Notes under the pieces: generated by a model
What the model saw: the letters and a program-made list of their open reading frames with translations, nothing else
The model's database searches: none
Told to the model about the DNA's origin: nothing
Program-made: the position numbers and the translations under genes
DNA from: Candidatus Bathyarchaeota archaeon B24
Lineage (GTDB): Archaea; Thermoproteota; CALKCG01; B24
Length of the DNA stretch: 64,000 nt
Reading direction: 5' to 3'
Assembly (NCBI GenBank): GCA_001593865.1
Contig: LUCB01000003.1
Coordinates: forward strand, 30,781 to 94,780
In this document: positions 1 through 64,000 of the stretch, piece by piece
Numbering within the stretch: the stretch's first letter is position 1
Layout: each line of letters opens with the position of its first letter

Positions 1-356
1 CGGCTCCGGAGGCTACCCCGAGTATCTGCGACGAAACCAAAGGGTTCCTAAACAATCCCTGAAACGATGTTCCCGAGAGCGCTAAGGCTGCTCCTACAAG
101 AGCCGCTGCTATCGCCCTAGGCAACCTTACCTGGATGATCACGATCTCCACCTGCTTGGGTACGTCGTAATGAAACGGCAGAATCTTCGAGATCAATACG
201 GAGAACACGATCTGAGGCGATATCTGGTACCTACCCACGAGAAGCGACAGCAGAAACGACAATATTGGAGCTAGTATTAAAGCCGTAGCTACTAAGGATT
301 TTCGCCCTCTAACCTCTTCAAGAATGTCTTCAAGTACCTGGTATCTCGACACCATA
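1..356 (-). CDS. FecCD/BtuC-family ABC transporter permease, N-terminal part only (gene runs off the left window edge)
   Basis: Absent from the ORF track because it is truncated. My minus-strand translation from the ATG at 356 gives MVSRYQVLEDILEEVRGRKSLVATALILAPILSFLLSLLVGRYQISPQIV...QVRLPRAIAAALVGAALALSGTSFQGLFRNPLVSSQILGVASGA. This carries the classic RLPR..AA.LVGAALALSG..Q.LFRNPL motif of iron-siderophore/cobalamin permeases. The start overlaps the 3' end of the upstream binding-protein gene by 27 nt, suggesting an operon. Confidence 0.8.
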
Positions 357-1823
357 CTCACCACTCAAGATTCTACTAAGCTCTTCGTCTGAAAGCTCAT
401 AGCCGAGAAACCGATGGTAAAACAGCTTAACCTCCTCTTCGAAGTTGAACGAGAAGGCATCTGGGTTGAGCTTCTCTGCAAGCCACATGGCGCCTAAGAA
501 AGCCTCGGGCTCCGGCGTGATCCAGCTTCTAAGCCCCCTAGGTATCACGTAGACTCTATTATTTTTGACGGCGTTGACTTCAGCCCACCTCGGGTCTGAG
601 AGAATCAACTCCTTAACCTTAGGGTCCCAGGTTATGATGACATCTGGGTTCCATGTCAACACGGTCTCCATCGAAACCGCCGCCATAGGCGGGCCACCTC
701 CGGCCGGTCCGGAGAGGTTTTCGGCGACGTTCACCCCACCGGCTATCCAAACTATGTCGCGTGAGATGTAGGTTATATGCGTTTTCAGTCCATCGCTTAT
801 GGCTATGTAAACCTTAGCTCTCTCGCTCCTCGGGATCTTTGAGGTCACGTTCATCAGAGCCATCATCTTCTCCTCGCAGTATGAGGCAAGCTCCTCAGCC
901 TTATCTTCCCTATCTATCACTTTACCTATCAGCCTGATAGCCTCTGGAAGCTGGTCGCAGTGCAATCGACCCATAGGTACGATCACGACCGGTATCTCAA
1001 GTTCCTCAAACTTTTTGACCACCTCCATGGGTCTATCGGTCGTCAAGACGACGTCGGGGTCAAGGCTTAGAATCAATTCTATGTTTACGCTCCAAGGAGC
1101 ACCGGCCACGGGTATGTTTTTGATCTGTGGAAAAACCTTCGTAAGAAGCTCCGAGGTGGGTGAGACGCTATCCACCCCGACCAACAAGTCTCCCCCATCC
1201 ATCATGAGTATAGAGAGGGTTATCATAGGAACTATGCTGACGACCCTCTTGACAGGCTTAGGCACGATCACTCTTCTACCGAGCCAATCGATGACGCTTT
1301 TAAACTCTAACGCATACTCTCTAAGCTCTTCAGGAACATCTCCGAATCCCATAGCAGGTGTCACGGGTTCATACCCATACTCGCGGAGAACATCCTTCCC
1401 CTCCTCGCTTAAGAGTAACTGCGTGAAAGCTAAAGCCTGTTCGAGATGTTTAGAGTTCCGACTCACCGCTATATAATAAGCGGTTCCACCATCTCCGGTC
1501 GCAAACTCTAGGTACCAGTTCACATAACCGTTCTCAGAGAGCATCTCCATAACGCTGAGGTCTTCTGCTATAACGATATCGACCTCCCCTTCGTCTAAGA
1601 GGGTGTACAGCTCTTCTCTCACATGGTAAGGTTTAAGCTCTAAATCCACACCTCCGTTTTCTCTCTCAAACAAGCGTTCTAACTCCTCAAAAGTAGCTGA
1701 CAATGTATATGGGTAGAGCGCAACCATCCTGACGACCCAGGGCTTCAGATAAACGAAAACCCACGCGGTTAAAACTAGAACCATGAGTACGGCCAAAGAA
1801 ACAACCACTATCCGTCCATTCAA
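330..1823 (-). CDS. Membrane-anchored ABC substrate-binding protein: N-terminal ModA/WtpA-like half-domain fused to a FecB/BtuF-type (class III) binding domain
   Basis: 497-aa ORF with an N-terminal TM anchor (IVVVSLAVLMVLVLTAWVFVYL). Residues ~35-165 (DLELKPYHVREELYTLLDEGEVDIVIAEDLSVMEML...YYIAVSRNSKHLEQALAFTQLLLSEEGKDVLREYGYEP) resemble molybdate/tungstate-type PBPs. Residues ~185-497 (RVVSIVPMITLSILMMDGGDLLVGVD...LDPDVVLT...NPDVIITW...NNRVYVIPRGL) are typical FecB/BtuF. It lies directly upstream of a FecCD permease. Confidence 0.7.
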   Translation of the reverse strand: MNGRIVVVSLAVLMVLVLTAWVFVYLKPWVVRMVALYPYTLSATFEELERLFERENGGVDLELKPYHVREELYTLLDEGEVDIVIAEDLSVMEMLSENGYVNWYLEFATGDGGTAYYIAVSRNSKHLEQALAFTQLLLSEEGKDVLREYGYEPVTPAMGFGDVPEELREYALEFKSVIDWLGRRVIVPKPVKRVVSIVPMITLSILMMDGGDLLVGVDSVSPTSELLTKVFPQIKNIPVAGAPWSVNIELILSLDPDVVLTTDRPMEVVKKFEELEIPVVIVPMGRLHCDQLPEAIRLIGKVIDREDKAEELASYCEEKMMALMNVTSKIPRSERAKVYIAISDGLKTHITYISRDIVWIAGGVNVAENLSGPAGGGPPMAAVSMETVLTWNPDVIITWDPKVKELILSDPRWAEVNAVKNNRVYVIPRGLRSWITPEPEAFLGAMWLAEKLNPDAFSFNFEEEVKLFYHRFLGYELSDEELSRILSGEYGVEIPGT

Positions 1824-1910
1824 TTATTCACACCTATTTGGTATAACTTATAGAAGTTAATATAAATTTTTCTTTTAAAGTTAAAAAATGGAAGAGATAG
1901 TGGGATGGTG

Positions 1911-2660
1911 CTAAGTTAACGTCTTTGCGAAACGCTTGTAGGCTATGTAATAAAACGCTATAATAGAGAATATTAATACTGCGAAATCTGTAGCCAGCAT
2001 GGTAAGATTATTTACGCCGACGATCGACTGGTAGATCATATCTACGGAGTAAGTTAGGGGGATCAGGTAGGCTATGAACTTCAGCGAAGGCATGAATGCG
2101 TATATCTCATCTATCGGCATGAACACGCCTGCGAAGAAGATCATGAAGAACCTGACGAAGTTCATCGGCCACATGACATCGGCTATGTCCTCGGCTGAGG
2201 CAGAGAACGCTAAGCCCAGAGCACACGCAGAGAGCACGGATAAGGCTACCGCTACCACGAGGAGGGCTGCGTTGAGATTCCAGAAGCCGGCGAACGGAAG
2301 TATTATCGAGAGAACTATAAGGGTTATCGGAAAGCTGAACGTGAATCCTGCAAGACTTTTACCGAGTAGAATTGTCTTCAGCGAGACAGGTGCAAGTAGA
2401 AGCCTATCTATAGTCCCGGTTCTTCTCTCGAGCGGAAGTATAACAGCCTCGACGGTTGTCCCTCCGAAGAACGTCGATAAGGCCGTGACCCCCACGACCC
2501 TATAGTCCTCTGTGACGCATGGCCTCCCTGCAAGAAACGCCCCAAACATAGCGAAGGGCAGAACTACACCGTAAAACAGCGTAGCCGGCTTACTATAGTA
2601 AGTCTTGACATCTTTCTTAGCTATTACAAGTGCCTTTTTCAGGGTTAAAACTATGCTCAT
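1911..2660 (-). CDS. ABC-2 type transporter permease (6 TM)
   Basis: The ORF-track entry 1911..2789 is trimmed to the internal ATG at 2660 (MSIVLTLKKALVIAKKDVKTYYSKPATLFYGVVLPF...). That ATG forms an ATGA overlap with the stop of the upstream ATPase gene. The remainder is hydrophobic and multi-pass, with ABC-2 family character. Confidence 0.75.
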   Translation of the reverse strand: MSIVLTLKKALVIAKKDVKTYYSKPATLFYGVVLPFAMFGAFLAGRPCVTEDYRVVGVTALSTFFGGTTVEAVILPLERRTGTIDRLLLAPVSLKTILLGKSLAGFTFSFPITLIVLSIILPFAGFWNLNAALLVVAVALSVLSACALGLAFSASAEDIADVMWPMNFVRFFMIFFAGVFMPIDEIYAFMPSLKFIAYLIPLTYSVDMIYQSIVGVNNLTMLATDFAVLIFSIIAFYYIAYKRFAKTLT

Positions 2661-3670
2661 CTTCTTCTCCTCCTCCCAGAGGGTCTCACAAGCTCCAGCC
2701 TCTCGACATCGACGGCTGTCAGCCCCGTAAGCTTCACAAATACGTCTTCTAGGCTCGGTGTCAGGGTTCTTACCGAAATAATCTTCCAACCCTTTAAGTC
2801 GGCTAGGCCCGTAAGCTTGGATAATGTCGCGGAGGGATCTCTGGTGTATATTCTAAACTTATCCCCGGACCTCACCACGTCGCCTCCGACGACCTTCAGA
2901 TCCTCAAGACTAGGTATGGGTGAGATGGAGACCTCTATGCTTAACTCACCTCCGATGGTCTGCTTAAGCCTCTCAGGCTTATCAAGGGCTACTAGATGCC
3001 CTCGATTAATTATTCCCACCCTCCCGCAGAGATTATCAGCCTCGTCTATGAAGTGGGTTGTCATAAAGATTGTAACACCCTCCTTATTCAACTTCCTCAG
3101 GACGTTCCTGATGATCCTTGTACTCTGAACGTCTAACCCACTCGTAGGCTCGTCGAGAAAGATTATTTCGGGGTTATGGATTAAAGCGGCCGCTATAGCA
3201 AGCCTCCTTCGCATACCCTTAGAAAAGGTCGCAGCCTTATCGTGTCTCCTCTCGTACAGCCCAAAGACTTCTAAGAGCTCTTTAGCCCTCTCGACGGCCG
3301 CATCCCTTGGAACGTCGTAGAGTTCGGCTATGAACAGGAGGTTCTCCCAAGCCGTCATCTCGACATATATGTTAGACACCTCGGGAACGACCCCCATGAG
3401 CCTCTTAACGTCTAAGGGCCTCTCCATTATATTAACCCCCATTATGAGCGCCTCACCCTCAGTAGGTGTAAGGAGCCCAGTAAGCATCCTGACGGTGGTG
3501 GTCTTCCCGGCTCCATTGGGTCCAAGCAAACCGAAGAACTCGCCTTTAAACACTTTCAAGTTCAACCCGTTAACGGCCGTGAATTTACCATACCGCTTAG
3601 TGAGATTCCGCGCCTCGATAGCCACGTTAACGTCAGAGCGCAAATCTCCGTAAGAAGACAGTTCCTGCAT
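2657..3670 (-). CDS. ABC transporter ATP-binding protein, DrrA/CcmA (ABC-2 partner) type with C-terminal accessory domain
   Basis: Walker A is GLLGPNGAGKTT, the signature is FSKGMRRRLAIAAAL, Walker B is IIFLDEPTSGLD and the H-loop is TTHFIDEA. It is translationally coupled to the ABC-2 permease. Confidence 0.9.
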   Translation of the reverse strand: MQELSSYGDLRSDVNVAIEARNLTKRYGKFTAVNGLNLKVFKGEFFGLLGPNGAGKTTTVRMLTGLLTPTEGEALIMGVNIMERPLDVKRLMGVVPEVSNIYVEMTAWENLLFIAELYDVPRDAAVERAKELLEVFGLYERRHDKAATFSKGMRRRLAIAAALIHNPEIIFLDEPTSGLDVQSTRIIRNVLRKLNKEGVTIFMTTHFIDEADNLCGRVGIINRGHLVALDKPERLKQTIGGELSIEVSISPIPSLEDLKVVGGDVVRSGDKFRIYTRDPSATLSKLTGLADLKGWKIISVRTLTPSLEDVFVKLTGLTAVDVERLELVRPSGRRRRR

Positions 3671-3796
3671 CTCTCGAATAACTCTAAGAGCCGACTGTCT
3701 ATAAACCTTTCTACCGGTACCTAGGTCGATAACACTGGACCCGGTGAACGAAAAATTTTTTAACTTTTAAAAGATATACCTTTTGTTAGTGAGAAA

Positions 3797-4720
3797 ATGT
3801 CTAAGCCCTTGCCCATCATATTGGTTGTATTACTTATTATGCTTAGCTTATCCTTATCTGTGTTGGCTGAAGACGGTGACAGGGACTACGAGGTTTTACA
3901 GGTACGCGATGTAACTCCTACCATGCTTAAACCAGTGACGACTAATGTGACGGTTGAGTCTGCTACTGAGTATTTTGGAATGGGCGTTAAGCCAGCGATT
4001 ATATGCGTCTTCAGAGTGTGCAATGTTGCGTTTAAAACCCTTTGGCCTGGGGAGTCTCCGCTTAGGTCGGACATCCTAGTCATAACCACGAACCCGACTA
4101 GGGCAGTAAGAGATACATTTGAGTTTATAACTAGATGCGTTTCAAGACATAAATACATCCTTAAAAAAATCCCAGGTACATCTTCCATAAAACTGACACC
4201 TGAGAACTGGGTTTTCACGATAGTGAACGAACCTACAGGAGAGGCTGTTGAGATAAAGGTTAGAAAAGAAGTATTCCCTGAGAACTTATTCGAACTTAGG
4301 GCTTCTGTTAAAAGCAAGATCAAGGCTGGAGAGACCCCGAGTGAAGAGGAGATGAAGGCATTTAAAAAAGCTACGGCAGAATTCACCAAACGCTTAAAAA
4401 CCTGGAGTGATGAGGAGCTGTTTGAGGTTAGAACCTTCAGCTACACTCCCGAGCCGCTGGACTTGGAGTCTATGATAAGCTACTATCTCCCAGAAGCCCT
4501 TTCTGAATGGAGGAGGCTGAAGGGGGTCGAGGAGGAGTACAATACGCTCAAGACCGATTACGAGCAGCTTCAGACATCTTATCAGCAGCTGTTGTCTGAG
4601 GTGGAAGACTTAAGAACACAGCTTTCTCAAGCCCAAACCGTTCAGTGGATACTCGGCACGTTAACCGCTATATTCGTCATCGCGACAATTTACCTAGGTT
4701 TAGCTAGAAAACGAAGCTAA
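3797..4720 (+). CDS. Secreted, C-terminally anchored protein with a coiled-coil stalk; the globular domain is possibly FmdE/FwdE-like (weak)
   Basis: Signal peptide PIILVVLLIMLSLSLSVLAED. There is a heptad-rich stretch (EEEYNTLKTDYEQLQTSYQQLLSEVEDLRTQLSQAQ) followed by the TM helix ILGTLTAIFVIATIYLGLA-RKRS. A TATA-like element lies ~25 nt upstream. Confidence 0.6.
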   Translation: MSKPLPIILVVLLIMLSLSLSVLAEDGDRDYEVLQVRDVTPTMLKPVTTNVTVESATEYFGMGVKPAIICVFRVCNVAFKTLWPGESPLRSDILVITTNPTRAVRDTFEFITRCVSRHKYILKKIPGTSSIKLTPENWVFTIVNEPTGEAVEIKVRKEVFPENLFELRASVKSKIKAGETPSEEEMKAFKKATAEFTKRLKTWSDEELFEVRTFSYTPEPLDLESMISYYLPEALSEWRRLKGVEEEYNTLKTDYEQLQTSYQQLLSEVEDLRTQLSQAQTVQWILGTLTAIFVIATIYLGLARKRS

Positions 4721-4746
4721 AACAACTCCCTCACTTTTCTTCATTA

Positions 4747-5280
4747 TCACATTTTCTTTTCCCTAAGTAATCCATACATCAAAATCCAGAATGATCCGGC
4801 TAACATTCCGAAGCCTATTTTAGTGAGTAACGCCTTCTCCTCAGTCGGCGTCTTAGCCGGGCTTCTACTCACACCGACCTTCACCACTACATGTTTATCA
4901 AAACATTGACCAATGTTATCTAGAAAAAGCACATAGGTCTTGTTAGCCTCAGTATTCCAATGCGTCAACATATAACTAGTCGTATGCTCGACATTTGCGA
5001 TCGTTTCATAGTTCTCATTCGACAGAAATCTCTCATAGTTATCTTTATCCATAAACATGAGGGTTATACAGTGTTCATAGGTCCTCACTTCGACCACTAT
5101 CTCGACATTTGCATTGAAAGATAATTGTATGCTATAAGTCTCATCCACCTTTATAAATAGCTTATCCTCATAAATCCACTTATCCACCGATACTATAGTA
5201 GATAGTGATTGTGCAGCTAATATAGCATATATGCCGGCAATTAAAATCACTATGCCAAGATATATAAGCCTTCGGTCCAT
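4747..5280 (-). CDS. Bitopic membrane protein (N- and C-terminal TM, ~130-aa beta-rich ectodomain); paralog of 14341..14934
   Basis: N-terminal TM is LIYLGIVILIAGIYAILAA and C-terminal TM is IGFGMLAGSFWILMYGLL-REKK. Blocks IYEDKLFIKVDE / NVEIVVEV / DKDNYERFL / NKTYVLFLDN align with LYEDRFEMKREE / NVTVVTIV / YNETFQEFI / NRTMTYYFILYN of the 197-aa protein. Confidence 0.6.
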   Translation of the reverse strand: MDRRLIYLGIVILIAGIYAILAAQSLSTIVSVDKWIYEDKLFIKVDETYSIQLSFNANVEIVVEVRTYEHCITLMFMDKDNYERFLSNENYETIANVEHTTSYMLTHWNTEANKTYVLFLDNIGQCFDKHVVVKVGVSRSPAKTPTEEKALLTKIGFGMLAGSFWILMYGLLREKKM

Positions 5281-5430
5281 ATCCTTGATCTAAGAAATGA
5301 AGTAGAAATAGACCAAATTTAAATTTTTCTTTTCAAACTTTTCTTCTCTCTAGATTCAGTTGATAGTTTTCCTTGGAAAGTGAAAAGGCTTATATAAGGT
5401 TTCGTTCGATTTTAAATCCCGGTGTAACCA

Positions 5431-8400
5431 GTGAGACCGGTTAAGCTTTCAAGTCATCGGACTCATCCGGCCGTGTCTAAGGCCTTCCTAGTAACTCTTA
5501 TCGCCATGCTACCGCTGGCGTTAGTAGGTTCAATCCTTGTGTCACCAGCATATTCGCAGCTTCAACCTCAAAACCAAGAAGAACTAATGGCCATGTTCAA
5601 GGAAGTCCTAGATAACATTGACCAAAAAGAAATTATGGAGCATGTAGCCTTCTTTTCAAGCTGCGGGTCTAGGGTTACAGGGTATCCCGGCTTCTTCAAG
5701 GCCATGGATTATGTCGTCTCTAAATTTGAAGAATATGGTATTCAGCCCTACGGTGAGGACGGCTACTTCGAATACTTCTACATAACGATTCCCGTCGACT
5801 ATGGAGCTAACATATTGCTTGAGGATGGTGAGGTTCTCCACGGCTATAATCTTTGGCCTAATCTAGTTAACCCGTCGCCTTATAGGAGTCCGCCTGAAGG
5901 CGATTTATTGGTTTATGTCGGTGGAGGAACGTTCGACGACCTTTCTAAGGTAAACGTCACAGACCGATGGGTGTTGATGGATTTCGACAGCAGGTGGTTC
6001 TTCCGTCTGGCTGCGATGTTCGGCGCCAAAGGTGTAATATACATAGGTACTGGGAAAGAATCTAGGATGGAGGCGTTCCAAAAGCTATACAACGTACCGA
6101 TGGCGTTTCCGAAGATCTACCTAAACCCGGAGGACGGTCTTCGTCTGAAGGAGCTATGCGAGAAGCAGGGTGAGGTCAAGATCTGGATAAACTCGTTGAT
6201 GAGGTGGGAGCGCATACGGGTCGCCAACATAGTAGGCTTCATACCAGGCACCGCTAACGCCTCGGAGATAGGGGTCATAACAGCCTATTTAGATTCCTGG
6301 TCTATAGTCCCTGCCCTATCCCCTGGGGCGACCGATGCCCTAGGTATCTCCGCGCTCTTGAACTTCGCGAAGTTTTTGGCTAAGAACCCGCCTAGGCGTT
6401 CGGTCATGCTTGTCGTCCTAGCCGGGCACTGGCAGAGCTTATGGGGTGCTAGGGAATGGGTCGACAGGCACTTCGACATACTTGGGACTTCTGTGAAGTT
6501 CTTCGTAAGCCTAGACCTATCGGCTGGTAGCCAGCAATTAGCCGTATACAACCGTGGCAACGTATACTCATACACCAACCTGCAGACCCTAAACAGCCGA
6601 TACACATCGCTGATAAACCTCCTGTTCAGGACATACTTGCCTGTGCTGAGGGATGACTCTCTCCTCGGAGAACGCTTCGGCGCCTACTTCATAGACGAGA
6701 TACTGCTGACCTATCCTCCTTGGATAAGCGCATGCCCGCCTACGGAGTTCCTAGGGGCAACCTACTTCGACTCTGAGCCTTACGTAGCCGCATGCTACGG
6801 TGGAGGCTTCGCTTTCCATACGACGAACGATGCAAGAATCTATATGAAGGGCCCTGGCGACACTTATGACCGAATCCAGTGGGACAACTACTGGCCTCAA
6901 GTGCAGTTTATATGTACGTCGCTGTACGGTTTATTGAACGAGCCTGTGATAGACCTACCTCAGTCACCTTCGAGGCTGGAGGCTACAGGTGAGTGGGGCT
7001 ACTGCAGCTTGACGATCAAAGTCGTTAGCTACAATATGACGACGGCTTACTGGGACCCCTTCGACGCTGAGAGGCATCCAGAGGCGATAAACGACACGAT
7101 AGTTCATTACCAATCTACCGCGGCACCGGCTATGCAGGCTGTACCTTCATACGCGGCGTTCGGTGCGGCGTTCATCATGGGTGTACTAGATGTCATAGCT
7201 AAGCCTGATGAAAACGGCGTCGTGGTGATTAAGGGTATAAAGCCTTACACGAGCGGGATGGTAGATGCGTTTGTGATAAATAGCACTAACGGTGAGATAG
7301 AGTGGGCCACCGACATAGGCGTGTATTCGCCTTATCAGTCTAAGATCGCCTCTGTGACGACGGTAAATGCATCGTACTTATGTTCAATATTCAGGTGCGC
7401 AAGCATAGTTCTGTTTGCGTTATTCAATCCGTCCGACCTAAGCTCGATGCCGAACGTGGTGCTATACAACAGGCTGGCTCATGGACCATTGATTCAGCAG
7501 AGCTTCTTAGTTTCGATGTACGGTGACGTGATGGCGTTTATCCAACCGGATATACCGGTTGAGATCCTCATCACACGAGGCCGAGCATTCGGCATGGCGG
7601 CGACAGTGGCAACCTCCGGCGCTGCATTAGGCTCGGTAGGTTTCATCGGAGCCTTCCTCGGAGGAGGTGGTGGAGGTAGGTTCCCGATGGGTATTCTAGT
7701 GAACAGCACCGCTGATTTTCCAGAGGGATATGGATATAAAGTAAGCGCAGGAAAAACATTGAGAATACCGTTCACACCCATGCTCTACGCAAGGGACATC
7801 TTCTTGTTAAACGACGGTAGGGTGAAGCTGGCTGCGAAGTACTTTACATTTAACCCAGTCACCATAATGTTCCATGGATTAGCTGAAAAGTATCTAAAAC
7901 TGGCTTTAGAGGCATACAGGCAGAGAGACTATGGGCTGAGCTATGCATCGGCCTACGCAGCTTGGGCTTATGAGCAGGTAGCATACTACTCTATGATGGA
8001 TCTAATATGGCAAGTGATATACACCATAGTGGTGATATCCATCGCTATAATACCGTTCGCATATGCGATGAGCAGGCTCGTCGGGTTCGAAGGTCGTAGG
8101 CTAATAGCTGGTGTGATCATGCTCTTTGGAATCATGCTGATCGTGCTCGACATATTCCATCCAGGTTTCCACTTGGCTAGCAACGCCGGTATGGCGATCT
8201 TGGCATTCGGTACCGCCATAATAATACTGCCGCTACTGGGCTTCGTGATACGTGAAGCCATGATGAGCGCCAAGACTCTGAAGGAAAGAATGATCGGTAT
8301 GCACACCGCCGAGATAAGCCGCTCCGCCATAGCGTTTCAGGCCTTCTCGCTATCGATTCAGAACATGCGTAGACGACGTTTCATGACGGTGCTGACCCTA

Positions 8401-10125
8401 GTCTCCATAGTGATACTGGTCTTCTCGATGGTCACGTTCACCTCGCTTATGGCTGCACCTAGGCCTGTAGAGGACGTACGAACCATATCGGAGGGGGAGA
8501 CACCGCCGCTGTATCAGGGTATACTGATACGTAGGCCTGTGTGGTCGCCTATACCGGAGGAGATGTACTATCAGGTCATCCACCAGTTTAAGGGTACAGG
8601 CATATATTCGGCTAGGGGTTGGCTGTTCCCACCGCCTCCGCAGAGAGGTTTAGGGTTCTTCGCGTTCTCAGATAAGCTGATAACAAAGGTAGGTGCCGTC
8701 TTATTCCTGAGCCCTGAGGAAAAGGAGCTCTCCCACATAGACGAGATACTGCTACCCGGTAGCGACTGGTTTGGACCTGACGACGTTTACACATGTATCA
8801 TAAGTAAAACCATGGCTGATAACCTGACTAAAGAGTTGGGTAGGCCGATAACGATAGGCTCGGTTATACCGTTTCTAGGTATGAATCTTAGGGTTATAGG
8901 GATGTTCGACGGTGACCTTCTATGGTCTGGAAGCGAGGGTTTCGTAGATTTAGATGGTGAACCCATAACGCCGCTTATGCCGTTGATAACGACGGGTGCT
9001 GGTAGGGCTGTGCCGTTCCACTTCACCGGAGACTTGATAATGCTTATGCCTCTTAAGGCCTGCCTTCTACTTAGGGAGCGTGCCTACATAGTGAGCATAG
9101 CGTACAAGCCATATAACACGACTGCTATACGCGAGATCGCCCGTAACTTAGCCCTGAGGATCGCGACTGATGTGTATTACAGCGACGCGCCGGATAGAAT
9201 CGGGATCGTGAGATACCGGCAGTGGTTCACGGTCACAGGGTTTGAGACGTTCATAGCCCCGACGATAATCTGTAGCTTCACGATCTTGAACATGATGCTC
9301 GCTAACGTCCACTACAGAACCAGGGAGATCTCTATCTACATGGCTGTAGGCCTGTCGCCACTCCACGTTTCGATATTGTTCCTCGCAGAATCGCTAGTGT
9401 ACGCCCTGTTAGGGACGGTTCTAGGGTACGTGTACGGCGTGATCGGGTGCTGGATCTTCAACATATTCGGCCTATATCCGCCAGGATTCTACCCCAACTT
9501 CTCGTCGTTCTACGTGTTCATCGTGCTAGGGTCAGCCTCACTAGTAACCATACTCTCGACGGTTTATCCATCGATAAAGGCGTCGAGGCTTGTGACACCT
9601 TCCCTCGAGCGTAAATGGAGGGTTCCTCCGCCTCGTGGAGACGAGTGGGAGATACGGATGCCCTTCGTGTTCTCGGGTAGAGAGATCTACGGGTTCCTAG
9701 CGTTCGTGAACGAGTATTTAGACGCGCATAGGACCGAGGGAGTGGGTGCCTTCGCCACCTTCGGAGATATCGAATGGAAATCTGAGAGGGATCCGCTAGA
9801 GGAGAGGGATACTAAGACGTTGATAGCTAACGTACGTCTTGCGCCGTTCGACGTAGGCATCACCCAGAAGGTGATGGTTATAGCCGAATCGCAGAGGAAA
9901 CGACCGTATTCGCTTACCCTATACCTCCAGAGGACGACTGGGTTGTTAAGCGACTGGGTGAACTCCAACAGACCGTTCATAGACAACATGAGGAAGCAGC
10001 TGTTGATATGGAGAACGTTGAAGCAGACGGATAAGGAGAAGTACATCGACCTAGGGTTAACGTTATTTAGGAAGAAGCTCGGTATTGGTGACGAAGAATT
10101 TAAGAAGTATCTGGATCTAGAATAG
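5431..10125 (+). CDS. Giant (1564 aa) membrane fusion protein. Domain order: anchor, PA/M28-peptidase-like ectodomain with degenerate catalytic motifs, helical stalk, 3-4 TM helices, MacB/FtsX-type permease, ~170-aa cytoplasmic C-terminal domain
   Basis: ITAYLDSW, PGATDALGISALL and LAGHWQSLWGAREW align with M28 motifs AHxDSW, GAxD(D/N)xSG and EExGLxGS, but the metal and catalytic residues are replaced. LSIQNMRRRRFMTVLTLVSIVILVFSM matches MacB TM1. NMMLANVHYRTREISIYMAVGLSPLHVSILFLAESLVYALLGTVLGYVYG is an FtsX domain. The GTG start is uncertain; an alternative GTG lies at 5473. Confidence 0.8.
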   Translation: MRPVKLSSHRTHPAVSKAFLVTLIAMLPLALVGSILVSPAYSQLQPQNQEELMAMFKEVLDNIDQKEIMEHVAFFSSCGSRVTGYPGFFKAMDYVVSKFEEYGIQPYGEDGYFEYFYITIPVDYGANILLEDGEVLHGYNLWPNLVNPSPYRSPPEGDLLVYVGGGTFDDLSKVNVTDRWVLMDFDSRWFFRLAAMFGAKGVIYIGTGKESRMEAFQKLYNVPMAFPKIYLNPEDGLRLKELCEKQGEVKIWINSLMRWERIRVANIVGFIPGTANASEIGVITAYLDSWSIVPALSPGATDALGISALLNFAKFLAKNPPRRSVMLVVLAGHWQSLWGAREWVDRHFDILGTSVKFFVSLDLSAGSQQLAVYNRGNVYSYTNLQTLNSRYTSLINLLFRTYLPVLRDDSLLGERFGAYFIDEILLTYPPWISACPPTEFLGATYFDSEPYVAACYGGGFAFHTTNDARIYMKGPGDTYDRIQWDNYWPQVQFICTSLYGLLNEPVIDLPQSPSRLEATGEWGYCSLTIKVVSYNMTTAYWDPFDAERHPEAINDTIVHYQSTAAPAMQAVPSYAAFGAAFIMGVLDVIAKPDENGVVVIKGIKPYTSGMVDAFVINSTNGEIEWATDIGVYSPYQSKIASVTTVNASYLCSIFRCASIVLFALFNPSDLSSMPNVVLYNRLAHGPLIQQSFLVSMYGDVMAFIQPDIPVEILITRGRAFGMAATVATSGAALGSVGFIGAFLGGGGGGRFPMGILVNSTADFPEGYGYKVSAGKTLRIPFTPMLYARDIFLLNDGRVKLAAKYFTFNPVTIMFHGLAEKYLKLALEAYRQRDYGLSYASAYAAWAYEQVAYYSMMDLIWQVIYTIVVISIAIIPFAYAMSRLVGFEGRRLIAGVIMLFGIMLIVLDIFHPGFHLASNAGMAILAFGTAIIILPLLGFVIREAMMSAKTLKERMIGMHTAEISRSAIAFQAFSLSIQNMRRRRFMTVLTLVSIVILVFSMVTFTSLMAAPRPVEDVRTISEGETPPLYQGILIRRPVWSPIPEEMYYQVIHQFKGTGIYSARGWLFPPPPQRGLGFFAFSDKLITKVGAVLFLSPEEKELSHIDEILLPGSDWFGPDDVYTCIISKTMADNLTKELGRPITIGSVIPFLGMNLRVIGMFDGDLLWSGSEGFVDLDGEPITPLMPLITTGAGRAVPFHFTGDLIMLMPLKACLLLRERAYIVSIAYKPYNTTAIREIARNLALRIATDVYYSDAPDRIGIVRYRQWFTVTGFETFIAPTIICSFTILNMMLANVHYRTREISIYMAVGLSPLHVSILFLAESLVYALLGTVLGYVYGVIGCWIFNIFGLYPPGFYPNFSSFYVFIVLGSASLVTILSTVYPSIKASRLVTPSLERKWRVPPPRGDEWEIRMPFVFSGREIYGFLAFVNEYLDAHRTEGVGAFATFGDIEWKSERDPLEERDTKTLIANVRLAPFDVGITQKVMVIAESQRKRPYSLTLYLQRTTGLLSDWVNSNRPFIDNMRKQLLIWRTLKQTDKEKYIDLGLTLFRKKLGIGDEEFKKYLDLE

Positions 10126-10131
10126 AGGTGA
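10125..10131 (+). promoter_or_regulatory. Shine-Dalgarno-like GAGGTGA, 6 nt upstream of the ATG at 10138 (translational coupling of 5431..10125 and 10138..12099)
   Basis: The sequence tagAGGTGAgtctgtATG complements the conserved archaeal 16S 3' end (..UCACCUCC). Only 12 nt separate the stop and the start, with no TATA or T-tract between them. Confidence 0.5.
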
Positions 10132-10137
10132 GTCTGT

Positions 10138-12099
10138 ATGACCGAGCAGGAGATTCGCCCTGGACTGACTTGGAGGTCAGTGTTAGCTCTGATATTCTCC
10201 CTATTTCTAGTGCAGCCGGTGATGATATACTACTACCTCATAAGCGCTCAATGGTTTCCGCTTCAGGCTTGGATAGTGATCCTGCTATGGTCGGAGATCG
10301 CGCAGTTCCTAGGCTCCCCGTTGACTAAACAAGAACTCTTCATCCTGCTGAGCTTCCAGTGGATGGCCTCCTACTATGCCATGCTATTCAGCATGGGCGG
10401 CCCATACGACTTGGTGAAGAATGCATACATGGCCTACAGCCCTGAAGCACAGGCCCTAGGGATCTCACAGTACGTTCCGTCTTGGTGGGTACCGCCTCAA
10501 AGCGAACTCATAAGATTGACCATGGAACGCACGTTCCTCTACCTCGACCCGGTGTGGCTTATCCCGTTGGGGATAGCGGTTTTAGCATTGATATTTAACA
10601 TGGTCGCCGATATATCCATGGGTTATTTCACCTACTCGCTCTACGTGAAAGTGGAGAAGCTTCAGTTCCCCGCCGCTAGGGCAGCCGCCGAGACCGTCTT
10701 AACGCTGGCTGAGAGAGACCCACTACATATGAGGATACTGATGCTATCTATTCTCTTCGGTGCGCTCTACGACTTATTCGTGAGCTTCCTACCATACCTA
10801 CTCGGACCTTACCTAGCCAGTGGAGGAGCCGCGATCTACACGGTTCTTCTACCGATCGCTCAAACCTTCGACATGACACCTGTGATAGCGCACTTCCTAC
10901 CAGGGTTCGGCTTCGCCTTCACCTTGAACTTGATGACGTCTCCGGCAGGCTACATATCAGGGTTCATACTCCCCATCGACATATGCCTAGCCCAGTTCCT
11001 AGGAGCCTTCAGCTACTACTGTATAGGAACGCATCTGATAACGAGGTTTAACCTCTGGCCGGCTGAAAGTCCATATGATATTTCGTGGCCGCTGGCTATA
11101 CTTGTCCAAAGGTCTCAGCTATACTTCTACACGAGCCTCACCATAGGTATGGCCTTGGCAGCCACGTTCCTTCCGATGCTGATAAGACCTAAATCGTTCA
11201 TCAGGGCCTTCAGTTCGCTGGCTAAAGCGAAAGGTGCAGAGGGAGAGGGTCCTCCGCTATACTTGCTACTCGCGGCTTTCCTAGGGGCGTGCACTGGAGG
11301 CATGCTACTAGTATACTTCCTGACAGGGTTCCCGCTTTGGATTCTAGCAATATTCATGATCGGCGGTTCGTTCTTCGCGTCGTTTATGGGTGCAAGCGCC
11401 GCAGGTGTTACCACTACCGGATTTAACGTGCCTATGCTTCCGCAGCTTATGATATATCTGACCGGTTGGCAGGATAAGCGCATATGGTTTGCTCCGACAA
11501 ACATATACGCCGGAGGCCCAGGCATAGCCCAGGCGTTTATGCAGGCGGACATACTGAAGGCTAGAAAGTCCGAATATATCAAGACCTATATACTGATATT
11601 CTTCGTAGGCGTTCTCGTTACCATACTCTTCGTGTCATATTTATGGACTCTATCGCCTATACCGTCTGGAGCGTATCCTGCTACGATGGTCTACTGGCCG
11701 GTCGACGCCATGAACTGGGCTAGATGGCAGGTCTGGATGTGGTCCGGCTACCTGTTCAGGAAAGACCTTCTGATCGGAGGATTCGCTATAGGCTCGGTGA
11801 TATACCTGATAACGGATCTTATATTCCATAAACCATACTTCCTAGTGGCTTTCATCAGCGGAGCATATGGTAGCTGGTTTGGATATACCATGCAGCTTCC
11901 ATACACGCTGGCCCAGCTGATAGGGTCGATAATCGGTAACGTGGTCGTAGCCAGAGTTCTAAGTAGGAGGACAAAGATACCTTACGGCGTATTCGCCTAC
12001 AGGTTCTTCATGGGTACCACGATCGGATGGGGTCTGATGGAGAGCATAAGAGCGTTACTGGTGCTAGTCAGCCGAGCGATGTGGCTACTGCCATACTAG
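10138..12099 (+). CDS. Polytopic membrane protein (653 aa, ~14-16 TM); distant relative of 12215..14254 and 15101..17095, possibly OPT-superfamily-like
   Basis: Highly hydrophobic throughout. The motif YVKVEKLQFPAARAAAETVL sits at the same relative position as WLDIERVPFPYVIATHELI and WIDVEKVPFTHVMAAHEII in the two downstream paralogs. Confidence 0.75.
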   Translation: MTEQEIRPGLTWRSVLALIFSLFLVQPVMIYYYLISAQWFPLQAWIVILLWSEIAQFLGSPLTKQELFILLSFQWMASYYAMLFSMGGPYDLVKNAYMAYSPEAQALGISQYVPSWWVPPQSELIRLTMERTFLYLDPVWLIPLGIAVLALIFNMVADISMGYFTYSLYVKVEKLQFPAARAAAETVLTLAERDPLHMRILMLSILFGALYDLFVSFLPYLLGPYLASGGAAIYTVLLPIAQTFDMTPVIAHFLPGFGFAFTLNLMTSPAGYISGFILPIDICLAQFLGAFSYYCIGTHLITRFNLWPAESPYDISWPLAILVQRSQLYFYTSLTIGMALAATFLPMLIRPKSFIRAFSSLAKAKGAEGEGPPLYLLLAAFLGACTGGMLLVYFLTGFPLWILAIFMIGGSFFASFMGASAAGVTTTGFNVPMLPQLMIYLTGWQDKRIWFAPTNIYAGGPGIAQAFMQADILKARKSEYIKTYILIFFVGVLVTILFVSYLWTLSPIPSGAYPATMVYWPVDAMNWARWQVWMWSGYLFRKDLLIGGFAIGSVIYLITDLIFHKPYFLVAFISGAYGSWFGYTMQLPYTLAQLIGSIIGNVVVARVLSRRTKIPYGVFAYRFFMGTTIGWGLMESIRALLVLVSRAMWLLPY

Positions 12100-12122
12100 A
12101 GACGTTAGGGAAAACGCTCCGA

Positions 12123-12143
12123 TTTTTTAATCCTCCTTTTCTC
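12123..12143 (+). terminator. Oligo-T tracts (T6, T4) after 10138..12099
   Basis: gaTTTTTTaatcctccTTTTctc lies 24 nt after the stop. Archaeal transcription terminates at T-runs. Confidence 0.4.
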
Positions 12144-12176
12144 GATGAGGGGAGCCTTATAGAGTCGATGGCAAAG

Positions 12177-12184
12177 TTTTTAAA
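12177..12184 (+). promoter_or_regulatory. TATA-box-like TTTTTAAA ~30 nt upstream of the ATG at 12215
   Basis: The sequence is aaagTTTTTAAAcgc, at archaeal TATA spacing (~25-30 nt before a short-leader start). Confidence 0.4.
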
Positions 12185-12214
12185 CGCTCTAAGAGACTAA
12201 CGAGTGGTGTAAAA

Positions 12215-14254
12215 ATGAGCGAGGAGGTTAAGGAGTTTAGGATAAGTCCATCGCTGCTCGTTCCCTTGATAATCCTAACAGCTGTACTATCTTTCATAGG
12301 GACAGTTGAGATCGCTTTAAACGGCTCTGTCGGCGGCGCCTTCATGTGCCGCTACGCGTGGGGTACGGTCTCCAAAACCATGGGCATACCGATAATGTCC
12401 CTACTAGTAATACTACTAGCCTTCCCGTTCAAATATCTGAGAGGTCGATTGTCACCCTCTATGCTCGTCTCCCTCTACATCGTCGGTGCTGCTGTGGCGA
12501 TGTACGGTATCGGACACTACGAGACGTTCGCCTGCTGGCCAGTAGGATTCGCCAGAACGCTCCTGTATACTGAGCCGGAGTTCCTACCGGTCGCGGAGAG
12601 CTGGTGGTGGATGCCACCCCATGACGTGGTAGAGCTTATAGTCGCAGGCGGAGTAGCAACAGACTGGGGTGCATGGTCGGGAGCCATACTTTTCTGGTCG
12701 CTATATCTGCTGGTCTTTTATCTTTTCGGCTCTAGCGTGATGCTGCTCTTCAGACGGAGATGGCTGGACATAGAGAGGGTTCCGTTCCCATACGTCATAG
12801 CAACCCACGAGCTCATAAGAAGGGTCTCAGGAGAACGCGGATTAGAGAAAACTATGAAGTGGTTCATAATCGGTTTCGTCATAGCACTACTGTTTGAGAT
12901 ACAGGTTACATGCACATATGTATGGCCGTGGTGGCCAGACCTGCTAGCGTGGAGAGGCACGGCTGTGGATGAAACAAGCCCACAGGGATGCGTATGTATC
13001 TATCCTAACGACCCCATTGAAAGTACTCTCGTATGGTGGCCAGGCTATACGAAGAACATCCTACCGTTTCTAGTGTACTATCTAGCACCTCTTGATGTAT
13101 TGCTTTCAGCATGGGTGTTCTTCTTGATAGTGGTAATACTTGCTCAGATAGCCTACATGATGGGTTACTACACAGGGGTCTTCGACATGGGTAGCGCCTG
13201 TAGGATCCTAGGATGGGCGGGCTCCGATATATCGCCTCTCTTCGGTCCGCCATACTACTGGATGTGGGTGACTATGATAGGTGGTACATTCGCCGTGACT
13301 GTGATGATGATGTTTCATGCTAGAAGCTACCTCGCCGAGACCATAAGGCTCGCCATGCGCGGAGGCAGGTCTCCAGAGGAGGCAAACGAACCATTCACCT
13401 ACAGACAAATCTACATATTCATCATACTATCTGCGATAATACTACTAGCCTTCTGCTTTTCAGCAGGACTATCCATCGGAACATCTCTAGCAGTGTTGAT
13501 TGTAGGTGCGTTCATAAACACCGTGGCGGCCGCGTATGTTTTAGGCTTAAGCGGCTGTGGCTACATACATGAGAGGGCTTTATGGCCCAGCTGGCCTCTG
13601 AGGTTCATATGGCCCACAGCTCCTCAAAACTACAGCGCAGACTGGATAATGAGCCACGTCTTCATGCATACAGGGCTTAACCACGTGACGCACGGGGTAC
13701 AGACAGGGGCCTACCTTACGATCCAGAACCTTAAGATGGGTGGCTTAGCTAAGATAAACCTCCGAGATGTGTTCATACTGACTACTATAGCCAGCATCAT
13801 AGCGATATTCGTCGGGAACGCTACCAGGGTTTGGATAATAAACCTTCTAGGTGTTGCGCGTGTACCGATATGGGGTAGCTGCTCGGTTACTCAATGGTGT
13901 GACAACGACTTTGAAAGATATGCACAAGCTCCACCTGCTGAGTTCCAGTTTACCGCAGGTGCTGCAGGTTTCTTGATAACGATGATACTGTTCCTTCTGA
14001 GAGCTAGGTTTGTATGGTGGCCTCTACACCCCGTCGGCTTCATCCTGGCTACCGGTGTAGCGCCTAACTGGATGAGGGAGTGGAACGCCATGCTGGGTGC
14101 TTGGATAGCTAAGTTCCTGACCCTACGCGTAGGCGGTAGCAGAGCCTACGAAGAATACGGCGTACCCTTCGTAAGCGGAGGGATAGCAGGATACGCACTG
14201 TCAAACCTGATAGCCTACCTAATAGGCACGGTGAGGTTCTTCATACCGTTCTAA
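12215..14254 (+). CDS. Polytopic membrane protein (679 aa), clear paralog of 15101..17095
   Basis: Long collinear similarity to the paralog. DWGAWSGAILFWSLYLLVFYLFGSSVMLLFRRRWLDIERVPFPYVIATHELIRR aligns with NWGAWTIPILYWSLLHIVFYLFMASIVTIFRRRWIDVEKVPFTHVMAAHEIIRY. The C-termini LTLRVGGSRAYEEYGVPFVSG...VRFFIPF and LTLKVGGTRAYEDYGIPVAVG...VRFFVPF also align. Confidence 0.8.
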   Translation: MSEEVKEFRISPSLLVPLIILTAVLSFIGTVEIALNGSVGGAFMCRYAWGTVSKTMGIPIMSLLVILLAFPFKYLRGRLSPSMLVSLYIVGAAVAMYGIGHYETFACWPVGFARTLLYTEPEFLPVAESWWWMPPHDVVELIVAGGVATDWGAWSGAILFWSLYLLVFYLFGSSVMLLFRRRWLDIERVPFPYVIATHELIRRVSGERGLEKTMKWFIIGFVIALLFEIQVTCTYVWPWWPDLLAWRGTAVDETSPQGCVCIYPNDPIESTLVWWPGYTKNILPFLVYYLAPLDVLLSAWVFFLIVVILAQIAYMMGYYTGVFDMGSACRILGWAGSDISPLFGPPYYWMWVTMIGGTFAVTVMMMFHARSYLAETIRLAMRGGRSPEEANEPFTYRQIYIFIILSAIILLAFCFSAGLSIGTSLAVLIVGAFINTVAAAYVLGLSGCGYIHERALWPSWPLRFIWPTAPQNYSADWIMSHVFMHTGLNHVTHGVQTGAYLTIQNLKMGGLAKINLRDVFILTTIASIIAIFVGNATRVWIINLLGVARVPIWGSCSVTQWCDNDFERYAQAPPAEFQFTAGAAGFLITMILFLLRARFVWWPLHPVGFILATGVAPNWMREWNAMLGAWIAKFLTLRVGGSRAYEEYGVPFVSGGIAGYALSNLIAYLIGTVRFFIPF

Positions 14255-14265
14255 GACATCTCCAA

Positions 14266-14293
14266 TTTTTTCAAGGAATACCCTCTTATTTTT
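14266..14293 (+). terminator. Oligo-T tracts (T6, T5) after 12215..14254
   Basis: ccaaTTTTTTcaagg...cttaTTTTTctg begins 12 nt after the stop codon. Confidence 0.4.
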
Positions 14294-14304
14294 CTGACCG
14301 GAGT

Positions 14305-14316
14305 GTTTAAGTTTAT
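14305..14316 (+). promoter_or_regulatory. TATA-box-like GTTTAAGTTTAT ~25 nt upstream of the ATG at 14341
   Basis: An AT-rich element at canonical archaeal TATA distance from the start, consistent with a leaderless or short-leader mRNA. Confidence 0.35.
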
Positions 14317-14340
14317 CCTCCTCAAGATTTATCATGTCCG

Positions 14341-14934
14341 ATGATCAAGTGGATAGTCTCCCTAGGTCTCTCGTTGCTCGCTCTCGGCTCTCTCCTATTC
14401 ACGGTTTCTCAAACCCTGGGAACTCGCTCCCAGTCGATAACGCCTGAGGTATTATTGTATGAGGATAGGTTTGAGATGAAGCGTGAAGAAGTCAGGGTCT
14501 ACAACTTCACGTTTCCCCAGAACGTGACGGTCGTCACCATCGTAGGGTCCAACATGTGCGTAGGCCTTAGAATATACAACGAGACGTTTCAAGAGTTTAT
14601 CGAAGAGATGGGTGGATTAAGCATGGTGAATTACACCGGCATCGCTGAGCTTCTGGGGAATCTGCCTAAACCAATCTCATGGTCCCACAGCGAGTATTAC
14701 AGACATTTGATACCAAACAATAGAACCATGACCTACTACTTCATACTCTACAACTACCCCGCATGTTATCCTAAAAGCGTCCACTTGGAAATAGGATACA
14801 CCACCGGTAAGATAGAAATGCCCGAGGAAGAACCCATAACGTTTAGAAACCAGCTACTATCGACGGGTTTAGCCTCGATAGCCTTAGGGCTCCTGTTAGC
14901 ACTATACGGGTTCATAAAGGAGCCTAAAATATAA
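14341..14934 (+). CDS. Bitopic membrane protein (197 aa), paralog of 4747..5280
   Basis: N-terminal TM is IVSLGLSLLALGSLLF and C-terminal TM is LLSTGLASIALGLLLALYGFI-KEPK. It has several N-x-S/T sequons (NFT, NVT, NET, NYT, NRT). The similarity blocks are listed under 4747..5280. Confidence 0.6.
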   Translation: MIKWIVSLGLSLLALGSLLFTVSQTLGTRSQSITPEVLLYEDRFEMKREEVRVYNFTFPQNVTVVTIVGSNMCVGLRIYNETFQEFIEEMGGLSMVNYTGIAELLGNLPKPISWSHSEYYRHLIPNNRTMTYYFILYNYPACYPKSVHLEIGYTTGKIEMPEEEPITFRNQLLSTGLASIALGLLLALYGFIKEPKI

Positions 14935-15072
14935 GTTAGATTAACGGGTGGATCTGATACAGTAGAAGCAGTCACCCTTCAAGTAGGAAAAAAGGTAAGA
15001 GGATGAACCATCTCTTACAGTCTGGTCGAAATCTGGTTACGATGAATGATGGAAAAAATTAAAAGCCCATGG

Positions 15073-15082
15073 AATATAAATA
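15073..15082 (+). promoter_or_regulatory. TATA-box-like AATATAAATA ~24 nt upstream of the ATG at 15101 (probably a leaderless mRNA)
   Basis: The sequence is ggAATATAAATAcatcttttgtgatgaaatATG. Confidence 0.4.
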
Positions 15083-15100
15083 CATCTTTTGTGATGAAAT

Positions 15101-17095
15101 ATGTCTGTTGAAAGAGTTGAGAAGGTTTCTTTACCTTTGGTAGTGGTTTTCAGCGTCTTCCTCGCCTTCATAAGCATAGTTTGGATAAGTCTACTTCCAT
15201 CCGGCCTTTGGCATTTCTACAACTTAGGTATAGTGGCATGCCCCCTACAGCTCACATCGGCGCCGTTTATAACGATTTTACTTCTGATCGCCATGAACAA
15301 AGCTGGACTTTTAAAGAAGCTTAAAGTCTCTACGATCGTCTATTTCTATATAGCCGCTGTTTCCGTGGCCTGGTATACGGATTATGCCGCTACTTCTGAA
15401 TGGTACGCTGGGGTATGGCATAATCGGAGATACTACCCAGACCTATCCCTACGGTATGTACCATGGTACTTAGCGCCTCCAACCGAAGAGGTTGAACGGC
15501 TCCTCGTAGGAGGTCCCATAAACTGGGGAGCATGGACTATCCCGATACTGTATTGGTCGCTGCTTCACATAGTCTTCTACTTATTCATGGCATCTATCGT
15601 AACGATATTCAGGAGAAGATGGATCGATGTCGAGAAGGTGCCGTTTACACACGTCATGGCCGCCCATGAAATCATAAGGTACACGTTTGAAGAAAAAGGG
15701 GAGACAAAGGCTAAACTGATTAAACCGTTCAGCATAGGAATACTACTTGGACTTATCGTGCAGATACCTATATACATGACGGTCATGTTTCCATGGTTCC
15801 CGGACATTTACGGTTGGAGAGTAAATACGTGCGGACATGGGGGATACTGGATTCCGCCGGAATCACCTCTTTCGTCGATAGTGGGGTTAAGCATGATCCA
15901 GAAGCATCCGGTATTCATAGCTATAGGGTATCTAGTACCCCTATCAATGCTCCTAAGCACCTGGGTGTTTCACCTAGTCTACATCATAGTGGTGCAGATA
16001 GCGTTCACCCTTGGATACTATACAGGTCTAGACACTATCGGAGGGTGCGGTAGAGCCTGGTGTGGGACCATAACGCCGAACTTCGGTGAACCGTTTAAGT
16101 TTATGTCGTTAAGCTATGTAGGAGGCTCAACAGCCCTAACGCTGATCTATCTTCTGCTTAACTGGAGATATGTGAGAGATACGATATCTGCTGCATTAGG
16201 CAGAGGTCCTCTAAAGCGGTACGAGGATGAAGAGCCGATGTCTTACAGATACGCGTATGCTCTGTTGGTGGTCTCCATAATATTGATACTAATCGTCCTA
16301 TCAGGCTGGGGTATGGGAGTCGCTTCGTCATTGATCTTGATATTTACTGTCTTTATCTTCTGGATCGCTAATACCCGTATCTGGGGTTTAGCAGGTTGCA
16401 CCCTCCAAGGGGCTGAGCACGGTAATGCCTTTTATCGGCTGTTCATGTGGCCTCAGGCCCCGCAGCCTCCGACGATGGAGTTTATGGCGTCTGCGTATCT
16501 TTCAGAGTGGCTCGTAGACGTGCCTAAATCGTTTGGTGGAGCTGCACTATCTTTCGCCGCTGGCTATAAAATGGCAAATCTAACAAATATTAGAAGCCGC
16601 GATGTGTTTAAGGCTGTTTTAATAGCGGGAATACTCGGATATCCCGTTGTCATGGCTACATACGTCTACATGTGTCACACCTTTGGTCTCACGCATCTAC
16701 CGGTTTGGGCTGAGAGTACGTATGACTCGTTAATCGATAGATGCGGGAACCCTGACAACTGGAATGTGAGGCCTGGGGAGGAACCGTGGTGGCCTAACTT
16801 CTTAGCCGGGTTTATAATAGTGGCTTTGTTGAGCTGGCTACATGCAAGGTTCATGTGGTTCCCGCTGGAGCCTATAGGGTTTATACTAGGCACCTCCTAT
16901 ATGTCTAGTCTGTGGGGTATCTGGTTTCCGTTTCTGATATCTTGGGTCTTGAAAACTTTAACCCTGAAAGTCGGGGGGACGAGGGCTTACGAAGACTACG
17001 GGATACCGGTGGCCGTCGGCTTCATAACAGGCTACATGGTAGCTGTGCTGGTCGGAGGGGCTATAGGCATAGTGAGGTTCTTCGTACCGTTCTAA
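15101..17095 (+). CDS. Polytopic membrane protein (664 aa), paralog of 12215..14254
   Basis: See 12215..14254. It has its own TATA-like element and a downstream T-tract. Confidence 0.8.
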   Translation: MSVERVEKVSLPLVVVFSVFLAFISIVWISLLPSGLWHFYNLGIVACPLQLTSAPFITILLLIAMNKAGLLKKLKVSTIVYFYIAAVSVAWYTDYAATSEWYAGVWHNRRYYPDLSLRYVPWYLAPPTEEVERLLVGGPINWGAWTIPILYWSLLHIVFYLFMASIVTIFRRRWIDVEKVPFTHVMAAHEIIRYTFEEKGETKAKLIKPFSIGILLGLIVQIPIYMTVMFPWFPDIYGWRVNTCGHGGYWIPPESPLSSIVGLSMIQKHPVFIAIGYLVPLSMLLSTWVFHLVYIIVVQIAFTLGYYTGLDTIGGCGRAWCGTITPNFGEPFKFMSLSYVGGSTALTLIYLLLNWRYVRDTISAALGRGPLKRYEDEEPMSYRYAYALLVVSIILILIVLSGWGMGVASSLILIFTVFIFWIANTRIWGLAGCTLQGAEHGNAFYRLFMWPQAPQPPTMEFMASAYLSEWLVDVPKSFGGAALSFAAGYKMANLTNIRSRDVFKAVLIAGILGYPVVMATYVYMCHTFGLTHLPVWAESTYDSLIDRCGNPDNWNVRPGEEPWWPNFLAGFIIVALLSWLHARFMWFPLEPIGFILGTSYMSSLWGIWFPFLISWVLKTLTLKVGGTRAYEDYGIPVAVGFITGYMVAVLVGGAIGIVRFFVPF

Positions 17096-17102
17096 CCTCT
17101 CA

Positions 17103-17116
17103 TTTTATTAATTTTT
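17103..17116 (+). terminator. Oligo-T tracts after 15101..17095
   Basis: caTTTTattaaTTTTTatg begins 8 nt after the stop. Confidence 0.4.
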
Positions 17117-17161
17117 ATGTAGATTGCATATGTATCGACGAAGGGTTTGGTGGTTTTAGCG

Positions 17162-17882
17162 ATGAGTTCGAGGGATAGGATGGTCGCTAGTATATGTTGT
17201 GAGGAGCCTGATCGTGTGCCTGTCTATCTCAGGGTATTCGAGAGAAATTATCTGGTGAATAGGGCTCTAGCTTAGAGAAGTCGATTCGAGAGGGTTAAGC
17301 TCTTTTTAAGCCTCGGCCTCGATTACGTTTTAAATCTCCACCCTTCCCTCATGGTAAACCCTGAAGTAGAGGTTAAAGTTGTCAAAGAATCTGAAGCTGG
17401 AGAGGAGTATCCGATACTGGTTAAGGTATATAGCACTCCTAAGGGAGCGTTGAAGCATATCGTGAAGATGACACGGGATTGGCTGCATGGCGAAGATATT
17501 CCGGTATTCGACGACTACATCGTCCCGAGAACTAGGTGAAAGAATATTTGGTAGAGCGTGAAGAAGACTTAGATGCGCTATCTGTTTTATTCATGAGACC
17601 AAATGGTCTGGTTCTCGAAAGCTTTTTAAAAGAGGCAGAGAGGATCGGAGGGTTTGCCGAGGAGAACTGTGTTTTAGTGATGGGTTGGGGCCTATGGATG
17701 GCGACACCGTTATATAGCTTTGCAGGATCGAGAAGGCTGTGCATGAGACTATTGAAAAGCCGGCTCCTGGGGGTGGATTTATTCTAGGGGCTGTAGATGC
17801 CATATTTAAGGATACCCCATCTGAGGGTGTGAAGGCTTTCATAGAGGCTTGGCGTGACATATGCTCCTATCCATATAGATAA
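17162..17882 (+). pseudogene. Decayed uroporphyrinogen-decarboxylase (URO-D/MtaA-like) family gene, broken into at least 4 frame segments and internally shortened
   Basis: Segment 1 from the ATG at 17162 reads MSSRDRMVASICCEEPDRVPVYLRVFERNYLVNRALA*, a typical URO-D family N-terminus (..PDRVPV). ORFs 17351..17539 and 17536..17787 follow in other frames. The last segment (17718..17882) reads IEKAVHETIEKPAPGGGFILGAVDAIFKDTPSEGVKAFIEAWRDI, a URO-D-like C-terminus. The total is ~240 codons against ~340 expected. Confidence 0.5.
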
Positions 17883-17905
17883 AAATGGTTAGGATCTTGG
17901 TAACA

Positions 17906-19177
17906 CTATTCTAGAGATCGTCGCTCTCTTTTCTCTTTTATAGACTGTTTAATAGTTATGGTTATGAATATGTTGGTCGTTAAGACCGCTATCGAGGCGA
18001 GAAACGGGATTCTAGGGTCTATCTGGTAGGCGTATCCAGCTAACGTGGGGGTTAGCCAGTTGGCTAACGCCGAGAAGGTGGTCGACAGGGAGAGTACTTT
18101 GGCCCTAGCCTTTTCATCTACTACGTCTATCCTATTGGTAAGAAACGTTCTGATAGCTGGATATGCGAGGGTGTAGAAGCCGCTGAGTACTCCTGATAGG
18201 GTTGCTAAGCTTAGATATCCCTTAGGAGCCGTCACAAGCACGGTGAGCGATAGGGCGGATAGAAGGTAAGCTATGGTCAGAGATTTAAGGAGCGTCTTTT
18301 CTTCCCGTATCATGGGGGAGAATATCGTGAGTAGGAGTATCGAGGTGACCGAGGACGCCGCGGGTACGAGAGATGCGAGGCTTTCGTCCAAAGCTAATCC
18401 CCTGGAGTCTGTGAGGTACAGCGCGTTATAAGTGCCTGAAATCGTATAATAGAGAGCACCTAGGATATTACATAGGAATATTAGAAGTATGGGCTTCCTT
18501 CTGACGACTATCTGAAGCGCTTTACGGTAGCCTTTAAACCCTGATATTTCGCCCCTCTCCTTCAGCAAAGCCTTACCGATCTCTGTCTCCCTGAGAAAGA
18601 TCTGGCGTAGAATGAACATGGTGGTTAAACTCGTTAGGGCGAGTATACACATGGCTCTGTAGCCTGCTACGATACCGTATGTAGAAACCATGATTCCTGC
18701 CAGCGGTGTCAGTAGGCTTCCGGAGACGTAGATTAAGTTGATGTAGCCGTATATGCTGGCCCTATGCTCTGGACAGGTGTCCTCTACGAGCATACACTCC
18801 CAAACCGGGAATATAACGGTCACAAGACCTTCGAATATTATGGCTAGTAGCATTTGCCAGAATTCTGTAGCCAATATCCATAGGATAAGCGAGGTGATCC
18901 AGCCCATCACGTCGAACAGCATGAAAACTCTCTTTCTCCCAAACCTATCGGCTAGGTATCCTCCCAGTAGGGGGAGAAATGTCTGCAATATCGAGTATAG
19001 GGTTATGGTGAAGCCTATCTCGACCTCGGATACGCCTAGGCTTTTCATGAAGATCGGTCTGTAGAAGAATATCCAGCTCATAGGGATGCTCCAGAGCGGC
19101 TCCGTGGCTATCAAAACCCTGGCGTTTCTACCCCACTCTCTAAACGGCGTCTTTACCGAGGTTTTGGCTTTACGCAT
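17906..19177 (-). CDS. MFS transporter (12 TM)
   Basis: 423 aa. It carries the MFS loop 2-3 signature GGYLADRFGRKRVFM and has a two-times-six TM organisation. Confidence 0.85.
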   Translation of the reverse strand: MRKAKTSVKTPFREWGRNARVLIATEPLWSIPMSWIFFYRPIFMKSLGVSEVEIGFTITLYSILQTFLPLLGGYLADRFGRKRVFMLFDVMGWITSLILWILATEFWQMLLAIIFEGLVTVIFPVWECMLVEDTCPEHRASIYGYINLIYVSGSLLTPLAGIMVSTYGIVAGYRAMCILALTSLTTMFILRQIFLRETEIGKALLKERGEISGFKGYRKALQIVVRRKPILLIFLCNILGALYYTISGTYNALYLTDSRGLALDESLASLVPAASSVTSILLLTIFSPMIREEKTLLKSLTIAYLLSALSLTVLVTAPKGYLSLATLSGVLSGFYTLAYPAIRTFLTNRIDVVDEKARAKVLSLSTTFSALANWLTPTLAGYAYQIDPRIPFLASIAVLTTNIFITITIKQSIKEKRERRSLE

Positions 19178-19248
19178 AGAGCTCCTCCTTTGTCTCTAAA
19201 GCCGGTAGACGATTCTCTACAGGAAGAAAAATAACAGAGGGAGAAGAC

Positions 19249-20391
19249 TTAATAGGGTTTGAATCTGGTCTCGACTTCCATGATCCTATTCGTCCTAGAA
19301 GACATTATCGATTTTATCATGATCTCGCTTACATGAGCTCCCCAATCTATGTTTGGTATCGGCTCCTCGTCCTTAACTATGCATCCTAAGAAGTGCTTGG
19401 TCGAAGCGGCGTAGTAGTTCCACCAGCGTCCCCCGACGCTATCCCAGTCGACCTTAACCCAGCCTCTCCCGGATTTCACGTCTTTATACGCCAAGGCGTA
19501 GGCTCCACCTATGAGTAGACCGCCGTTAGAGCCATAGACCTCTATGTCTGGGAGCATACCGACATCATCTCTAACCCCATCTGGGGTCACGAAGTTCGCC
19601 ACCACTACCCCTAGGCTTCCCGCCTCCATCTCCATCAGGGTTAACGTGTTGTCCTCGGCCTCCACCCTAATCCTCAAAGTTTTAGGAGCCTTCTCAAGTG
19701 CCTCCCAGACGATCCTGTAGGGGGCTTTGGACAGGTAGTCCGTAAACCACTCCGGCGGCACGATATTTATCTCAGGTATCGAGACCTTAGCTAACCCTGC
19801 AACCCTTTTGACAGGCCCGAGTAGAAACGTTAAAGCCGAGATCTCGTACACGCCAAGGTCGAACAGAGGACCCCCTGCCTCCTTAGAGAAAAACGTCTTA
19901 GCCCCCCAGACAGGCGGTCCTCGGCCTAGGCCAGCTCTAAACCAGTATATGTCGCCTATGCTCTTTAAAGCCTCTTTAGCTTTAACGTATACCGGGAACA
20001 TCTGAACCCCAGGCTCTACGAGTACCTTAACACCTGCCCTCTTAACAGCGTCTACGGCTTTTCTAAGGTCTTCCATGTTCGTGGCCAAGGGCTTTTGAAC
20101 AAGTATATGCTTACCTGCCTCGGCGGCTTCTACGACTTGCTTAGCGTGGTCGCCCATACCGGTCAGTATGAAAACCGCCTCGATATCCGATTTCTCGATC
20201 ATCTCCCCAAATCTTCCATAATACTCCTTAGCGCCCCATAGTTTAGCCGACCTCTCAGCTCGCTCCTCTATCGAATCGCATACCGCTACGAGTTCACCAT
20301 ACTCTCTGATAGCTGGGAGATAGGCATTATTAGCCACGATACCGCAGCCCACCACACCACATTTAACTTTCCTAGAGAGCATAATCGACAT
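19249..20391 (-). CDS. Gfo/Idh/MocA family NAD(P)-dependent oxidoreductase
   Basis: N-terminal Rossmann motif KCGVVGCGIVANNAYLPAI and the family motif HILVQKPLA, followed by the C-terminal alpha/beta domain. Confidence 0.85.
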   Translation of the reverse strand: MSIMLSRKVKCGVVGCGIVANNAYLPAIREYGELVAVCDSIEERAERSAKLWGAKEYYGRFGEMIEKSDIEAVFILTGMGDHAKQVVEAAEAGKHILVQKPLATNMEDLRKAVDAVKRAGVKVLVEPGVQMFPVYVKAKEALKSIGDIYWFRAGLGRGPPVWGAKTFFSKEAGGPLFDLGVYEISALTFLLGPVKRVAGLAKVSIPEINIVPPEWFTDYLSKAPYRIVWEALEKAPKTLRIRVEAEDNTLTLMEMEAGSLGVVVANFVTPDGVRDDVGMLPDIEVYGSNGGLLIGGAYALAYKDVKSGRGWVKVDWDSVGGRWWNYYAASTKHFLGCIVKDEEPIPNIDWGAHVSEIMIKSIMSSRTNRIMEVETRFKPY

Positions 20392-20651
20392 CCTCCGCTA
20401 TGAATACGCATATCCGGGTAGGCGTCTTATAAGATTATTCACGGCACTTTTATTCGGTCAGGATCACGGAGGAAGTTCACGCTGTCCGTAGTGACACTAT
20501 TCAAAAGGCTCTGGATAGATATCAAAAGAGTTCCGTTTACGCAAGCCTTGGTGGAGCGCTATGGATTATAAGGTTCCTCATACCTAGACGATATCCCCAT
20601 TTTTCCGGTTGTGAAATACCTTTATAAGCATCTAGAAAGTTCCTCTAAAAT

Positions 20652-21428
20652 TTGGGGTTGTTTTTGAGGCTGAAGACTATAAGCCTTATATCGTTTATCA
20701 CCGTGTTGTTTCTAGTTCATGCTCCTGATTTCTCCTCTGGCTTCTCTCAGCCTGGATGGGTTAAGCCAGGTGCCTATGTCGAGTATGGCTGTAACGTGAC
20801 CGTTTATAAGGGGGCTCCATATGCCCCTAGCTCTGGAACTTTTAGATGGACTGTAGTGAACGTTACCGGCGGTAAGATTTATGTGCTTTATGAGATGAGA
20901 ATCGAAGATCTCTCGCTTGAGAAAACGCTCGTGGTCGATGCAGAGACCAATAGAATACTCTCGATAGACGGGGAGTCTGTGGGAAACATCACAAATTATC
21001 TCTGGCTCAGTTATATTCCGAGGATTGGAGGTTTCATTCAGCTTGAGGATCTAATGGCCGAGGTCGTGGACCTGAGGAAGTTTTCTTCTAGGCTGTTCAC
21101 TAACAGGACGTGTTGGGTTACTAACGCGACCTTCAGCATAGCCAATGTAAACGCGGGAGATTTGAAAAACGCTACTATGGAAGGTTTCATAGAGAGGATG
21201 TACGACTCTGAGACCGGCATACTTGTGTATTCACGCTTCTTAATAGAGTTTAAAGGGTCTGACGGTAAGGTCACTCAGAGCTACTTCTCTAGAATAGTGA
21301 TCTCCTCGACGAACATAGAGGAGCTTAGTGGCCGACGACCAGCTGTCATACCCATGACCGTCGCAGCGGTGTTTATAGTCGCGGTTCTTCTACTGGCTAG
21401 AAGAATCCTCCATATAGGATTAGTTTGA
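20652..21428 (+). CDS. Secreted, C-terminally anchored glycoprotein-like protein (hypothetical)
   Basis: TTG start with uncertain position. Signal-like N-terminus ISLISFITVLFLVHA. Many sequons (NVT x2, NIT, NRT, NAT x2). C-terminal TM is AVIPMTVAAVFIVAVLLLA-RR. Confidence 0.55.
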   Translation: MGLFLRLKTISLISFITVLFLVHAPDFSSGFSQPGWVKPGAYVEYGCNVTVYKGAPYAPSSGTFRWTVVNVTGGKIYVLYEMRIEDLSLEKTLVVDAETNRILSIDGESVGNITNYLWLSYIPRIGGFIQLEDLMAEVVDLRKFSSRLFTNRTCWVTNATFSIANVNAGDLKNATMEGFIERMYDSETGILVYSRFLIEFKGSDGKVTQSYFSRIVISSTNIEELSGRRPAVIPMTVAAVFIVAVLLLARRILHIGLV

Positions 21429-22287
21429 TAATTACGTCCACTAAGACCGGTGTTAAACCCGCTATTAGAGCCTTCTTCTTCGGCATTCGGCAGAGTATGT
21501 GAAGCGCTACGGAGCATATCAGGTAGCTCCAGACCGAGAACGAGTACCCGATGTTGAAGAGAACTTGCGGTATCGTAAGTGTCTCCCACTCAGTTTTGTA
21601 GGTGTTTGTCATCGTGTCTGCTATTTCGATGTTTTTCAGGTTCATCCGTACAAGGGTTATAGAGGATGAGAGCATGACGACAGCTGTATCGACGGCTACG
21701 ACGACCGTTAACGGAGGGACTACGAAGAGTATCATGGCTGCTTCGATAACCTTGCCTATTATGTAAACGCTTATCGAGTATGTAGTCGCCATGAGGATGG
21801 TTGTGAAGCTTCTCTCCGCTCTGAGTAGCCACGTCATTAAATAGTATATCGCTGTGGTTCTGAGGATGAAATAGCCGTTATTTATAAGGGACATGACCGC
21901 CAAACGTATGGCTGTCGCGTAATCCATCAGCGATGGGTTTAGGGGTTCTAAGAGGTCGGGTCTTTTAAGGATGTAGAGGTTTGTCTTGAAGAGCATGAAA
22001 AGTTGTTTGTTGATTATGTCCATCGCTATCAGTATCGCAAGTATCGCTATAGGACCTCCTATATCTGGGTTCTCCGCTATCTCCTTGAACGCTTTGAACG
22101 GGTTGGCTATGACAAGCCCTGTTCTTCTGGAGAACTCTCTAAGCCATAAGGCTACATGTTTGAGGGTTGATTTTAGACCACCTAGGATTATCGTCGCTGC
22201 GGTTTGTAGTGTTTGAATTTTTCCACGTCGTTTCCTCCGTCTTCTGGGTTTTCTTCTCCGCCTTGTTTTAGGCTTGGTCTCTCCCAA
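21397..22287 (-). CDS. Yip1-domain-like multi-pass membrane protein with a polybasic N-terminus
   Basis: The N-terminus is KTRRRRKPRRRRKRRGK. Then NPFKAFKEIAENPDIGGPIAILAILIAMDIINKQLF plus 5 TM resembles the Yip1/DUF1282 organisation. Its 3' end overlaps convergent 20652..21428 by 32 nt. Confidence 0.6.
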   Translation of the reverse strand: MGETKPKTRRRRKPRRRRKRRGKIQTLQTAATIILGGLKSTLKHVALWLREFSRRTGLVIANPFKAFKEIAENPDIGGPIAILAILIAMDIINKQLFMLFKTNLYILKRPDLLEPLNPSLMDYATAIRLAVMSLINNGYFILRTTAIYYLMTWLLRAERSFTTILMATTYSISVYIIGKVIEAAMILFVVPPLTVVVAVDTAVVMLSSSITLVRMNLKNIEIADTMTNTYKTEWETLTIPQVLFNIGYSFSVWSYLICSVALHILCRMPKKKALIAGLTPVLVDVIIKLILYGGFF

Positions 22288-22582
22288 TTTTTCTACATCT
22301 CCGGTTTCGTTCGCTAAGACTTCTAGAAGCTTTTAGAAGCGACATCTAATATATCTTTCCCACACCTCTGCCGAACTCCACTTGAGCGAGGTCGGTGCGG
22401 GGGTTTAACCGTGGAATGGGGAGCGGCTGGGATATTTATTGCCAGTTTATTTTTTAGCGGAGGTTCTTGGTTTTCTTTTTTAGAGCGCTTTAAGAGGAGG
22501 TATGTGAAGTCTTCTGTGTGGGTTTTTAGAAAACTTAAAAAGTAGTTATGTGTTGGTTAGTAGTTAGGGGCTCTGGGGAGGG

Positions 22583-25500
22583 TTGGAGTTGAGGACTGGT
22601 TCTTTTAAAATCTTTTTGGCTGTTTTAGCGGTTATGTTGTTGTTTCCTGTTTCTACTTCGACGGTTGCTCAAGAAGCCTCTAAGGATGTAAAATGTACGT
22701 TAGTTATGTATATTATGAATTTTATGACGAGTTCCCCGGAGCCTAGAATTAATGTGTCGGCTATTTTAACCAACGTAACTTTAAGTGGTGTTACGGATGA
22801 ATTTGGATGTGTGAAATCTTCTTTCAACGCTTCAAAGGATCTCGTTAATAATCTTATGTTGAATGAATTATCGTTGTATGGGAATTTTACTGTGATAAGG
22901 ATTCAGGATTATTTGATGGAAGACTTGCAATATGATTCGTTTTATTCTGAATCTACTGTGACTTACACGGGTTTGGCTATAAGACCAAGGGTTGTGGAAA
23001 GTAGGAGGGAGACTCTTCTGTATTATTATGTGTACGTGTTAAAGAGTAGAGTGGTGAACGTGAGTGACTTGGATGTCTCGACCATGCAGATACTTCCTAG
23101 CGGCGATTTACGTATTAGATGGCGGAGAAAGCTTATCTTGGATGCCAGACCTGCTGTTCCTATAGATAGGGGGGCTAGTCGTTATGAGAGTCTTTATCTG
23201 TTCCCGTTAAACTATACGGTTAATGTAAAAGTAATGGTTTATCGCTATGGTTTCTTAGTTGATGAGTATTCTGTTAAAACGCTTGTAAGTGGTAACAGAA
23301 CCTACGTAAATATTATGGGGCCGATTCTAGATATTAAGATTAACGAAACGTTAAAGCCTTTTGAGGAGGAGATAGCTACGCTTAAGTTCTTGGGTTTATC
23401 TATGATCGATGAGGAGAGGCTTCTCATAAGGATTAATAATCAGAAAGACAGTATTCTGAGGTTGATCGAAAATAGGAGTTATGATCCTGCTTTCGCTCAA
23501 TTAAGGTTCTTAGCTAAGAAGGTTGCTGAGTTAGGAAGTAGGCTATCTAACTTAGGTGCCTCTTTAACATGGTCTTCTATACTGGTTATGGCGTTTATCT
23601 ACGCGTTTTCATCGCTTTTACCTACTCTGATGACTGACGATGCTAAAAGAAAGCTTATCATGAAATTTGCGATATATTTCTCTTTGTTGTTGATTTTCCT
23701 ATATAGCCATAACGAGTTTAAGATCGCAGTATCTATGATATCTTCTAACATCCTTCTAACCGATATTAAATACCTTGATGACTTCACAGTACTGCTTATG
23801 GGTGTGGGCGTGGGGAGTCTAGGGGTTCTTATACCCACTTTGATATCGCTTTATTCTCCCCCGGTGGTGAGCTTAAGCCTAGACTTGAGTATAAGAGATC
23901 TTAAACGACATCTATCAAGATCTCTTCTAACGATTTTCGCGTTCTCCCTCATAATAGCGTCGACGCTGGCTGTTTTTAAGATATCATATAGCCACATGCT
24001 CTCCGAGACGGAGACGATTGCTCGATTCAAGCGCGACATAATATGTCTGCAATCCACGACCAACAATATAATCGTTAAAGACAATTTAATATTCTTGAAG
24101 TCTATGCCTTGGATTAACTCATCCTATTTGTTTAAATCACTGTATGGTGATATTTCATTGGATAGTCTCTCAGGTTTTGCCGCTATCAGGTTGATTTCGC
24201 GAGATTATGGTATGCTTGAGCAGCGGTTCGACATTTTAGGAGTCGACCCGGAGTTTCTAGATGAGTACTTCAACTTCTCTACGACGATTACTAAAGGCGG
24301 GTACCTCTCTGGAAGTGAGAGAGCTATCCTTGTTCCAGCCTCGTTGGAGTATTACTTGAGGCCGTTAGATAGGGTTAGGATGCGCTTTGTGATCGTGAGT
24401 TCTGTAGGTCAGCAGTTAACGGATGTGGCTGAATACGACTTTGGAGAGTTTATTGTTAAAGGGTTCTTCGACCCAGACTCTGTCGATAGGATTACACTTC
24501 CTGATGGGTCGCCGTTGATAGATGTATCGTATAAGACGGTAATAGTACCCGGAGACCTCCTGCCAGATTCGATAGATGCGCGTCATCTGACTATAACAAT
24601 TCCTAGGCTTAGAAACATCGTATCCTTCTCGGGACCAACGTACATAGACATACTTAAAGTCCAATATGCGTTCTTATTGCCAGACCCCAGTAGCGGAGTC
24701 GACGTTTATGAGAAGGCTAGGGAGCTTATGGATCTGACGGGCTTCCGGACGTTTGGTTTCTCAAACGGAGTCTGTAAAACATATGAGGAATTGTATGTTC
24801 TGAACGTCGTGGGCTTCTCATCGATCGTGCCTCCCCTCGTGATAGTTACGCTTATAATCGTGTTGGTCATGAACTCCGTCATCTATGAGCGGCGTAGGGA
24901 GATATGGACCCTAGCTGTATTAGGCGGTAACCCACGTAACATAACAAACATGTTTCTTACAGAGGCGTTGATCACAGGAATCCTGTCGACAACCATAGGC
25001 TATCTATGCTATACCACCGTCTACTTGTTGTCCGGGGTGCTGATACCCATCATACAGAGCTTGAACCCTGAGCTTGTTAAGCTCTTCGTGGAGATGAAGT
25101 CCGCATCAGGCTTCGACCTTTCCTCCATCCTTGTAGTGTTGTTCATAGGTTTGGCAGTCCCCGTGATCGGCAGCTACATACCCTGTATAAAGGCTCACGG
25201 CCTAACCCTCCTCGGTAGACCTCCTAAGAGGAACATAAGTGAAGATGTACGGACGAGAGGGGAGTTAGCTGAATATTCTCTCCCGATCAGAGCTACACCT
25301 TTCGACGGGGAGATGCTTTATAACTATCTGAAAGACAATTTCCTCACGAAGACCTTCCAGGTTAAGAAGCTCTCTGGGAACGCTTATCAAGACGGGACCT
25401 TCGACTTTAAGTTTACGCTACAGTTCAGGAACGTGCTCACCGAGTGTAACTTAAAGGGTATTAGACGGGGAGATACGATATATCCTGTTCTAACATTCCC

Positions 25501-26191
25501 CGCTAAGTTCATCGACGCTATGGACCTACACAAATTCATATACGACCTCGAGAAGATTTCGCTCGGATATCCCTCGTGGAGGGAGAAGAATATACGGCTT
25601 GAGATAACTAGGGTTAAACCTGTTACCCGAGTTAGGACTGTGGACGATGTTCTACGGGATGTCAGAGTAGTTCGTGAACAGCTCCGTGTCGTCGATAGTA
25701 AGCTTAAGACGCTTGAAAAACTTAAAGCTACGACTCCGTCGGAGCTGCTGACTGAGTATGAGAAGAAATACCTAGCCCAAGCGGAGAGGCTTAACCGTAT
25801 CATACGACGTCTTGGTCTGGAACTCGAACCATTCTACGAAGAGCTTAACAAGGAGGCTCAGAAGCTGAACACCGAGATAGAGCGGTTGAACATCGCTTAT
25901 AAGCTTGGAGAGATACCTGAGGAGGAATATAGGTCTTCTGTGGAGCCTCTGAAGAATAGGCTTAGCGAGGTTCAGAAGAAGCTTAGCGATATAAAGTTTG
26001 TGATGACCCAGCTTAAGATGCCGAGAGCGAGGCTTACGAGGATAAGCTTGCCGGCGCGGAGGCTTACGCGGCGGAGGAGGGTCGAGGAAACTCCAGGTCT
26101 CATGTACTGTCCATACTGTGGAAGCACGAACCTGATAAAGACCCCAAGCGGCTCGATAATATGCGGAAGATGTCGTAGAAGACTACGTTAA
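22583..26191 (+). CDS. Giant (1202 aa) membrane fusion protein. Domain order: signal peptide, glycosylated ectodomain, helical stalk, 4 TM helices, MacB/FtsX-type permease, cytoplasmic domain, long coiled coil, C-terminal zinc ribbon
   Basis: Signal peptide is FKIFLAVLAVMLLFPVSTSTVAQE. MacB TM1 is IRDLKRHLSRSLLTIFAFSLIIASTLAVF. The FtsX domain is VLVMNSVIYERRREIWTLAVLGGNPRNITNMFLTEALITGILSTTIGYLCY. Heptad-rich residues ~1010-1150 form the coiled coil. The terminal sequence is YCPYCGSTNLIKTPSGSIICGRCRRRL (CxxC...CxxC). TTG start with uncertain position. Confidence 0.8.
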   Translation: MELRTGSFKIFLAVLAVMLLFPVSTSTVAQEASKDVKCTLVMYIMNFMTSSPEPRINVSAILTNVTLSGVTDEFGCVKSSFNASKDLVNNLMLNELSLYGNFTVIRIQDYLMEDLQYDSFYSESTVTYTGLAIRPRVVESRRETLLYYYVYVLKSRVVNVSDLDVSTMQILPSGDLRIRWRRKLILDARPAVPIDRGASRYESLYLFPLNYTVNVKVMVYRYGFLVDEYSVKTLVSGNRTYVNIMGPILDIKINETLKPFEEEIATLKFLGLSMIDEERLLIRINNQKDSILRLIENRSYDPAFAQLRFLAKKVAELGSRLSNLGASLTWSSILVMAFIYAFSSLLPTLMTDDAKRKLIMKFAIYFSLLLIFLYSHNEFKIAVSMISSNILLTDIKYLDDFTVLLMGVGVGSLGVLIPTLISLYSPPVVSLSLDLSIRDLKRHLSRSLLTIFAFSLIIASTLAVFKISYSHMLSETETIARFKRDIICLQSTTNNIIVKDNLIFLKSMPWINSSYLFKSLYGDISLDSLSGFAAIRLISRDYGMLEQRFDILGVDPEFLDEYFNFSTTITKGGYLSGSERAILVPASLEYYLRPLDRVRMRFVIVSSVGQQLTDVAEYDFGEFIVKGFFDPDSVDRITLPDGSPLIDVSYKTVIVPGDLLPDSIDARHLTITIPRLRNIVSFSGPTYIDILKVQYAFLLPDPSSGVDVYEKARELMDLTGFRTFGFSNGVCKTYEELYVLNVVGFSSIVPPLVIVTLIIVLVMNSVIYERRREIWTLAVLGGNPRNITNMFLTEALITGILSTTIGYLCYTTVYLLSGVLIPIIQSLNPELVKLFVEMKSASGFDLSSILVVLFIGLAVPVIGSYIPCIKAHGLTLLGRPPKRNISEDVRTRGELAEYSLPIRATPFDGEMLYNYLKDNFLTKTFQVKKLSGNAYQDGTFDFKFTLQFRNVLTECNLKGIRRGDTIYPVLTFPAKFIDAMDLHKFIYDLEKISLGYPSWREKNIRLEITRVKPVTRVRTVDDVLRDVRVVREQLRVVDSKLKTLEKLKATTPSELLTEYEKKYLAQAERLNRIIRRLGLELEPFYEELNKEAQKLNTEIERLNIAYKLGEIPEEEYRSSVEPLKNRLSEVQKKLSDIKFVMTQLKMPRARLTRISLPARRLTRRRRVEETPGLMYCPYCGSTNLIKTPSGSIICGRCRRRLR

Positions 26192-26206
26192 AAAGGGAGA
26201 GTGATT

Positions 26207-29200
26207 TCAACTTCTAGGCCCGGTCGTACTGCTCATTAGGGAACGCTTATATCTCTCCCAGTCTTTAAGCGCATCCCTTACTACGCTTACCGTCAGCTCT
26301 ATCGCCCGTTCAGGCATACCTTTGACCTCAGGCTTCGACAAGAGAGTTATGTAGAACCTGTCCGAATCACGTGGTCTCATAGCTCTAAGCTCGTTTATGG
26401 TAGCATACTCCTTATACCTATGTGTAAAGCGTACTCTGACGACCTCAGTACCGTCTACTAGAATCTCTTCTTCGAGCTTGAGGTTTTCGATGCGTTCGAA
26501 AAGACCTGAGACCTCTTTCAACCTATCGGTTATGAACGCCGTGAAGAACGGCTTCTCGCGTCTATGAACCCTGACGGGCATAGATATACTTCTTTCATGG
26601 TAGACCTTGAAGATCTTTTCCTCTCTCTTAACCTTCTCAGCCTCAGGGATCTTGATTTTTCTTATGAGCGATGGTGTAGCCATGACCGCTGCTCTGACCG
26701 CAGGTACAACCGCGGATAATATCGAAACGGATATCGAAACCAGCAGTCCTATAACACCCCAGTACCATTCAAGCTTCTCCCTGACACCTATCTGCCCCGC
26801 AGGTCCCAGCAGGCTCATAAGCCTGTAGGCGCCTAAACCAGCGTAGTAGCCTATACCGCCCCCTATCAGACCCATGACCATCGACTCAGCCAGGAAGACG
26901 CTGGCTATGTGCGCCGGGTTAAGCCCTAACGCCGCTAAGAGAAACATCTCGTTTCTACGCTCGTAGACTAGGTTAATCATCACCATGAACACGTTCAGGA
27001 ATACTAGCGTAGCAGGTACCAGAAGCTCCTTGAACCCCTTAATCTCCCATTTTTCACCCGTGTAGACTTTCGTGACCTCACCGTTGAAGAAGACCCAAGC
27101 GTAGTATTCTCTCAGAGCCATCTTGTTGGCGAAGTTCTTCAACGTATTTTCATCGCTCATAGGAATGAAGACCGCGGATATACCTACCTTTTCCGAGAGC
27201 CCGGTTGTCCCTCCCTCTGAGGATGGGAGCGCTATTATGGTCCAAGCGTTGAAAACTGCGAACTCCGTAGCGTTGACGGGCTGAAGCTTTCCTTCGCTGG
27301 TGAGCTTATAGGGTGCTATGGGCTTACCGTTAAAATCGTTAACTCCTAGGATCGCTGGGTTTACGTAGCCTACTAACGTAAAGTTCCATGTCTGCGTTTC
27401 CACGCCTCCCATTAACCTAGACACTTGAATCTTATCTCCGGGTTTTACCCCGAGTCTCCTAGCTAAGCTTTCGGTTATCGCGATACTCATATTTTCCTCA
27501 AAGAGCTCCTTCGGCAGGTAGTTGGCTATTCCTAAGACCTCGGCTCCCTCAGCGGTCAAGCCGACTACGCCTAAGAGGTCTACGTTACGCCCGCTTAAAG
27601 CTCTTAAACGTACCACGGAGGAGTTTGAGGGAACGTTCTCCACCCTGATCATAAATTTTTCGGCTCCATAGGCCTTTAATGCCTCCAGCTCCCCTGATGC
27701 AAAAAACTGCTGTACGCTTGAGACCTTCGTCGCGTTTAGAGGAGCTTTCTCTAGAAGACACCCGTTCACGTCGATGTTTGTGGACGACGGTCCTTCGACC
27801 ACTATACCCTGAACCCTAGAGAACGATGTAAACGCCGTCAGCACCATTACAAGCATCGCTAGGGATAGGATGCAGAAGCTAGACCTGAGCTTTCTACGTT
27901 TAACGTTACGCTTGCCTATGGAGAATATGACGGTGATTATGCTCTTAAGCGACGCCCTCCCCTCTATCTCCGGTGGCCTATAGATCCGCGGGAAGACGAA
28001 ATATAGCGCAACAGTTAAGGCTATGGACGCTATGATCACGGCGATAAAGAACAGGTTCCCTCGAACGGTTACAGTCTTAAAGCCGAATACCTTTCCGAAG
28101 CCGAATAGGTCGAACACTATCTTACACTGGGGATTCATGATTATCCTAAAGCCTGGGTAGATGTAGTACAATGAAACTATGATCAGCGGGTACACCACCA
28201 ACGTTGTGATCAGCTTCTTCTTAGTGTCCTCGAATAGGAAGCTACCTATAGCTATCGAGAAGACGGCGAAGAACGGTGGATAGAACGTCGCATGAGACTG
28301 GGCTAGAGCCCTCATAATGCCTAGACGGTTTTCAAGAAGCCTCAGGCTATAGTATGCCTCTTCGAGATACTGAAACCTAACCGCTTCGAGCTCGCGCTCG
28401 CTCGGGCTTGGGTTCAACGGCGGTAGTAGGTTTTTAGCCGTCTCGACGTTTTGCACAACTCCACGCTGAAGATCCTCTCTCTCAGCTCCGACGTAGAACC
28501 CCTCCTGCTCGGCCAGAGCTAGCTTCTCCTCGAGGTCTCTGGTTAAAGTCTCGAGTGTGTCGGCGCTCACCTTATACATCTCGCTTCGAATGTCTACGAG
28601 TATCCTCTCCCCCTTACGTAGCTTTATCGGTTTACCTTGGAAGCCTATAAGCATGGAAAGGATGTCTTTTCTCTTAGTACGTTCGTTAAGAAACTGCATC
28701 TTCGCTACTAGATAGATAGATGTATCGGCTGGTACTATGACCACGTTTTTCACGAATAAATCTCTCGAAGATAGATACTGGATATCCGCCCCCACTATCC
28801 CTAGCCTCTTTTTAACGCTGTGGACCGGAGGCTCACCGTATATTACGACGGTCCCGTTAGGGAGTGTAGGGGTTTTAAAGGTCGAGGAGTCCACAGGAGT
28901 GATTATGTACCATGAGGGAGCGGATTTGCTTAGTATATACCACATCTCGGCTTTTCTCTTCGGATAGATCTCTATCACAGCCCCTGGTACAAGGTTGAAG
29001 CTCAGTTCCATCGAGCTTTTAATCCCACCTTTTGAAACGTCTTCAGGATACAACGCCGGTACATAGTCGATCAACCCCGTGGACGAATTCGTATGGAGCA
29101 CATAGATCAGATACTCGCATCTCAGGCCATACAAGTCATACATCGGTAAGGCGATTTCATAAAAGCCCTCGCTATCGGTGTATGTGATAAAGTACCTCTG

Positions 29201-29383
29201 CTCAAAGCTTCCACGCCAGGGTATCGCTATTATCGTGGCGTTGAAGATAGGCTCAGACGTATAGTAGTCGACGACCTTACCATAGATCCTCAAGCTCTCC
29301 TCGTATGACTGAGCCATAGCGCTAAAAGCTATTAAGGACAGCATCGCTAGAGCGATGGGAAGCAGGATCCGCCGTCTCCGCAT
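26207..29383 (-). CDS. Giant (1058 aa) membrane fusion protein. Domain order: signal peptide, carboxypeptidase-regulatory-like beta-sandwich and ectodomain, helical stalk, 3 TM helices, MacB/FtsX-type permease, ~160-aa cytoplasmic C-terminal domain
   Basis: Signal peptide is RRRRILLPIALAMLSLIAFSAMAQS. LRIYGKVVDYYTSEPIFNATIIAI...TDSEGFYEIALP has the CarboxypepD_reg pattern. MacB TM1 is KRNVKRRKLRSSFCILSLAMLVMVLTAFTSF. A MacB periplasmic-domain-like stretch reads ITESLARRLGVKPGDKIQV...FTLVGYV. The FtsX domain is NVFMVMINLVYERRNEMFLLAALGLNPAHIASVFLAESMVMGLIGGGIGYYAG. Confidence 0.8.
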   Translation of the reverse strand: MRRRRILLPIALAMLSLIAFSAMAQSYEESLRIYGKVVDYYTSEPIFNATIIAIPWRGSFEQRYFITYTDSEGFYEIALPMYDLYGLRCEYLIYVLHTNSSTGLIDYVPALYPEDVSKGGIKSSMELSFNLVPGAVIEIYPKRKAEMWYILSKSAPSWYIITPVDSSTFKTPTLPNGTVVIYGEPPVHSVKKRLGIVGADIQYLSSRDLFVKNVVIVPADTSIYLVAKMQFLNERTKRKDILSMLIGFQGKPIKLRKGERILVDIRSEMYKVSADTLETLTRDLEEKLALAEQEGFYVGAEREDLQRGVVQNVETAKNLLPPLNPSPSERELEAVRFQYLEEAYYSLRLLENRLGIMRALAQSHATFYPPFFAVFSIAIGSFLFEDTKKKLITTLVVYPLIIVSLYYIYPGFRIIMNPQCKIVFDLFGFGKVFGFKTVTVRGNLFFIAVIIASIALTVALYFVFPRIYRPPEIEGRASLKSIITVIFSIGKRNVKRRKLRSSFCILSLAMLVMVLTAFTSFSRVQGIVVEGPSSTNIDVNGCLLEKAPLNATKVSSVQQFFASGELEALKAYGAEKFMIRVENVPSNSSVVRLRALSGRNVDLLGVVGLTAEGAEVLGIANYLPKELFEENMSIAITESLARRLGVKPGDKIQVSRLMGGVETQTWNFTLVGYVNPAILGVNDFNGKPIAPYKLTSEGKLQPVNATEFAVFNAWTIIALPSSEGGTTGLSEKVGISAVFIPMSDENTLKNFANKMALREYYAWVFFNGEVTKVYTGEKWEIKGFKELLVPATLVFLNVFMVMINLVYERRNEMFLLAALGLNPAHIASVFLAESMVMGLIGGGIGYYAGLGAYRLMSLLGPAGQIGVREKLEWYWGVIGLLVSISVSILSAVVPAVRAAVMATPSLIRKIKIPEAEKVKREEKIFKVYHERSISMPVRVHRREKPFFTAFITDRLKEVSGLFERIENLKLEEEILVDGTEVVRVRFTHRYKEYATINELRAMRPRDSDRFYITLLSKPEVKGMPERAIELTVSVVRDALKDWERYKRSLMSSTTGPRS

Positions 29384-29582
29384 AAATACACACCGAGGCT
29401 AATAAGAAGCTACAACCTTTTTATATTCTTTATCTTCTCCATGGATATTTTACTTTAAATAACGTAGTCATACCCAACCCAGATTCTACCTGGTGAAAAG
29501 AAACGGGTTTTGTGGTTAACCTAAGGGTCGTTTATCCCCGGGAGGCTGGTTTTGGATTGGAAAGTATTATATCGCTAATCCG

Positions 29583-30947
29583 GTGATAACTATCTTTCCG
29601 ATGAACATCATAAAGCATCTCGAATCTACCAGAAGTGAGTACATCGAGAGCTTCAGAAAATTCTTGAGACAGCCAAGCGTCTCAGCTAAAGGTGTTGGAA
29701 TAAGGGAATGTGCTAGGCTTTTAAAAGATATAATGGACGAATGGGGTATCGATGCCGAGGTCCTACCTACCGACGGTAACCCCGTCGTCTACGCGACCGT
29801 AGAATCAAAAAAATCTGAGAAAACCCTACTTGTTTACAGCCACTACGACGTACAACCTCCGGAGCCGCTTGAGGAGTGGATCAGCCAACCGTTCGAAGCG
29901 AAAACGGTTGAGGGTAAGATAATTGCTAGGGGGGCTGCGGATGCTAAAGGCAATATACTCGCGTTCCTCAAAGCCGTCGAATCCTATCTTAAGACCGAGG
30001 GCGAGCCTCCTGTAAACGTTAAGTTTCTGTTCGAAGGTGAGGAGGAGATCGGAAGCCCCCACCTCCCGTCCTTCGTAGAATCTCATAGGGATATGTTAAG
30101 CGCTGACGGAGTTGTATGCTGGGATGGTGGTCTTCACCCCTCCGGTAGACCATCGATAAGCTTAGGGGTTAAGGGAATGCTGTATGTAGAACTCAGGTGC
30201 CGTGGCGCTAGGACCGACCTCCACTCTTCCCAAGCACCTATAATCGTGAACCCAGCCTGGAGGGTCGTATGGGCTTTGAACACGATAAAACCTCCTGGCG
30301 GTAGAATAGCGGTTAAGGGATGGTACGACGACGTCCGCTCCCCGACGGAGGAGGAGCTTAAACTACTATCCGAGATACCGTTCGAAGAGGAGATCTTGAA
30401 GAAGGAGTTGGGTGTCGAAGAGTTTCTAGACGGTGTAAAGGGCTTGGAGGCTTTGAAGAGGCTCGTCTACGAACCCACGGCAAACATAGCCGGTATAAGC
30501 TCAGGCTACACGGGTGTGGGTAGCAAGACCGTTCTACCCTGCGAAGCCATGGCCAAGATAGACTTCAGACTGGTAGTAGACCAAGACCCGTATAGGCTTC
30601 TAAAACTTCTCAGGAAACACCTAGATGAAAGAGGGTTCAAAGATGTCGAGATAGTCGAACTCGGTACTCTCTTACCGTCTCGGACACCGCCCTCAGCTCC
30701 CATAGCGCAGGCAACTATGAAGGCCTCTGAGAAGGTATATGGTGCGAAACCTGTCGTATACCCGAACTCGGCGGGTTCAGGTCCGGATTTCGTCTTCACA
30801 AAGATACTCGGCCTACATTCTGTATGGACGGGTTGCTCGCCTCCGTTGGCTAAGGCGCATGCACCTAACGAGTTTAACACGGTCGAACACATGGTCAAAG
30901 GTGTCTTATACGCGGCTGAGATCATGGAAAACTTCAGGGGCCTTTGA
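29583..30947 (+). CDS. M20 family metallopeptidase (dipeptidase / ArgE-DapE-CPG2-like)
   Basis: Motifs VYSHYDVQPPEPLEEWISQPFE and ARGAADAKGNILAF, with a typical M20 dimerisation-domain insert. The ATG at 29604 (MNIIKHLES..) with a TATA-like tattatat ~30 nt upstream may be the real start. Confidence 0.85.
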   Translation: MITIFPMNIIKHLESTRSEYIESFRKFLRQPSVSAKGVGIRECARLLKDIMDEWGIDAEVLPTDGNPVVYATVESKKSEKTLLVYSHYDVQPPEPLEEWISQPFEAKTVEGKIIARGAADAKGNILAFLKAVESYLKTEGEPPVNVKFLFEGEEEIGSPHLPSFVESHRDMLSADGVVCWDGGLHPSGRPSISLGVKGMLYVELRCRGARTDLHSSQAPIIVNPAWRVVWALNTIKPPGGRIAVKGWYDDVRSPTEEELKLLSEIPFEEEILKKELGVEEFLDGVKGLEALKRLVYEPTANIAGISSGYTGVGSKTVLPCEAMAKIDFRLVVDQDPYRLLKLLRKHLDERGFKDVEIVELGTLLPSRTPPSAPIAQATMKASEKVYGAKPVVYPNSAGSGPDFVFTKILGLHSVWTGCSPPLAKAHAPNEFNTVEHMVKGVLYAAEIMENFRGL

Positions 30948-30959
30948 GGTTAACCGGGG

Positions 30960-32480
30960 TTGAAGCCTCCTAGGGTAAGGCTTAGGTACGTGGGTCTATT
31001 AAGCCTAGTCGCAAGTATAGCTGCCGTAGGCTGTGGAGCATTGTTTAGCCTCATAGTGAGTAGGAGGCTTCAACCTTGGGAGCTAGGGGAGTGGCGGTAC
31101 ATAAGCTCGATTTTTACCTACTTTCTGATCCCACTTAACGTGTTGAACTTCTGGACCGTGAGATATGTATCTAGGGGCTTCCAAGTCTACTCCACAGTGG
31201 CCCTAACAGGTTTACTTGCGGGCGTGTTTGCCTCCCTATCCTTTCACATGCTCTCACCTTTACTAGTCGACCGGCTGGAGTATATGGTGATAGTCGTAGC
31301 CTCCCTTCAGCTGTTCACGATGTTCATGGCAGGTAGTATAAATTCCCTAGCCCTAGGGTTCAAGCCTCAAGTTGCCCAGTATGGCGCTATGTCCTTCGAG
31401 ATAATTAAGACTGCGGTAGCCTACCTTCTAGTCCTCCTCCTTAGAATGAGACTCGTAGGAGCTTTCATCTCGGTAACGTTTGCGTTTGTCGCGAAGGCTT
31501 TGATAGAGTTTTTAATGATCAGAGATGCTGAGTGGAAGAGTTTCAACCCTGGTTTTCTGAAAGATGTCGTAAGGCTTTCATGGCTGCCACTGTATTCGAC
31601 CTTTGTCTCAAGCCTCGCCTCTTTAGATGTTATTATCGTAACGGCTCTTCTCGGAGAAACCGTGTCCATCGGCTTCTGGACGGCCGCGTTCACGATCGGA
31701 AATCTCCCATCGATCGCCTGGTCGCTGTCGGCGGGTTTATACCCGCGTCTTCTCAGAGAAGTTAGGGTTAAAGACGTAGAGCTCTCTACGAGGCTCGTAT
31801 ATATGCTGTCAACCCCTATAATGCTGGGCGTAATACTGATCGCCGAGCCTCTGCTCAACATCCTTAGACCCGAATACACAGCCGTCTGGCCCGCCGCCTC
31901 CATCCTAGCCGTTAACAGCTACATCTTAGGAATATCGCTTATATCGTCGACAAGTCTCATGGGCTCTGAGGATGTAGAGCTTAAGAATAAGGCGTTTAAA
32001 TCATATCTTAAAAGCGTACTATTCAAGCTGCCGAGCCTCAAGTTGGTGAAGTTTACGGTTTACTTAGCTATGTTGGTAACGTTTTTTTCCGTGTTTAAAC
32101 CCGACACCGTTAGCGCCACGGTAACTCTATGGGCTGCCATAAGGCTCCTAGCGAATCTTCCGTTCAGCCTGTACGTCGCCTATTGGTCTGCTAAGCGTCT
32201 GAAATGGAGTCCACCGTTTAAGCAGATGGGTAAGTACCTCGTCCTATCGCTTTTCATGGTACCGCCGGTGCTTCTCACCAAACCCCATTCCCTGAGCATC
32301 CAAGCGGTTAATGCTTTTCTAGAACTCGCCCCCTCCATACTCCTAGGTGCATCTGTGTACCTAGGTCTTCTCTACGTTTTCGATAGGGAATTCCGTAGCC
32401 TAGTCTGGGGGCTCTTAAGGTTTCTGAGAACTTATTACTTGGTCTATACGCCGCGGGATGACAGAAAACCTTATGATTAA
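30960..32480 (+). CDS. Multi-pass membrane protein, MOP/Wzx-type polysaccharide (oligosaccharide) flippase-like
   Basis: 506 aa with ~12-14 TM. The N-terminal pattern LFSLIVSRRLQPWELGEWRYISSIFTYF resembles polysaccharide biosynthesis protein families. TTG start. Confidence 0.5.
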   Translation: MKPPRVRLRYVGLLSLVASIAAVGCGALFSLIVSRRLQPWELGEWRYISSIFTYFLIPLNVLNFWTVRYVSRGFQVYSTVALTGLLAGVFASLSFHMLSPLLVDRLEYMVIVVASLQLFTMFMAGSINSLALGFKPQVAQYGAMSFEIIKTAVAYLLVLLLRMRLVGAFISVTFAFVAKALIEFLMIRDAEWKSFNPGFLKDVVRLSWLPLYSTFVSSLASLDVIIVTALLGETVSIGFWTAAFTIGNLPSIAWSLSAGLYPRLLREVRVKDVELSTRLVYMLSTPIMLGVILIAEPLLNILRPEYTAVWPAASILAVNSYILGISLISSTSLMGSEDVELKNKAFKSYLKSVLFKLPSLKLVKFTVYLAMLVTFFSVFKPDTVSATVTLWAAIRLLANLPFSLYVAYWSAKRLKWSPPFKQMGKYLVLSLFMVPPVLLTKPHSLSIQAVNAFLELAPSILLGASVYLGLLYVFDREFRSLVWGLLRFLRTYYLVYTPRDDRKPYD

Positions 32481-32502
32481 GACGGTCGGTTAATCTCCAC
32501 CA

Positions 32503-33771
32503 ATGTCGGGCATGAATTTGGTTGAAAAAATCTTATGTAGAGTTTCTGGAAAGGGTAGGGTAGAGCCTGGTGAGTTCATAAGGGCTAAGGTCGATAAGGT
32601 GATGTTTCACGACCTCACGGGGCCTCTGACGGTTAAAGCGTTCAAGGAGATCGGTGTCTCTAAAGTATGGGATCCAGATAGGGTGGTCGTGGTCTTCGAC
32701 CATCTGGTTCCCGCAAATACCGAGAGAGCATCTTTGAACCAAAAGTTCATAAGAGAGTTTGTTAGAGAGCAGGGGATCAAGGCGTTCTACGACATCGGTA
32801 GAGGAGGTATATGTCATCAAGTTATGGTCGAAAAGGGTCATGCTCAACCCGGCGAGCTGATAGTAGGCGCTGACTCGCATACCTGCACCTATGGGGCTGT
32901 AGGAGCGTTCTCGACGGGTATGGGTGCCACCGACGTGGCGGCCATACTAGCTACTGGTGAGACGTGGTTGAGGGTTCCTGAAGTCGTCTGCATGAACGTC
33001 GAAGGTACGTTGGATGAGATGGTTACGCCTAAAGACGTGATCCTCAGCATCATAGGTTCTGTCACCGTCTCAGGCGCCGTCTATAAAGCCGTGGTCTTCA
33101 GGGGTTCGACCGTGGAATCCATGAGCGTCGCCGGGCGTATGACTATGTGCAACATGGCCGTAGAGATGGGGGCTAAAACCGGGATGGTCGAGCCTGACGA
33201 GGTGACCAGACGTTTCTTTGAGTCTAGAGGCTTACCCTACAAGCCCGGCTTTCGGAGCGACCCAGACGCGTCTTTCGAGGAGACGTATGACTTCGACTTT
33301 TCCAACTTAGAGCCTCAGGTGGCTTGTCCAAGCTCGGTAGACAACGTTAAACCCGTATCAGAGGTAGAAGGTGTCCCCGTGGACCAGGCATATATAGGCT
33401 CCTGCACCAACGGCCGGTTAGAAGATTTGAGGGTTGCGGCTAGGATCGTCAAGGGTAGGAGGGTTAAACCCGGGGTGAGGGCTTTAGTGGTTCCCGCCTC
33501 CCAGGAGGTTTATCGGGCTGCTTTAAGGGAGGGCTTAATAGATATATTTATCGAGGCAGGTGTCTTGGTTTGTAACCCGACTTGCGGAGCGTGTATCGGT
33601 GCTCATATGGGTGTCCTAGCCGAGGGAGAGACGTGTATTGCTTCGATAAACAGGAACTTTGTAGGACGTATGGGAAGCACCAAGGCCAAGGTTTATCTAG
33701 CGTCCCCTGCTACGGTTATGGCGTCCGCCGTGGAGGGTCGTATAACGGACCCTAGGAGGCTGGCATCTTGA
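32503..33771 (+). CDS. leuC: 3-isopropylmalate (or homoaconitate) dehydratase large subunit
   Basis: Aconitase-family motifs are present: GICHQVM, VGADSHTCTYGA, YIGSCTNGRLEDLRVAA and CNPTCGACIG (Fe-S cysteines). Confidence 0.9.
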   Translation: MSGMNLVEKILCRVSGKGRVEPGEFIRAKVDKVMFHDLTGPLTVKAFKEIGVSKVWDPDRVVVVFDHLVPANTERASLNQKFIREFVREQGIKAFYDIGRGGICHQVMVEKGHAQPGELIVGADSHTCTYGAVGAFSTGMGATDVAAILATGETWLRVPEVVCMNVEGTLDEMVTPKDVILSIIGSVTVSGAVYKAVVFRGSTVESMSVAGRMTMCNMAVEMGAKTGMVEPDEVTRRFFESRGLPYKPGFRSDPDASFEETYDFDFSNLEPQVACPSSVDNVKPVSEVEGVPVDQAYIGSCTNGRLEDLRVAARIVKGRRVKPGVRALVVPASQEVYRAALREGLIDIFIEAGVLVCNPTCGACIGAHMGVLAEGETCIASINRNFVGRMGSTKAKVYLASPATVMASAVEGRITDPRRLAS

Positions 33772-34259
33772 AGGTTAGAGGTTATGCGATCAAATACGGA
33801 GATAACATAGACACCGATGTTATAATCCCCGGTAGGTATCTCGGTATAACCGACCCGAAGGAGCTAGGGAGACATGCGATGGAGGGACTAGACCCTGAGT
33901 TTCCGTCCAAGATCAAGCGGACCGGCATCTTAGTGGCTGGTGTGAACTTCGGATGCGGCTCGAGCAGAGAGGAGGCGCCACTAGCGTTAAAGTATTCTGG
34001 GGTGAAATGCATAATCGCGAAGTCTTTCGCGAGAATATTCTTCCGAAACGCTATAAACGTAGGTCTACCCATAGTGGTCTGCCCAGAGGCCGTGGAAAAA
34101 GTCGAGGAGGGTGACGAGCTGACGATAGACCTGGCTGAGGGGACGATAGTCAACGAGTCTAAAGGTGAAAAATACAGGGTGGTTCCTCTACCGAAGTTCA
34201 TACTCGACATCCTAAGAGACGGCGGGTTGATATCCCATCTCAGGAGGAAGGGTCTTTGA
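33768..34259 (+). CDS. leuD: 3-isopropylmalate (or homoaconitate) dehydratase small subunit
   Basis: 163-aa archaeal-type swivel-domain protein with DNIDTDVIIPGRYL and GVNFGCGSSREEAPLALK. A TTGA overlap couples it to leuC. Confidence 0.9.
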   Translation: MKVRGYAIKYGDNIDTDVIIPGRYLGITDPKELGRHAMEGLDPEFPSKIKRTGILVAGVNFGCGSSREEAPLALKYSGVKCIIAKSFARIFFRNAINVGLPIVVCPEAVEKVEEGDELTIDLAEGTIVNESKGEKYRVVPLPKFILDILRDGGLISHLRRKGL

Positions 34260-35299
34260 GAGCTTACAGGATAGCTCTCATACCTGGTGACGGGATAGGT
34301 CCAGAGCAGATGGACGCCACCTTAAAGGTGTTAGATGCTGTTCAAGAAAACCTAAGCCTAAAGCTTAACTATGTCTTTCTAGAAGCCGGTGATAGATGTC
34401 TCGAGAAGCACGGAGTAGCCCTACCGGAGGAGACGGTTAAAGCCGTTATGAGCGCTGACGCGGCTTTGAAAGGACCTGTGGGCGAGACGGCAGCCGATGT
34501 CATCGTAAGGCTTAGACAGCTCTTAGACCTCTACGCGAACGTCAGACCGTTCAAATCGTATCCCGGAGTTCCATGTCTTAAACCCGGTATAGACTTCGTC
34601 GTTGTCAGAGAAAACACCGAAGGCCTCTACAAGGGCTTCGAATTCAGACCCTCCGACGACGTGGCGGTTAGCCTGAGGGTTATCACCCGACGTGGCTCTG
34701 AGCGTATAGCCAGATACGCGTTCGAAGAGGCCTTACGTAGGGGTTCGAAGCTCAAGGTCACGGCTGTTCATAAGGCGAACGTTCTGAAAGCCACCTGCGG
34801 CTTATTTGCAGAAGTCTGTAGAAGCGTTGCCAAGGATTATCCCCAGGTTTCTTATGAAGAGATGTACGTGGACGCGGCTGCCATGCGGCTCATAAGAGAG
34901 CCTGAGAGCTTCGACGTCTTAGTCACGACCAACATGTTCGGAGATATACTCAGCGACGAGGCTGCTGAGCTCGTAGGAGGACTCGGCTTAGCGCCTGGAG
35001 CTAACATAGGTGACCGGCATGCGCTCTTCGAACCCGTTCATGGAGCGGCCTGGGATATAGCCGGTAAGAACGTCGCAAACCCGAGTAGCCTGATATTGGC
35101 TTCGAAGATGATGCTTGAATGGCTCGGCTCTAGGCGTGACGATAATGTATGCTTAGAAGCGGCTATCACCATCGAAAAGGCCTTGGTCGAGGCTTTTAGG
35201 AAAGGGTATACGACAAGGGACCTTGGTGGAAACCTATCCACGAGTATGATGGGTTCTAAAGTTGCCTCGCTCGTCAGAGAGTTCGCTACCTCACGATGA
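34256..35299 (+). CDS. leuB: 3-isopropylmalate dehydrogenase family (beta-decarboxylating dehydrogenase)
   Basis: Motifs IALIPGDGIGPE, VVVRENTEGLY and NMFGDILSDEAAELVGGLGLAPGANIG. A TTGA overlap couples it to leuD. Confidence 0.9.
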   Translation: MRAYRIALIPGDGIGPEQMDATLKVLDAVQENLSLKLNYVFLEAGDRCLEKHGVALPEETVKAVMSADAALKGPVGETAADVIVRLRQLLDLYANVRPFKSYPGVPCLKPGIDFVVVRENTEGLYKGFEFRPSDDVAVSLRVITRRGSERIARYAFEEALRRGSKLKVTAVHKANVLKATCGLFAEVCRSVAKDYPQVSYEEMYVDAAAMRLIREPESFDVLVTTNMFGDILSDEAAELVGGLGLAPGANIGDRHALFEPVHGAAWDIAGKNVANPSSLILASKMMLEWLGSRRDDNVCLEAAITIEKALVEAFRKGYTTRDLGGNLSTSMMGSKVASLVREFATSR

Positions 35300-35359
35300 A
35301 GCCTGTATCTTTCACGGCTGCATAAGACTTTTAACCCGTATTTTCTCCACTATTTAGTT

Positions 35360-36865
35360 GTGTCCAGCCGTTATATTCGGATATTCGACACCACGCTAAG
35401 GGATGGGGAGCAGACCCCTGGCGTATCGTTAACTCCTGAGGATAAGCTAGTCGTCGCCCGGCAACTCGACAGGTTGGGTGTGGACGTGATCGAAGCGGGC
35501 TTCCCGATCACGTCCAAAGGCGAGACCGAGGCCGTTAAGCTTATAGTGAAAGAGGGTCTAAACGCCGAAGTATGCGGCTTAGCTAGGGCTTTAAAGCAGG
35601 ACATAGACGCGGTCATAAACTGCGGCTTAAACAGTGTACACCTCTTTATAGCGACATCAGACATCCACCTTAAGTACAAGCTTAAGATGAGCCGAGATGA
35701 TGCTTTGGCTAAGGCTTTGGAGGCGTTAGACTACGCTAAGGACCATGGTTTAACCGTCGAGTTCTCAGCCGAAGACGCGACCAGGACAGACGTAGAGTTT
35801 CTCAAAAAATTCTATAAGACCCTGTGCGATGCTGGAGCTGATAGGATAAACGTCCCAGATACGGTCGGCGTGATGACGCCTAGACGCATGTACGAGCTGA
35901 TATCAGAGCTCAAGACCGTAGTCTCGAAGCCTATAAGCGTCCACTGTCATGACGACTTCGGTATGGCTGTCGCCAACAGCCTCGCGGCTGTCGAAGCTGG
36001 GGCGGAGCAGGTTCACGTGACCGTTAACGGTCTCGGGGAGAGGGCTGGTAACGCGGCTCTGGAGGAGGTGGTCGTCTCCCTTAAACTCCTATACGGCTTC
36101 GAGGTGGGTGTAAATCCTAAACTGATATACGGCACCTCTAGGCTCGTATCTAGGATGACCGGTATACCGATACAGCCGAATAAGGCAGTCGTCGGAGACA
36201 ACGCCTTCGCCCACGAGTCCGGTATACACACGCACGGAGTCACGAGGCATCCGCTAACCTACGAGCCGATACCGCCCGAGTTTGTCGGACGTAGGAGACG
36301 GATTCTAGCCGGCAAACACGCCGGGACTCATGGTCTTAAGGTGCTTCTAGAAGAACTCGGGCTAAGGTTAACCGAGAGCCAGGTCAAGGAGATTCTAGCT
36401 AGGGTTAAAGAGCTCGGTGATAAGGGTAAGCAGGTTACCGAGGAAGACCTGACGGCTATAGCTCGAGCCGTAGCGGGTGAAGTCGTTAAAGAGGAAAGGG
36501 TTCTGAAGCTCGACGAGCTGGCTGTGATGACAGGTAATAAAATCATACCGACGGCCTCGGTTAAGGTGGTGATAGATGGTAAGGAGTATGTGGCCTCTAA
36601 GACAGGTGTCGGACCTGTGGACGCTGCTATAAAGGCGTTAGAAGAGGTGTTAAACCCGGTGATCAAGGTCTATCTAAGGGAGTATCGTCTCGAGGCTATA
36701 ACAGGCGGTTCGGACGCCTTAGCCGAAGTTATAATCAAGGTCGAGGATGAGGAGGGGAACATCGTGTCGGCTAGAGCGGCTAGGGAAGATATAGTTATGG
36801 CGAGTGTGGAGGCTATGGTGAATAGTATAAACAAGCTCCTGCTTAGAAGACGTAAGACCGGATGA
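35360..36865 (+). CDS. leuA: 2-isopropylmalate synthase / (R)-citramalate synthase with C-terminal LeuA-dimer regulatory domain
   Basis: Motifs IFDTTLRDGEQTPGV and HCHDDFGMAVANSLAAVEAGA..VHVTVNGLGERAGNAALEE, plus a ~120-aa C-terminal domain. LeuA and CimA cannot be told apart by eye. Confidence 0.85.
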   Translation: MSSRYIRIFDTTLRDGEQTPGVSLTPEDKLVVARQLDRLGVDVIEAGFPITSKGETEAVKLIVKEGLNAEVCGLARALKQDIDAVINCGLNSVHLFIATSDIHLKYKLKMSRDDALAKALEALDYAKDHGLTVEFSAEDATRTDVEFLKKFYKTLCDAGADRINVPDTVGVMTPRRMYELISELKTVVSKPISVHCHDDFGMAVANSLAAVEAGAEQVHVTVNGLGERAGNAALEEVVVSLKLLYGFEVGVNPKLIYGTSRLVSRMTGIPIQPNKAVVGDNAFAHESGIHTHGVTRHPLTYEPIPPEFVGRRRRILAGKHAGTHGLKVLLEELGLRLTESQVKEILARVKELGDKGKQVTEEDLTAIARAVAGEVVKEERVLKLDELAVMTGNKIIPTASVKVVIDGKEYVASKTGVGPVDAAIKALEEVLNPVIKVYLREYRLEAITGGSDALAEVIIKVEDEEGNIVSARAAREDIVMASVEAMVNSINKLLLRRRKTG

Positions 36866-37530
36866 CCATGCTAGAGGGTTTCCTATTGGACCTAGCATCG
36901 TTCATAATATATGTGATCGTCGTAACGGTCTCAGGAGTCTTAAGCCCGGGCCCCTTGACGATAGCTACTTTGATCCACGGCGCTAAAGGCGGTTTGAAGG
37001 CCGGGTTAAACTGTGCCTTAGGGCATATGCTTGTCGAGCTTCCGCTTGCCGTTCTCATAGGCTTGGGTCTACTGAACCTAATGGGCTCTGGTGTGAAGCA
37101 GATTCTAGAAATCGTGGGCGGCCTAGCCCTAATAGGCTTCGGAATGCTACAACTCAGGGGGAGCTTGAGGTCTGTCAACAGTTCTCAAGATGTTTCTGCA
37201 GAAGGCTCTATGCTTCCGATGAGCGGAAGCGCTCTTCTAACGGGGGTAACCCTCACGGGGTTGAACCCTTACTTCATCTTATGGTGGCTCAGCATAGGGT
37301 CTGCCCTGATATATGAGGCGTTGAACCTAGGCTTGGTCGAAGGGTTAGCCATCATGTATCTAGCCCACGTATGGATGGATTACGCGTGGTTGGGTCTGAT
37401 AGCCCACCTATCCGGATGCGGTAGGAGAGTATTAGGACGTAAGATATACCGGTACATACTGATAGGCTTCAGCATAGCCCTAGTGGTATTCGGAGTCTTA
37501 TGGATCGCCTCAGCCATAGGTGTCTCATAG
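36862..37530 (+). CDS. LysE/RhtB-family amino-acid exporter
   Basis: 222 aa with 6 TM. It has the N-terminal pattern SGVLSPGPLTIATLIHGAKGGLKAGLNCALGHMLVELPL. An ATGA overlap couples it to the leuA stop. Confidence 0.75.
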   Translation: MTMLEGFLLDLASFIIYVIVVTVSGVLSPGPLTIATLIHGAKGGLKAGLNCALGHMLVELPLAVLIGLGLLNLMGSGVKQILEIVGGLALIGFGMLQLRGSLRSVNSSQDVSAEGSMLPMSGSALLTGVTLTGLNPYFILWWLSIGSALIYEALNLGLVEGLAIMYLAHVWMDYAWLGLIAHLSGCGRRVLGRKIYRYILIGFSIALVVFGVLWIASAIGVS

Positions 37531-37827
37531 CCTCTTTCTACCATGCCTATATGGTCTAGTCCTGTTTATCTCCATCTTCCTCTTAACGGCCTCCGATATC
37601 CTAAGGTCTAGGTCTCCGCATAGATGGAAAACCCTGATCAAGGTGTCGGCTATCTCCTCCCGGAACCCTTTCCTGTCGTCGTCTCTCCAAGCCTCCATAG
37701 CTTCAGCAAGTTCCGTCACGACCAGCATAAGGTAGACCGGTGCATTATCCCAGGTCACATGAAACCCTTTAGAGTTAGCTATTTCCTTAGCCTCTTTGAC
37801 GAAATCTTCAAGCGTAGAAGTCTTCAA
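37525..37827 (-). CDS. MazG-like nucleotide pyrophosphohydrolase (small all-alpha NTP-PPase)
   Basis: The sequence LMLVVTELAEAMEAWRDDD...EEIADTLIRVFHLCGDLDLRISEAVKRKMEINRTRPYRHG carries the E-x-x-E ... E-x-x-D metal motifs typical of the family. Confidence 0.75.
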   Translation of the reverse strand: MKTSTLEDFVKEAKEIANSKGFHVTWDNAPVYLMLVVTELAEAMEAWRDDDRKGFREEIADTLIRVFHLCGDLDLRISEAVKRKMEINRTRPYRHGRKRL

Positions 37828-38010
37828 TCCTTTAACACCGTCTTCAACCGGTAGGTATCGGCGAACTTAAACATTGTTTCACCAAAAAGTTAAGCTGAAG
37901 TCGATCACCTAGCTTAGAATTATCACCCTGTTATCAACGAAATCCTCGGCGAGTATAGACGCGAAAGACATATCCCTCCATGGGATGCTATAATTCTATC
38001 GGAGGTCGCT

Positions 38011-39096
38011 TTGAAAGAAGATGTTCTTAGAAGACTAAAGTTCCGGTTAGACCTCGTAGCGTTGCTCGATGACAAACCTGTTTTGGATAGGCGGTCTGCT
38101 ATGCTCTTGAAACTCATAGACGAACGTGGTTCCATTCTATCGGCTTGTAGAAGCCTCGGAATACCCTACTCTAACGCGTGGTCTATGATGGTCAAGACCG
38201 AGAGGTCTCTTGGTATGCGCATAATCGAGCCTGCTAAAGGCGGTAGAGGCGGAGGCGGAACCAGGCTTACGGAGGCCGGTAGGAGGCTTTTAGAGACCTA
38301 CATGGCTCATCTTAAGGTGGTGTCTGAATCTGTAGAGGTCGAGACTACCAAATCCATACCACCTGACTTGTTGATCGCCGGTAGCCATGACCCTTTACTG
38401 GAGGATTCTATAGAAGATTTCAAGACGTTTAGCGGTTTAAGGGATGTCGAGGTTTCATGGATAGGCTCCGCAGGCGGCTTAGCTAGCGTGATGCTCGGTG
38501 AGGCGGATGTAGCTGGAGTACACCTGAAAGACCCTGAGACGGGTGTATACAACACCCCCTTCTTGGCGAAGTATTGGCTGGACGATAAAGCCGTGGTCAT
38601 CAAGGGGTTCAAGAGGCTTATGGTCTTCGCCTATAGACACACCACTCGGTTTAGGGGGGTAGACGACATACTCGCCGGTAAGGTTAGATTGGTGAACCGG
38701 GTTCTAGGCTCTGGGACTAGGCTTCTGCTCGACCAGCTTCTGAAGGCCAGGGCCTTGAGACTAGGCATAGAGCCTCGAGAGATCCCGAGTAGGGTATTGG
38801 GTTACGATTTCGAGGTTAAAACTCATCACGAAGTGGCCAAAGGCATACTTGAGGATAAGGGGGATGTGGGTTTAACCCTGAAATACATCGCTGAGAAATA
38901 TGGTTTAGCCTATACACCTGTTTGCTGGGAGAACTATGATTTCGTCGTGAGGGTCTCTAGGCTCGATAGAAAACCTGTAAAGGCTTTCATAGGTTTTCTT
39001 GAAAGCTCGTTTTTCCAAAAGCGGTTGAAGCGTTTCGATGGCTATGACCTTAGCTCCTCGATCGGTGAAATAATATACGCTCCTCCAGCCCCGTAA
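38011..39096 (+). CDS. ModE-type HTH transcriptional regulator fused to a PBP-like (type II binding-protein fold) sensor domain
   Basis: The N-terminus LLKLIDERGSILSACRSLGIPYSNAWSMMVKTERSLGMRIIEPAKGGRGGGGTRLTEAGRRLLETY matches the ModE N-terminal domain, including the GG..GGG.LT motif. A C-terminal ~250 aa alpha/beta domain follows. TTG start. Confidence 0.7.
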   Translation: MKEDVLRRLKFRLDLVALLDDKPVLDRRSAMLLKLIDERGSILSACRSLGIPYSNAWSMMVKTERSLGMRIIEPAKGGRGGGGTRLTEAGRRLLETYMAHLKVVSESVEVETTKSIPPDLLIAGSHDPLLEDSIEDFKTFSGLRDVEVSWIGSAGGLASVMLGEADVAGVHLKDPETGVYNTPFLAKYWLDDKAVVIKGFKRLMVFAYRHTTRFRGVDDILAGKVRLVNRVLGSGTRLLLDQLLKARALRLGIEPREIPSRVLGYDFEVKTHHEVAKGILEDKGDVGLTLKYIAEKYGLAYTPVCWENYDFVVRVSRLDRKPVKAFIGFLESSFFQKRLKRFDGYDLSSSIGEIIYAPPAP

Positions 39097-39140
39097 ACTT
39101 CAAAAATCCTAGCATCTTATGCTTAGGTTTAGGTGTCTCT

Positions 39141-40472
39141 TTGGAGGTGCTCCTCGAAAACTGCGACTGGGTTTTAACCCAAGACGAGAATAGACGGGTT
39201 TTAAGGAAAACTTCTGTGCTTGTTAAGGATGGTTTGATCGAGGCGATAGGCCGCGGTTTAAAAGGCGGGGACTTGGTGGTGAGCGGTGAGGGTAAGGTTC
39301 TTATGCCCGGTCTCATAAACACGCATACTCACCTATCGATGACTCTGCTCAGGGGATATGCGGAAGACCTGCCGTTAGATGAGTGGCTTAGGGAAAGGAT
39401 CTGGCCGGTCGAACGTAAGTTGACAGGTCGACTATGCTACATAGGTGCTCTCCTAGGGTGTCTCGAGATGATAAGGACCGGAACGACCTGTGTGGTCGAC
39501 ATGTACTATCACGCAGGCGAGGTCGCTAGAGCAGTTCATGAATCTTGTCTAAGGGGTTTCATAGGTCAAGGGATGATCGACGTAGCCGGTTCAGACGAGG
39601 TTAGGATATCGAACGAGCCGCTTCGAAAGGACTTCTTAAACGCTACTTACAAGGCGGTCGAGTCGATAAGGGGCCTCAGAGATCCCAAGGTTAAGCCGAT
39701 AATCGCCCCTCATGCACCCTACACATGCTCCGATGAGCTTCTAGCTGAGGCTATACTTCTAGCCGAGAGGCTTGATACGCTTGTTCACATTCACCTAGCC
39801 GAGACGAGGAGGGAGCAGGCTCTTTTCCAGAAGACCTACGGATGCACGGTGGTCGAGTATTTGGATAAACTCGGCTTTTTAACCCCGAGGGTTCTTGCGG
39901 CGCACTGTGTTTGGTTGACTAAGCACGACGTGAGGGTCTTGGCTGAGAGGGGTGTTAGCGTCTCTCATTGTCCGGTCTCGAACATGAAACTCGGCGTGGG
40001 TGGGGTAGCACCCATACCGGAGATGCTTGAGTTCGGGGTTGCTGTCTCGCTCGGTACAGATGGGGCTGCGAGCAATAACACGCTGGACATGTTCGAGACC
40101 ATGAAGTTCGCCGCCCTCCTTCAAAAGCATAGCCGCTGGGATCCCGCTGTCTTTAAGGCTCAGCAGATATTAGATATGGCTACCGTTTCGGCTGCCGAGG
40201 CCCTTGGGCTACAAGGTAGGGTCGGTTGCGTCAAAGAAGGCTTGGAGGCTGATCTGATACTCGTCGACTTGAAAACTCCAAGCCTTCAGCCGATACATGG
40301 GCCTGAAAGCCTAGTGGCGAACCTCATATACTCGGCTAAGGGTTTAAACGTGGATACGGTGCTCGTCCAAGGCAAGCCCCTGATGGTCGAGAAAACCGTC
40401 GAAACCCTAGACCCAGAAGCCGTCTACAGTCTAGCTGAGGAGGGTCTAGAAGAGCTCGGGATCAAAGCTTAA
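39141..40472 (+). CDS. mtaD: Amidohydrolase, 5'-methylthioadenosine/S-adenosylhomocysteine deaminase family
   Basis: Motifs PGLINTHTHLSMTLLRGYAEDLPLDEWL, HIHLAET, and HC..L and GTDGAASNN, matching the MtaD/DadD/TrzA-type metal-ligand pattern. TTG start. Confidence 0.8.
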   Translation: MEVLLENCDWVLTQDENRRVLRKTSVLVKDGLIEAIGRGLKGGDLVVSGEGKVLMPGLINTHTHLSMTLLRGYAEDLPLDEWLRERIWPVERKLTGRLCYIGALLGCLEMIRTGTTCVVDMYYHAGEVARAVHESCLRGFIGQGMIDVAGSDEVRISNEPLRKDFLNATYKAVESIRGLRDPKVKPIIAPHAPYTCSDELLAEAILLAERLDTLVHIHLAETRREQALFQKTYGCTVVEYLDKLGFLTPRVLAAHCVWLTKHDVRVLAERGVSVSHCPVSNMKLGVGGVAPIPEMLEFGVAVSLGTDGAASNNTLDMFETMKFAALLQKHSRWDPAVFKAQQILDMATVSAAEALGLQGRVGCVKEGLEADLILVDLKTPSLQPIHGPESLVANLIYSAKGLNVDTVLVQGKPLMVEKTVETLDPEAVYSLAEEGLEELGIKA

Positions 40473-40501
40473 AACGTAGAACCTCTTTAACCTTAGAGGT
40501 T

Positions 40502-41206
40502 ATGTCCAAGCCTATAGCGACGGTCTCGTTCGACTTCGGTGGGACTTTAGCCTATGAGGTTAAGGAGGATTATGAGGTTTACCATGAAATCCTAGAGGAG
40601 ATGGGCTATCGCTTTCGGTTGATGGAGGTGGAGTCGGCTTATCGTGAGGCCGTGGAATGGTGGCGTATGGTTAAACGCAGGGAGAACCTTGTATGGAACG
40701 AGGATTCTCAAAGAAAGCTCATTTCTCGGATTCTCCTCAACCTCAGGGTTGAAGAGTCGAGAGAATTGGTAGACCGTATCCTCGAGGTTAGACGCGATAA
40801 GAGGCTTATGAAACCCTACAGCGACGCCGAGCCGGCTGTCAGAAGGCTTAAGGAGATGGGTTTTAAACTGATAGTGATCTCCAACGTCTCATCCGAGAGG
40901 AACCTCTCGGCCTATTTAACCCAGGTCGGTCTTAGAGGATACTTCAGCCTACTGTTCGCCTCAGGTTCCCTAGGGGTCGAGAAACCTGATTCCGAGATCT
41001 TCCTGTACGCCTCTAGGGTCTCCGGTACGCCACCGGACATGATGGTTCATATAGGCGACGACTATGAGGCAGACTACCTCGGAGCTGAGAAAGCCGGGTT
41101 GAAGGCCATATTGATAGACAGGGCAAACCGATACGCTGGCCAGCGATGTACCCGTGTGAAAAGTCTACTGCAAGTCCCCGAGCTCTTAGAGGAGTTTATG
41201 AAATGA
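40502..41206 (+). CDS. HAD-superfamily hydrolase
   Basis: Motif I is VSFDFGGTL, motif II is VISNVS and motifs III/IV are K...HIGDDYEADYLGAEKAG. Confidence 0.8.
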   Translation: MSKPIATVSFDFGGTLAYEVKEDYEVYHEILEEMGYRFRLMEVESAYREAVEWWRMVKRRENLVWNEDSQRKLISRILLNLRVEESRELVDRILEVRRDKRLMKPYSDAEPAVRRLKEMGFKLIVISNVSSERNLSAYLTQVGLRGYFSLLFASGSLGVEKPDSEIFLYASRVSGTPPDMMVHIGDDYEADYLGAEKAGLKAILIDRANRYAGQRCTRVKSLLQVPELLEEFMK

Positions 41207-41212
41207 TGGTCT

Positions 41213-41896
41213 TCATTTCGTCGCTAGATAAGCCTCCTCTATCTCGAGATATCCTGAATCCCCCATCCAAACCGGTCTGGCTTTTTCCACAACGAGCCGC
41301 TTCTTGAAGATCGGCGCGTCCAATACGAGTGTCTCATACTCACCCCCTTCTCCGGCTGGGTTAAACCTATACCTGGACGCCAGGGAGTTGAGTTCCTCTA
41401 TGGCTTCGTCGTTTAACACCCTACCCAACCATTTTTTCGTCAACCCCTCAGCCGCGACGCCGACTATCATAACCGAGAAGCCTAGGCTCATCACTTCGGC
41501 TAAGAGAAGCTCGCCTCTCTTCCCCCAAAGCGGTGTGAACGTTCTAAGCTTAAGCTCCTCGCATACGAGGTCGACTAGCGTTCTCTGATAATCGCTCGCC
41601 AGAACACCTGAGACGACTACGTCTACGTCGAACCTCTCTACGGCTTTCTTCAGCATACTACGTAGGTCTCTTAAGCCCCTAGTTGCAGAGTCGCCTGTCC
41701 TCCTGATGAGGATAGGGATCCCCATGGCCTCGGCTTGTAGGACCGCAAACCGGACCGCCGGATAGTGAAACAGCCAGGATTCTAGGCTTTTAGGTATGAG
41801 GGTTATCAAGCAGGATACATCATATCCTTGGTGCATAGCGGTCCATAAGGCGAATAGACTATCCTTACCTCCTGAGAACAAAGCCACGGCCTTCAA
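41213..41896 (-). CDS. dph6: Diphthine-ammonia ligase (Dph6, MJ0570-type ATP pyrophosphatase domain)
   Basis: It has the N-terminal PP-loop ALFSGGKDSLFAL, a length of ~227 aa, and a conserved C-terminal GEGGEYETLVLD. Confidence 0.75.
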   Translation of the reverse strand: MKAVALFSGGKDSLFALWTAMHQGYDVSCLITLIPKSLESWLFHYPAVRFAVLQAEAMGIPILIRRTGDSATRGLRDLRSMLKKAVERFDVDVVVSGVLASDYQRTLVDLVCEELKLRTFTPLWGKRGELLLAEVMSLGFSVMIVGVAAEGLTKKWLGRVLNDEAIEELNSLASRYRFNPAGEGGEYETLVLDAPIFKKRLVVEKARPVWMGDSGYLEIEEAYLATK

Positions 41897-41930
41897 CGAT
41901 GGAGAGGTATAGGGTTATCTCCTAATTAAG

Positions 41931-42434
41931 CTAAGCCTCCTTAAGTTTAGCCCCACAGTATGGGCAGTATACGGCCTCGGGAGGTACTTTAGCTCCACAG
42001 TATGGACAGACACCTGGAGTAACACGGGGCTTGACAGGGGCTAGGGTTTTCCTCAGATAGGCGCCTACGAAGCCCCCTCCGAAACCTATGCTAAGCTCTA
42101 TCGCTAAGCTCACGAGCATCGCGACTATGAGGAAGGGTATATTCGATAACTCTGTACCTGGCAACGGTTCCTCAGGTAGAAGTATAACCCCCATCTGGTA
42201 TAGGAGCATGGCTATGGATGGACGTACCAGTAAAGCGTCTACGAGGGCTATCGTTATTCCTGCTTTACCACCGCCTTTTATCGGTTCTATGAAGAAGCTC
42301 CCTGCTACTAGGCCTCCTAGAAAAGACGATAGAAGAACGGCCGCACTCATTCCGGTGGTTAAGAGGACGACAAAGTCTATTACAGCAGCTGTTACAAACC
42401 CTGCTACTAAAGCCAACCCAAGCTTCTGAGCCAT
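41931..42434 (-). CDS. Multi-pass membrane protein with a C-terminal double CPYCGAK zinc ribbon (hypothetical)
   Basis: 4-5 TM helices, then CPYCGAKVPPEAVYCPYCGAKL. Confidence 0.55.
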   Translation of the reverse strand: MAQKLGLALVAGFVTAAVIDFVVLLTTGMSAAVLLSSFLGGLVAGSFFIEPIKGGGKAGITIALVDALLVRPSIAMLLYQMGVILLPEEPLPGTELSNIPFLIVAMLVSLAIELSIGFGGGFVGAYLRKTLAPVKPRVTPGVCPYCGAKVPPEAVYCPYCGAKLKEA

Positions 42435-42531
42435 ACCTTTAGATCAGGATGCCGCGTTCGATTTAAGGGTTTAGCCTCTCCGCTAACTTTAAACGTTTTA
42501 AACGGTTTATCACACGGATGGTGGAGTCGTA

Positions 42532-43920
42532 TTGAGGATCAGAAACTTCGAAGAACTCGTAGCTAACGGTTTGACGGACGAGGATAAAGAGGCCAGAAGA
42601 ATATGTCTTGAGGTTCTCGATAAAGTCATCGAAGAGCTTGACCCAAGGAAGATGGTATTCTCCAAAGTCAGAAGAACCGGCTCTAAACTGCATATCGACA
42701 GGTTAACCCTAGACCTAGACGAGTTTGAACACGTATACCTCGTTGGCTTCGGGAAGGCAAGCCACCTTATGGCTGAGGCTATGGAGCAGCTCATAGGCGA
42801 TAAACTGACCAGAGGATTCATAAACATACTCAAGGATGTAAGCTTCGAATCCTTAACCGGCCGGGTCGAATCTAAGAAGGTAAGTCACCCTATACCAGAC
42901 GAGGAGGGTCTCTTAGGTGCGAAGCAGATCCTGAAGCTAGTGTCTGATGCCTCTGAGAAAGACCTTGTCATTTGTCTGATCTCTGGAGGCGGCTCGGCTA
43001 TGACACCTCTACCGGCCGAGGATATAACGCTTAAGGACAAACAAAGGACCACGCAGGCTCTTCTAAAATGTGGTGCGAGAATCGACGAAGTCAACGCCGT
43101 TAGAAAGCATATTTCAGCCTTTAAGGGTGGTCAGCTCGCTAGAGCCGCCTATCCGGCTACGGTATTGAGCTTGATAGTTTCAGATGTCGTAGGTGATCCG
43201 TTGGAGGTCATAGCGTCCGGGCCTACTTCGCCTGATCCTTCGACTTTCAAAGACGCCTACGAAATACTCAGGAGATACGGTATATGGGAATCTGTCCCAG
43301 AGTCTGTCAGAAGACGTATAGAAGCCGGTTTAAGAGGCGAAGTCGAGGAGACTCCTAAGCCAGGAGATAAGGTATTCGAAAAAGTCCATAATCTGATCGT
43401 CGGGAACAATAGGCTTGCATGTCGTATAGCGGCTGAACGCGCCCAGAAGCTTGGATTAAATACCTTAATACTATCGTCTGTGGTCGAGGGCGAGGCTAGG
43501 CACGTCGGCACGGTCTATGGCAGCATACTGGTCGAAGAAGTCTTAGCCGACAGCCCTGTAGAGAAGCCGGCCGCGATAATAGCCGGTGGCGAGACGACCG
43601 TAACCGTCAGAGGCTCTGGGCTAGGCGGTAGAAACCAGGAACTTGTCCTATCAGCCTCTAGGAAGATCAAGGGTCTTAGGGGAGTTACGATCGCTTCTCT
43701 AGGGACCGACGGGATCGATGGTCCGACAGACGCCGCCGGGGCGATAGCCGACGGTAAAACAGTCCTCAGGGCGGAGGAGAAGGGTTTAGACCCTGAGAAA
43801 TACCTCGGCGATAACGATTCCTACAGGTTCTTCAAGAGCCTTGGAGACCTGATCTTTACCGGCCCGACGGGGACGAACGTAACGGATATAGCTGTGATCG
43901 TGGCTCTTAAAACCGACTGA
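42532..43920 (+). CDS. Glycerate 2-kinase (MOFRL / DUF4147 family)
   Basis: LISGGGSAMTPLP...LLKCGARIDEVNAVRKHISAFKGGQLA and C-terminal GTDGIDGPTDAAGA...TGPTGTNVTD are the family hallmarks. TTG start. Confidence 0.8.
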   Translation: MRIRNFEELVANGLTDEDKEARRICLEVLDKVIEELDPRKMVFSKVRRTGSKLHIDRLTLDLDEFEHVYLVGFGKASHLMAEAMEQLIGDKLTRGFINILKDVSFESLTGRVESKKVSHPIPDEEGLLGAKQILKLVSDASEKDLVICLISGGGSAMTPLPAEDITLKDKQRTTQALLKCGARIDEVNAVRKHISAFKGGQLARAAYPATVLSLIVSDVVGDPLEVIASGPTSPDPSTFKDAYEILRRYGIWESVPESVRRRIEAGLRGEVEETPKPGDKVFEKVHNLIVGNNRLACRIAAERAQKLGLNTLILSSVVEGEARHVGTVYGSILVEEVLADSPVEKPAAIIAGGETTVTVRGSGLGGRNQELVLSASRKIKGLRGVTIASLGTDGIDGPTDAAGAIADGKTVLRAEEKGLDPEKYLGDNDSYRFFKSLGDLIFTGPTGTNVTDIAVIVALKTD

Positions 43921-43932
43921 ACCGAGAGGGAG

Positions 43933-44907
43933 GTGTTCAACATCTACATAAGTTGCGTAGGAAGTTTTCCGCTTAGCTTCTCGAGGAAGTCTGTCGAGAG
44001 GATTTTAATAGACCTCTACGAGGTGGGGTTAAACTACCCCTGCTATCCTCAGCTTAGGGATTTCATAACCATGTTCCTAGACCCGCTTGCAGCTCAAGGG
44101 CTTCTTGAGAAGAGCGGTTTAAACTATCTCCTCTCCGCTGAGAATTCTAGGAAGCTGAGAAGGTCGGAGATCCCCGTACCCTTGGAAGCGCAGTGGTTTA
44201 TCGAATCCAGGAAGAGGCTGGGTTTCAAGTTTAGAGGTTTGAGGGCTCCTGTCACAGGACCTTTCACGTTAGCCTCTAGGATCTACCCGGTTGGGTCTTC
44301 AGGCTTCCTGGGCAAGACTATGATGAAGGACCTGACCTTCTTAAAAAGTTTAGCCTCGGTTTTATCGCGTTTAATACGGAGGCTTGAGGACCTGGGATAT
44401 ACGCTTATAGTGGTCGACGAGCCGATTTTATCCGTCATCTACGGCGCTAAAGGCTCGATCCTCGGACACAGCGACGAGGATATCTTAAAGGTCTTAAGCA
44501 TGCTTAAGCCTAGGAGGGCTATGTTCGGCGTCCACGTATGCGGTAGGTTATCTCCGGCGCTTTTCAGGCTACTACTGAGGTCCGAGTTTTCTTTACTCGA
44601 CCATGAGTTTAAGACATCACCCGGGAACTTCAGGTCGATAACGGCCGAGGGGCTTAGAGACCACGGGAAACTACTTTCAGTAGGATGCGTATCCTCGAAG
44701 AACACTATGGTCGAGAGCGTCGAGGAGGTTTCGTCGATATTGGCTAAAGCCTTAAGCGTCTACGGCGATAGGGTCTACATGGTTAAACCCGACTGCGGCT
44801 TCGGGGGTTTCGCCGGTTTCTTACCTGAAGAGGAGGCTTATAAGATTAGTCTTAGGAAGCTTAAAGTCATAGTGGAGGCTGTGAAAAAGCTTAATTCTAG
44901 CATCTAG
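43933..44907 (+). CDS. Cobalamin-independent methionine synthase catalytic-domain family protein (single-domain, core-MetE-like)
   Basis: 324 aa. It has the Zn-ligand-like pattern VHVCG ... KPDCGFGG and a URO-D/CIMS-type TIM barrel length. GTG start. Confidence 0.55.
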   Translation: MFNIYISCVGSFPLSFSRKSVERILIDLYEVGLNYPCYPQLRDFITMFLDPLAAQGLLEKSGLNYLLSAENSRKLRRSEIPVPLEAQWFIESRKRLGFKFRGLRAPVTGPFTLASRIYPVGSSGFLGKTMMKDLTFLKSLASVLSRLIRRLEDLGYTLIVVDEPILSVIYGAKGSILGHSDEDILKVLSMLKPRRAMFGVHVCGRLSPALFRLLLRSEFSLLDHEFKTSPGNFRSITAEGLRDHGKLLSVGCVSSKNTMVESVEEVSSILAKALSVYGDRVYMVKPDCGFGGFAGFLPEEEAYKISLRKLKVIVEAVKKLNSSI

Positions 44908-44928
44908 CTAGGTTCAGGGGGTGTTTAG

Positions 44929-45408
44929 ATGGCTAAAGTCTTGGTAACCTACTATTCCCGTGGGGGCAATACCCGTAGGCTTGCTGAGATGTTCGCGGAG
45001 ACGCTTAGAGCTGAGGGTTTAGAGGTGGTTTTGAAGCCTGTCTCAGAGGTGAAGGTTGAAGAGCTTATGGATTACGATGGGATAGCCATAGGCTCGCCGA
45101 CCTACTATGGCCAGATGGCCGCGGAGGTTAAGAAGCTCATAGACGACTCCGTAGCTTTACATGGTAAGCTTGACGGTAAGGTTGGTTTTGCGTTCACGAC
45201 CGCCGGGGGACATGGAACAGGAGGTGAAACCACCTTGCTTTCGATCCTGGAGTCGCTGTTGATACATGGTATGGTCGTTCAGGGAGACCCCGGAGACCTG
45301 CACTACGGTTTGATCGTCAGAGGCAAACCTGGGTCGGAAGACTTGGATAGGATCAGACGTAAGGCTAAGAGGATGGCTCAGCTTATCAGACGGCTTCAGA
45401 CCTCCTAA
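44929..45408 (+). CDS. Flavodoxin-fold protein (WrbA/flavodoxin-like)
   Basis: FMN-binding N-terminus KVLVTYYSRGGNTRRLAE, and GSPTYYGQMAAEVKKLID. Confidence 0.75.
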   Translation: MAKVLVTYYSRGGNTRRLAEMFAETLRAEGLEVVLKPVSEVKVEELMDYDGIAIGSPTYYGQMAAEVKKLIDDSVALHGKLDGKVGFAFTTAGGHGTGGETTLLSILESLLIHGMVVQGDPGDLHYGLIVRGKPGSEDLDRIRRKAKRMAQLIRRLQTS

Positions 45409-45440
45409 CCGTGTTTAAACGACCGCTGATAGAGAGAAAT

Positions 45441-45448
45441 CTTTATTA
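45441..45448 (+). promoter_or_regulatory. TATA-box-like CTTTATTA upstream of rpoH, immediately followed by a 7-bp perfect palindrome (45452..45473)
   Basis: The sequence is aaatCTTTATTAgagGCTACTCgctatcttGAGTAGCgcg. The ATG lies at 45497. Confidence 0.35.
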
Positions 45449-45496
45449 GAGGCTACTCGCTATCTTGAGTAGCGCGTTTCTAAGCGGGTCTAGATT

Positions 45497-45751
45497 ATGG
45501 GCTCCTCTCAGAAGATCAGGTTTGATATATTTAAGCACGAGCTTGTCCCTAAACACAGCATCTTGTCGAAGGATGAGGTAGAAGATCTCCTAAGGAGATA
45601 CCATGTCAAGAAGTATCAGCTCGCTAAGATCATGGCCCGCGACCCGGCTGCGGTGGCCATAGGCGCTAAGCCCGGTGATGTCCTCCGGATCGTTAGGAGG
45701 AGCCCGACAGCCGGTTTAGCTGTATTTTACAGGTTTGTAGTGGAGGGTTGA
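45497..45751 (+). CDS. rpoH: DNA-directed RNA polymerase subunit H (Rpo5)
   Basis: HELVPKHSILSKDEVEDLLRRYHVKKYQLAKIMARDPAAVAIGAKPGDVLRIVRRSPTAG is the canonical RpoH/Rpb5 C-terminal domain. Confidence 0.9.
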   Translation: MGSSQKIRFDIFKHELVPKHSILSKDEVEDLLRRYHVKKYQLAKIMARDPAAVAIGAKPGDVLRIVRRSPTAGLAVFYRFVVEG

Positions 45752-48700
45752 AATTGTACACGCAAGATGATATGTGGATTTTGATGAAAGCCTTCTTCGA
45801 GGAGAAGGGCCTAGTCAGGCAGCATCTAGACTCGTATAACGAGTTCGTCGAGAAGGGGTTACAGCGTGTCATAGATGAGATCGGTGGCGTAGAGGTTCCT
45901 GTCGAAAGCGGGAACCTCTACATAGAGTTCGGTGAGGTTACGATAGGTACTCCTAGGGTCACAGAGGTCGACGGCTCCTTCCACGAGGTCACTCCGCTCG
46001 AGTGCAGGCTTAGAAACCTGACCTATTCTGCACCGCTGTTTCTAGAGATGACGCCTATATTGAACGGTAAAAAGATGACGACCAAGAGTGTCTACATCGG
46101 AAACCTACCGGTCATGCTGAAGTCTAAGATCTGTCCTCTAAGCGATATGAGCAGGGAGGAGCTTCTGGCTATCGGTGAGGACCCTGACGACCCCGGCGGA
46201 TACTTTATAATAAACGGCTCGGAGAGGGTGATAGTTGGCTTAGAGGACCTTGCTCCAAACAGGGTTATCATAGACATCGATAGAAGCGGCTCTAGGCCCG
46301 TCTACAGGGCTAAGGTATTCTCCACGACCGTAGGCTTCAGGACCAGGGTCGAGGTGAAGCTTAAGCCTGACGGAGCGATATACGTTTCGATACCTGGCGT
46401 ATCCGTCGAGCTTCCGTTTGTAGTGGTCATGAAAGCCCTAGGGGTTGAGAAGGACAGCGAGATAGCCGAGATGGTGTCTCTCGACCCGGTTATTATGGGG
46501 CAGCTTGAGCCGTCCTTCGACAAGGCTCCTAGGATAGACAGCGTCGAAAAGGCTATAACCTATATCGGCAACAGGGTCGCCTACGGTCAGGATGAAGCCC
46601 GTAGGAGGCTCAGGGCTTGCATGATCTTGGATAATAACCTTCTCCTACACTTGGGTAGAAGCCCAGATGTCAGGCTTAAGAAGGCTAGATACCTAGCCGA
46701 GATAGCGTGTAGGCTTATTCAGCTTAAGCTCGGCTTAAGAGCCGAAGATGATAAAGACCATTATGCTAACAAACGTATCAGGCTCGCAGGTCCGCTTCTA
46801 GCAGACCTGTTCAGGTCCATATTCCGGGATATGATCAAAGATATGGCCTACCAGCTTGAACGCTTATCGGTTAAGAAGCTTATAGAGGAGTCTGTTAAGC
46901 TCGCTATAAGGCCTGGGATTCTTACTGAGAGGATGCAGCATGCCATAGCCACCGGGAACTGGGGTAGAGGCAGGGTGGGTATAAGTCAGCTTCTGGATAG
47001 GACAAACCTCTTATCTACGCTCAGCCACCTGAGGAGGCTTCAGTCTCCGCTGAGCAGAAGCCAACCTAACTTCGAGGCTAGAGACCTGCATTCGACGCAT
47101 TTCGGCAGACTCTGCCCTGTCGAGACGCCTGAGGGCTCCAACTGCGGCTTGGTGAAGAACCTCGCTTTGATGGCTACTATATCCGTCTCAGCGGATACAG
47201 AGCCTGTTAAAAAGGTATTGATCAGCCTTGGATGTGTCCCGGTCGAGAAGGCCGATAAAGAGACATGCATTAAGGGTATTAAGGTGTATATAAACGGGAC
47301 TGTGAGCTTTTACACCCTAGACCCTGAAGGTCTCGTTAGGAAGTTTAGAAGACTTAGGAGGAAGGGACGTATAAGCCCTGAGGTCAACATAGCATACCTC
47401 GAGGCTAAGAGAGAGGTTCAGGTAAACTGTGACGCGGGTAGATGTAGGAGACCGCTCATAGTCGTCGAGAACGGTAAACCTCTGCTCAAGCCGGAGCATA
47501 TAGATGCTTTGAAGAAGGGGTTGATGAGCTGGGAGGACTTGGTTAAACTCGGCGTCATAGAATATCTGGACGCCGAGGAGGAGGAGAACGCCTACATAGC
47601 CTTGACGCCTAAGGATATAGGGCCTGAGACCACTCACCTCGAGATCTGCCCGCTCACCATACTCGGTATATGCGGCTCTATAATACCGTTCGCCGAGCAT
47701 AACCACTCACCTAGAAACAGCTATGAAGCCGCTATGGCTAAGCAGGCCATAGGGGTATATGCCACCAACTACTTCCTGCGGATGGACTCTAGGGCCCACT
47801 TCTTACACTACCCGCAGAGACCGCTTGTCGAGACCAAGCCCATGGAGATAATGGGCTTCCATAAGAGACCCGCCGGTCAGAACATGGTGGTCGCCGTGTT
47901 GACGATGGGAGGCTATAACATGGAGGATGCGATAATATTCAACAAATACTCTATCGATAGGGGTTTAGCTAGGTCGTCGTTCTTCAGGCTTTATGAGGCT
48001 GAGTGCTACCAGTATCTGGGTGGTCAGCGCGACTCGATCGAGATACCTTCTAGCGGTATGAGAGGGTATAGGGGTGATGAATACTATAGGGTTCTGGAGG
48101 AGGACGGGATAGCCAGCGTCGAAAGCGAGGTCAGAGGAGGAGATGTCATAATCGGTAGAACAAGCCCACCGAGGTTTATAGAAGAGTATAGAGAACTAGA
48201 GGCTAGAGGCCCCTCGAGGAGGGATACATCTGTATCTCTGAGACCCTCTGAGAAGGGCGTCGTGGACGCGGTCATAGTGACCGAGACAGCTCAGGGAAGT
48301 AAGGTTGTGAAGGTCAGGGTTAGGGATAACAGGATACCGGAGATAGGCGATAAGTTCGCGTCTAGACACGGGCAGAAGGGAGTCATAGGTATGATATACC
48401 CCGGCGAAGATATGCCGTTCACAGAGGACGGGATAGTCCCGGATGTCATAATAAACCCCCATGCGTTCCCGTCTAGGATGACGGTCGGCCAGCTTCTGGA
48501 GTCTATATTCGGTAAGGCGGCGGCTCTCATGGGTAGACCCATCGACGGTTCAGCCTTCCAGGAGGAGAGGCTTGAGGACGTAGGCGCTATATTGAGACGT
48601 TACGGCTTCAAACCGAGCGGTAGGGAGATAATGTATAACGGTTTAACCGGTGAGAGGTTGGAGGCTGAGGTATACATAGGCATAGTCTACTATCAGCGGC

Positions 48701-49083
48701 TGCATCACATGGTGGCCGATAAGATACATGCTAGGGCTAGAGGACAAGTTCAGATGCTCACGAGACAACCTACGGAGGGTAGAGCTAGAGGCGGAGGATT
48801 AAGGTTCGGCGAGATGGAGAGAGACTGTCTCATAGGCTACGGCGCGGCTATGTTGCTTAAGGATAGGATGCTTGAGGAGTCTGACAAGTTTGTAGCCTAT
48901 GTATGTGCAAACTGCGGCTTCCTAGCCTACTACGACTCGAGAAGCGGTAGATACGTGTGTAGGCTATGCGGAGATAACGCCCGTGTATACCCGGTCGTAA
49001 TGCCATATGCGTTTAAGCTACTTCTCCAGGAGCTGATGAGTATGTGCGTGGCTCCCAGGCTTATACTGGAGGAGGGCATGTAA
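45748..49083 (+). CDS. rpoB: DNA-directed RNA polymerase subunit B, unsplit (Rpo2)
   Basis: 1111 aa. Motifs include GRLCPVETPEGSNCGLVKNLA, FASRHGQKGV, GGLRFGEMERDCLIGYGAA and the C-terminal Zn ribbon CANCG...CRLCG. The TTG start overlaps the rpoH stop. Confidence 0.95.
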   Translation: MKLYTQDDMWILMKAFFEEKGLVRQHLDSYNEFVEKGLQRVIDEIGGVEVPVESGNLYIEFGEVTIGTPRVTEVDGSFHEVTPLECRLRNLTYSAPLFLEMTPILNGKKMTTKSVYIGNLPVMLKSKICPLSDMSREELLAIGEDPDDPGGYFIINGSERVIVGLEDLAPNRVIIDIDRSGSRPVYRAKVFSTTVGFRTRVEVKLKPDGAIYVSIPGVSVELPFVVVMKALGVEKDSEIAEMVSLDPVIMGQLEPSFDKAPRIDSVEKAITYIGNRVAYGQDEARRRLRACMILDNNLLLHLGRSPDVRLKKARYLAEIACRLIQLKLGLRAEDDKDHYANKRIRLAGPLLADLFRSIFRDMIKDMAYQLERLSVKKLIEESVKLAIRPGILTERMQHAIATGNWGRGRVGISQLLDRTNLLSTLSHLRRLQSPLSRSQPNFEARDLHSTHFGRLCPVETPEGSNCGLVKNLALMATISVSADTEPVKKVLISLGCVPVEKADKETCIKGIKVYINGTVSFYTLDPEGLVRKFRRLRRKGRISPEVNIAYLEAKREVQVNCDAGRCRRPLIVVENGKPLLKPEHIDALKKGLMSWEDLVKLGVIEYLDAEEEENAYIALTPKDIGPETTHLEICPLTILGICGSIIPFAEHNHSPRNSYEAAMAKQAIGVYATNYFLRMDSRAHFLHYPQRPLVETKPMEIMGFHKRPAGQNMVVAVLTMGGYNMEDAIIFNKYSIDRGLARSSFFRLYEAECYQYLGGQRDSIEIPSSGMRGYRGDEYYRVLEEDGIASVESEVRGGDVIIGRTSPPRFIEEYRELEARGPSRRDTSVSLRPSEKGVVDAVIVTETAQGSKVVKVRVRDNRIPEIGDKFASRHGQKGVIGMIYPGEDMPFTEDGIVPDVIINPHAFPSRMTVGQLLESIFGKAAALMGRPIDGSAFQEERLEDVGAILRRYGFKPSGREIMYNGLTGERLEAEVYIGIVYYQRLHHMVADKIHARARGQVQMLTRQPTEGRARGGGLRFGEMERDCLIGYGAAMLLKDRMLEESDKFVAYVCANCGFLAYYDSRSGRYVCRLCGDNARVYPVVMPYAFKLLLQELMSMCVAPRLILEEGM

Positions 49084-49084
49084 A

Positions 49085-52000
49085 ATGATGCTTGAGACGT
49101 ATAAACGTATAGCCGGTATAAAATTCGGCCTGCTCTCGCCGCATGAGATCAGGAAGATGTCTGTAGTTGAGATAAGGACGCCCGACACGTACGACGAAGA
49201 CGGTGTCCCGATACCATCTGGTCTCATGGACGGTAGGCTCGGGACGCTCGAACCGAGGCAGAGGTGCGCCACATGCGGTAACACGGCCGCCATGTGCCCC
49301 GGCCACTTCGGCCATATAGAGCTTGCCGTACCCATAGTTCACGTGGGGTTTGTGAAATACATATACGAGCTTTTAACGATAACGTGCAGAGAATGCGGAA
49401 GGCTTCTGATCCCATCCGATAAGATCGAGAAGCTCAAAGAGAAGATGGAGGAGCTTAAGAAATCCCTCGGAGAGGTTCCCAAGAGGTTTTTCGACAGCGT
49501 CAAATCTGAGGCGAAGAAGAGGTCTGAATGCCCCTACTGCGGTAGCCCTCAATATCGTATAGAGCTTATGAAGCCGACGACGTTTTACGAGCATCAGAGA
49601 GAGGGGGGCGTCATAAGGCTCGACGCAGGCACCATACGAAGCAGGCTTGAGAGAATACCTGATGACGACCTCAGGCTTTTAGGATATGACCCATCATCGG
49701 CTAGACCTGAGTGGGCTATACTGCAGGTTCTACCTGTCCCACCTGTTTACGTCAGACCCTCTATAACTCTTGAAACAGGCATAAGGTCTGAGGACGACCT
49801 AACCCACAAGCTCGTAGATATAATCCGGATAAACGAGAGGCTTAAAGAGGCCATAGCCAGCGGTGCGCCGACTCTTATAAGGGAGGAGCTCTCGGACCTC
49901 CTTCAATACCATGTGACGACCTACATCGATAACGAGGCCCCCGGTATACCCCCGTCTAGACACAGGTCTGGTAGAGCCCTCAAGACCCTCAGCCAGAGGC
50001 TTAAGGGTAAGGAGGGGAGGTTTAGGCTAAACCTGACCGGGAAGAGGGTCGACTTTTCGGCTAGGACCGTGATATCCCCTGACCCGAACCTAGACATCAA
50101 TGAGGTAGGTGTCCCCATAGATATCGCTAAGAGGCTCACGGTTTCCGAGAAGGTTACAGTGTGGAACCTGGAGGAGATGAAGAAGCTTGTCATAAACGGA
50201 CCGGACGTGTATCCGGGAGCCCTGTATGTAACCAGGCCGGACGGTAGAAAGATCAGACTAGACTTCGTAGCCGATAGGAAGAAGCTTGCCGAAAGCCTCG
50301 AGCCAGGCTATATAGTGGAGCGGCATATACGAGACGGCGACATCGCGTTATTCAACCGTCAACCCTCGCTACATAGAATCTCCATAATGGCCCATAGGAT
50401 AAAGGTTCTACCGTACAAGACGTTCAGGCTTCACCTAGCCGTGTGCATACCCTACAACGCGGACTTCGACGGAGATGAGATGAACCTCCACATCCCCCAG
50501 AGCGAAGAGGCTAGGTCTGAAGCCCGGCTACTCATGCAGGTTCAGGACCAGATAATATCTCCTAGATATGGTGCCCCGATAATAGGCTCGACGAGGGACT
50601 TCCTGACGGCTGCCTACCTTCTCACGAGGAAGGACACGTATCTGGATAAGAGGGAGTTTTTCACCCTCCTCGCCGCCATAGATTATGACGGCGAGATACC
50701 TCCGCCTGCTATAAAAGAGCCTGAACCCCTGTGGACCGGTAAACAGGTGTTCAGCCTATTGTTGCCTGAAGATTTTAACTACTTCGGTAGAGCTACGGTC
50801 TGTAAGCATAAGCATACATCTCCGGATGAGGAGTGTCCGCTCGAAGGTGTGGTTGTGGTCAGAAACGGGCAGCTCGTCAAGGGGGTTATAGATAAAAACT
50901 CCATAGGCGCCGAAAGGGCTGAGACGCTCTACCACCGAATAGTCAGAGACTACGGTACGGGTTTCGCAGCCACCTTCCTCAACAAACTCTGCCGGTTACT
51001 CAACACTTTCATAACGATGAGGGGGTTCAGCTTCTCCCTAGACGAGCTTAACCTCCCGGAGAAAGCTAAGGAATCCATAGCCCAAATCCTGAGAGAAGCC
51101 GAGGAGAGGGTTCAGAAGCTTATAGAGGAGTATAACCGCGGTACTCTGAGGAGGATTCCGGGTAGAACCTTGGAGGAGTCGCTGGAGCTTCTGATAATGA
51201 ACGAGCTGTCTAAGGCTAGAGAGCGTTGCGACGAGGTTGCCTCTACGTCGCTAACGATGAGTAACCAGGGGATAATAATGGTTAGATGCGGCGCCAGAGG
51301 CTCCGAGCTTAACATAGGCCACATGACGGCTTGCCTCGGTCAGCAGTCGGTAAGAGGTAGACGTGTCGTATGCGGCTATCTAGATAGAGCTCTGCCACAT
51401 TTCAAATGGGGCGACCAGAGCCCGAAGGCGAGGGGCTTCATCGAGTCATCCTTCTACAAGGGTCTGTCTCCCATAGAGTTCTTCTTCCACTCCATGGCGG
51501 GTAGAGAGGGTCTGGTCGATACGGCGGTTAGAACCCAGCAGAGCGGTTACATGCAGAGAAGGCTTATACACGCGCTCGAGTATCTAAGGGTCGAGTACGA
51601 CGGGACTGTCAGGACGACAGACGGCGAGGTCGTTCAGCTTAGATACGGCGAAGACGGAGTGGACCCATCGAAGAGTGACCACGGTAAAGCCGTGAACCTC
51701 CAGCGTCTGTTGGAGAGGATGAGTCTTAAGGGCTGCGAAACACCTCCCACGCCTGAGGAGTTGGACGAGCTTCTGGAGAAATACCGTCTCAGACTCACAC
51801 CCTACTATATCTCCGAGCTTAGACGTTTGATAATCGATAAACGTCTGAGTCTGGAAGATGCTAGAAAGCTTATAGAGGCGACAGTTGTCGAGTTTGAAAA
51901 CTCCCAGGTCGACCCCGGTGAAGCCGTCGGCGTCGTAACCGCTCAGTCCATAGGTGAACCCGGTACCCAGATGACCCTTAGAGTGTTCCACTTCGCGGGT

Positions 52001-52912
52001 GTAAGAGAGCGGGATGTGACGCTAGGCCTTCCGAGGCTCATAGAGATCGTAGATGCGCGGAAGAAACCGTCCACACCTATAATGACGGTTAAGCTCGACG
52101 AGGAGCATAGGTTCGACAGGGATAAGGCCTTGGCCGTAGCCCAGTCGCTTGTCCACACGGCCATCAGGGATATCGCGGCTAAGGGCGAGTACGAGATAGA
52201 CCTCGACAACGGTGTCGTGAGGGTTAAGATCGATAGGGTCGCTATGAAGAACAGGGGTGTAACAGATGAAGACCTGGAAAGACTCACGCTACCTAACACC
52301 ACTATAGAGTTTACGGGAGATGAGATAGTGGTTAAACCTAAGTCTGCTATGGACCTCCCAGGTCTCAAGAAGCTCGTAGATAAGACGATGAAGCTTCACG
52401 TCAAGGGTGTACCTGGCATCAAGAGGGTTCAGGTGGTCGAGGAGGGTGGAGAGTGGATAATCCAAGTCGACGGTTCAAACTTCAGCAAGGTTATTCAAGT
52501 CCCTGGCGTCGACCCCACTAGGACTATGACAAACAACCTGTATGAGATATATGAGACCCTAGGGATAGAGGCTGCTAGAAACGCTATTATAAAGGAGGCT
52601 AAGGAGGTTTTTGAGGGTATAGGTGGTGGTCTAGACCTCGATATAAGACATCTCATGCTGGTGGCTGATATAATGACGCTCACGGGTAGGATCCGTCAAG
52701 TCGGTAGGCACGGGGTGACCGGTGAAAAGTCCAGCCCCCTTGCTAGGGCTGCCTTCGAGATAACGGTTTCTAACATAGTCGACGCCGCGGTCAAGGGCAT
52801 CATGGATGAGCTGAAGGGTGTCACGGAGAACATAATAGCCGGTCAGGATATGAAGGTGGGTACGGGTATGGTTGATATTTATATGACCCCCAGCTCGTCG
52901 AGGGAGAGGTGA
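49085..52912 (+). CDS. rpoA: DNA-directed RNA polymerase subunit A as a single unsplit ORF (A' and A'' fused; Rpo1)
   Basis: 1275 aa. The A'-type part carries the Zn motifs CATCGN...CPGHFGH and the catalytic YNADFDGDEMNLH. The A''-type part follows with VDPGEAVGVVTAQSIGEPGTQMTLRVFHFAGV and no intervening stop. The junction is at roughly 51.70-51.76 kb. Confidence 0.95.
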   Translation: MMLETYKRIAGIKFGLLSPHEIRKMSVVEIRTPDTYDEDGVPIPSGLMDGRLGTLEPRQRCATCGNTAAMCPGHFGHIELAVPIVHVGFVKYIYELLTITCRECGRLLIPSDKIEKLKEKMEELKKSLGEVPKRFFDSVKSEAKKRSECPYCGSPQYRIELMKPTTFYEHQREGGVIRLDAGTIRSRLERIPDDDLRLLGYDPSSARPEWAILQVLPVPPVYVRPSITLETGIRSEDDLTHKLVDIIRINERLKEAIASGAPTLIREELSDLLQYHVTTYIDNEAPGIPPSRHRSGRALKTLSQRLKGKEGRFRLNLTGKRVDFSARTVISPDPNLDINEVGVPIDIAKRLTVSEKVTVWNLEEMKKLVINGPDVYPGALYVTRPDGRKIRLDFVADRKKLAESLEPGYIVERHIRDGDIALFNRQPSLHRISIMAHRIKVLPYKTFRLHLAVCIPYNADFDGDEMNLHIPQSEEARSEARLLMQVQDQIISPRYGAPIIGSTRDFLTAAYLLTRKDTYLDKREFFTLLAAIDYDGEIPPPAIKEPEPLWTGKQVFSLLLPEDFNYFGRATVCKHKHTSPDEECPLEGVVVVRNGQLVKGVIDKNSIGAERAETLYHRIVRDYGTGFAATFLNKLCRLLNTFITMRGFSFSLDELNLPEKAKESIAQILREAEERVQKLIEEYNRGTLRRIPGRTLEESLELLIMNELSKARERCDEVASTSLTMSNQGIIMVRCGARGSELNIGHMTACLGQQSVRGRRVVCGYLDRALPHFKWGDQSPKARGFIESSFYKGLSPIEFFFHSMAGREGLVDTAVRTQQSGYMQRRLIHALEYLRVEYDGTVRTTDGEVVQLRYGEDGVDPSKSDHGKAVNLQRLLERMSLKGCETPPTPEELDELLEKYRLRLTPYYISELRRLIIDKRLSLEDARKLIEATVVEFENSQVDPGEAVGVVTAQSIGEPGTQMTLRVFHFAGVRERDVTLGLPRLIEIVDARKKPSTPIMTVKLDEEHRFDRDKALAVAQSLVHTAIRDIAAKGEYEIDLDNGVVRVKIDRVAMKNRGVTDEDLERLTLPNTTIEFTGDEIVVKPKSAMDLPGLKKLVDKTMKLHVKGVPGIKRVQVVEEGGEWIIQVDGSNFSKVIQVPGVDPTRTMTNNLYEIYETLGIEAARNAIIKEAKEVFEGIGGGLDLDIRHLMLVADIMTLTGRIRQVGRHGVTGEKSSPLARAAFEITVSNIVDAAVKGIMDELKGVTENIIAGQDMKVGTGMVDIYMTPSSSRER

Positions 52913-52919
52913 GTACCGT

Positions 52920-53234
52920 ATGGTGAACCCAGACAAAGCCATCTATAGCGCGGTTAGAACAGGTAAGGTTGTGTTCGGCTCTAGGAGGTCTTTAAACCTC
53001 CTTAAAACCGGTAAGGCTAGGATGATAATCGTAGCGTCTAATGCCCCAAAAGATTTAAGAATGCTTGTCGATTACTACAGTAAAGGAGCTTCGATACCGG
53101 TCTACGTGTACAACGGTACTAGCATCGAACTGGGCCGCGTCTGTGGTAAGCCGTTCCCGGTTATGATGTTAGCTGTGAGGGATCCGGGTGAGTCGAATAT
53201 AATGGAGTTGGTGGCTGAGAGCTATGAAGAGTGA
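52920..53234 (+). CDS. rpl30e: Ribosomal protein eL30 (L30e)
   Basis: VRTGKVVFGSRRSLNLLKTGKARMIIVASNAP...IELGRVCGKPFPVMMLAVRDPGESNI has the L30e/L7Ae-fold pattern and sits in the conserved position after rpoA. Confidence 0.85.
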   Translation: MVNPDKAIYSAVRTGKVVFGSRRSLNLLKTGKARMIIVASNAPKDLRMLVDYYSKGASIPVYVYNGTSIELGRVCGKPFPVMMLAVRDPGESNIMELVAESYEE

Positions 53235-53664
53235 GGGTGTAAGACTTACGGCTGAAGAGATGGGTCTCATAAATATAGTCGAAAACTTGACCGGAGCAAG
53301 GTGTCGAGACTGCCTGATAGACCCTGAGACCGGTAGGGTAACCTTCATAGTAGAGGAGGGCGACCTACGGCTGGCTCTGGGTAAGAGGGGGTCTAAGGTC
53401 AGACTTCTGAGGAAGCTTCTAAAACGCGAGGTAGATTTTCTAGAATATGCTCCAAGCCCTGAGAAGTTCATAGTTAAATCGCTAGCGCCGGCTAAGGTGA
53501 AAGAGGTTAGGATAACTGAGAGACCGAACGGTGATAAGTTAGCGGTCGTAACCGTCGAGCCCAGAGACAAGGGTATTGCGATAGGTAAAAACGGCAGGGT
53601 CATCGAGAGAGCTAGGAAGCTTGCGAGGAAATACTTCCAGATCAGCCATATAATAGTTGTCTGA
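53224..53664 (+). CDS. nusA: Archaeal NusA-like protein (two KH domains)
   Basis: 146 aa with KH GxxG motifs LGKRGSKV and IGKNGRVI. It occupies the conserved position between rpl30e and rps12. Confidence 0.85.
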   Translation: MKSEGVRLTAEEMGLINIVENLTGARCRDCLIDPETGRVTFIVEEGDLRLALGKRGSKVRLLRKLLKREVDFLEYAPSPEKFIVKSLAPAKVKEVRITERPNGDKLAVVTVEPRDKGIAIGKNGRVIERARKLARKYFQISHIIVV

Positions 53665-53750
53665 AAGCTCTAGGGATAGGCTAAGACCCACCGGCGTGCT
53701 CAGTCTTAGCTTCTAGTGTAAATGTAGGTTCCTGTAACCGACTGTTTAAA

Positions 53751-53760
53751 CTTTAAATAT
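53751..53760 (+). promoter_or_regulatory. TATA-box-like CTTTAAATAT ~28 nt upstream of the rps12 ATG
   Basis: The sequence is gtttaaaCTTTAAATATgggttaaagggcttatggtatccagctATG. Confidence 0.4.
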
Positions 53761-53787
53761 GGGTTAAAGGGCTTATGGTATCCAGCT

Positions 53788-54213
53788 ATGCCTGGAGAAT
53801 TCGCGGCTAGAGTTCTTAGGAAGAAGAGGAAGAAGTTTAGGTGGAGTTATCGATACTACAAGCGTAGGATGTTAGGTCTAGATATCAAGGCAGACCCCTT
53901 AGAGGGCGCTCCCATGGCTAGGGGTATAGTACTTGAAAAGGTCGGTGTAGAGTCTAAGCAGCCGAACTCGGCGATCCGTAAATGCGTTAGGGTTCAACTT
54001 ATAAAGAACGGCCGTGTCGTGACGGCCTTCCTGCCCGGAGACGGTGCGTTGAACTTCGTAGACGAGCATGACGAGGTTATAATCGAAGGCATCGGAGGTA
54101 CGAGGGGTAGGTCTATGGGCGACATACCCGGTGTGAGGTTTAAGGTCATAGCCGTTAACGGCGTACCTCTGAATAGGCTTATAATCGGTAAGGCTCAGAA
54201 GCCGATCAGGTAG
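53788..54213 (+). CDS. rps12: Ribosomal protein uS12
   Basis: [34 protein letters not shown] is the canonical archaeal/eukaryotic S12/S23 signature. Confidence 0.95.
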
Positions 54214-54233
54214 CTTCTGGGTGGTGAGCATAG

Positions 54234-54809
54234 TTGTCTGAGAAGGATGAGATTAAGCTTTTCGGGAGATGGTCTTACGAGGGGGTTGAGGTTAAAGACC
54301 CCAGTCTCAAGTCTTACATATGTCTCAGACCTGTTTTCTACGCCAGAACCGGTGGGCGGCATGAGCATAGACCTTTCGCTAAGGCTAACGTTCCGATAGT
54401 GGAGAGGCTTGCAAACCAGCTCATGCGTCCGGGTAGAAACGCGGGGTTGAAGGTTAAAGCCTTAAACATCATAAGAAACGCCTTCGAGATAATCCATCTT
54501 AAGACGGGTGAGAACCCTCTTCAGGTTTTGGTTAGGGCTGTGGAGAACGCCGCTCCCTGTGAGGATGTTACGAGGGTGGCCTACGGCGGTATAGTGTATC
54601 ACAGGGCGGTCGACGTTTCACCCTCTAGAAGGCTGGACTTAGCTCTTAGATACCTCGTAGAAGGCGCTAGGCTTAAGGCCTTCAGTAATCCTAGGACCAT
54701 AGACGAGTGTCTGGCGGATGAGATAATCAAGGCTGCTGAGGGCTCCCAGGACTCCTACGCGATCCAGCGTAGAGACGAGCTTGAACGCATAGCGTTGGCC
54801 TCTAGGTAA
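54234..54809 (+). CDS. rps7: Ribosomal protein uS7
   Basis: [23 protein letters not shown]...[14 protein letters not shown]...[15 protein letters not shown] has the S7/S5e family pattern. TTG start. Confidence 0.95.
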
Positions 54810-54904
54810 ACTCTCTCCAGCTCTTCTCTGTTTTCGATAGTAGATGTCTCGAGTCGGCTTTAGAGAGTGTTCTAACCCGTCTTACCGGCTCTTTTTAAAG
54901 CAAA

Positions 54905-54915
54905 CTTTTTATAAC
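54905..54915 (+). promoter_or_regulatory. TATA-box-like CTTTTTATAAC ~40 nt upstream of the tuf ATG, with a G-rich SD-like GGGGGAT at 54941..54947
   Basis: The sequence is aaaCTTTTTATAACtggttcatgagttacttcccgaataGGGGGATttgacgttATG. Confidence 0.35.
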
Positions 54916-54955
54916 TGGTTCATGAGTTACTTCCCGAATAGGGGGATTTGACGTT

Positions 54956-56254
54956 ATGAGCCAGAAACCTCACTTAAACCTGGTGATATGCGGGCACGTG
55001 GACCATGGTAAGAGCACTTTGATGGGCCATCTACTATACCTAGTAGGTGCTATAGACGAAAGAACTGTTAGGGAGTATGAGGAGCAGGCTAAGGCTTTGG
55101 GTAAGGAGTCGTTTAAGTATGCGTGGGTTATGGACAGGCTTAAGGAGGAGAGGGAAAGGGGTCTAACAATCGACTTGGCCTTCGTCAAGTTCGAGACCAG
55201 CAAGTACTTCTTCACGATCATAGACGCTCCTGGTCATAGGGACTTCATCAAAAACATGATCACCGGTGCCAGCCAGGCTGACGCCGCGCTTCTGGTGGTT
55301 TCTGCCAAGAGGGGTGAGTACGAGGTCTCGATACAGCCTGGTGGGCAGGCTAGAGAGCACGCGTTCCTACTTATGACGTTAGGCGTCAGGCAGATGGTAG
55401 TAGCCATCAACAAGATGGATGACCCGACCGTCGACTGGAGCCAGAAGAGGTTTGAGGAGTGTAAAGAAGGCGTGACAAGGCTTTTGAGGACGATAGGCTA
55501 CAACGTTTCTAAGATACCTATAGTGCCTGTCTCTGCCTGGACCGGAGACAACATAGTTAAGCCTAGCGAGAAGATGCCGTGGTATAAGGGCCCCACGTTG
55601 TTACAGGCTCTTGATACGTTCGAGGTTCCACCGAAGCCCGTGGACAAGCCTCTTAGGATACCCATCCAGGATGTCTACACGATAACAGGCGTCGGCACCG
55701 TTCCAGTCGGTAGGGTCGAAACCGGGGTGCTTAGGGAAGGCCAGACTGTAGTGTTCATGCCGTCTGGGGTTAAGGGCGAGGTCAGGTCTATAGAGACCCA
55801 CCATGTCAGGATCAAGGAGGCCTATCCAGGAGACAACATCGGTTTCAACGTCAGAGGTGTGTCGAAGACCGATATACGTAGGGGTGACGTAGCAGGTTCG
55901 CCTGACAACCCACCTACGGTGGCTAAGGAGTTCATAGCTAGGATAATCGTGGTATACCACCCAACCGCCATAGCAGTGGGCTATACGCCTGTGATGCATG
56001 CCCACACGGCTCACGTGCCATGTAAGTTCGTCGAGATTCTGAGGAAGGTGAACCCGAGGACCGGTGAGACGATCGAGGAGCATCCGTCTTTCCTGAGGAC
56101 CGGTGACTGCGCGATAGTGAAGCTGAGACCTCTGAAACCGGTCGTGTTGGAGCAGTATTCCGAGATACCTCAGCTCGGTAGGTTCGCCATCAGAGACATG
56201 GGAACCACGATCGCCGCGGGTATAGTCGAGGAAATAACAGAGAAAGGTCCATAA
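54956..56254 (+). CDS. tuf: Translation elongation factor 1-alpha (aEF-1A)
   Basis: G1 is [10 protein letters not shown]3 is DAPGHRDF and G4 is NKMD. The 432-aa length and collinear aEF1A domains II/III fit the family. Confidence 0.97.
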
Positions 56255-56322
56255 ACGAGTCTAGCAATATTTATACGGCTCCTCCAGATTTATTTTATCA
56301 AACCCTTAGGTGTATTTAATAC

Positions 56323-56329
56323 GGAGGTG
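56323..56329 (+). promoter_or_regulatory. Strong Shine-Dalgarno GGAGGTG, 5 nt upstream of the TTG start at 56335
   Basis: The sequence is acGGAGGTGtagggTTG. A TATA-like gtatttaata lies ~15 nt further upstream. Confidence 0.45.
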
Positions 56330-56334
56330 TAGGG

Positions 56335-56721
56335 TTGAGGTTAAGGTTTCCTAAGACCCTTGTGGCTGTAGTTCTTGTGCTATCTTCGATCTACATGGTC
56401 TGCGGGGGCATATATGTACTCGTAGAGAGTAGGGAGAACGATTACGTAAACCAGCTGTGGGTTCAACATAGACAAACCGGAAGGCTTACCCCCATATTCC
56501 CAAGCCTCAGGTCTCAGATAATCGGCGAGGGTTACGTGGTAGGTACCATACTCTCGCTAGGCGTTGTCGGGTTACTGCTACCCTACGTCGGTTTGAGGTT
56601 TAGGATAAGCTCTGACGCTATGAAGACCATATTGGCGGCTTCTATCCTGCTACTTTTGATCTCTATATACCTGACGTTCAGCATATACTTCTCGAAGCTT
56701 AATGGAGATGCCTGGCCTTAA
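56335..56721 (+). CDS. Small three-TM membrane protein (128 aa); pattern resembles eukaryotic OSTC/DC2 (speculative)
   Basis: The strong SD supports a real gene. TM1 ends in CGGIYVLVE. A ~37-residue loop follows with HRQTGRLTPIF, then IIGEGYVVGTILSLGVVGLLL (TM2) and ILAASILLLLISIYLTFSIYFSKL (TM3). Confidence 0.55.
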   Translation: MRLRFPKTLVAVVLVLSSIYMVCGGIYVLVESRENDYVNQLWVQHRQTGRLTPIFPSLRSQIIGEGYVVGTILSLGVVGLLLPYVGLRFRISSDAMKTILAASILLLLISIYLTFSIYFSKLNGDAWP

Positions 56722-57353
56722 ACCTCCTCCAACCCTTTACCCGTTATCTTAACCATAAAAGCTCCCTTCTTCCCCGTTACGCTGTTTTTCTCGACCGTGA
56801 TACGTCTGACGTCGGGTTTAACGGTGAGCTCCATCCTCATCACTATGGAGGACCAGAACCTCAAGACCCTTCCTGCTACCGGTTCCAATCCTCTTTTATC
56901 GAAGACTCTGACCTGGCTTATGGTTAAAACCGAAAGATCGAGGTTTTTAGCCGTCTTGCTCAGGTAAGCCATCTGCCTGTTAAGCTCCCTGTTTAGACCG
57001 AAGGAGTCTCTCGTCTCTGAGAGCTCAGCCCTATAAAGCCTTGTGACCGAGTCCAATACTACCAACACCACCCCCCGGCTTACATACCTCTCGAGGCTCT
57101 CGACTATGTAAGTCTGTTCGCTGAACGAGCTTGGTCTAAGTATGAGCATCCTCCGAAGAGCCTCCTCGCCTAAGGTATCGGCCATCTGTAGAAGCCTATG
57201 GGGGCTAAGCCTCTCGTCAGAGTCTATGTATATGATTTTGAACCCCTCGACCATGGCTTTAAGTGCCGTCTGTAAGGCCAGCGTGGTCTTACCTGAGCCG
57301 GCTTCGCCGTATATAAGAGTAAGACATCCTCTAGGTAATCCTCCACCGAGCAT
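56718..57353 (-). CDS. radB: RadB-type RecA-family ATPase
   Basis: LGGGLPRGCLTLIYGEAGSGKTTLALQ provides the Walker A, and VVLVVLDSV the Walker B. The ~210-aa size is typical of RadB. RadB-like sequence (LSTGCPTLDK) continues upstream of the first canonical start, so the true start is uncertain. Confidence 0.8.
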   Translation of the reverse strand: MLGGGLPRGCLTLIYGEAGSGKTTLALQTALKAMVEGFKIIYIDSDERLSPHRLLQMADTLGEEALRRMLILRPSSFSEQTYIVESLERYVSRGVVLVVLDSVTRLYRAELSETRDSFGLNRELNRQMAYLSKTAKNLDLSVLTISQVRVFDKRGLEPVAGRVLRFWSSIVMRMELTVKPDVRRITVEKNSVTGKKGAFMVKITGKGLEEV

Positions 57354-57490
57354 CTTATCGAGCGTCGGGCATCCCGTAGATAGGTTCAGAGCTCGACTCC
57401 TCCATAGATTAAAGCTATGGTTCTAGGATTTAGAATTTACACCCTGGGGATGGTTAAAAATTATATTCTCGACCCCCTACTACTCTTACA

Positions 57491-58819
57491 GTGGCAACTA
57501 TGGAAAAAGGTGGACCCAGCTTCTTCGAGGTCAAAGCCGGAGAATGTCTGTTGATCGGTGGACCGGCTCATCTGAGAGTTTCAGAAGGTAGAGTCGAAGC
57601 CCTGGGGGTCGAGCTGACTAAAGGCGGTAGAGCAGTCGTGAGGGTTTTCAAGGCTCTCCCGGTTAAAGCCCTTGAGAATAGTCTTCTAGAGATCAAATAT
57701 GGTGTGAACGGGTTTGTCGAGAAGATGGATGAGCCTTATCCGTCAAGCTGGCTGAACGTTATCGAAGAGGCTTTGAAGCTCAAGGGAACAGTTATAGTCA
57801 TGGGTGGTGTAGATGTCGGGAAATCTACGCTCTGCACGTTGATTACGAACATAGCCCTTCTGAAGGGTTTTAAGGTCGCCGTGATAGAGGGTGATGTCGG
57901 TCAAGCCGAGATAGGTCCCCCGACCACCGTAAGTCTAGCCATACCTAAACGTCCGTCGCCTGACTTGTTCAGACAGAACCCGGTGGCTTCAGAGTTCATC
58001 GGCTCCACAAGTCCCATGGGCTTTGAAGACGAGGTGGTGGAGGCTCTAGCTAAGCTTAAGACAAAGGCGGAGGCCTACGGGGTCGATATGGTCGTCGTCA
58101 ATACCGACGGATGGGTCGAAGACGGTAAAGCCGTCGAGTATAAGGTCGGGCTAGCTGACGTGTTAAAGCCGTCGCTTATAGCCCTCTTATGTAGGGAAGA
58201 TGAGCTTGAGGACCTTCGGAGACGGCTCATGGAGAAGTTTAACGTTCTTATCGTTCAACCGCTTCCAAGTGCTAGGAGGAGGGATAGGGGGGCTAGGAAG
58301 GAGCTGAGAGAGCTGAGCTATCAGAAGAACCTGAGGGGTTCGGGTCTTAGGTCTATACCTGTGAGCTGGGTTAAGATCCATAACCACGACCTGGGGACAG
58401 GGGTCGTCTTAAGTGAGGAGAGGTTTAGGATGCTTAACGAGAAGCTTAACGGTGGACTGGTGTATGGAGAGGAGACGCCGAACGGCTTACTGCTCGTCTT
58501 AAACGGTAGGTTGGTTTCCGAGGAGGATGTTCGAAAGGTCTTCGAGAACTATAGTCGACCGGTGAACGTGATCTGGAAAGGCTCTGAAAAAGGGCTTATA
58601 GTCGGTCTATACGATAGACGTGGAGAGTTCATGGGGATCGGTGTGATAGGGGAGGTCGACTACGGTAGAAGGGTTTTAAAGATCCACACGCCCTGTCAGA
58701 AACCCATAGGTATTATTAAGCTAGGATATGTGAAGCTTGTAGGCTCTTGGAAGGAAGTCGAAAAGTTCCGTCGATGCCCCCTCGAACCCAAGAGGATAAA
58801 CCCATCTGAGAGGGGCTAA
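57491..58819 (+). CDS. Clp1/Grc3-family polynucleotide 5'-kinase-like P-loop protein
   Basis: An N-terminal beta domain, then Walker A VMGGVDVGKSTLCTLITN and Walker B-like VVVNTDGW. The ~440-aa length matches archaeal Clp1 homologs. Confidence 0.7.
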   Translation: MATMEKGGPSFFEVKAGECLLIGGPAHLRVSEGRVEALGVELTKGGRAVVRVFKALPVKALENSLLEIKYGVNGFVEKMDEPYPSSWLNVIEEALKLKGTVIVMGGVDVGKSTLCTLITNIALLKGFKVAVIEGDVGQAEIGPPTTVSLAIPKRPSPDLFRQNPVASEFIGSTSPMGFEDEVVEALAKLKTKAEAYGVDMVVVNTDGWVEDGKAVEYKVGLADVLKPSLIALLCREDELEDLRRRLMEKFNVLIVQPLPSARRRDRGARKELRELSYQKNLRGSGLRSIPVSWVKIHNHDLGTGVVLSEERFRMLNEKLNGGLVYGEETPNGLLLVLNGRLVSEEDVRKVFENYSRPVNVIWKGSEKGLIVGLYDRRGEFMGIGVIGEVDYGRRVLKIHTPCQKPIGIIKLGYVKLVGSWKEVEKFRRCPLEPKRINPSERG

Positions 58820-59505
58820 AGACCATGAAATAGCCTCTTGGCCAGAAACTTGGGTAGGCCTGCTTTTAAGATATCTTTGGCAACCTTCTCGATGTCGTAG
58901 GGTACCCTCCTCATATCGACCTCAAACCGACCATCTTGAACGGTTAAAACCGCGTAACTAGCCCTAGGGTCTCCATCTCTGCTCTGACCTACGGAGCCTG
59001 GGTTCATCACCACACCTTCTTTAAACCTCCTTATGAAGGGGACGTGGGTATGCCCTAGGACTATGAGACGGGCACCTGTCTCCCTTAACCACCTTCTCAT
59101 CTCGTCTTGAGGGTATTCTGGGAATATGTACTCGTCTACGAGGTCTCTAGGTGAGCCGTGGCATACGAAGACCTTAACACCGCTTAGGTTTAGATCCAAC
59201 CTCTCAGGTAAGCTTAGTAGGAACCGTTTCTCCCGGTCGTTTAAAACTCTGCTCGTCCATCTGAGGCTCATCGCCGCATAGGGGTTATATCCGTATGGGG
59301 TTCCGAGAGCTACGTCCCTGTCGTGGTTACCCATAACCGATAGGATGTTTAGCTTCTTGACGGCTTCTATGGCTTCTCTAGGGTAGGGATTATAATCCAC
59401 GATGTCCCCTGCGTGAATTATCATATCGCACTCTCCTGCATCCTTTAAGACGGCCTCTAAAGCCGGAATATTAGCGTGTATATCTGAGATTACGAGAACC
59501 CTCAT
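58816..59505 (-). CDS. Calcineurin-like metallophosphoesterase (YfcE/MJ0936-type)
   Basis: All the phosphoesterase motifs are present: ISDIH, GDIVD, GNHD, GHTH and a C-terminal GS.G. Confidence 0.85.
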   Translation of the reverse strand: MRVLVISDIHANIPALEAVLKDAGECDMIIHAGDIVDYNPYPREAIEAVKKLNILSVMGNHDRDVALGTPYGYNPYAAMSLRWTSRVLNDREKRFLLSLPERLDLNLSGVKVFVCHGSPRDLVDEYIFPEYPQDEMRRWLRETGARLIVLGHTHVPFIRRFKEGVVMNPGSVGQSRDGDPRASYAVLTVQDGRFEVDMRRVPYDIEKVAKDILKAGLPKFLAKRLFHGL

Positions 59506-60059
59506 CCCCCACCACCCTTCAGCAACTTCACAAGCTCTCCGACGATCTCTACCGGCAACCTATCCCTGTTCATAATGGACACCCTGACGACTTTCAGGGT
59601 TCTAAGGCTTTTAACACGGTCTATCAGAGCGTCTCTAGCTCTATAGTGTACAACCGCGACGAGGGGCTTCGGCCCCCCGACTATCTCTAAGACCATGTCT
59701 CGGAAGAGCCTGCTCTTAAGCTCCATAGGCCCTATCTCGTCCAACGCTATGAGGTGTATACCGGGGTCCTTCAAGGCACGTTTTAAAGCCTCGACGCCTA
59801 TGCTTTCGAGGTCTCTGAGGTTAACCCCGTATCTCCCCACCCTGACCGAGGTTTTAAAGTCTCTATGAGCCAACCAGCCCTGTCTTCCGGTCGCTAGGTC
59901 CTCGACCTTAAACCCGACTCTCACCCTTCCGACCCTGACTTCCCTGCAAACCATCCCCCCGACCCTAAACCCCTCGGCTTTGACGGCTTGGATTACCTTA
60001 AGCAGAACGGTCGTCTTACCGACGCCAGGCGGCCCGGTTATAAGGTATCCGCTAGCCAT
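59502..60059 (-). CDS. THEP1/MJ1559-like nucleoside-triphosphatase
   Basis: 185 aa with P-loop ITGPPGVGKTT and Walker B LIALDEIGPME. A 4-nt overlap couples it to the downstream phosphoesterase. Confidence 0.8.
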   Translation of the reverse strand: MASGYLITGPPGVGKTTVLLKVIQAVKAEGFRVGGMVCREVRVGRVRVGFKVEDLATGRQGWLAHRDFKTSVRVGRYGVNLRDLESIGVEALKRALKDPGIHLIALDEIGPMELKSRLFRDMVLEIVGGPKPLVAVVHYRARDALIDRVKSLRTLKVVRVSIMNRDRLPVEIVGELVKLLKGGGG

Positions 60060-60115
60060 CTAAACCTAAAAACAAGCTAAGATGCTCTTAAGGTTAGCCT
60101 AACGTTTTTCGACGT

Positions 60116-60859
60116 CTAGCCCTTGGATAGCTCCTCTCTCAGCGATATCATCAAGTCGGGTTTGTTCGTCGTTATAGCGTCCACACCTCTCTCGGCCATG
60201 AGCCTCGCGGTCTTCAAGTCGTCTATGGTCCAAACGTTCACTTTAAGCTTGAGCCTATGAGCGAAGCCGATGGCCTTAGCGGTGGCGAGCCTGTAGTAGG
60301 GTGCTACGGCTATGCATCGCATACGTTTAGCCGCGACCAAGTGGTCTCCAGGCCTCGCGTATATCAGGCCTCTGAAGGCGTCTACACGTGCCTGGGCTAT
60401 ACTCTCTAAGGCCTCCCTATGGAAGGATATGAACATCACTTGGTTTACCATGTCCTTCTCCTCGACCATTTTCAGAGAGGGTCTGGAAGCCTCTACCTCC
60501 TTAAGCTCAAGCAGTAAACCCGCTTTTCCCTTCACGAGGTCTAACACCTCTGATAAGAGGGGTATCTTCTCACCTAACCCGGCGTCTAGCCGTCTAAGCT
60601 GGTCGACCGTGTAGTCGGAAACCCTACCGCTTCCGTCGGTCGTCCTATCCAACGTCTCGTCGTGCATGATGACGGGCACCCCGTCTTTGGACAATCTAAC
60701 GTCGACCTCGACCATGTCGGCCCCCATCTCGATAGCCCTCTTCAAGGCTCTGAGCGTGTTCTCAGGCTCGTACCCGCTCGCGCCTCTATGGGCTATCACG
60801 GCGAAGGGCCGTATGGATAGAAGTTCCGATATATCGGTCAACCCTCCTGACGCCCCCAC
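60116..60859 (-). CDS. Glycerophosphodiester phosphodiesterase (GDPD family)
   Basis: IAHRGASGYEPENTLRALKRAIEMGADMVEVDVRLSKDGVPVIMHDETLDRTT is the canonical GDPD signature. GTG start. Confidence 0.9.
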   Translation of the reverse strand: MGASGGLTDISELLSIRPFAVIAHRGASGYEPENTLRALKRAIEMGADMVEVDVRLSKDGVPVIMHDETLDRTTDGSGRVSDYTVDQLRRLDAGLGEKIPLLSEVLDLVKGKAGLLLELKEVEASRPSLKMVEEKDMVNQVMFISFHREALESIAQARVDAFRGLIYARPGDHLVAAKRMRCIAVAPYYRLATAKAIGFAHRLKLKVNVWTIDDLKTARLMAERGVDAITTNKPDLMISLREELSKG

Positions 60860-61001
60860 CTAGATCCCAGCCTCAAGATGAATTTAACACCTACTCTTAC
60901 TCATCTTCTTGGAAACTGTTTGCTCATTAGGAATTCACGATGCAAACTCTCTTGTAGGATATCTTTAACAAACCCTCCACGCCATATAACGGCTAGGGGT
61001 T

Positions 61002-62675
61002 ATGGGGGAGAGCTTCGAAAATCTATGTCGGCTCTACGAAGCTTTGGAGAGGCTTAACTCTAGGAACGAGATTATAGACCTGATGTCCGGCTACTTCAAA
61101 CAGCTGACCTGTGAGGAGCTAGAGGCCGTGGTTAGGTTGTCTACGACGGGTTTCGAGGAGGCCTTGAACGTAAGCTGGGCTACGGTGGTCGAGGCTTTAA
61201 AGGGTGCCTACGATTTCGACTTAGAGGAGTTTCGTAAGGCTTTCGACGAGACGGGGGATGTGGGAAGCGCTGTGAAAGCGGTCTTGGAGCGTAGACAGGG
61301 TCCCCGTCAGACCCTGCTGGCGTTCAAGCCTTTGACGGTCACAGAGCTTTACTCGTCGCTGAGGGAGATATCCCGTGTTAAAGGTCCAGGCTCCAGGACT
61401 AAGAGGCTTAGGATGCTCAAAGGGGTCTTCGGCAAGACCTCTCCACCGGAGGTCAAATACTTAGTAAGGATACTGCTCGGAGACCTCAGGATAGGTGTTA
61501 AGGAGGGGCTGGTAGCTAGGGCGTTGGCTAAGGCTTTCCAAGTCCCTTACGACGTTTTCGAGAAGGCTTTCATGCTGAGCGGAGACCTAGCCGAGACCGC
61601 TTTGACGGCTAAGGTCAAGGGTGTCGAGGGGCTTTTAGGGACTAGCTATAGGCCCTTCAACCCGATAAAGCCTATGCTCGCCGGTATGGCTTACAGCGTC
61701 AGGGAGGTTTTGGACGAGTTTAAAGGTGAGGCGGCTTTCGAGTATAAGCTCGATGGAGCGAGGGTTCAGATCCATTTCTTCGACGGGAGGGTTAGGGTCT
61801 TCTCTAGGAGGCTTAAGGACGTGACCGTCAGCCTACCTGAGGTGGTGGCAGTCGTCAAGAAGACGCCTAGCTTGGAGAACTGTGTGCTAGAGGGGGAGGT
61901 CGTGGCTGTAGACTCTAGCGGTAGACCTCTACCGTTCCAGGAGCTTATGCACAGGTTTAAACGGGTCAAGGGTGTCGAGGAGGAGGCTAGGAGGCTTCCG
62001 GTCAGGCTCTACCTGTTCGACATACTGGTGGCCGACGGGGTTTTGACAATAGATATGCCGTATCTGAAGCGGAGGAGGCTTCTCGTCGAGAAGGCTGGGT
62101 CTATACCCGTAGTGGACTGTCTGATAACTCAGGACATCGAGGAGGCTGAGAGGTTCTATAAATCGTCTTTGGAGATGGGTCATGAAGGGCTTGTGGCGAA
62201 AAGGCTCGGTAGCACTTATCACCCGGGTGTTCGGGGTAGGGATTGGCTTAAGGTTAAGGCGACGTTGGATAACCTGGACCTGGTCATAGTGGGCGGGGAA
62301 TACGGCTATGGACGTAGATACAGGTGGATAAGCGACTATTACCTCGCGGCTTTAGACCCGTCTACAGGCGGGTTCGCGGTCGTGGGTAAGACTTTCAAGG
62401 GCTTGACGGACACGGAGTTTGAGGGACTCACCCGGATACTTAAGAAGGATATCGTCAGACGTGAGGGCCGTAGGGTCTGGGTCAACCCTAGAGTTGTGGT
62501 CGAGGTCGCATACAACGAGGTTCAAAAAAGCCCGAAGTATCCCTCAGGCTTCGCCCTGAGGTTTGCGCGGATAGTCAGGATCAGGTGGGATAAACGGGTC
62601 GAAGAAGCCGATACGATAGATAGGGTCAGGGAGATATACCGTAAGCAGTTCGAGAGGAAGAGCATGCCCCCTTAG
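61002..62675 (+). CDS. lig: ATP-dependent DNA ligase
   Basis: Adenylation motif I is EYKLDGARVQIH. Motifs LEGEVVA, LYLFDIL, EGLVAK and DWLKVK are present, followed by the OB-fold domain. Confidence 0.95.
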   Translation: MGESFENLCRLYEALERLNSRNEIIDLMSGYFKQLTCEELEAVVRLSTTGFEEALNVSWATVVEALKGAYDFDLEEFRKAFDETGDVGSAVKAVLERRQGPRQTLLAFKPLTVTELYSSLREISRVKGPGSRTKRLRMLKGVFGKTSPPEVKYLVRILLGDLRIGVKEGLVARALAKAFQVPYDVFEKAFMLSGDLAETALTAKVKGVEGLLGTSYRPFNPIKPMLAGMAYSVREVLDEFKGEAAFEYKLDGARVQIHFFDGRVRVFSRRLKDVTVSLPEVVAVVKKTPSLENCVLEGEVVAVDSSGRPLPFQELMHRFKRVKGVEEEARRLPVRLYLFDILVADGVLTIDMPYLKRRRLLVEKAGSIPVVDCLITQDIEEAERFYKSSLEMGHEGLVAKRLGSTYHPGVRGRDWLKVKATLDNLDLVIVGGEYGYGRRYRWISDYYLAALDPSTGGFAVVGKTFKGLTDTEFEGLTRILKKDIVRREGRRVWVNPRVVVEVAYNEVQKSPKYPSGFALRFARIVRIRWDKRVEEADTIDRVREIYRKQFERKSMPP

Positions 62676-62680
62676 ATGTA

Positions 62681-62699
62681 GGCTTCGAGAGGGGAAGCC
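62681..62699 (+). terminator. Hairpin GGCTTC-7 nt-GAAGCC followed by TTATT, 6 nt after the lig stop
   Basis: A perfect 6-bp stem seen directly in the sequence. A terminator role is only a guess. Confidence 0.3.
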
Positions 62700-62729
62700 T
62701 TATTAGAGGTGGATGGTCAGATAGTCCTC

Positions 62730-62793
62730 GGATGATGAGAGCTGGTATTTCAGAGGCCTGAGGGCTTATGATGGAAAGACACCAGGTCTGACT
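62730..62793 (+). ncRNA. Candidate C/D-box sRNA (2'-O-methylation guide)
   Basis: The elements occur in canonical order within an intergenic region. C box ATGATGA is at 62732-62738. The 12-nt spacer is GAGCTGGTATTT. A degenerate D' CAGA is at 62751-62754, with a perfect CTGA also at 62758-62761. C' ATGATGG is at 62768-62774, followed by a 13-nt spacer. D box CTGA is at 62788-62791. Total length is ~60 nt, which is typical for archaea. Confidence 0.35.
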
Positions 62794-62825
62794 TTCGATG
62801 TGTATAGTCTACCGGTGGAATAAAG

Positions 62826-62833
62826 CTTTAAAT
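62826..62833 (+). promoter_or_regulatory. TATA-box-like CTTTAAAT ~27 nt upstream of the GTG at 62860
   Basis: The sequence is ggaataaagCTTTAAATcgtaagcccggtgtcattcttctacaGTG. Confidence 0.4.
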
Positions 62834-62859
62834 CGTAAGCCCGGTGTCATTCTTCTACA

Positions 62860-64000
62860 GTGTCGATTTTGACCGGGAAACCTTATGCCGCTATTATAGG
62901 TGCGGGGAGAACGAGGTTCGGGGAGCTCTGGTATGAGAACCCTGAGAGCATGGTCGTTAAGGCCGGTTTAGAGGCCCTAGAGTCGGTAGAGAAGGGGCTG
63001 CATAGAGCCGATATCCAAGCATGCTACCTCGGTAGCTTCATGTATCAAGTTACCAACAAGCTGGGTCTGGTTCCAGGCTACATATCTAGGGAGCTTGGCC
63101 TCAATATACCTATGAGTCAAACCGAAGCCGCATGCGCCTCCAGCAGTTCGGCGTTGCATAACGCGTGTCTAGCCATACGGTCTGGGATGTACGATGTGGT
63201 CCTCGTAGGTGGTTTCGAGAAGATGACGGACCGCTACGGTAAGATAGTGGACGACCTGATGTTCGCAGCAGACCCCAGGGAGTTCGACGCCGGGTTCACG
63301 TTCTCAGGGCTCTACGCGGCGATGATGGCCAGGTACATGTACGACTTCGGTAAGGGAGACGATAGGTGTAGGATAGCCTTAGCCCAGATAGCGGTTAAAA
63401 ACCACCAGCACGCGGTTAACAATCCCTACGCCCAGTTTAGAAGCAGGATAACAGTTGAAGATGTCTTCAAGTCCCCCTTGATAGCGGATCCGGTTAGACT
63501 TCTGCACTGTAGCCCTATATCAGACGGGGCCGTCGCCGTCGTGCTCTGTAGGCCTGAGATCGCTAGGAGGTACACAGACGACCCGGTCTACATAGTGGCG
63601 AGTCAGCAGGCTACGGACCATGTTTCACTTTACAGTAGAACTTCAACGGTCGAGATCAAAGCCACTAGGCTCGCCGTCGGTAAGGCCCTTAGGGAGGCCG
63701 GTATAGGGCTTAAGGATATCCGGCTGGCCGAGGTTCACGACTGCTTCACGATAGAGGAGTGTCTTTTCATGGAGGACTCAGGCTTCTACCGTAAAGGTGA
63801 AGGTTGGAGGGGGATATATGAGAGCATAGAGTCCTTCCAAGGTGGTAAGCACATACCATACGTCGGGGATGGTTGGGAGGTTTTCGTGAACGTCGGGGGA
63901 GGGCTTAAAGCCGACGGGCATCCCGTAGGGGCTACGGGGCTGAGGCAGGTATACGAGTGTTTCAAGCAAATGAGGGGTGAAGCCGGTGCGAACCAGGTCG
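62860..64000 (+). CDS. Thiolase-like acetyl-CoA C-acetyltransferase (archaeal type), 3' end beyond the window
   Basis: Absent from the ORF track because no stop falls inside the window. My translation from the GTG at 62860 reads VSILTGKPYAAIIGAGRTRFGELWYENPESMVVKAGLEALE...MSQTEAACASSSSALHNACLAIRSGMYDVVLVGGFEKMTD (active-site Cys in EAACAS) ... AEVHDCFTIEE ... VNVGGGLKADGHPVGATG. Confidence 0.85.
   Translation, partial: MSILTGKPYAAIIGAGRTRFGELWYENPESMVVKAGLEALESVEKGLHRADIQACYLGSFMYQVTNKLGLVPGYISRELGLNIPMSQTEAACASSSSALHNACLAIRSGMYDVVLVGGFEKMTDRYGKIVDDLMFAADPREFDAGFTFSGLYAAMMARYMYDFGKGDDRCRIALAQIAVKNHQHAVNNPYAQFRSRITVEDVFKSPLIADPVRLLHCSPISDGAVAVVLCRPEIARRYTDDPVYIVASQQATDHVSLYSRTSTVEIKATRLAVGKALREAGIGLKDIRLAEVHDCFTIEECLFMEDSGFYRKGEGWRGIYESIESFQGGKHIPYVGDGWEVFVNVGGGLKADGHPVGATGLRQVYECFKQMRGEAGANQV

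Follow-up and report, generated by a model that had tools for sequence, protein, structure and literature searches.

Permeases of the type VII ABC systems, such as LolCDE, MacB, HrtBA, YbbAP and FtsEX, are proteins of about 400 aa with a four-helix FtsX-type core, in which a large extracytoplasmic domain lies between transmembrane (TM) helices 1 and 2 and a coupling-helix motif lies between TM2 and TM3. In FtsEX, a dead peptidase-fold domain of the LytM type, carried by the separate adaptor EnvC, is placed under the control of the permease. OPT/YSL transporters (TC 2.A.67) include barley Yellow Stripe 1 (YS1), and for many prokaryotic OPTs peptide transport has been suggested by genome-context analysis (PMC3061005). 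The transferrin receptor and PSMA, of the M28B family, are membrane-anchored and have an ectodomain that combines PA and M28-like parts.

Likenesses to these systems were found in a region of about 25 kb, located within a 64-kb stretch of DNA (the window) from a hot-spring archaeon of the Bathyarchaeia. Three giant proteins (G1, G2 and G3) possess the type VII core, including the inserted domain and the coupling motif, but they are 1000-1560 aa long and carry in addition an anchor at the N-terminus, an ectodomain that is large and variable, a stalk, three TM helices and a tail; archaeal giants also lack an ATPase encoded in cis and have an obligate OPT-fold partner, for which a literature search turned up no precedent among type VII systems. 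All giants score far under each NCBIfam equivalog cut-off. The partner, P1, resembles the OPT/YSL transporters in its fold (TM-score 0.65-0.70) and, at about 650-680 aa, in size, but shares only ~15% identity with them and is always paired with a giant FtsX-fold gene. The dead peptidase-fold domain of G1 recalls EnvC, although it is of the M28/PA fold rather than LytM, is fused to the permease, and occurs in organisms without peptidoglycan and with no known amidase partner. It shares loss of the catalytic residues with the transferrin receptor, but the sequence similarity is marginal (E ~0.01) and the membrane part is wholly unlike. The first-pass annotation could not name a system of this composition, and the literature search likewise found none. 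The region is tentatively interpreted as carrying an undescribed membrane module of two parts in three paralogous copies, a reading which, taken jointly with the mechanism proposed below, is judged slightly less probable than its negation.

Gene content of the region

Each of the previously listed open reading frames (ORFs) is present at its coordinates. The genes of the proposed module are as follows.

5431..10125, plus strand: G1, 1564 aa; signal anchor and PA/M28-like pseudopeptidase ectodomain, then common core from about residue 587
9265..9588, plus strand: FtsX TM2-TM4 domain of G1 (Pfam), with the cytoplasmic TM2-TM3 coupling-helix motif
10138..12099, plus strand: P1, 653 aa; OPT/YSL-fold polytopic permease, obligate partner downstream of G1
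12215..14254, plus strand: P2, 679 aa; DUF6785 and DUF6784 (Pfam), OPT-superfamily permease
15101..17095, plus strand: P3, 664 aa; DUF6785 and DUF6784 (Pfam), OPT-superfamily permease
22583..26191, plus strand: G2, 1202 aa; core at residues ~199-920 (Pfam, hhalign)
26207..29383, minus strand: G3, 1058 aa; Ig/pilin-like ectodomain, stalk, three TM helices, LolC/MacB-type permease, tail

The gap of 12 nt between G1 and P1 was confirmed and contains GGTGA. P2 and P3 do not adjoin G2 or G3 in the window, a point against the module reading.

The giant proteins

The attribution of a single architecture to the three giants was borne out. Their FtsX domains score 52.2, 39.1 and 37.1 bits against a Pfam cut-off of 25.5, and the similarity, over ~850 aligned columns, reaches far past this domain. 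In profile-profile alignments (hhalign), residues 587-1528 of G1 matched residues 64-1043 of G3 with a probability of 100% (E 3e-58, 846 columns), residues 199-919 of G2 matched residues 209-954 of G3 at 99.4%, and G2 matched the G1 family at 99.0%.

An AlphaFold2 model of G3 (pLDDT 84.5) begins with a signal anchor and a beta-rich ectodomain; the stalk follows as three long helices (266-365), and then come about three extra TM helices and an amphipathic helix. Between TM1 and TM2-4 lies an extracytoplasmic domain of alpha/beta type, and the cytoplasmic tail at the end is alpha/beta as well. Its best Foldseek matches were LolC/LolE, MacB, HrtB, YtrF, YbbP and BceB (E 4.5e-12 for LolCDE, 7mdx_A); the LolE periplasmic domain (5udf) was also matched, as was the SpaA pilin for the N-terminus, and the ectodomain has a weak CarboxypepD_reg match. 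The core of G1 consists of beta domains, a helical stalk, about three TM helices and a LolC/MacB-type permease with its FtsX domain at 1279-1386, and ends in a family-specific cytoplasmic tail (1388-1564), which is invariably C-terminal (1324 clusters); more than 300 full-length G1 homologues were found. In G2, the ectodomain has no family match in Pfam, and in place of the tail there is a CdvA-like coiled coil, with a zinc ribbon at the C-terminus. The "glycosylated" state ascribed to the ectodomains has counts of N-x-S/T sequons as its sole basis.

The coupling motif between TM2 and TM3, at the position of the major coupling helix (PMC5985334), has the family consensus Y-E-R-x-R-E-I, reads HYRTREI in G1 and YERRREI in G2, and is kept in archaeal and bacterial members alike. 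No P-loop was found in the giants.

A Pfam M28 match is located at residues 266-379 of G1. Of 30 family members, 26 have Tyr in place of the Zn-ligand His of M28 and 26 have [YWF]-Q in place of the catalytic Glu-Glu; with its canonical catalytic residues gone, the domain is predicted from sequence to be catalytically degenerate. The weak matches of the ectodomain to the transferrin receptor and glutamate carboxypeptidase have E values of 0.008-0.01.

The polytopic proteins

The three polytopic proteins, previously regarded as related proteins of unknown function, are indeed related and can be recognised as divergent permeases of the OPT/YSL superfamily. P1 has no Pfam match, but its AlphaFold2 model (pLDDT 86, pTM 0.87) gave YS1 (7wst/7wsr) as its sole significant Foldseek matches (TM-score 0.65/0.70, E 3e-9). 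P2 scores 110 and 60 bits with DUF6785 and DUF6784, and 24.0 bits with OPT, slightly below the cut-off of 25.8; it is 35% identical to P3. Alignment of the P1 family with the DUF6785 family by hhalign (99.5% probability, E 5e-23, 563 columns) places all three proteins, at the level of sequence profiles, in one superfamily, of which P1 is the remote member.

Conservation of the gene pair

The conserved core is the gene pair G1-P1. P1 directly follows G1 in all 32 related loci with downstream DNA, which belong to Bathyarchaeia, Thermofilaceae, Brockarchaeota, other Thermoproteota, Armatimonadota and Planctomycetota. The distance from the G1 stop codon to conserved residue 11 of P1 is 20-83 nt in 21 of 22 loci. 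Adjacency this strict in both domains, at distances of a few nucleotides, is an argument that the two proteins are stoichiometric partners.

DUF6785 genes occur no more than 10 kb away in 24 of 37 G1-family loci, including two truncated by a contig end, and G3-like genes within 10 kb in about 10. DUF6785 genes in distant loci match P3 best, and in other archaea this is the type that most often accompanies G1 and G3-like genes. A G3-like gene adjoins a DUF6785 gene in loci L017, L026 and L036 and shares an operon with one in L002, L031 and L033; G3-like genes are also found alone, without an OPT-like neighbour. Co-occurrence outside this genome therefore holds for G1/P1, DUF6785 and G3-like genes; the bitopic family was seen in near relatives only. 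As a whole, the 25-kb island is not conserved, since a 69%-identical G3 orthologue sits in an unrelated context, next to an integrase, an FmdE-like gene is swapped in near relatives, and the bitopic family has the restricted distribution just mentioned.

The ATPase

The ATPase at 2657-3670 passed the drrA model cut-off (323.8 versus 312.45 bits) and adjoins an ABC-2 permease, as had been proposed. No other ABC ATPase (Pfam ABC_tran) was detected among the 36 window ORFs scanned, which include most, not all, of the large ones. An ATPase of the right clade is absent within 10 kb in 40 archaeal loci, as it is from the scanned ORFs of the window, and no fused ABC_tran domain occurs among ~150 homologues listed. 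The giants were earlier called ATPase-less; this stands for the archaeal neighbourhoods but not for the bacterial-type clusters, all four of which encode an ATPase of the LolD/MacB/FtsE/YbbA clade and a second, small FtsX permease, an arrangement similar to the LolC/LolE pair with LolD. The absence is thus in cis only and in archaea only. As the bacterial clusters carry an ATPase and the archaeal giants keep the coupling motif, the archaeal module probably uses a LolD/MacB-type ATPase whose gene lies in another part of the genome.

Proposed mechanism and alternatives

These data are best read as an OPT-fold importer to which an uncharacterised, type VII ABC-like device for substrate capture is coupled. 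The first part of the module would be the giant bitopic-plus-polytopic protein, with a LolC/MacB/FtsX-fold mechanotransmission permease as the core, extended by the three extra TM helices, the helical stalk and the family-specific tail, and with a variable top, which is a degenerate PA/M28 domain in G1, is Ig/pilin-like in G3 and has no assignment in G2; the second would be an OPT/YSL-fold secondary transporter (P1, P2, P3). By analogy with the degenerate LytM domain of EnvC under FtsEX, the ectodomain may act outside the membrane as a tethered receptor or adaptor, capturing the substrate or a substrate-producing hydrolase. A conformational change through the stalk and the LolC-like domain would then hand the substrate to the OPT-fold partner, which would import it using the proton gradient. 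The ATPase would be supplied from elsewhere in the genome in archaea, probably, and from the same operon as the small FtsX partner in bacteria.

The substrate capture or peptide uptake suggested earlier among other functions is favoured here too, and now gains support from the OPT/YSL fold of P1. Oligopeptides appear the most likely substrate, ahead of a metal chelate or tetrapyrrole-like compound, because of the OPT fold of the partner, the recurrent peptidase genes and a PqqD-like protein encoded in the bacterial clusters. PqqD-family domains are known peptide-binding domains. Neighbouring peptidase genes comprise M20 in the window (29583-30947), two M16 in L003, S9 and M28/M20 in L002, M14/S9/M19/M24 in L040 and M28 in L043. 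Against peptides, the only structural relative of P1 carries iron-phytosiderophore, and peptides leave unexplained the URO-D-family genes that recur in the clusters (9 of 44 loci, with three copies in L044 and location within the operon in Thermofilaceae).

These observations suit uptake of metal chelates or tetrapyrroles. A transferrin-receptor-like dead M28/PA ectodomain would bind the ligand, which would be a metal chelate or similar to haem or a corrinoid, for import by the YSL-like partner and processing by URO-D-family enzymes in the cytoplasm. YS1 is an Fe(III)-phytosiderophore transporter, the iron-siderophore subdivision of the OPT family tree holds all prokaryotic members (PMC3061005), and the fold matches of G3 include the haem extruder HrtB. 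The ectodomain matches mentioned above, the decayed URO-D copy in the window and the Peripla_BP_2 gene, next to a haem/corrinoid-type ABC ATPase in near relatives, point the same way. However, URO-D genes accompany just about one-fifth of the loci, peptidase neighbours are no rarer, the Peripla_BP_2 cluster was seen in near relatives only, and the transferrin receptor matches are marginal. URO-D is moreover a multi-copy family in these archaea, which weakens the link, and this reading is considered unlikely. Envelope remodelling or anchoring of surface proteins by the giants, which would act like FtsEX or LolCDE in controlling or extracting surface proteins, hydrolases or lipid-anchored proteins, with OPT-like genes merely co-regulated, is more doubtful still. 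It would agree with LolC and LolE as top fold matches, with a degenerate peptidase domain reminiscent of EnvC under FtsEX (PMC7668044), with the G3-like genes that have no OPT partner, and with the anchored ectoproteins of several unrelated families that recur in clusters, such as the bitopic pair of this region and, in 10 loci, a protein of ~495 aa; but these accessory proteins differ between lineages, and the strict G1-P1 adjacency speaks against mere co-regulation.

Two-step export, in which the OPT-fold protein would carry a compound, for example one derived from a peptide, outwards across the membrane and the MacB-like giant would expel it from under the S-layer or outer membrane, seems quite improbable: adaptor and outer-duct genes are absent, no biosynthetic genes are conserved across the archaeal loci, and the OPT/YSL proteins characterised so far are importers, even though MacB-type pumps take substrates already beyond the cytoplasmic membrane (PMC5985334) and the bacterial combination of PqqD-like peptide-recognition protein, small FtsX and ATPase resembles peptide-product export clusters. 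The least probable reading dispenses with ATP, the archaeal FtsX-fold module being driven or gated by proton flux through its OPT-fold partner, or serving as a static scaffold. The lack of a suitable ATPase within 10 kb in the archaeal loci and of a fused nucleotide-binding domain among the homologues listed would fit, as would the conserved tail and three extra TM helices, which are absent from canonical members. Against it, the coupling-helix motif is kept as in ATP-driven members, bacterial orthologues with the same tail have a cis ATPase, and the ATPase search covered only the loci and the window.

Accessory genes

Besides the proposed module, the window contains the following genes.

330-1823: Peripla_BP_2 binding protein
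4747..5280, minus strand: bitopic protein 1, 177 aa; transcribed divergently from G1, lineage-specific accessory
14341..14934, plus strand: bitopic protein 2, 197 aa; a TM segment at either end and a beta-rich middle, lineage-specific accessory
17147..17882, plus strand: remains of a URO-D-family gene, broken by frameshifts; its intact homologues recur beside such modules elsewhere
19249-20391: cytoplasmic GFO/IDH/MocA oxidoreductase

The last two had been overlooked when the region was described as encoding almost exclusively membrane and secreted proteins. No relatives of the Yip1 gene and of 20652-21428 were present in the loci compared, those of near relatives ending before their expected place. 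The FmdE-like gene was not found in distant loci, and near relatives have a TrmB regulator in its place. The two bitopic proteins are paralogous, as had been recognised, with 24% identity over 199 aa, and both copies are in place in five ~80%-identical relatives.

Genomic setting and gene content

The window comes from the chromosome of an archaeon: genes of the leucine pathway lie in it together with those for RNA polymerase subunit B, aEF-1alpha and an ATP-dependent DNA ligase, and no tRNA or Rfam matches were found. Its proteins have exact or near-exact copies in Candidatus Bathyarchaeota MAGs, and the nearest species representatives for the giant protein G1 are Bathyarchaeia MAGs of about 80% identity with the isolate names DRTY, JZ and QZM, which we take to be hot-spring sampling sites.

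The first-pass annotation had described 3797-29383 as a 25-kb envelope island without an ATPase, composed of giant, polytopic and bitopic membrane protein families. Every ORF named there was present as described when its coordinates were checked. The stretch is not devoted "almost exclusively" to membrane and secreted proteins, since a cytoplasmic GFO/IDH/MocA oxidoreductase and a decayed URO-D gene also lie inside it, along with an MFS transporter gene. The genes central to this analysis are the following.

5431-10125, giant protein G1 (1564 aa), FtsX domain 52.2 bits
10138-12099, plus strand, polytopic protein P1
12215-14254, plus strand, polytopic protein P2
15101-17095, plus strand, polytopic protein P3
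22583-26191, giant protein G2 (1202 aa), FtsX domain 39.1 bits
26207-29383, minus strand, giant protein G3 (1058 aa), FtsX domain 37.1 bits

The GC content falls to 0.405 at 22001-24000 and 0.426 at 4001-6000, against about 0.50 elsewhere in the window; the composition of the G1-P3 operon is that of the background. Divergent from G3 lies an M20 peptidase gene (29583-30947, plus strand), followed at 30960-32480 (plus strand) by a gene for a 506-aa protein with no Pfam match, seen only in Bathyarchaeota clusters.

Domain organisation and fold of the giant proteins

Type VII ABC systems are known as a few bacterial envelope machines, namely MacAB, LolCDE, FtsEX, HrtBA, BceAB and YbbAP. By domain, fold and coupling motif the three giants belong to the permease superfamily of these systems. 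The FtsX C-terminal domain (TM2-TM4, Pfam PF02687) was detected in all of them above the gathering cut-off of 25.5 bits; matches to the MacB, LolC/E, ADOP and FtsX models, including that to Pfam MacB_PCD taken alone, were below threshold. The best scores against the NCBIfam equivalogs for LolCE, MacB and FtsX were 22-35 bits, far under the cut-offs of 255-966, and the giants are thus, as judged from sequence, not orthologues of these proteins or of any named system. Their mutual similarity reaches far past the FtsX domain: family-profile alignment joined G1 587-1528 to G3 64-1043 (probability 100%, E 3e-58, 846 columns) and G2 199-919 to G3 209-954 (99.4%).

An AlphaFold2 model of G3, built with 23 homologues (pLDDT 84.5, pTM 0.69), predicts an N-terminal anchor helix and, behind it, beta-rich domains at 30-264 and a stalk of three long helices at 266-365. 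About three TM helices come next, then an amphipathic helix at 479-496 and TM1. An alpha/beta extracytoplasmic domain (520-782), which would correspond to a Porter/Sabre-type domain preceding TM2, leads into TM2, which is linked by a short cytoplasmic helix to TM3 and then TM4, and the predicted chain ends in an alpha/beta tail (914-1049). Foldseek matched the model in the PDB to LolC/LolE, the pneumococcal MacB-like protein 5xu1, HrtB, MacB, YtrF, YbbP and BceB, with about 480-500 aligned columns against full-length LolC, LolE and MacB, as well as to the isolated LolE periplasmic domain 5udf (TM-score about 0.5); the N-terminus matched pilin-type Ig folds. The model and these matches bear out the order proposed at first reading, that is, ectodomain, stalk, additional TM helices, MacB-type permease and cytoplasmic tail. 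Glycosylation of the ectodomains, also part of that description, agrees with the density of sequons (0.8-3.1 per 100 aa in ectodomains against 0-0.3 in tails), these counts being its sole basis.

Neither the isolated tails nor the G2 ectodomain gave a Pfam match, and a tail-domain profile had no significant match among PDB sequences. In G2 most of the family's cytoplasmic tail is replaced: the last 330 aa of the protein (25199-26188, plus strand) contain a CdvA-like coiled coil (27 bits, short of the cut-off) and end in a TFIIB-type zinc ribbon, and permeases of the FtsX fold do not usually carry such an appendage in the cytoplasm.

A degenerate peptidase domain in G1

Residues 266-379 of G1 matched Pfam Peptidase_M28 with 40.6 bits (cut-off 21.3). 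Alignment to the solved M28 enzymes 3iib and 6hc6 showed that AHLDS is changed to AYLDS and AEE to HWQ, so that the zinc-ligand His is replaced by Tyr and the catalytic and zinc-binding Glu-Glu pair by Trp-Gln. The same substitutions prevail in the family, with Tyr at the His position in 26 of 30 members and [YWF]-Gln in place of Glu-Glu likewise in 26 of 30; no C-terminal (distal) His is conserved among them. G1 therefore lacks the canonical zinc ligands and Glu-Glu pair of active M28 enzymes, and a role as an active aminopeptidase was rejected. Most likely the domain serves for binding, as in the transferrin receptor. Some G1 relatives also carry a PA domain.

The polytopic partners have an OPT/YSL-type fold

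The three polytopic proteins, noted earlier as related, belong to a single superfamily. P2 shares 35% identity with P3, and both exceed the Pfam cut-offs for DUF6785 (110.2 and 114.4 bits, respectively) and DUF6784 (60.3 and 59.4 bits). P1 has no Pfam match, these two domains included, and no NCBIfam match; its family is tied to P2 and P3 by a profile alignment with the DUF6785 family (hhalign, probability 99.5%, 563 columns).

The AlphaFold2 model of P1 (pLDDT 86, pTM 0.87) has one significant structural relative in Foldseek, barley Yellow Stripe 1 (7wst/7wsr; TM-score 0.65/0.70, E 3e-9), no other match having an E-value below 0.04. Because of this match and the superfamily alignment, P1-P3 are predicted to be divergent OPT/YSL-fold permeases. 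Although the fold is common to this family and P1-P3, all three miss the Pfam OPT threshold (PF03169): P2 scored 24.0 against a gathering score of 25.8, and P1 and P3 gave no match. Profiles of the P1 and DUF6785 families likewise found no significant match among PDB sequences. According to a 2011 review, biochemical characterisation of an OPT homologue was still lacking for bacteria and archaea (PMC3061005); the association described here gives DUF6785/DUF6784 and prokaryotic OPT proteins a first functional context.

Conservation of the module in other genomes

Altogether 44 related loci were gathered, of which the first 36 were searched with all window proteins; genome contigs were searched with a profile from a 7-sequence alignment. 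More than 300 full-length relatives of G1 (about 1500 aa, M28 and FtsX domains) were found in Thermoproteota (Bathyarchaeia, Thermofilaceae, Thermosphaera), Baldrarchaeia and some bacteria. The 177-aa tail of G1 alone matched 1324 clusters at 50% identity, always at the C-terminus, the matching proteins longer than about 1400 aa spanning 1429-1860 aa.

The pairing of G1 with P1 is obligate in this set: in all 32 loci with downstream DNA the gene immediately after the G1-like one is P1-like, a count that includes a locus reached from the P1 side (L037). In 21 of 22 loci the distance from the G1 stop codon onward to the conserved residue 11 of P1 is 20-83 nt, and the 12-nt gap reported for the window's own pair was confirmed and holds GGTGA. 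DUF6785-family genes occur within 10 kb in 24 of 37 G1-family loci (two loci cut by contig ends counted in) and G3-like genes of about 1000 aa in roughly ten of the 37. The order G1, P1, G3-like, DUF6785 is found in three loci (L012, L017, L036), and Thermofilaceae (L002, L031, L033) have an operon of DUF6785, a 495-aa anchored protein, URO-D and a G3-like gene.

G3-like genes also stand singly among unrelated genes. A 69%-identical G3 orthologue (L041 13352-14545, L042 9503-10696) lies in an unrelated context of RFC, TatD and radical-SAM genes and is directly followed by a phage-type integrase gene, which hints that G3-type genes move.

The remaining families of the proposed island are less widely shared. 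The bitopic proteins (4747-5280 and 14341-14934) are indeed paralogous, with 24% identity, and among the related loci searched were found only in the five near relatives, which are about 80% identical. Co-occurrence beyond this genome thus holds for G1 and P1, often with DUF6785 and G3-like genes, but for the bitopic family only among near relatives. The FmdE-like gene (3797-4720) was rejected as a conserved part, having no homologue in the related loci gathered; so were the genes for the anchored protein at 20652-21428 and for the Yip1-like protein at 21397-22287, which have no relatives in the loci, those of the near relatives ending short of these positions. The 25-kb stretch is accordingly not one unit: the conserved unit is the G1-P1 pair, as the neighbour counts across loci indicate, and DUF6785 and G3-like genes often join it.

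At the position of the FmdE-like gene (plus strand; a coiled-coil, C-terminally anchored protein) the relatives of about 80% identity encode a TrmB-family regulator (L005 8431-9282); the two proteins are unrelated. A further protein of about 495 aa, beta-rich, carrying a signal at its N-terminus and a TM anchor at its C-terminus (L002 6419-7891, minus strand, and nine other loci), recurs in ten archaeal loci beside DUF6785 or G1 genes. It has no Pfam match and no homologue in the window, and may play the role of the window's bitopic proteins.

The giants represent a branch of the mechanotransmission permeases that is widespread and uncharacterised, and whose members are coupled to a secondary transporter. 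The branch is large (at least 1300 clusters at 50% identity with the signature tail), with members in archaea of hot springs and sediments as well as in several phyla of bacteria. No earlier description of its combination with a secondary transporter was found: the papers searched held no account of G1-P1-type pairing, DUF6785 or M28-FtsX fusions, and nothing relevant on FtsX with M28 in archaea, orphan or ATPase-less MacB/FtsX, or type VII ABC systems in archaea.

Distribution of the ATPase

No ATPase of the LolD/MacB/FtsE clade was found among the scanned window ORFs or within 10 kb in 40 archaeal loci, and no fused ABC_tran domain among the homologues listed. A hidden nucleotide-binding site in the giants was rejected, as they have no P-loop. 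The sole ATPase among the scanned ORFs is, as first annotated, a DrrA-type protein (323.8 bits, TIGR01188 (drrA) cut-off 312.45) with its own ABC-2 permease (ABC2_membrane, 72.9 bits), the pair spanning 1911-3670, outside the module; it was rejected as the power source of the giants, being coupled to that permease and present only in near relatives. The 5' end of the permease ORF (1911-2789, minus strand) is probably called too long: in relatives the gene encodes 249 aa and has a 4-nt overlap with the stop codon of the ATPase, an arrangement consistent with translational coupling.

The absence of an ATPase holds for the archaeal neighbourhoods but not for four bacterial-type loci, two of them (L004, L043) called bacterial from their neighbouring genes. 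All four share a six-gene cluster, in the order G1-like, P1-like, X (an uncharacterised protein of about 300 aa), PqqD-like, small FtsX (219-330 aa) and ATPase. The cluster extends beyond the G1-P1 pair as follows.

L003 (Armatimonadota), 16926-19797
L004, 16805-19590
L037 (Tepidisphaeraceae), 12128-15742
L043, 16920-19924

The best matches of this ATPase are LolD, MacB, YbbA, DevA and FtsE. X, the PqqD-like protein, the small FtsX and the ATPase have no relative in the window or the archaeal loci searched, nor do the Pfam domains listed for the loci added later include any of them. Just downstream of the L043 cluster lies a separate gene for an M28 peptidase of 561 aa.

The G3 model places a predicted short helix (810-818) between TM2 and TM3, the position of the major cytoplasmic coupling helix (PMC5985334). 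Within the G1 family this helix carries a Y-E-R-x-R-E-I motif, which archaeal and bacterial members conserve to the same degree; the motif reads YERRREI in G2 and YERRNEM in G3. The tail domain is also kept in bacterial members, and so does not replace the ATPase. Hence "ATPase-less" describes the archaeal neighbourhood and not necessarily the machine, and the ATPase would more likely be encoded elsewhere in the archaeal genomes. That the archaeal giants work without any ABC ATPase, their conformational cycle being driven or gated either by the OPT-fold partner, itself proton-coupled, or by the cytoplasmic tail specific to the family, seems quite improbable; if true, they would be the first case of the mechanotransmission (type VII ABC) fold that is independent of ATP and coupled to a secondary transporter. 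The split between archaea with no ATPase in cis and bacteria with an ATPase and a small FtsX in cis offers a natural experiment on the energy coupling of this fold.

Proposed function and possible substrates

In the mechanism proposed here, G1 and P1 would form a complex in which a substrate, or else the hydrolase producing it, is caught by the variable ectodomain, and the LolC-like module changes conformation and presents the substrate to the OPT-fold partner for import. Such a capture-and-import device would give archaea that ferment peptides or scavenge cofactors, Bathyarchaeia and Thermofilaceae for example, a new route to nutrients.

Peptides are favoured as the substrate because of the OPT fold, the genome context of prokaryotic OPT proteins, the peptidase-type ectodomains and genes, and the PqqD-like protein. 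PqqD-like domains are known peptide binders, and peptidase-type ectodomains and peptidase genes recur nearby in related loci. Many prokaryotic OPT proteins have been suggested by genome context to transport peptides (PMC3061005). The chief alternative to peptides is a metal chelate or a ligand resembling a tetrapyrrole, which is consistent with the match of the P1 model to Yellow Stripe 1, with URO-D-family genes in nine of 44 loci (within the operon in Thermofilaceae) and with the presence, at the window's left end, of a Peripla_BP_2 gene. Export by the module, remodelling of the envelope and an ATP-independent mechanism are possible, at lower probability than import of peptides or of such a ligand.

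The window's own URO-D gene is a remnant at 17147-17882 (plus strand), frameshifted and decayed, since a single URO-D-family protein of L008 is matched by each of four short ORFs that lie in different frames. The intact URO-D-family genes of the nine loci lie beside or inside giant-FtsX/OPT-like clusters, with three copies in L044.

Follow-up and report, generated by a model that had tools for sequence, protein, structure and literature searches.

A remodelled M28 peptidase fold joined to a MacB-type permease and encoded beside an OPT-like transporter in a large, mainly archaeal protein family

A 1,564-residue membrane protein encoded on the forward strand of the 64-kb window (the whole stretch of DNA that was analysed, 64,000 nt) carries an extracellular head with the fold of an M28 aminopeptidase, yet this head cannot work as a canonical M28 peptidase with two co-catalytic zinc ions. 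The protein represents a large uncharacterised family in which the peptidase fold has been turned to another use, fused to a MacB-type module and paired with an OPT-like transporter. With a probability of about 0.4, we read it as a mechanotransmission module whose head binds a ligand without hydrolysing it and which acts together with an OPT-type transporter. The open reading frame and the parts of its ectodomain are as follows.

5431 to 10125, forward strand: the whole open reading frame (1,564 aa), a pseudo-M28/PA ectodomain fused to a MacB/FtsX-type permease.
5566 to 6945, forward strand: M28 aminopeptidase-like domain with an inserted PA domain (aa ~46–505), from Pfam, profile, AF2 and Foldseek results.
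5902 to 6168, forward strand: the PA insert (aa ~158–246), within the M28-like domain.
7003 to 7770, forward strand: beta-rich ectodomain region (aa ~525–780), from AF2 secondary structure, pLDDT and hydropathy.
7774 to 8007, forward strand: three long helices (aa ~782–859) leading from the ectodomain to the membrane, from AF2.

The ectodomain has the M28 alpha/beta fold. Pfam Peptidase_M28 (PF04389) matches aa 266–379 (E 3e-10, 40.6 bits against a cut-off of 21.3), and residues 40–860 were predicted confidently by AF2 from a 53-sequence alignment (pLDDT 90.7, pTM 0.89). Foldseek searches with the ectodomain model returned 3iib, 2ek8, BSAP, PaAP, GCPII and TfR at E-values from 1.9e-21 (3iib) to ~1e-17, with PA-containing structures leading, which bears out the PA and M28 layout proposed in an earlier sequence-only reading of this DNA. 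The PA domain lies within the peptidase domain: the family profile aligns to 2ek8 across both PA and M28 (E 3.6e-27) and also covers the PA region of 6hc6, and several homologs carry a precomputed PF02225 (PA) match, with no direct Pfam PA match in the window's protein itself. Within the beta-rich region, two hydrophobic/Gly-rich loops (aa 566–583 and 719–748) are of low confidence.

By both sequence and fold, the head is best matched by the PA-domain M28 aminopeptidases (BSAP/YwaD of Bacillus subtilis, 6hc6; the Aneurinibacillus AM-1 enzyme, 2ek8; the Shewanella protein 3iib; PaAP of Pseudomonas). It shares with them the PA-inserted M28 fold, the domain order and the motifs RxxGxxG, xxDS, PGAxD, GxxG(A/S) and TPxDT. 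However, these proteins are soluble, secreted, di-zinc enzymes with an intact His/Asp/Glu-Glu/Asp/His set, whereas the head has four of the six positions replaced and sits on a 1,564-aa polytopic protein. Positions were mapped by profile alignments to Aeromonas aminopeptidase (AAP, 1amp), BSAP (6hc6) and 2ek8, and enzyme residues are given in AAP numbering.

6286 to 6288, forward strand: Tyr286, replacing zinc ligand His97 by profile alignment (Tyr in 146, His in 77 and Phe in 13 of 248 relatives).
6334 to 6336, forward strand: Asp302, the probable counterpart of bridging ligand Asp117 by alignment, at PGA+2 (Asp in 111 and Glu in 104 of 248).
6427 to 6432, forward strand: His333-Trp334, replacing general base Glu151 and zinc ligand Glu152 (position 334 mostly aromatic in the family).
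6514 to 6516, forward strand: Asp362, the zinc ligand Asp179, kept.
6847 to 6849, forward strand: Lys473, replacing zinc ligand His256, from a second aligned stretch of low score with the motif in register.

The open reading frame and the three motifs that the sequence-only reading had marked are exact in their coordinates: ITAYLDSW spans aa 283–290 and includes Tyr286, PGATDALGIS lies at nt 6322–6351, and LAGHWQSLWGAREW contains His333-Trp334. Its claim that all catalytic positions are replaced was overstated, since Asp362 is kept, Asp302 probably is, and 31% of the relatives have His286. On alignment, including the last two ligands, which it had not located, the replacement holds for His97, Glu151, Glu152 and His256 but not for Asp179 and probably not for Asp117; in total, replacement is clear at four of the six positions, and of the other two one is kept and one probably so. 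The loop near Asp302 is one residue shorter than in the enzymes, and HMMER places Asp302 either on the ligand Asp (6hc6) or on the Asp that follows it (1amp, 2ek8); we consider it very probably equivalent to Asp117. The M28 motif YHTPxDT reads YMKGPGDT in this protein and xTPxDT in the family, with position 473 variable. His463 (in FAFHTTND) was considered as the fifth ligand and rejected, because the profile alignments place YHTPxDT on YMKGPGDT and thereby point to Lys473.

The five zinc-ligand positions read Tyr286, Asp302 (the probable equivalent), Trp334, Asp362 and Lys473, with three of the five lost, so that the protein lacks both the full set of M28 zinc ligands and the general base Glu151, here His333. 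Judged from these alignments, the Zn1 half-site is destroyed (Glu152 to Trp334, His256 to Lys473), and the Zn2 half-site is half kept (His97 to Tyr286, Asp117 as the likely Asp302, Asp179 as Asp362). The sequence-only reading had raised the prospect of substitutions fixed across homologs, and this proved correct: among 248 diverse relatives, not one has Glu at either EE position. Asp288 is found in 246 (99%) of these, Arg341 in 227 (92%), His333 in 225 (91%) and Asp362 in 204, and the four residues fall within the 88th–100th percentile of conservation in the domain. Because few parts of the domain are as conserved as the altered site, this site is remodelled and under selection rather than randomly decayed, and the earlier comparison to the decay of the transferrin receptor gives the wrong picture. 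The strong conservation of the remodelled pocket leads us to regard it as a functional ligand-binding site, not a relic. Its ligand would most likely be a peptide or peptide terminus, possibly bound together with one metal ion.

It is also possible, if somewhat unlikely, that the head is a re-tooled enzyme. Catalysis would then proceed through a single metal (at Tyr/His286, Asp/Glu302, Asp362 and His333) or with His333 as general base, and the protein would be a membrane-tethered exopeptidase or other hydrolase that supplies products to the OPT-like transporter. The high conservation rank of the remodelled residues is in keeping with this, as is the complete Zn2 half-site plus His333 in the 77 relatives with His286, and the pairing with an OPT-like gene suits a peptidase equally well as a binder. 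Furthermore, the best Aeromonas match to the family profile is 2anp, an AAP variant in which position 151 is His; this E151H enzyme retains some activity, which makes residual hydrolysis conceivable. However, normal rates in M28 peptidases depend on Glu151 and on the Zn1 site, whereas in this family both Zn1-specific ligands are lost, position 473 is unconserved and no member has the general-base Glu. In addition, Phe at 286 (13 members) and Ser, Gln or Ala at 302 (27 members) would disrupt the putative single-metal site.

Membrane-attached M28/PA folds lacking a working di-zinc site are also found in transferrin receptor 1, Nicalin and NAALADL, all significant matches to the family profile, where the role is binding or scaffolding. 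Unlike the fusion protein, these come from eukaryotes and cross the membrane with one TM helix only. The ligand of TfR is bound away from the vestigial active site, whereas in the head it is the vestigial site itself that is conserved most strongly, with one half-site largely retained. Glutaminyl cyclase (weak matches 4fbe and 6qro) is an M28 fold that lost one of its two metal sites and changed function. It retains a half-site of the Zn1 type (Asp/Glu/His) together with the catalytic Glu, whereas the fusion family retains the other, Zn2-type half and carries His in place of the base. With one half-site kept and the general base changed to His, the family is a clean case of active-site repurposing in the M28 clan and a mirror of glutaminyl cyclase.

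The remainder of the protein consists of membrane-spanning and cytoplasmic parts.

8014 to 8250, forward strand: three extra TM helices (aa 862–940), from hydropathy, the structure model and family alignments.
8380 to 9564, forward strand: MacB/FtsX-type four-TM module (aa 984–1378), from Pfam, NCBIfam, Foldseek and profile matches.
9586 to 10122, forward strand: conserved C-terminal cytoplasmic domain (aa ~1386–1564), from family alignments and the structure model.

Hydropathy places TM segments at aa 19–37, 862–880, 891–909 and 922–940, and those of the FtsX module at 984–1002, 1273–1291, ~1313–1335 and 1360–1378. The structure model is concordant, and the extra TM helices suspected from the sequence are real; an HP motif among them (910–911) is invariant in the family alignment. 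The C-terminal half is, as first read, a MacB-type permease. Pfam FtsX (PF02687) matches aa 1279–1386 (E 7.8e-14), NCBIfam MacB/LolCE models match the permease half, and the family profile matches MacB (E 2.8e-17), while the Pfam MacB_PCD match is weak and below its cut-off. Foldseek with residues 850–1564 returned 5xu1, LolCDE, MacB, YtrF and HrtB at E-values down to 7e-11, as well as FtsEX-EnvC, and the FtsX four-TM bundle of type VII ABC permeases is matched at a probability of 1.0 in 5xu1, LolCDE and MacB. The extracytoplasmic core domain of the MacB/FtsX superfamily is likewise present as ~270 aa between TM1 and TM2 (aa ~1003–1270), a fold that aligns over 460–490 columns with LolC/E and MacB and also with the YknZ ectodomain (5f9q). 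The conserved TM2–TM3 loop has the family consensus YERxREI and so keeps the FtsX 'ERxREI' motif, the first residue of which is Tyr1295 in the window's protein.

With the type VII ABC permeases (MacB, LolCE, FtsX, YtrF, HrtB, Spr0694-0695), the fusion protein shares the four-TM FtsX module, the TM1–TM2 extracytoplasmic domain, an N-terminal amphipathic helix and the conserved TM2–TM3 loop. It differs from them in its four extra TM segments, an N-terminal ectodomain of 820 aa, a cytoplasmic domain of ~180 aa at the C-terminus, the lack of a linked ATPase in archaea and a near-obligate OPT-like neighbour. The C-terminal domain consists of a TPSLERKW motif followed by a beta-alpha-beta4-alpha3 fold, for which Pfam and NCBIfam gave no match and Foldseek only a weak helix-grip-like one (E ~0.07). 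Part of this domain is common to a paralog at 26207–29383. The fusion had been called unusual; this is true among characterised proteins, but it is not rare: the family comprises at least 531 clusters at 50% identity, and most members come from Bathyarchaeia/Thermoproteota MAGs.

Directly downstream lies the partner gene, followed by two related genes.

10138 to 12099, forward strand: OPT-superfamily polytopic membrane protein (653 aa), the directly downstream partner.
12215 to 14254, forward strand: DUF6785+DUF6784 (OPT-like) paralog (OPT full-length E 1.8e-5, 24.0 bits against a cut-off of 25.8).
15101 to 17095, forward strand: second DUF6785+DUF6784 (OPT-like) paralog, from a domain search.

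The partner gene begins 12 nt past the stop codon of the fusion gene and is preceded by a Shine-Dalgarno-like GAGGTGA, which indicates that the two genes probably form a co-transcribed operon. Related loci were searched with an alignment of eight closer sequences. An OPT-superfamily gene lies directly downstream of the fusion gene in 33 of 34 loci, and a further OPT-like DUF6785/6784 gene adjoins it in 22 of 43. The partner-family profile aligns to DUF6785/6784 in hhalign (99.8%, E 1.6e-27), and 4 of 17 partner homologs match Pfam OPT (PF03169; best E 2.4e-16). The window's 653-aa partner has no direct Pfam match, BLASTP of it against DUF6785 proteins found nothing, the relationship emerging only by profile–profile comparison, and the profile of the OPT-like family had no sequence matches in the PDB. 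The profile comparisons place the partner in the OPT superfamily, a membership that is no proof of a peptide substrate. A 177-aa upstream ORF and a 197-aa ORF gave nothing in Pfam and NCBIfam. The sequence-only reading had included neither the near-obligate OPT-like partner gene nor the lack of a linked ATPase.

A MacB-type module is likewise in physical contact with an extracellular domain that resembles a hydrolase or regulates one in FtsEX-EnvC, -PcsB, -CwlO and -RipC. In those systems a separate partner protein activates peptidoglycan hydrolases, whereas in the fusion protein the domain is in cis and without the catalytic set, and its hosts are archaea without murein. We think it unlikely that the fusion protein is an envelope scaffold or regulator, with the head as a protein–protein interaction platform like Nicalin or TfR, the MacB/FtsX-type module controlling or anchoring partners outside the cell (surface proteins, for example) in an FtsEX-like manner, and the OPT-like protein as a structural membrane partner rather than a peptide importer. 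The family profile does match Nicalin (E 5e-10) and TfR (E 3e-8) significantly, and FtsEX-EnvC structures are among the fold matches. Moreover, in 12 loci a gene beside the fusion gene encodes a surface protein of ~480 aa that has a C-terminal anchor, and paralogous large single-FtsX proteins with other ectodomains are encoded nearby in 11 loci and twice in the window. However, the surface-protein neighbour is missing from most loci, including the window, and the single near-universal neighbour is the OPT-like protein. The strongest conservation also lies in what was the active-site pocket, suggesting a site for a small ligand rather than a broad protein interface.

No MacB/LolD-type ATPase gene lies within ±10 kb in the archaeal loci, and the 64-kb window holds no ATPase gene besides an unrelated DrrA-type one. 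This ABC ATPase (2657–3670) was rejected as a partner: it is paired with an ABC-2 permease and is linked only in close relatives. In two bacterial loci (L004 and L043), LolD/MacB-type ATPase genes lie 2–4 genes downstream, and together with the conserved 'ERxREI' loop they suggest that an ATPase partnership is possible. The missing archaeal ATPase gene and the conservation of the C-terminal domain, part of which also occurs in the paralog, would fit a module that has no ABC partner, is only a dimerising membrane anchor or is driven by a secondary transporter, and has this domain in place of the nucleotide-binding domain, but the conserved FtsX coupling-loop motif, the ATPases near the bacterial fusion genes and the fact that unlinked or shared ABC ATPases are common make this quite improbable.

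The head stands on beta-sandwich domains and a three-helix stalk and is linked through the three extra TM helices to the MacB/FtsX-type four-TM module. In the ligand-binding reading that we prefer, the head would capture its ligand outside the cell, and a conformational change of the MacB-type module would then position or release it, driven by an unlinked and possibly shared LolD/MacB-type ATPase or by the OPT-like partner itself. The ligand would finally be handed to the OPT-like transporter. We propose only tentatively that this is an undescribed, mainly archaeal machine for uptake or sensing, in which the remodelled, non-hydrolytic M28 head is the extracellular receptor and the MacB-type module, possibly without a dedicated ABC ATPase, couples this head to an OPT-family secondary transporter. 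If true, such a hybrid would combine the architecture of a type VII ABC system with secondary transport, and a pseudoenzyme would serve as its substrate-binding protein. The family is a natural test case for MacB-type modules without a linked ATPase and for the role of prokaryotic OPT-family proteins.

Family members are at present annotated automatically as 'FtsX-like permease' or 'M28 family peptidase', and in the literature on M28-permease fusions, DUF6785/6784 and archaeal M28 pseudopeptidases we found no description of the family. In sediment metagenomes, M28 annotations serve as evidence for extracellular protein degradation (e.g. PMC6752024). Counting the 'M28 family peptidase'-annotated members as active would overstate the capacity for such degradation.

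The start of the open reading frame lies at GTG 5431, GTG 5473 or ATG 5506, the choice among them being uncertain; a homolog that is 98% identical (P0001) is 14 aa shorter. Upstream are a TATA-like TTATATAA at 5391–5398 and TTTAAA at 5412–5417. The protein begins with one further hydrophobic element.

5485 to 5541, forward strand: N-terminal hydrophobic segment (aa 19–37; hydropathy peak 2.59), with AYSQ right after it.

This segment is predicted to be either a signal peptide or a signal anchor.

The M28-FtsX gene occupies positions 5431-10125 of the + strand (1,564 codons); with over 300 homologs of ~1,500 aa (best E 0), we regard it as real. Pfam places Peptidase_M28 at aa 266-379 (E 3e-10, 40.6 bits against a cut-off of 21.3) and FtsX at aa 1279-1386 (E 7.8e-14), with MacB_PCD matching below threshold, while NCBIfam groups the C-terminal module with MacB and LolC/E. 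The domain layout was obtained from hydropathy and two AlphaFold models, each built on 53-sequence alignments (aa 40-860, pLDDT 90.7, pTM 0.89; aa 850-1564, pLDDT 88.1).

Layout of the M28-FtsX protein
aa 19-37: signal peptide or signal anchor
aa ~46-505: M28-like domain with inserted PA domain
aa ~525-780: beta-rich region with two low-confidence hydrophobic/Gly-rich loops
aa ~782-859: three long helices
aa 862-940: three extra TM helices
aa 941-983: cytoplasmic amphipathic linker
aa 984-1378: four-TM FtsX module, with a ~270-aa extracytoplasmic domain between TM1 and TM2
aa ~1386-1564: conserved cytoplasmic C-terminal domain

In Foldseek searches of the PDB, the ectodomain matched PA+M28 aminopeptidases (3iib, 2ek8, PaAP and the Bacillus subtilis enzyme BSAP, 6hc6), GCPII/GCPIII and the transferrin receptor (E 1.9e-21 to ~1e-17), and the C-terminal half matched Spr0694-0695, LolCDE, MacB, YtrF, HrtB, YbbP and FtsX (E down to 7e-11). 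Structure searches, models, Pfam and NCBIfam together confirm the fold proposed in the sequence-only reading, an M28/PA ectodomain joined to a MacB-type permease. This module carries additional TM helices as well as a novel cytoplasmic tail; the tail matched no Pfam family and gave only weak helix-grip-like matches in the PDB (E ~0.07). The two Gly/Ala-rich ectodomain loops (aa 566-583, nt ~7126-7179; aa 719-748, nt ~7585-7674), one of which reads AATVATSGAALGSVGFIGAFLGGGGGGRF, combine pLDDT below 50 with hydropathy peaks and could be membrane-touching or flexible. Just upstream of the annotated GTG start, two TATA-like elements are found within 5385-5420 (TTATATAA at 5391-5398, TTTAAA at 5412-5417). 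The transcript may be leaderless or carry only a very short leader, and translation may in fact begin at GTG 5473, as it does in a 98%-identical homolog that is 14 aa shorter.

With aa 258-1190 as query, a full HMMER scan of 1.84 billion cluster representatives (E ≤ 1e-30) returned 531 clusters, and nearly all of the best 150 of these are 1,400-1,650 aa long. Going by source names and the records of genomes, the family is found mostly in MAGs of Bathyarchaeia, Thermoproteota, Thermofilaceae, Brockarchaeota and Baldrarchaeia, with a few bacterial members. RNA polymerase B and A' genes at 45748-52912 mark the window as archaeal, and its nearest genome relatives are hot-spring Bathyarchaeia with 79% identity in the M28 region. 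No description of the fusion turned up in literature searches; the architecture is already in databases under automatic names ('FtsX-like permease family protein', 'M28 family peptidase', 'ABC-type antimicrobial peptide transport system permease').

In exact agreement with the sequence-only reading, three degenerate M28 motifs lie at nt 6286-6288 (Tyr286 of ITAYLDSW), 6322-6351 (PGATDALGIS) and 6427-6432 (His333-Trp334 of LAGHWQSLWGAREW). Catalytic positions were mapped by PDB searches with family profiles and with the single sequence; the 1amp chain is numbered as mature Aeromonas aminopeptidase (AAP), so its ligands can be read straight off the alignment.

AAP catalytic positions and their M28-FtsX counterparts
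His97, Zn2 ligand: Tyr286, replaced
Asp117, bridging ligand: Asp302, probably retained
Glu151, general base: His333, replaced
Glu152, Zn1 ligand: Trp334, replaced
Asp179, Zn2 ligand: Asp362, retained
His256, Zn1 ligand: Lys473, replaced

The claim that all catalytic positions had been replaced therefore stands for four of six in alignments to AAP, BSAP and 2ek8, and fails for Asp362 and probably Asp302. Lys473 falls at the His256 position because the M28 motif that holds this histidine, YHTPxDT, is in register with YMKGPGDT (family xTPxDT); the stretch that places it is a second, low-scoring one in which Thr, Pro, Asp and Thr match the family consensus exactly. The Asp302 loop lacks one residue relative to M28 enzymes (GA-T-D-A-L-G vs GA-D-D-D-A-S-G), and HMMER pairs Asp302 with the ligand Asp in BSAP and with the next Asp in AAP and 2ek8. 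Counted from the strongly conserved PGA turn, however, Asp302 is PGA+2, as is the ligand Asp in all three enzymes, and for this reason it is the probable equivalent of bridging Asp117. The alignments show a destroyed Zn1 half-site (Asp117, Glu152, His256), with Tyr, Asp and Asp at the three Zn2 positions (His97, Asp117, Asp179), and rule out the canonical co-catalytic M28 mechanism. The head thus has the PA+M28 fold without the di-zinc catalytic set, lacking the zinc ligands and general base of a competent M28 peptidase.

Residue counts were made in 121 homologs and afterwards in a diverse set of 248 members, among them representatives of 50%-identity clusters. Glu occurs at neither AAP Glu151 nor Glu152 equivalents in any of the 121 or the 248.

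Residues at remodelled positions (n=248 members)
286: Tyr 146, His 77, Phe 13
288: Asp 246
302: Asp 111, Glu 104
333: His 225
334: mostly aromatic
341: Arg 227
362: Asp 204
473: unconserved

The survey suggested by the sequence-only reading thus finds the substitutions, and the remodelled pocket, fixed family-wide. That reading had also likened them to the decay seen in the transferrin receptor. Asp288, His333, Arg341, Asp477 and Asp362 lie at the 88th-100th percentile of conservation within the domain. Purifying selection therefore acts on the former active site in its new form, which argues for a working pocket and against a transferrin-receptor-like relic, as judged from residue conservation. 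The top Aeromonas match to the family is 2anp, a chain with His at 151, which we take to be the E151H variant that keeps some activity. By analogy, this is a caution against calling the domain chemically dead. That the head is a re-tooled single-metal enzyme seems to us somewhat unlikely. Glutaminyl cyclase keeps an Asp/Glu/His site, and the half-site pattern here is its mirror image. The extracellular peptidase potential of sediment archaea is inferred from M28 annotations (PMC6752024), and in practice members of this family should be left out of any count of active peptidases unless there is evidence of activity.

ORFs were called in 43 loci (four by exact-protein look-up, 39 by genome scan) and searched with the window proteins.

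Genes downstream of the M28-FtsX gene
10138-12099, +: 653-aa polytopic protein, directly 3' of the M28-FtsX gene
12215-14254, +: DUF6785+DUF6784 (OPT-like) gene
15101-17095, +: DUF6785+DUF6784 (OPT-like) gene

A homolog of the 653-aa ORF lies immediately downstream on the same strand in 33 of the 34 loci with enough sequence, and in the window the 12-nt gap contains GAGGTGA. The protein has no direct Pfam match; its family profile aligns with DUF6785/DUF6784 (99.8% probability, E 1.6e-27, 559 columns), and 4 of 17 orthologs match Pfam OPT directly (best E 2.4e-16). The near-obligate operon partner is thus an OPT-superfamily protein. DUF6785/6784 genes adjoin the M28-FtsX gene in 22/43 loci, and the 12215-14254 product matches Pfam OPT over its full length just under the cut-off. 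All three products, ~650-680 aa each, are OPT-superfamily-like membrane proteins in succession, the first so divergent that profile-profile comparison alone ties it to the others. Literature searches found no mention of DUF6785 or DUF6784. Between the latter two genes, 14341-14934 (+) encodes a protein of 197 aa that has a hydrophobic segment at either end, several N-x-S/T sites and no family match; it is kept 3' of the first DUF6785 gene in close relatives only.

We infer that the head is a ligand binder; the simplest candidate ligand is a peptide or the terminus of one, and a single metal ion may take part. The head would then cooperate with the OPT-like transporter, with conformational coupling supplied by the MacB-type module. 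On this reading the protein would act as non-catalytic M28 relatives such as TfR and Nicalin do, but from the top of a type VII ABC permease. That it is instead a scaffold or regulator of the envelope, Nicalin- or FtsEX-like, is in our view unlikely.

The protein has the structural features of the MacB superfamily, and among the 43 loci LolD/MacB/FtsE-type ATPases are linked only in the two bacterial ones (L004 and L043), 2-4 genes downstream. Around archaeal members, ABC ATPase genes are of other types: DrrA-type paired with an ABC-2 permease, and another beside FecCD and Peripla_BP_2 genes, in close relatives of the window; DrrA-type in L039; and two ~610-aa ABC ORFs in L042 that look like fused exporters. 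Beyond a DrrA-type ATPase, the 64-kb window holds no other Walker-A/ABC candidate. An ATPase-free anchor is quite doubtful: because the family consensus retains the FtsX TM2-TM3 'ERxREI' loop (its first position is Tyr in the window protein) and bacterial members have linked LolD-type ATPases, we favour an unlinked, possibly shared ATPase. L004 (17746-19590) is a bacterial-type locus, with FtsZ, SPOR and GrpE nearby, in which the M28-FtsX gene and OPT-like partner precede genes for a small PqqD-like protein, a short FtsX protein (234 aa) and an ATPase of the LolD/MacB type; this gene set hints at a peptide-related (RiPP-like) context in bacteria.

Large single-FtsX proteins with other ectodomains, homologs of the 1,058-aa type, neighbour the M28-FtsX gene in 11/43 loci. 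Two paralogs lie tail to tail in the window, with no adjacent ATPase.

Single-FtsX paralogs in the window
22583-26191, +: 1,202-aa protein, single FtsX domain
26207-29383, -: 1,058-aa protein, single FtsX domain

The 1,058-aa paralog shares with the M28-FtsX protein the FtsX module, extracytoplasmic domain and post-TM4 TPSLxRK motif (E 2e-12); the 1,202-aa paralog has a CdvA-like coiled-coil match close to its C-terminus. Directly beside the M28-FtsX gene in 12 loci (L013 7717-9204, L035 3944-5392, L003 6419-7891, four copies in L030, and others), and absent from the window, is a gene for a surface protein of ~480-530 aa. Its N-terminal signal precedes a beta-rich ectodomain, and basic residues follow the TM anchor at its C-terminus. 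IgGFc_binding is matched weakly by one copy, and the protein may be a partner or substrate.

Upstream, 330-1823 (-) encodes a 497-aa Peripla_BP_2 (iron-siderophore/cobalamin-type binding) protein whose extra N-terminal stretch matches SBP_bac_11/SBP_bac_1 fragments; its gene adjoins FecCD and an ABC ATPase in close relatives. In a 307-aa protein at 3797-4720 (+), a leucine-zipper-like coiled coil comes after an FmdE domain, and at its position in L001, an 80%-identical relative, is a 288-aa protein annotated with a TrmB domain.

What the first reader, a model, noticed from the sequence alone, without database searches (positions are those of the whole stretch)
9595..10122. Conserved cytoplasmic tail after the FtsX domain in all three giant proteins, a possible replacement or dock for the missing ATPase
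Directly after the last FtsX helix, each giant protein carries 130-170 residues with the same order of elements.
- A basic linker: TPSLERKW, LLGRPPKRN, TPSLIRKIK.
- A short strand ending in P(F/V): EIRMPFVF, SLPIRATPF, SISMPVRV.
- An amphipathic helix: EIYGFLAFVNEYL, EMLYNYLKDNF, PFFTAFITDRL.
- Several strands, then a final Trp-containing helix: LLIWRTL, GYPSWRE, LKDWERY.

The equivalents lie at about nt 25200-25600 in 22583..26191 and about nt 26207-26690 (minus strand) in 26207..29383. In canonical MacB/FtsX systems the cytoplasmic side engages an NBD, and here no NBD gene accompanies any of the three. The tail is therefore the obvious candidate for a coupling or regulatory module, and I cannot assign it to a named family.
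Basis: inference. Interest (0 to 1): 0.65.

Follow-up and report, generated by a model that had tools for sequence, protein, structure and literature searches.

The report
New cytoplasmic domain on orphan FtsX giants
The flagged stretch encodes a real, conserved and so far unnamed cytoplasmic end-domain of a giant archaeal membrane protein (surface peptidase plus FtsX-type transporter module); it defines a large uncharacterised family, but nothing yet shows that it replaces or docks the missing ATPase motor.

Summary
Window 9595..10122 encodes residues 1389-1564 of a 1564-aa protein, G1. G1 has an M28 ecto-peptidase, extra TM helices, an FtsX/MacB-type 4-TM module and this tail.

**What the tail is**
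- Its first 8 residues (TPSLERKW) are the canonical end of any FtsX domain, the minor coupling helix CH2.
- The next ~150 residues are a separate alpha+beta domain. AlphaFold2 gives pLDDT 94 and the order b1-a1-b2-b3-b4-b5-a2-a3.
- It has no Pfam, NCBIfam or PDB sequence match and no significant Foldseek match. The weak matches are all helix-grip/SRPBCC-like (TM <=0.41).

**How widespread it is**
- A profile finds it in about 1,600 protein clusters, almost always at the extreme C-terminus of ~1,500-aa M28-FtsX proteins of archaea and bacteria.
- These genes sit next to OPT-like (DUF6785) permease genes.

**The other two giants**
- G3 carries a divergent copy (hhalign E 1.5e-5 to 6e-11).
- G2 is only marginally similar (0 of 200 shuffles reach its score; alignment-guided model pLDDT 74).

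**The ATPase question**
- No MacB-type ATPase lies in the 64-kb window or in the archaeal relatives examined.
- In 3-4 of 11 related loci, all bacterial, a MacB-type ATPase with its own small FtsX sits in the same cluster.
- The two coupling helices are the most conserved segments of the family.
- Replacement versus dock therefore stays open. I rate this a new variant of a known kind, of moderate interest.

The parts
5431..10125 (+). G1: 1564-aa giant membrane protein. Order: signal/anchor, ecto-domain with M28 peptidase, 3 TM helices, FtsX/MacB-type 4-TM module with its own ecto-domain, cytoplasmic tail.
   Evidence: ORF; Pfam M28 266-379 and FtsX 1279-1386; full-length homologue P0125 at 54% identity over 1528 aa; hydropathy.
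9313..9381 (+). Major coupling helix CH1 (YRTREISIYMAVGLSPLHVSILF) in the TM2-TM3 cytoplasmic loop of G1.
   Evidence: Canonical FtsX motif. It is the most conserved segment of the family, 2.93 bits per column in 79 full-length members. CH1 definition from PMC8277102.
9595..9618 (+). TPSLERKW: the canonical FtsX C-terminal motif (minor coupling helix CH2). This is where ordinary FtsX proteins end.
   Evidence: Comparison with the C-termini of tail-less FtsX proteins; 2.71 bits per column.
9631..10080 (+). New alpha+beta tail domain (G1 residues 1401-1550): b1-a1-b2-b3-b4-b5-a2-a3. Conserved motifs are LPF, LAP(F/Y)DxGxxQ, SGxxxxW and NRxFxDxxRKQ(F/L)LxWRxL.
   Evidence: AlphaFold2 pLDDT 94; invariant columns; 1597 clusters found; no Pfam, NCBIfam or PDB match.
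10081..10122 (+). Short non-conserved C-terminal extension of G1.
   Evidence: Occupancy 0.18 and 0.26 bits in the family alignment.
26210..26677 (-). G3 tail (residues 903-1058): CH2 motif TPSLIRKI plus a divergent copy of the domain, lacking the RKQFLxWR helix motif.
   Evidence: hhalign against the G1 family: E 1.5e-5 without and 6e-11 with the bridging homologue P0023. Orthologues P0023 and L025_1001 keep the tail.
25202..25642 (+). G2 tail candidate (residues 874-1020): possible very divergent copy. It is followed by a coiled coil (25706..26017) and a C-terminal zinc ribbon (26102..26188).
   Evidence: Weak profile signal over b1-a1, 0 of 200 shuffles; alignment-guided model pLDDT 74 with the same element order; 66-81% identical orthologues in Bathyarchaeia MAGs and metagenomes; Pfam CdvA-like and Zn_Ribbon below cutoff.
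10138..12099 (+). 653-aa polytopic membrane protein 12 nt downstream of G1. It is a distant OPT-like/DUF6785 homologue and the conserved genetic partner of G1-type genes.
   Evidence: hhalign against DUF6785/6784 proteins: prob 97.9%, E 5e-13. The same gene lies directly downstream in L002, L003, L018, L019/20, L021, L022, L023, L024 and L025.
12215..17095 (+). Two DUF6785/DUF6784 (OPT-like) permease genes (12215..14254 and 15101..17095) flanking a 197-aa bitopic protein gene (14341..14934). Same cluster as G1.
   Evidence: Pfam; DUF6785 genes also flank G1-type genes in L001, L003, L019, L021 and L024.

Best explanation
**Shown**
- The region encodes the cytoplasmic C-terminal end of G1.
- It consists of the normal last element of an FtsX domain (minor coupling helix CH2, TPSLERKW) followed, after a conserved Pro-rich linker of about 9 residues, by a ~150-residue alpha+beta domain.
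- That domain is the signature of a large, unannotated subfamily of FtsX/MacB-type (type VII ABC-like) proteins.
- Members carry an M28 peptidase outside the cell, fused or encoded adjacently.
- Their genes are coupled to OPT-like peptide permease genes.

**Inferred**
- The system digests protein outside the cell and takes up the peptides.
- The tail is not an ATPase. Being tethered to CH2, it must sit on the cytoplasmic face of the FtsX helix bundle, at or beside the site where MacB/FtsE nucleotide-binding domains dock.
- I favour the reading that, in these orphan giants, the tail is the in-cis ligand of the two strongly conserved coupling helices.
- In that role it would be a foot or cap that fixes or gates the FtsX dimer, and so the ecto-peptidase, without a dedicated ATPase.
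- The beta-sheet core is shared by G1, G3 and perhaps G2.
- The helical a2-a3 part (RKQFLxWR...) is specific to the G1 type, the type that always has an OPT-like neighbour, and may contact that partner.
For: - Family size and strict C-terminal position.
- Confident fold.
- No known-family match.
- None of 168 tail-bearing proteins has a fused NBD, whereas the NBD-fused MacBs in the same hit list (P0042, P0061) lack the tail.
- No MacB-type ATPase and no extra FtsX in the 64-kb window.
- None within +/-10 kb in the archaeal G1-type loci L018, L024 and L025/26.
- None near 11 G2-type loci or four G3-type loci.
- CH1 and CH2 are the most conserved segments (2.93 and 2.71 bits). This needs a binding partner, and the tail is present in 95-97% of members.
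- Cytoplasmic composition.
- An OPT-like gene lies immediately downstream in 9 of 11 G1-type loci and an OPT/DUF6785 gene is adjacent in the other two (L001, L024 also upstream).
- Precedent for orphan FtsX permeases: the ADOP family, TIGR03434, which G1 and G3 hit weakly (family description from my own knowledge).
Against: - No structure of the tail together with the TM domain could be computed, so contact between the tail and CH1/CH2 is pure inference.
- Every characterised FtsX-family protein works with an ABC ATPase (established knowledge), and conserved CH1/CH2 is what an ATPase partner would predict.
- In L002, L021 and L023 (probably L022) a MacB-type ATPase is in the same cluster. In L002 and L021 its small FtsX has no ecto-domain, which looks complementary to a giant that has ecto-domains but no motor.
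- The rest of the source genome could not be searched for an unlinked ATPase.
- G2 membership is weak.
Confidence: 0.35

Rival explanations
1. The giant still uses a MacB/FtsE-type ATPase supplied in trans. The ATPase could come from an ecto-domain-less small FtsX plus ATPase pair forming a LolC/LolE/LolD-like hetero-complex. The tail would then be an accessory docking or regulatory domain beside the NBD.
For: - CH1 and CH2 keep the canonical motifs and are the most conserved parts.
- Orthologous ATPases (62-72% identical) with a small FtsX lie in the giant's cluster in L002, L021 and L023, in three different gene orders. L022 breaks off just where they would follow.
- The mini-FtsX of L002 and L021 has 4 TM helices and almost no ecto-loop. 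It could supply a motor but no working end, while the giant is the reverse.
Against: - The ATPase never occurs without its own FtsX gene, so it has a partner already.
- It is absent from 7 of 11 G1-type loci, from all archaeal loci and from the whole 64-kb window.
- No fused NBD in 168 members.
- No evidence that the tail touches an NBD.
Confidence: 0.3
2. The tail, above all its G1-type-specific a2-a3 helices, is the cytoplasmic docking site for the OPT-like permease encoded next door. It would hold the ecto-peptidase and the peptide importer together. The FtsX module would be mainly a scaffold.
For: - An OPT-like gene follows the tail-coding end at 12 nt in the window. It overlaps or lies within about 40 nt in most loci.
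- It is homologous to DUF6785/OPT (Pfam OPT hit in L024).
- G3- and G2-type genes have no OPT-like neighbour and lack the RKQFLxWR motif.
Against: - Correlation only, across three protein types.
- The beta-core of the domain persists in G3-type proteins without that neighbour.
- No interaction test was possible.
Confidence: 0.15
3. The tail is a small-ligand sensor with a helix-grip (SRPBCC/START/PYL-like) pocket. It would report a cytoplasmic metabolite, for example imported peptide products, through the FtsX helices to the ecto-peptidase.
For: Nearly all weak Foldseek matches of the G1 model are helix-grip proteins: PYL/RCAR, Bet v 1/PR-10, START/StARkin, CoxG and Rieske-oxygenase catalytic domains. 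The G2 model gives the same kinds of match. FtsX modules are known mechanotransmitters (PMC8277102).
Against: - No match reaches E 1e-3.
- TM-scores are 0.2-0.41 with rmsd 5-15 A.
- The domain has five strands, not seven.
- No SRPBCC Pfam family is hit by any of 63 tails.
- The G2 model is not independent.
- No pocket analysis was possible without coordinates.
Confidence: 0.1
4. For G2 only: the resemblance is chance plus shared position after TM4. G2's cytoplasmic region would then be an unrelated domain leading into its coiled coil and zinc ribbon.
For: - The profile of the G1 family does not find G2.
- hhalign global mode fails.
- G2 family against G3 family gives E 0.5.
- G2 shares only 9-20% identity with the tails.
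- G2 lacks the CH2 motif.
Against: - The local hhalign score exceeds 200 of 200 shuffles and aligns the positionally equivalent b1-a1.
- The G3/G2 BLASTP alignment runs on from FtsX about 100 residues into the tail.
- Tail-only G3/G2 gives E 0.013 at equivalent elements.
- The alignment-guided model is compatible at pLDDT 74.
Confidence: 0.1

Closest known systems
MacB / LolCDE / FtsEX permeases (type VII ABC transporters, Pfam FtsX PF02687)
   Same: - 4-TM module with an ecto-domain between TM1 and TM2.
- Canonical CH1 (ER.REI...G) and CH2 motifs.
- As in FtsEX with EnvC, PcsB or CwlO, an extracytoplasmic hydrolase is attached to the module; here an M28 peptidase, fused or adjacent.
   Different: - No fused or adjacent ATPase in the window or in archaeal relatives.
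- About 900 extra N-terminal residues with three extra TM helices.
- A ~150-residue folded domain follows CH2, where known members simply end.
- Genetic partners are OPT-like permeases, not membrane-fusion or outer-membrane proteins.
ADOP family (TIGR03434, 'Acidobacterial duplicated orphan permease')
   Same: FtsX-domain proteins encoded without a neighbouring ABC ATPase gene (my own knowledge of the NCBIfam description). G1 and G3 hit the model weakly through the FtsX domain.
   Different: - ADOP proteins have two FtsX modules in one chain and no M28 domain.
- Scores here (27-33 bits) are far below the family cutoff of 622 bits.
- No tail domain is known in ADOP.
- ADOP is also functionally uncharacterised, so it offers no mechanism.
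SRPBCC / Bet v 1 / START helix-grip domains
   Same: Beta-alpha, then an antiparallel sheet, then a long C-terminal helix. This is the only recurring theme among the weak structural matches.
   Different: - Five strands instead of seven.
- TM-scores <=0.41.
- No sequence-profile match.
- Extra helices a3 and a4.
- I do not treat it as a member.
Small FtsX + MacB-type ATPase (+ PqqD-like + unknown protein X) module in bacterial relatives
   Same: It lies in the same cluster as tail-bearing giants in L002, L021 and L023. It would supply the motor that the giant lacks.
   Different: It is not present in the window or in archaeal loci. It is itself uncharacterised, and its link to the tail is untested.

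Membership tests
FtsX/MacB-type permease (PF02687; type VII ABC transporter TMD) | FtsX domain (TM2-TM4) above the Pfam gathering score | tested here: met
   G1 52.2, G2 39.1 and G3 37.1 bits against a cutoff of 25.5.
FtsX/MacB-type permease (PF02687; type VII ABC transporter TMD) | TM1, large ecto-domain, then TM2-4, with both ends of the module cytoplasmic | tested here: met
   Hydropathy segments and weak MacB_PCD hits. Sequon and charge distribution place the tail inside the cell.
FtsX/MacB-type permease (PF02687; type VII ABC transporter TMD) | Coupling helices CH1 (TM2-TM3 loop) and CH2 (after TM4) | tested here: met
   The motifs are present in G1 and G3, and CH1 is present in G2. They are the most conserved segments in the family. 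CH2 is degenerate in G2.
FtsX/MacB-type permease (PF02687; type VII ABC transporter TMD) | Partner ABC ATPase, fused or encoded in the same operon | tested here: not met
   No fused NBD. The only ABC_tran in the window is DrrA-like with its own ABC-2 permease. The ATPase is present in 3-4 bacterial relatives only. The rest of the genome was not searchable.
ABC nucleotide-binding domain (would make the tail a literal ATPase replacement) | Walker A/B, ABC signature, RecA-like fold | tested here: not met
   No motifs in the tail. The fold is b-a-b4-a3. No ABC_tran hit in 63 tails.
SRPBCC / Bet v 1-like superfamily | Helix-grip fold with significant structural or profile similarity | tested here: not met
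   Best Foldseek E is 7e-3 with TM <=0.41. There are no SRPBCC Pfam hits and no PDB sequence hits.
New tail-domain family (G1 type) | Profile match over b1-a3 with the LPF, LAP(F/Y)DxGxxQ and RKQ(F/L)LxWR motifs, at the extreme C-terminus after FtsX | tested here: met
   G1 is the seed. P0001-P0022 and 150 listed representatives score 150-185 bits.
New tail-domain family: G3 | Significant profile-profile similarity to the G1-type tail | tested here: met
   hhalign E 1.5e-5 (G3 + L025 orthologue) and 6e-11 (with P0023). The a2 motif is absent.
New tail-domain family: G2 | Significant profile-profile similarity to the G1-type tail | tested here: inconclusive
   hhalign E 0.003, prob 10%. 0 of 200 shuffles reach the score. 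The biased model gives pLDDT 74.
ADOP (TIGR03434) | Duplicated FtsX modules, score above 622 bits | tested here: not met
   A single FtsX module, scoring 27-33.5 bits.

The most novel reading that the evidence does not exclude
These giants are type VII 'ABC' mechanotransmitters that have dispensed with the ABC. The tail has taken the place of the nucleotide-binding domain on the coupling helices. It would transmit a cytoplasmic signal (ligand binding in a helix-grip-like domain, or the state of the neighbouring OPT-like importer) through the FtsX stalk helices to switch the ecto-peptidase. This would be the first NBD-independent way of driving or gating an FtsX module, conserved from Bathyarchaeia to Planctomycetota.
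Probability: 0.2. Interest if true: 0.8.

Novelty: new variant of a known kind. Interest (0 to 1): 0.55.

Why it matters
- FtsX/MacB modules are understood only as ATP-driven mechanotransmitters. A family of roughly 1,400-1,600 protein clusters carries an extra, confidently folded and unnamed cytoplasmic domain exactly where the motor docks, usually with no motor gene nearby. That either reveals a new input device for this fold or a new way of recruiting the motor.
- The family also joins a surface M28 peptidase to OPT-like permeases. This suggests a widespread, undescribed protein-scavenging machine in Bathyarchaeia, Brockarchaeota, Planctomycetota and other uncultured groups credited with degrading detrital protein (context: PMC9534799 and PMC9123169, listed but not read in detail).
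- At the least, the domain deserves a family entry. Current annotations ('M28 family peptidase', 'ABC transporter permease') miss it.

Tried and rejected
1. Tail-only word-indexed search found a single close homologue. Searching with the whole C-terminal module was needed to find the family.
2. Pairwise BLASTP of the three tails is barely or not significant. The G1-family HMM alone does not detect G2 and barely detects G3.
3. Pfam and NCBIfam on the giants, and Pfam on 63 tails at E<=1, gave no consistent family. A PDB sequence-profile search gave nothing. Foldseek against PDB gave nothing significant.
I used a family-guided alignment instead and flag the bias.
5. The genome and metagenome scans for G2 relatives returned only 66-81% identical orthologues, so no deeper G2 profile could be built.
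6. The 200-aa and 158-aa genes after the giant in L019/L020 were checked as possible mini-FtsX and ATPase. They are prepilin-like proteins.
7. The window's 197-aa gene (14341..14934) was checked as a possible mini-FtsX. It is not one.
8. The DrrA-like ATPase at 2657..3670 was considered as the missing motor and rejected. It overlaps its own ABC-2 permease gene and is not MacB-type.
9. The first shuffle test timed out and was rerun smaller.
10. Literature searches for DUF6785/DUF6784 and for orphan FtsX proteins found nothing on this family.
11. Not attempted: covariation between tail and CH1 columns (79 sequences is too few), and the viral structure library (irrelevant).
Full report
**What is at the coordinates**

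The window holds three very long ORFs with a single FtsX domain each:
- G1, 5431..10125 (+), 1564 aa. Pfam M28 at 266-379, FtsX at 1279-1386.
- G2, 22583..26191 (+), 1202 aa. FtsX at 752-871, then a CdvA-like coiled coil and a zinc ribbon, both below Pfam cutoffs.
- G3, 26207..29383 (-), 1058 aa. A CarboxypepD_reg-like N-terminus below cutoff, FtsX at 792-899.

The finding's interval 9595..10122 is exactly G1 residues 1389-1564, the part after the last FtsX helix.

**The tail of G1 is a real domain and defines a large family**

- A tail-only word-indexed search found one close relative. A search with the whole C-terminal module found about 20 proteins that align to the end of the tail, including bacterial ones.
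- Their tails align with strong motifs: TPSLERKW, LPF, LAP(F/Y)DxGxxQ, SGxxxxW, NRxFxDxxRKQ(F/L)LxWRxL, EKxxY.
- A 16-sequence profile scored against 1.84 billion representative proteins found 1597 at E<=1e-3, 1414 at E<=1e-10 and 812 at E<=1e-30.
- In 159 full-length domain matches the domain ends within 16 residues of the protein's C-terminus in 156. Complete proteins cluster at 1450-1650 aa, like G1, with some up to 3053 aa.
- Long members have the same M28...FtsX...tail order.
- Source names are only 'M28 family peptidase' or 'ABC transporter permease', from Thermoproteota, Brockarchaeota, Bathyarchaeota, Phycisphaerae and Hinthialibacteria.
- No Pfam or NCBIfam model covers the tail, and none is shared by 63 tails scanned at E<=1. 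A PDB sequence-profile search found nothing.

**Fold**

- With a 63-sequence alignment AlphaFold2 gives pLDDT 94 and pTM 0.88.
- Elements in tail numbering: b1 17-26, a1 28-44, b2 53-66, b3 71-82, b4 89-100, b5 105-115, a2 118-141, a3 144-162, a4 166-172.
- Foldseek against the PDB has no match at E<=1e-3. The best (E 7e-3 and weaker, TM 0.2-0.41) are almost all helix-grip proteins: PYL/RCAR, PR-10/Bet v 1, START/StARkin, CoxG and Rieske-oxygenase catalytic domains.
- I take that as a topological resemblance, not membership.

**The 'basic linker' is the end of the FtsX domain**

- Ordinary, tail-less FtsX proteins in the hit list end ...YPAxKASRLDPIxALRYE; 78 of 98 do so.
- G1 reads YPSIKASRLVTPSLERKW and G3 reads VRAAVMATPSLIRKI at the same place.
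- This is the minor coupling helix CH2. Together with CH1 in the TM2-TM3 loop, it contacts the nucleotide-binding domain in MacB (PMC8277102).
- The new domain therefore starts about ten residues later. The TPSL similarity between G1 and G3 is not evidence for a shared new domain.

**G3 and G2**

G3:
- It is a full-length homologue of P0023 (E 6e-62).
- It is also a full-length homologue of a 1001-aa protein next to a G1-type gene in an archaeal contig (L025; 30% identity end to end).
- The tails of G3 plus the L025 orthologue match the G1-family alignment at hhalign prob 80%, E 1.5e-5 over 101 columns. With P0023 the values are prob 97%, E 6e-11 over 128 columns.
- G3-type tails lack the RKQFLxWR motif.

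G2:
- It has 66-81% identical orthologues in Bathyarchaeia MAGs and hot-spring metagenomes. Tail, coiled coil and zinc ribbon are all conserved in them.
- No more distant relatives were found.
- Its family profile matches the G1 family only locally (b1-a1, E 0.003, prob 10%). That score (22.1) exceeds all 200 column shuffles (mean 13.0, sd 2.6, max 21.5).
- An unbiased model was not possible. A model guided by the family alignment has pLDDT 74, pTM 0.67 and the same element order, and it gives the same kind of weak Foldseek matches. It is not independent evidence.
- I call G2 'probably a remote member, unproven'.

**Location**

- Hydropathy gives G1 an N-terminal anchor, an ecto-region, three TM helices, a cytoplasmic loop and the four FtsX TM helices. 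This leaves the tail inside the cell.
- The tails have no N-x-S/T sequons and 16-22% K+R. The ecto-domains have 0.8-3 sequons per 100 residues and 7-12% K+R.

**The ATPase question**

- In the whole window only G1-G3 have FtsX domains.
- The only ABC ATPase is 2657..3670 (-). It is DrrA-like and overlaps an ABC-2 permease gene, next to a binding-protein gene. It is not a MacB-type partner.
- None of 168 tail-bearing proteins has a fused NBD.
- I read 11 distinct G1-type gene contexts: the window, L001, L002, L003, L018, L019/20, L021, L022, L023, L024 and L025/26.
- No ATPase lies within +/-10 kb in the archaeal ones or in L001, L003 and L019/20.
- In L002 (Phycisphaerae), L021 and L023 the cluster also holds a MacB/LolD-type ATPase (62-72% identical among the three) next to a small FtsX permease. 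In L002 and L021 that permease is a ~200-aa, 4-TM protein with almost no ecto-loop.
- L021 and L023 add a PqqD-like protein and a conserved unknown protein X. L022 has X and then the contig ends.
- The gene order differs among these loci, which argues for a functional link. However, the ATPase always has its own FtsX.

**What is most conserved**

In an alignment of 79 full-length members, information per column was as follows:

| Segment | Bits per column |
|---|---|
| CH1 | 2.93 |
| CH2 | 2.71 |
| TM helices | 2.2-2.65 |
| Tail a2-a3 | 2.08 |
| Tail beta-part | 1.87 |
| M28 region | 1.80 |

- Tail occupancy is 95-97%.
- The two NBD-contact elements therefore have a conserved binding partner. 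The data do not say whether it is an NBD in trans or the tail in cis.

**Gene neighbourhood**

- The gene 12 nt downstream of G1 (10138..12099, 653 aa, no Pfam hit) is a polytopic membrane protein. Relatives follow the giant gene in nine of the eleven contexts.
- A profile comparison shows it is a distant homologue of DUF6785/DUF6784, OPT-like permeases (prob 97.9%, E 5e-13). In L024 Pfam calls it OPT outright.
- Two further DUF6785/6784 genes follow in the window. Such genes flank the giant in five other loci.
- Where the M28 domain is not fused, an M28 gene sits just upstream (L001, L003).
- G3- and G2-type genes have no such neighbours.
- The coherent reading is a surface aminopeptidase coupled to peptide uptake.

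**Mechanism**

- Shown: a conserved, cytoplasmic, non-ATPase domain tethered by a short conserved linker to CH2 of an FtsX module, in proteins that mostly lack a nearby ATPase gene.
- Inferred, favoured at 0.35: the tail is the in-cis partner of CH1/CH2, a cap that fixes or gates the FtsX dimer and hence the ecto-peptidase. A G1-type-specific helical part may contact the OPT-like neighbour.
- Nearly as likely, at 0.30: an ATPase acts in trans, perhaps through a small-FtsX/ATPase pair in a LolCDE-like hetero-complex, with the tail as an accessory dock or regulator.
- Less likely: a pure docking site for the OPT-like permease (0.15), or a helix-grip-type ligand sensor (0.10).
- These are not all mutually exclusive.

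**Comparison with the known, and novelty**

- The TM module is a bona fide FtsX/MacB-type module. It fails the 'adjacent ATPase' feature in this genome region.
- Orphan FtsX permeases have a precedent in the uncharacterised ADOP family (TIGR03434). G1 and G3 are not members (27-33 bits against a cutoff of 622).
- No paper in the searchable library mentions DUF6785/6784 or this architecture.
- I rate it a new variant of a known kind. The domain and the M28-FtsX-tail plus OPT-like cluster are undescribed.
- The central idea, replacement of or a dock for the ATPase, remains untested and faces a concrete rival from the bacterial clusters.
- Interest 0.55.

Noticed in passing
window 5431..17095; loci L001, L003, L018, L019, L021-L025: Conserved gene cluster: M28 peptidase (fused or adjacent), FtsX giant with tail, one to three OPT-like/DUF6785-DUF6784 permease genes. 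The 653-aa gene at 10138..12099 has no Pfam hit but is a distant DUF6785/OPT homologue (hhalign prob 97.9%). This looks like an undescribed protein-scavenging module.
   Followed up: partly
L002:5252-6637; L021:5274-7885; L023:13133-16644; L022:17234-19188: Accessory module in bacterial relatives: unknown protein X, a PqqD-like protein, a small FtsX (about 200 aa with 4 TM and no ecto-domain in L002 and L021; 430 aa in L023) and a MacB/LolD-type ATPase. It sits in the giant's cluster in three different gene orders. An ecto-domain-less FtsX is itself unusual.
   Followed up: partly
window 25706..26188 (G2 residues 1042-1202): After its tail, G2 has a long cytoplasmic coiled coil (weak CdvA-like and SMC-related hits, below cutoffs) and a C-terminal CxxC...CxxC zinc ribbon. 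All of this is conserved at 66-81% identity in Bathyarchaeia orthologues. A membrane FtsX protein ending in a zinc ribbon is odd and unexplained.
   Followed up: partly
L025:4156-7161 (-) and L025:10001-14578 (+); window G3 and G1: A G3-type and a G1-type giant lie within a few kb of each other in a second archaeal lineage, as in the window. Paralogous FtsX proteins can form heterodimers (LolC/LolE), so they might work together.
   Followed up: no
window 330..3670 (-): A separate ABC system: a DrrA-like ATPase (2657..3670) overlapping an ABC-2 permease gene (1911..2789), next to a 497-aa protein with two kinds of periplasmic binding-protein domains (330..1823). It is the only ABC ATPase in the window and is unlikely to serve the giants.
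   Followed up: partly
P0019 (849 aa, 64.7-kb ENA contig): The one clear exception to 'tail at the extreme C-terminus'. About 390 further residues of polytopic membrane protein follow the tail, after a low-complexity N-terminus. This could be a gene fusion, a frameshift or an assembly artefact.
   Followed up: no
window 14341..14934 (+): A 197-aa protein with one TM helix at each end and several N-x-S/T sequons, sitting between the two DUF6785 genes. It has no family match and is not a mini-FtsX.
   Followed up: partly
window 9687..10046 (-): A 119-aa ORF on the opposite strand lies inside the tail-coding region. Given the strong protein-level conservation of the + strand frame, it is most likely spurious.
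   Followed up: no
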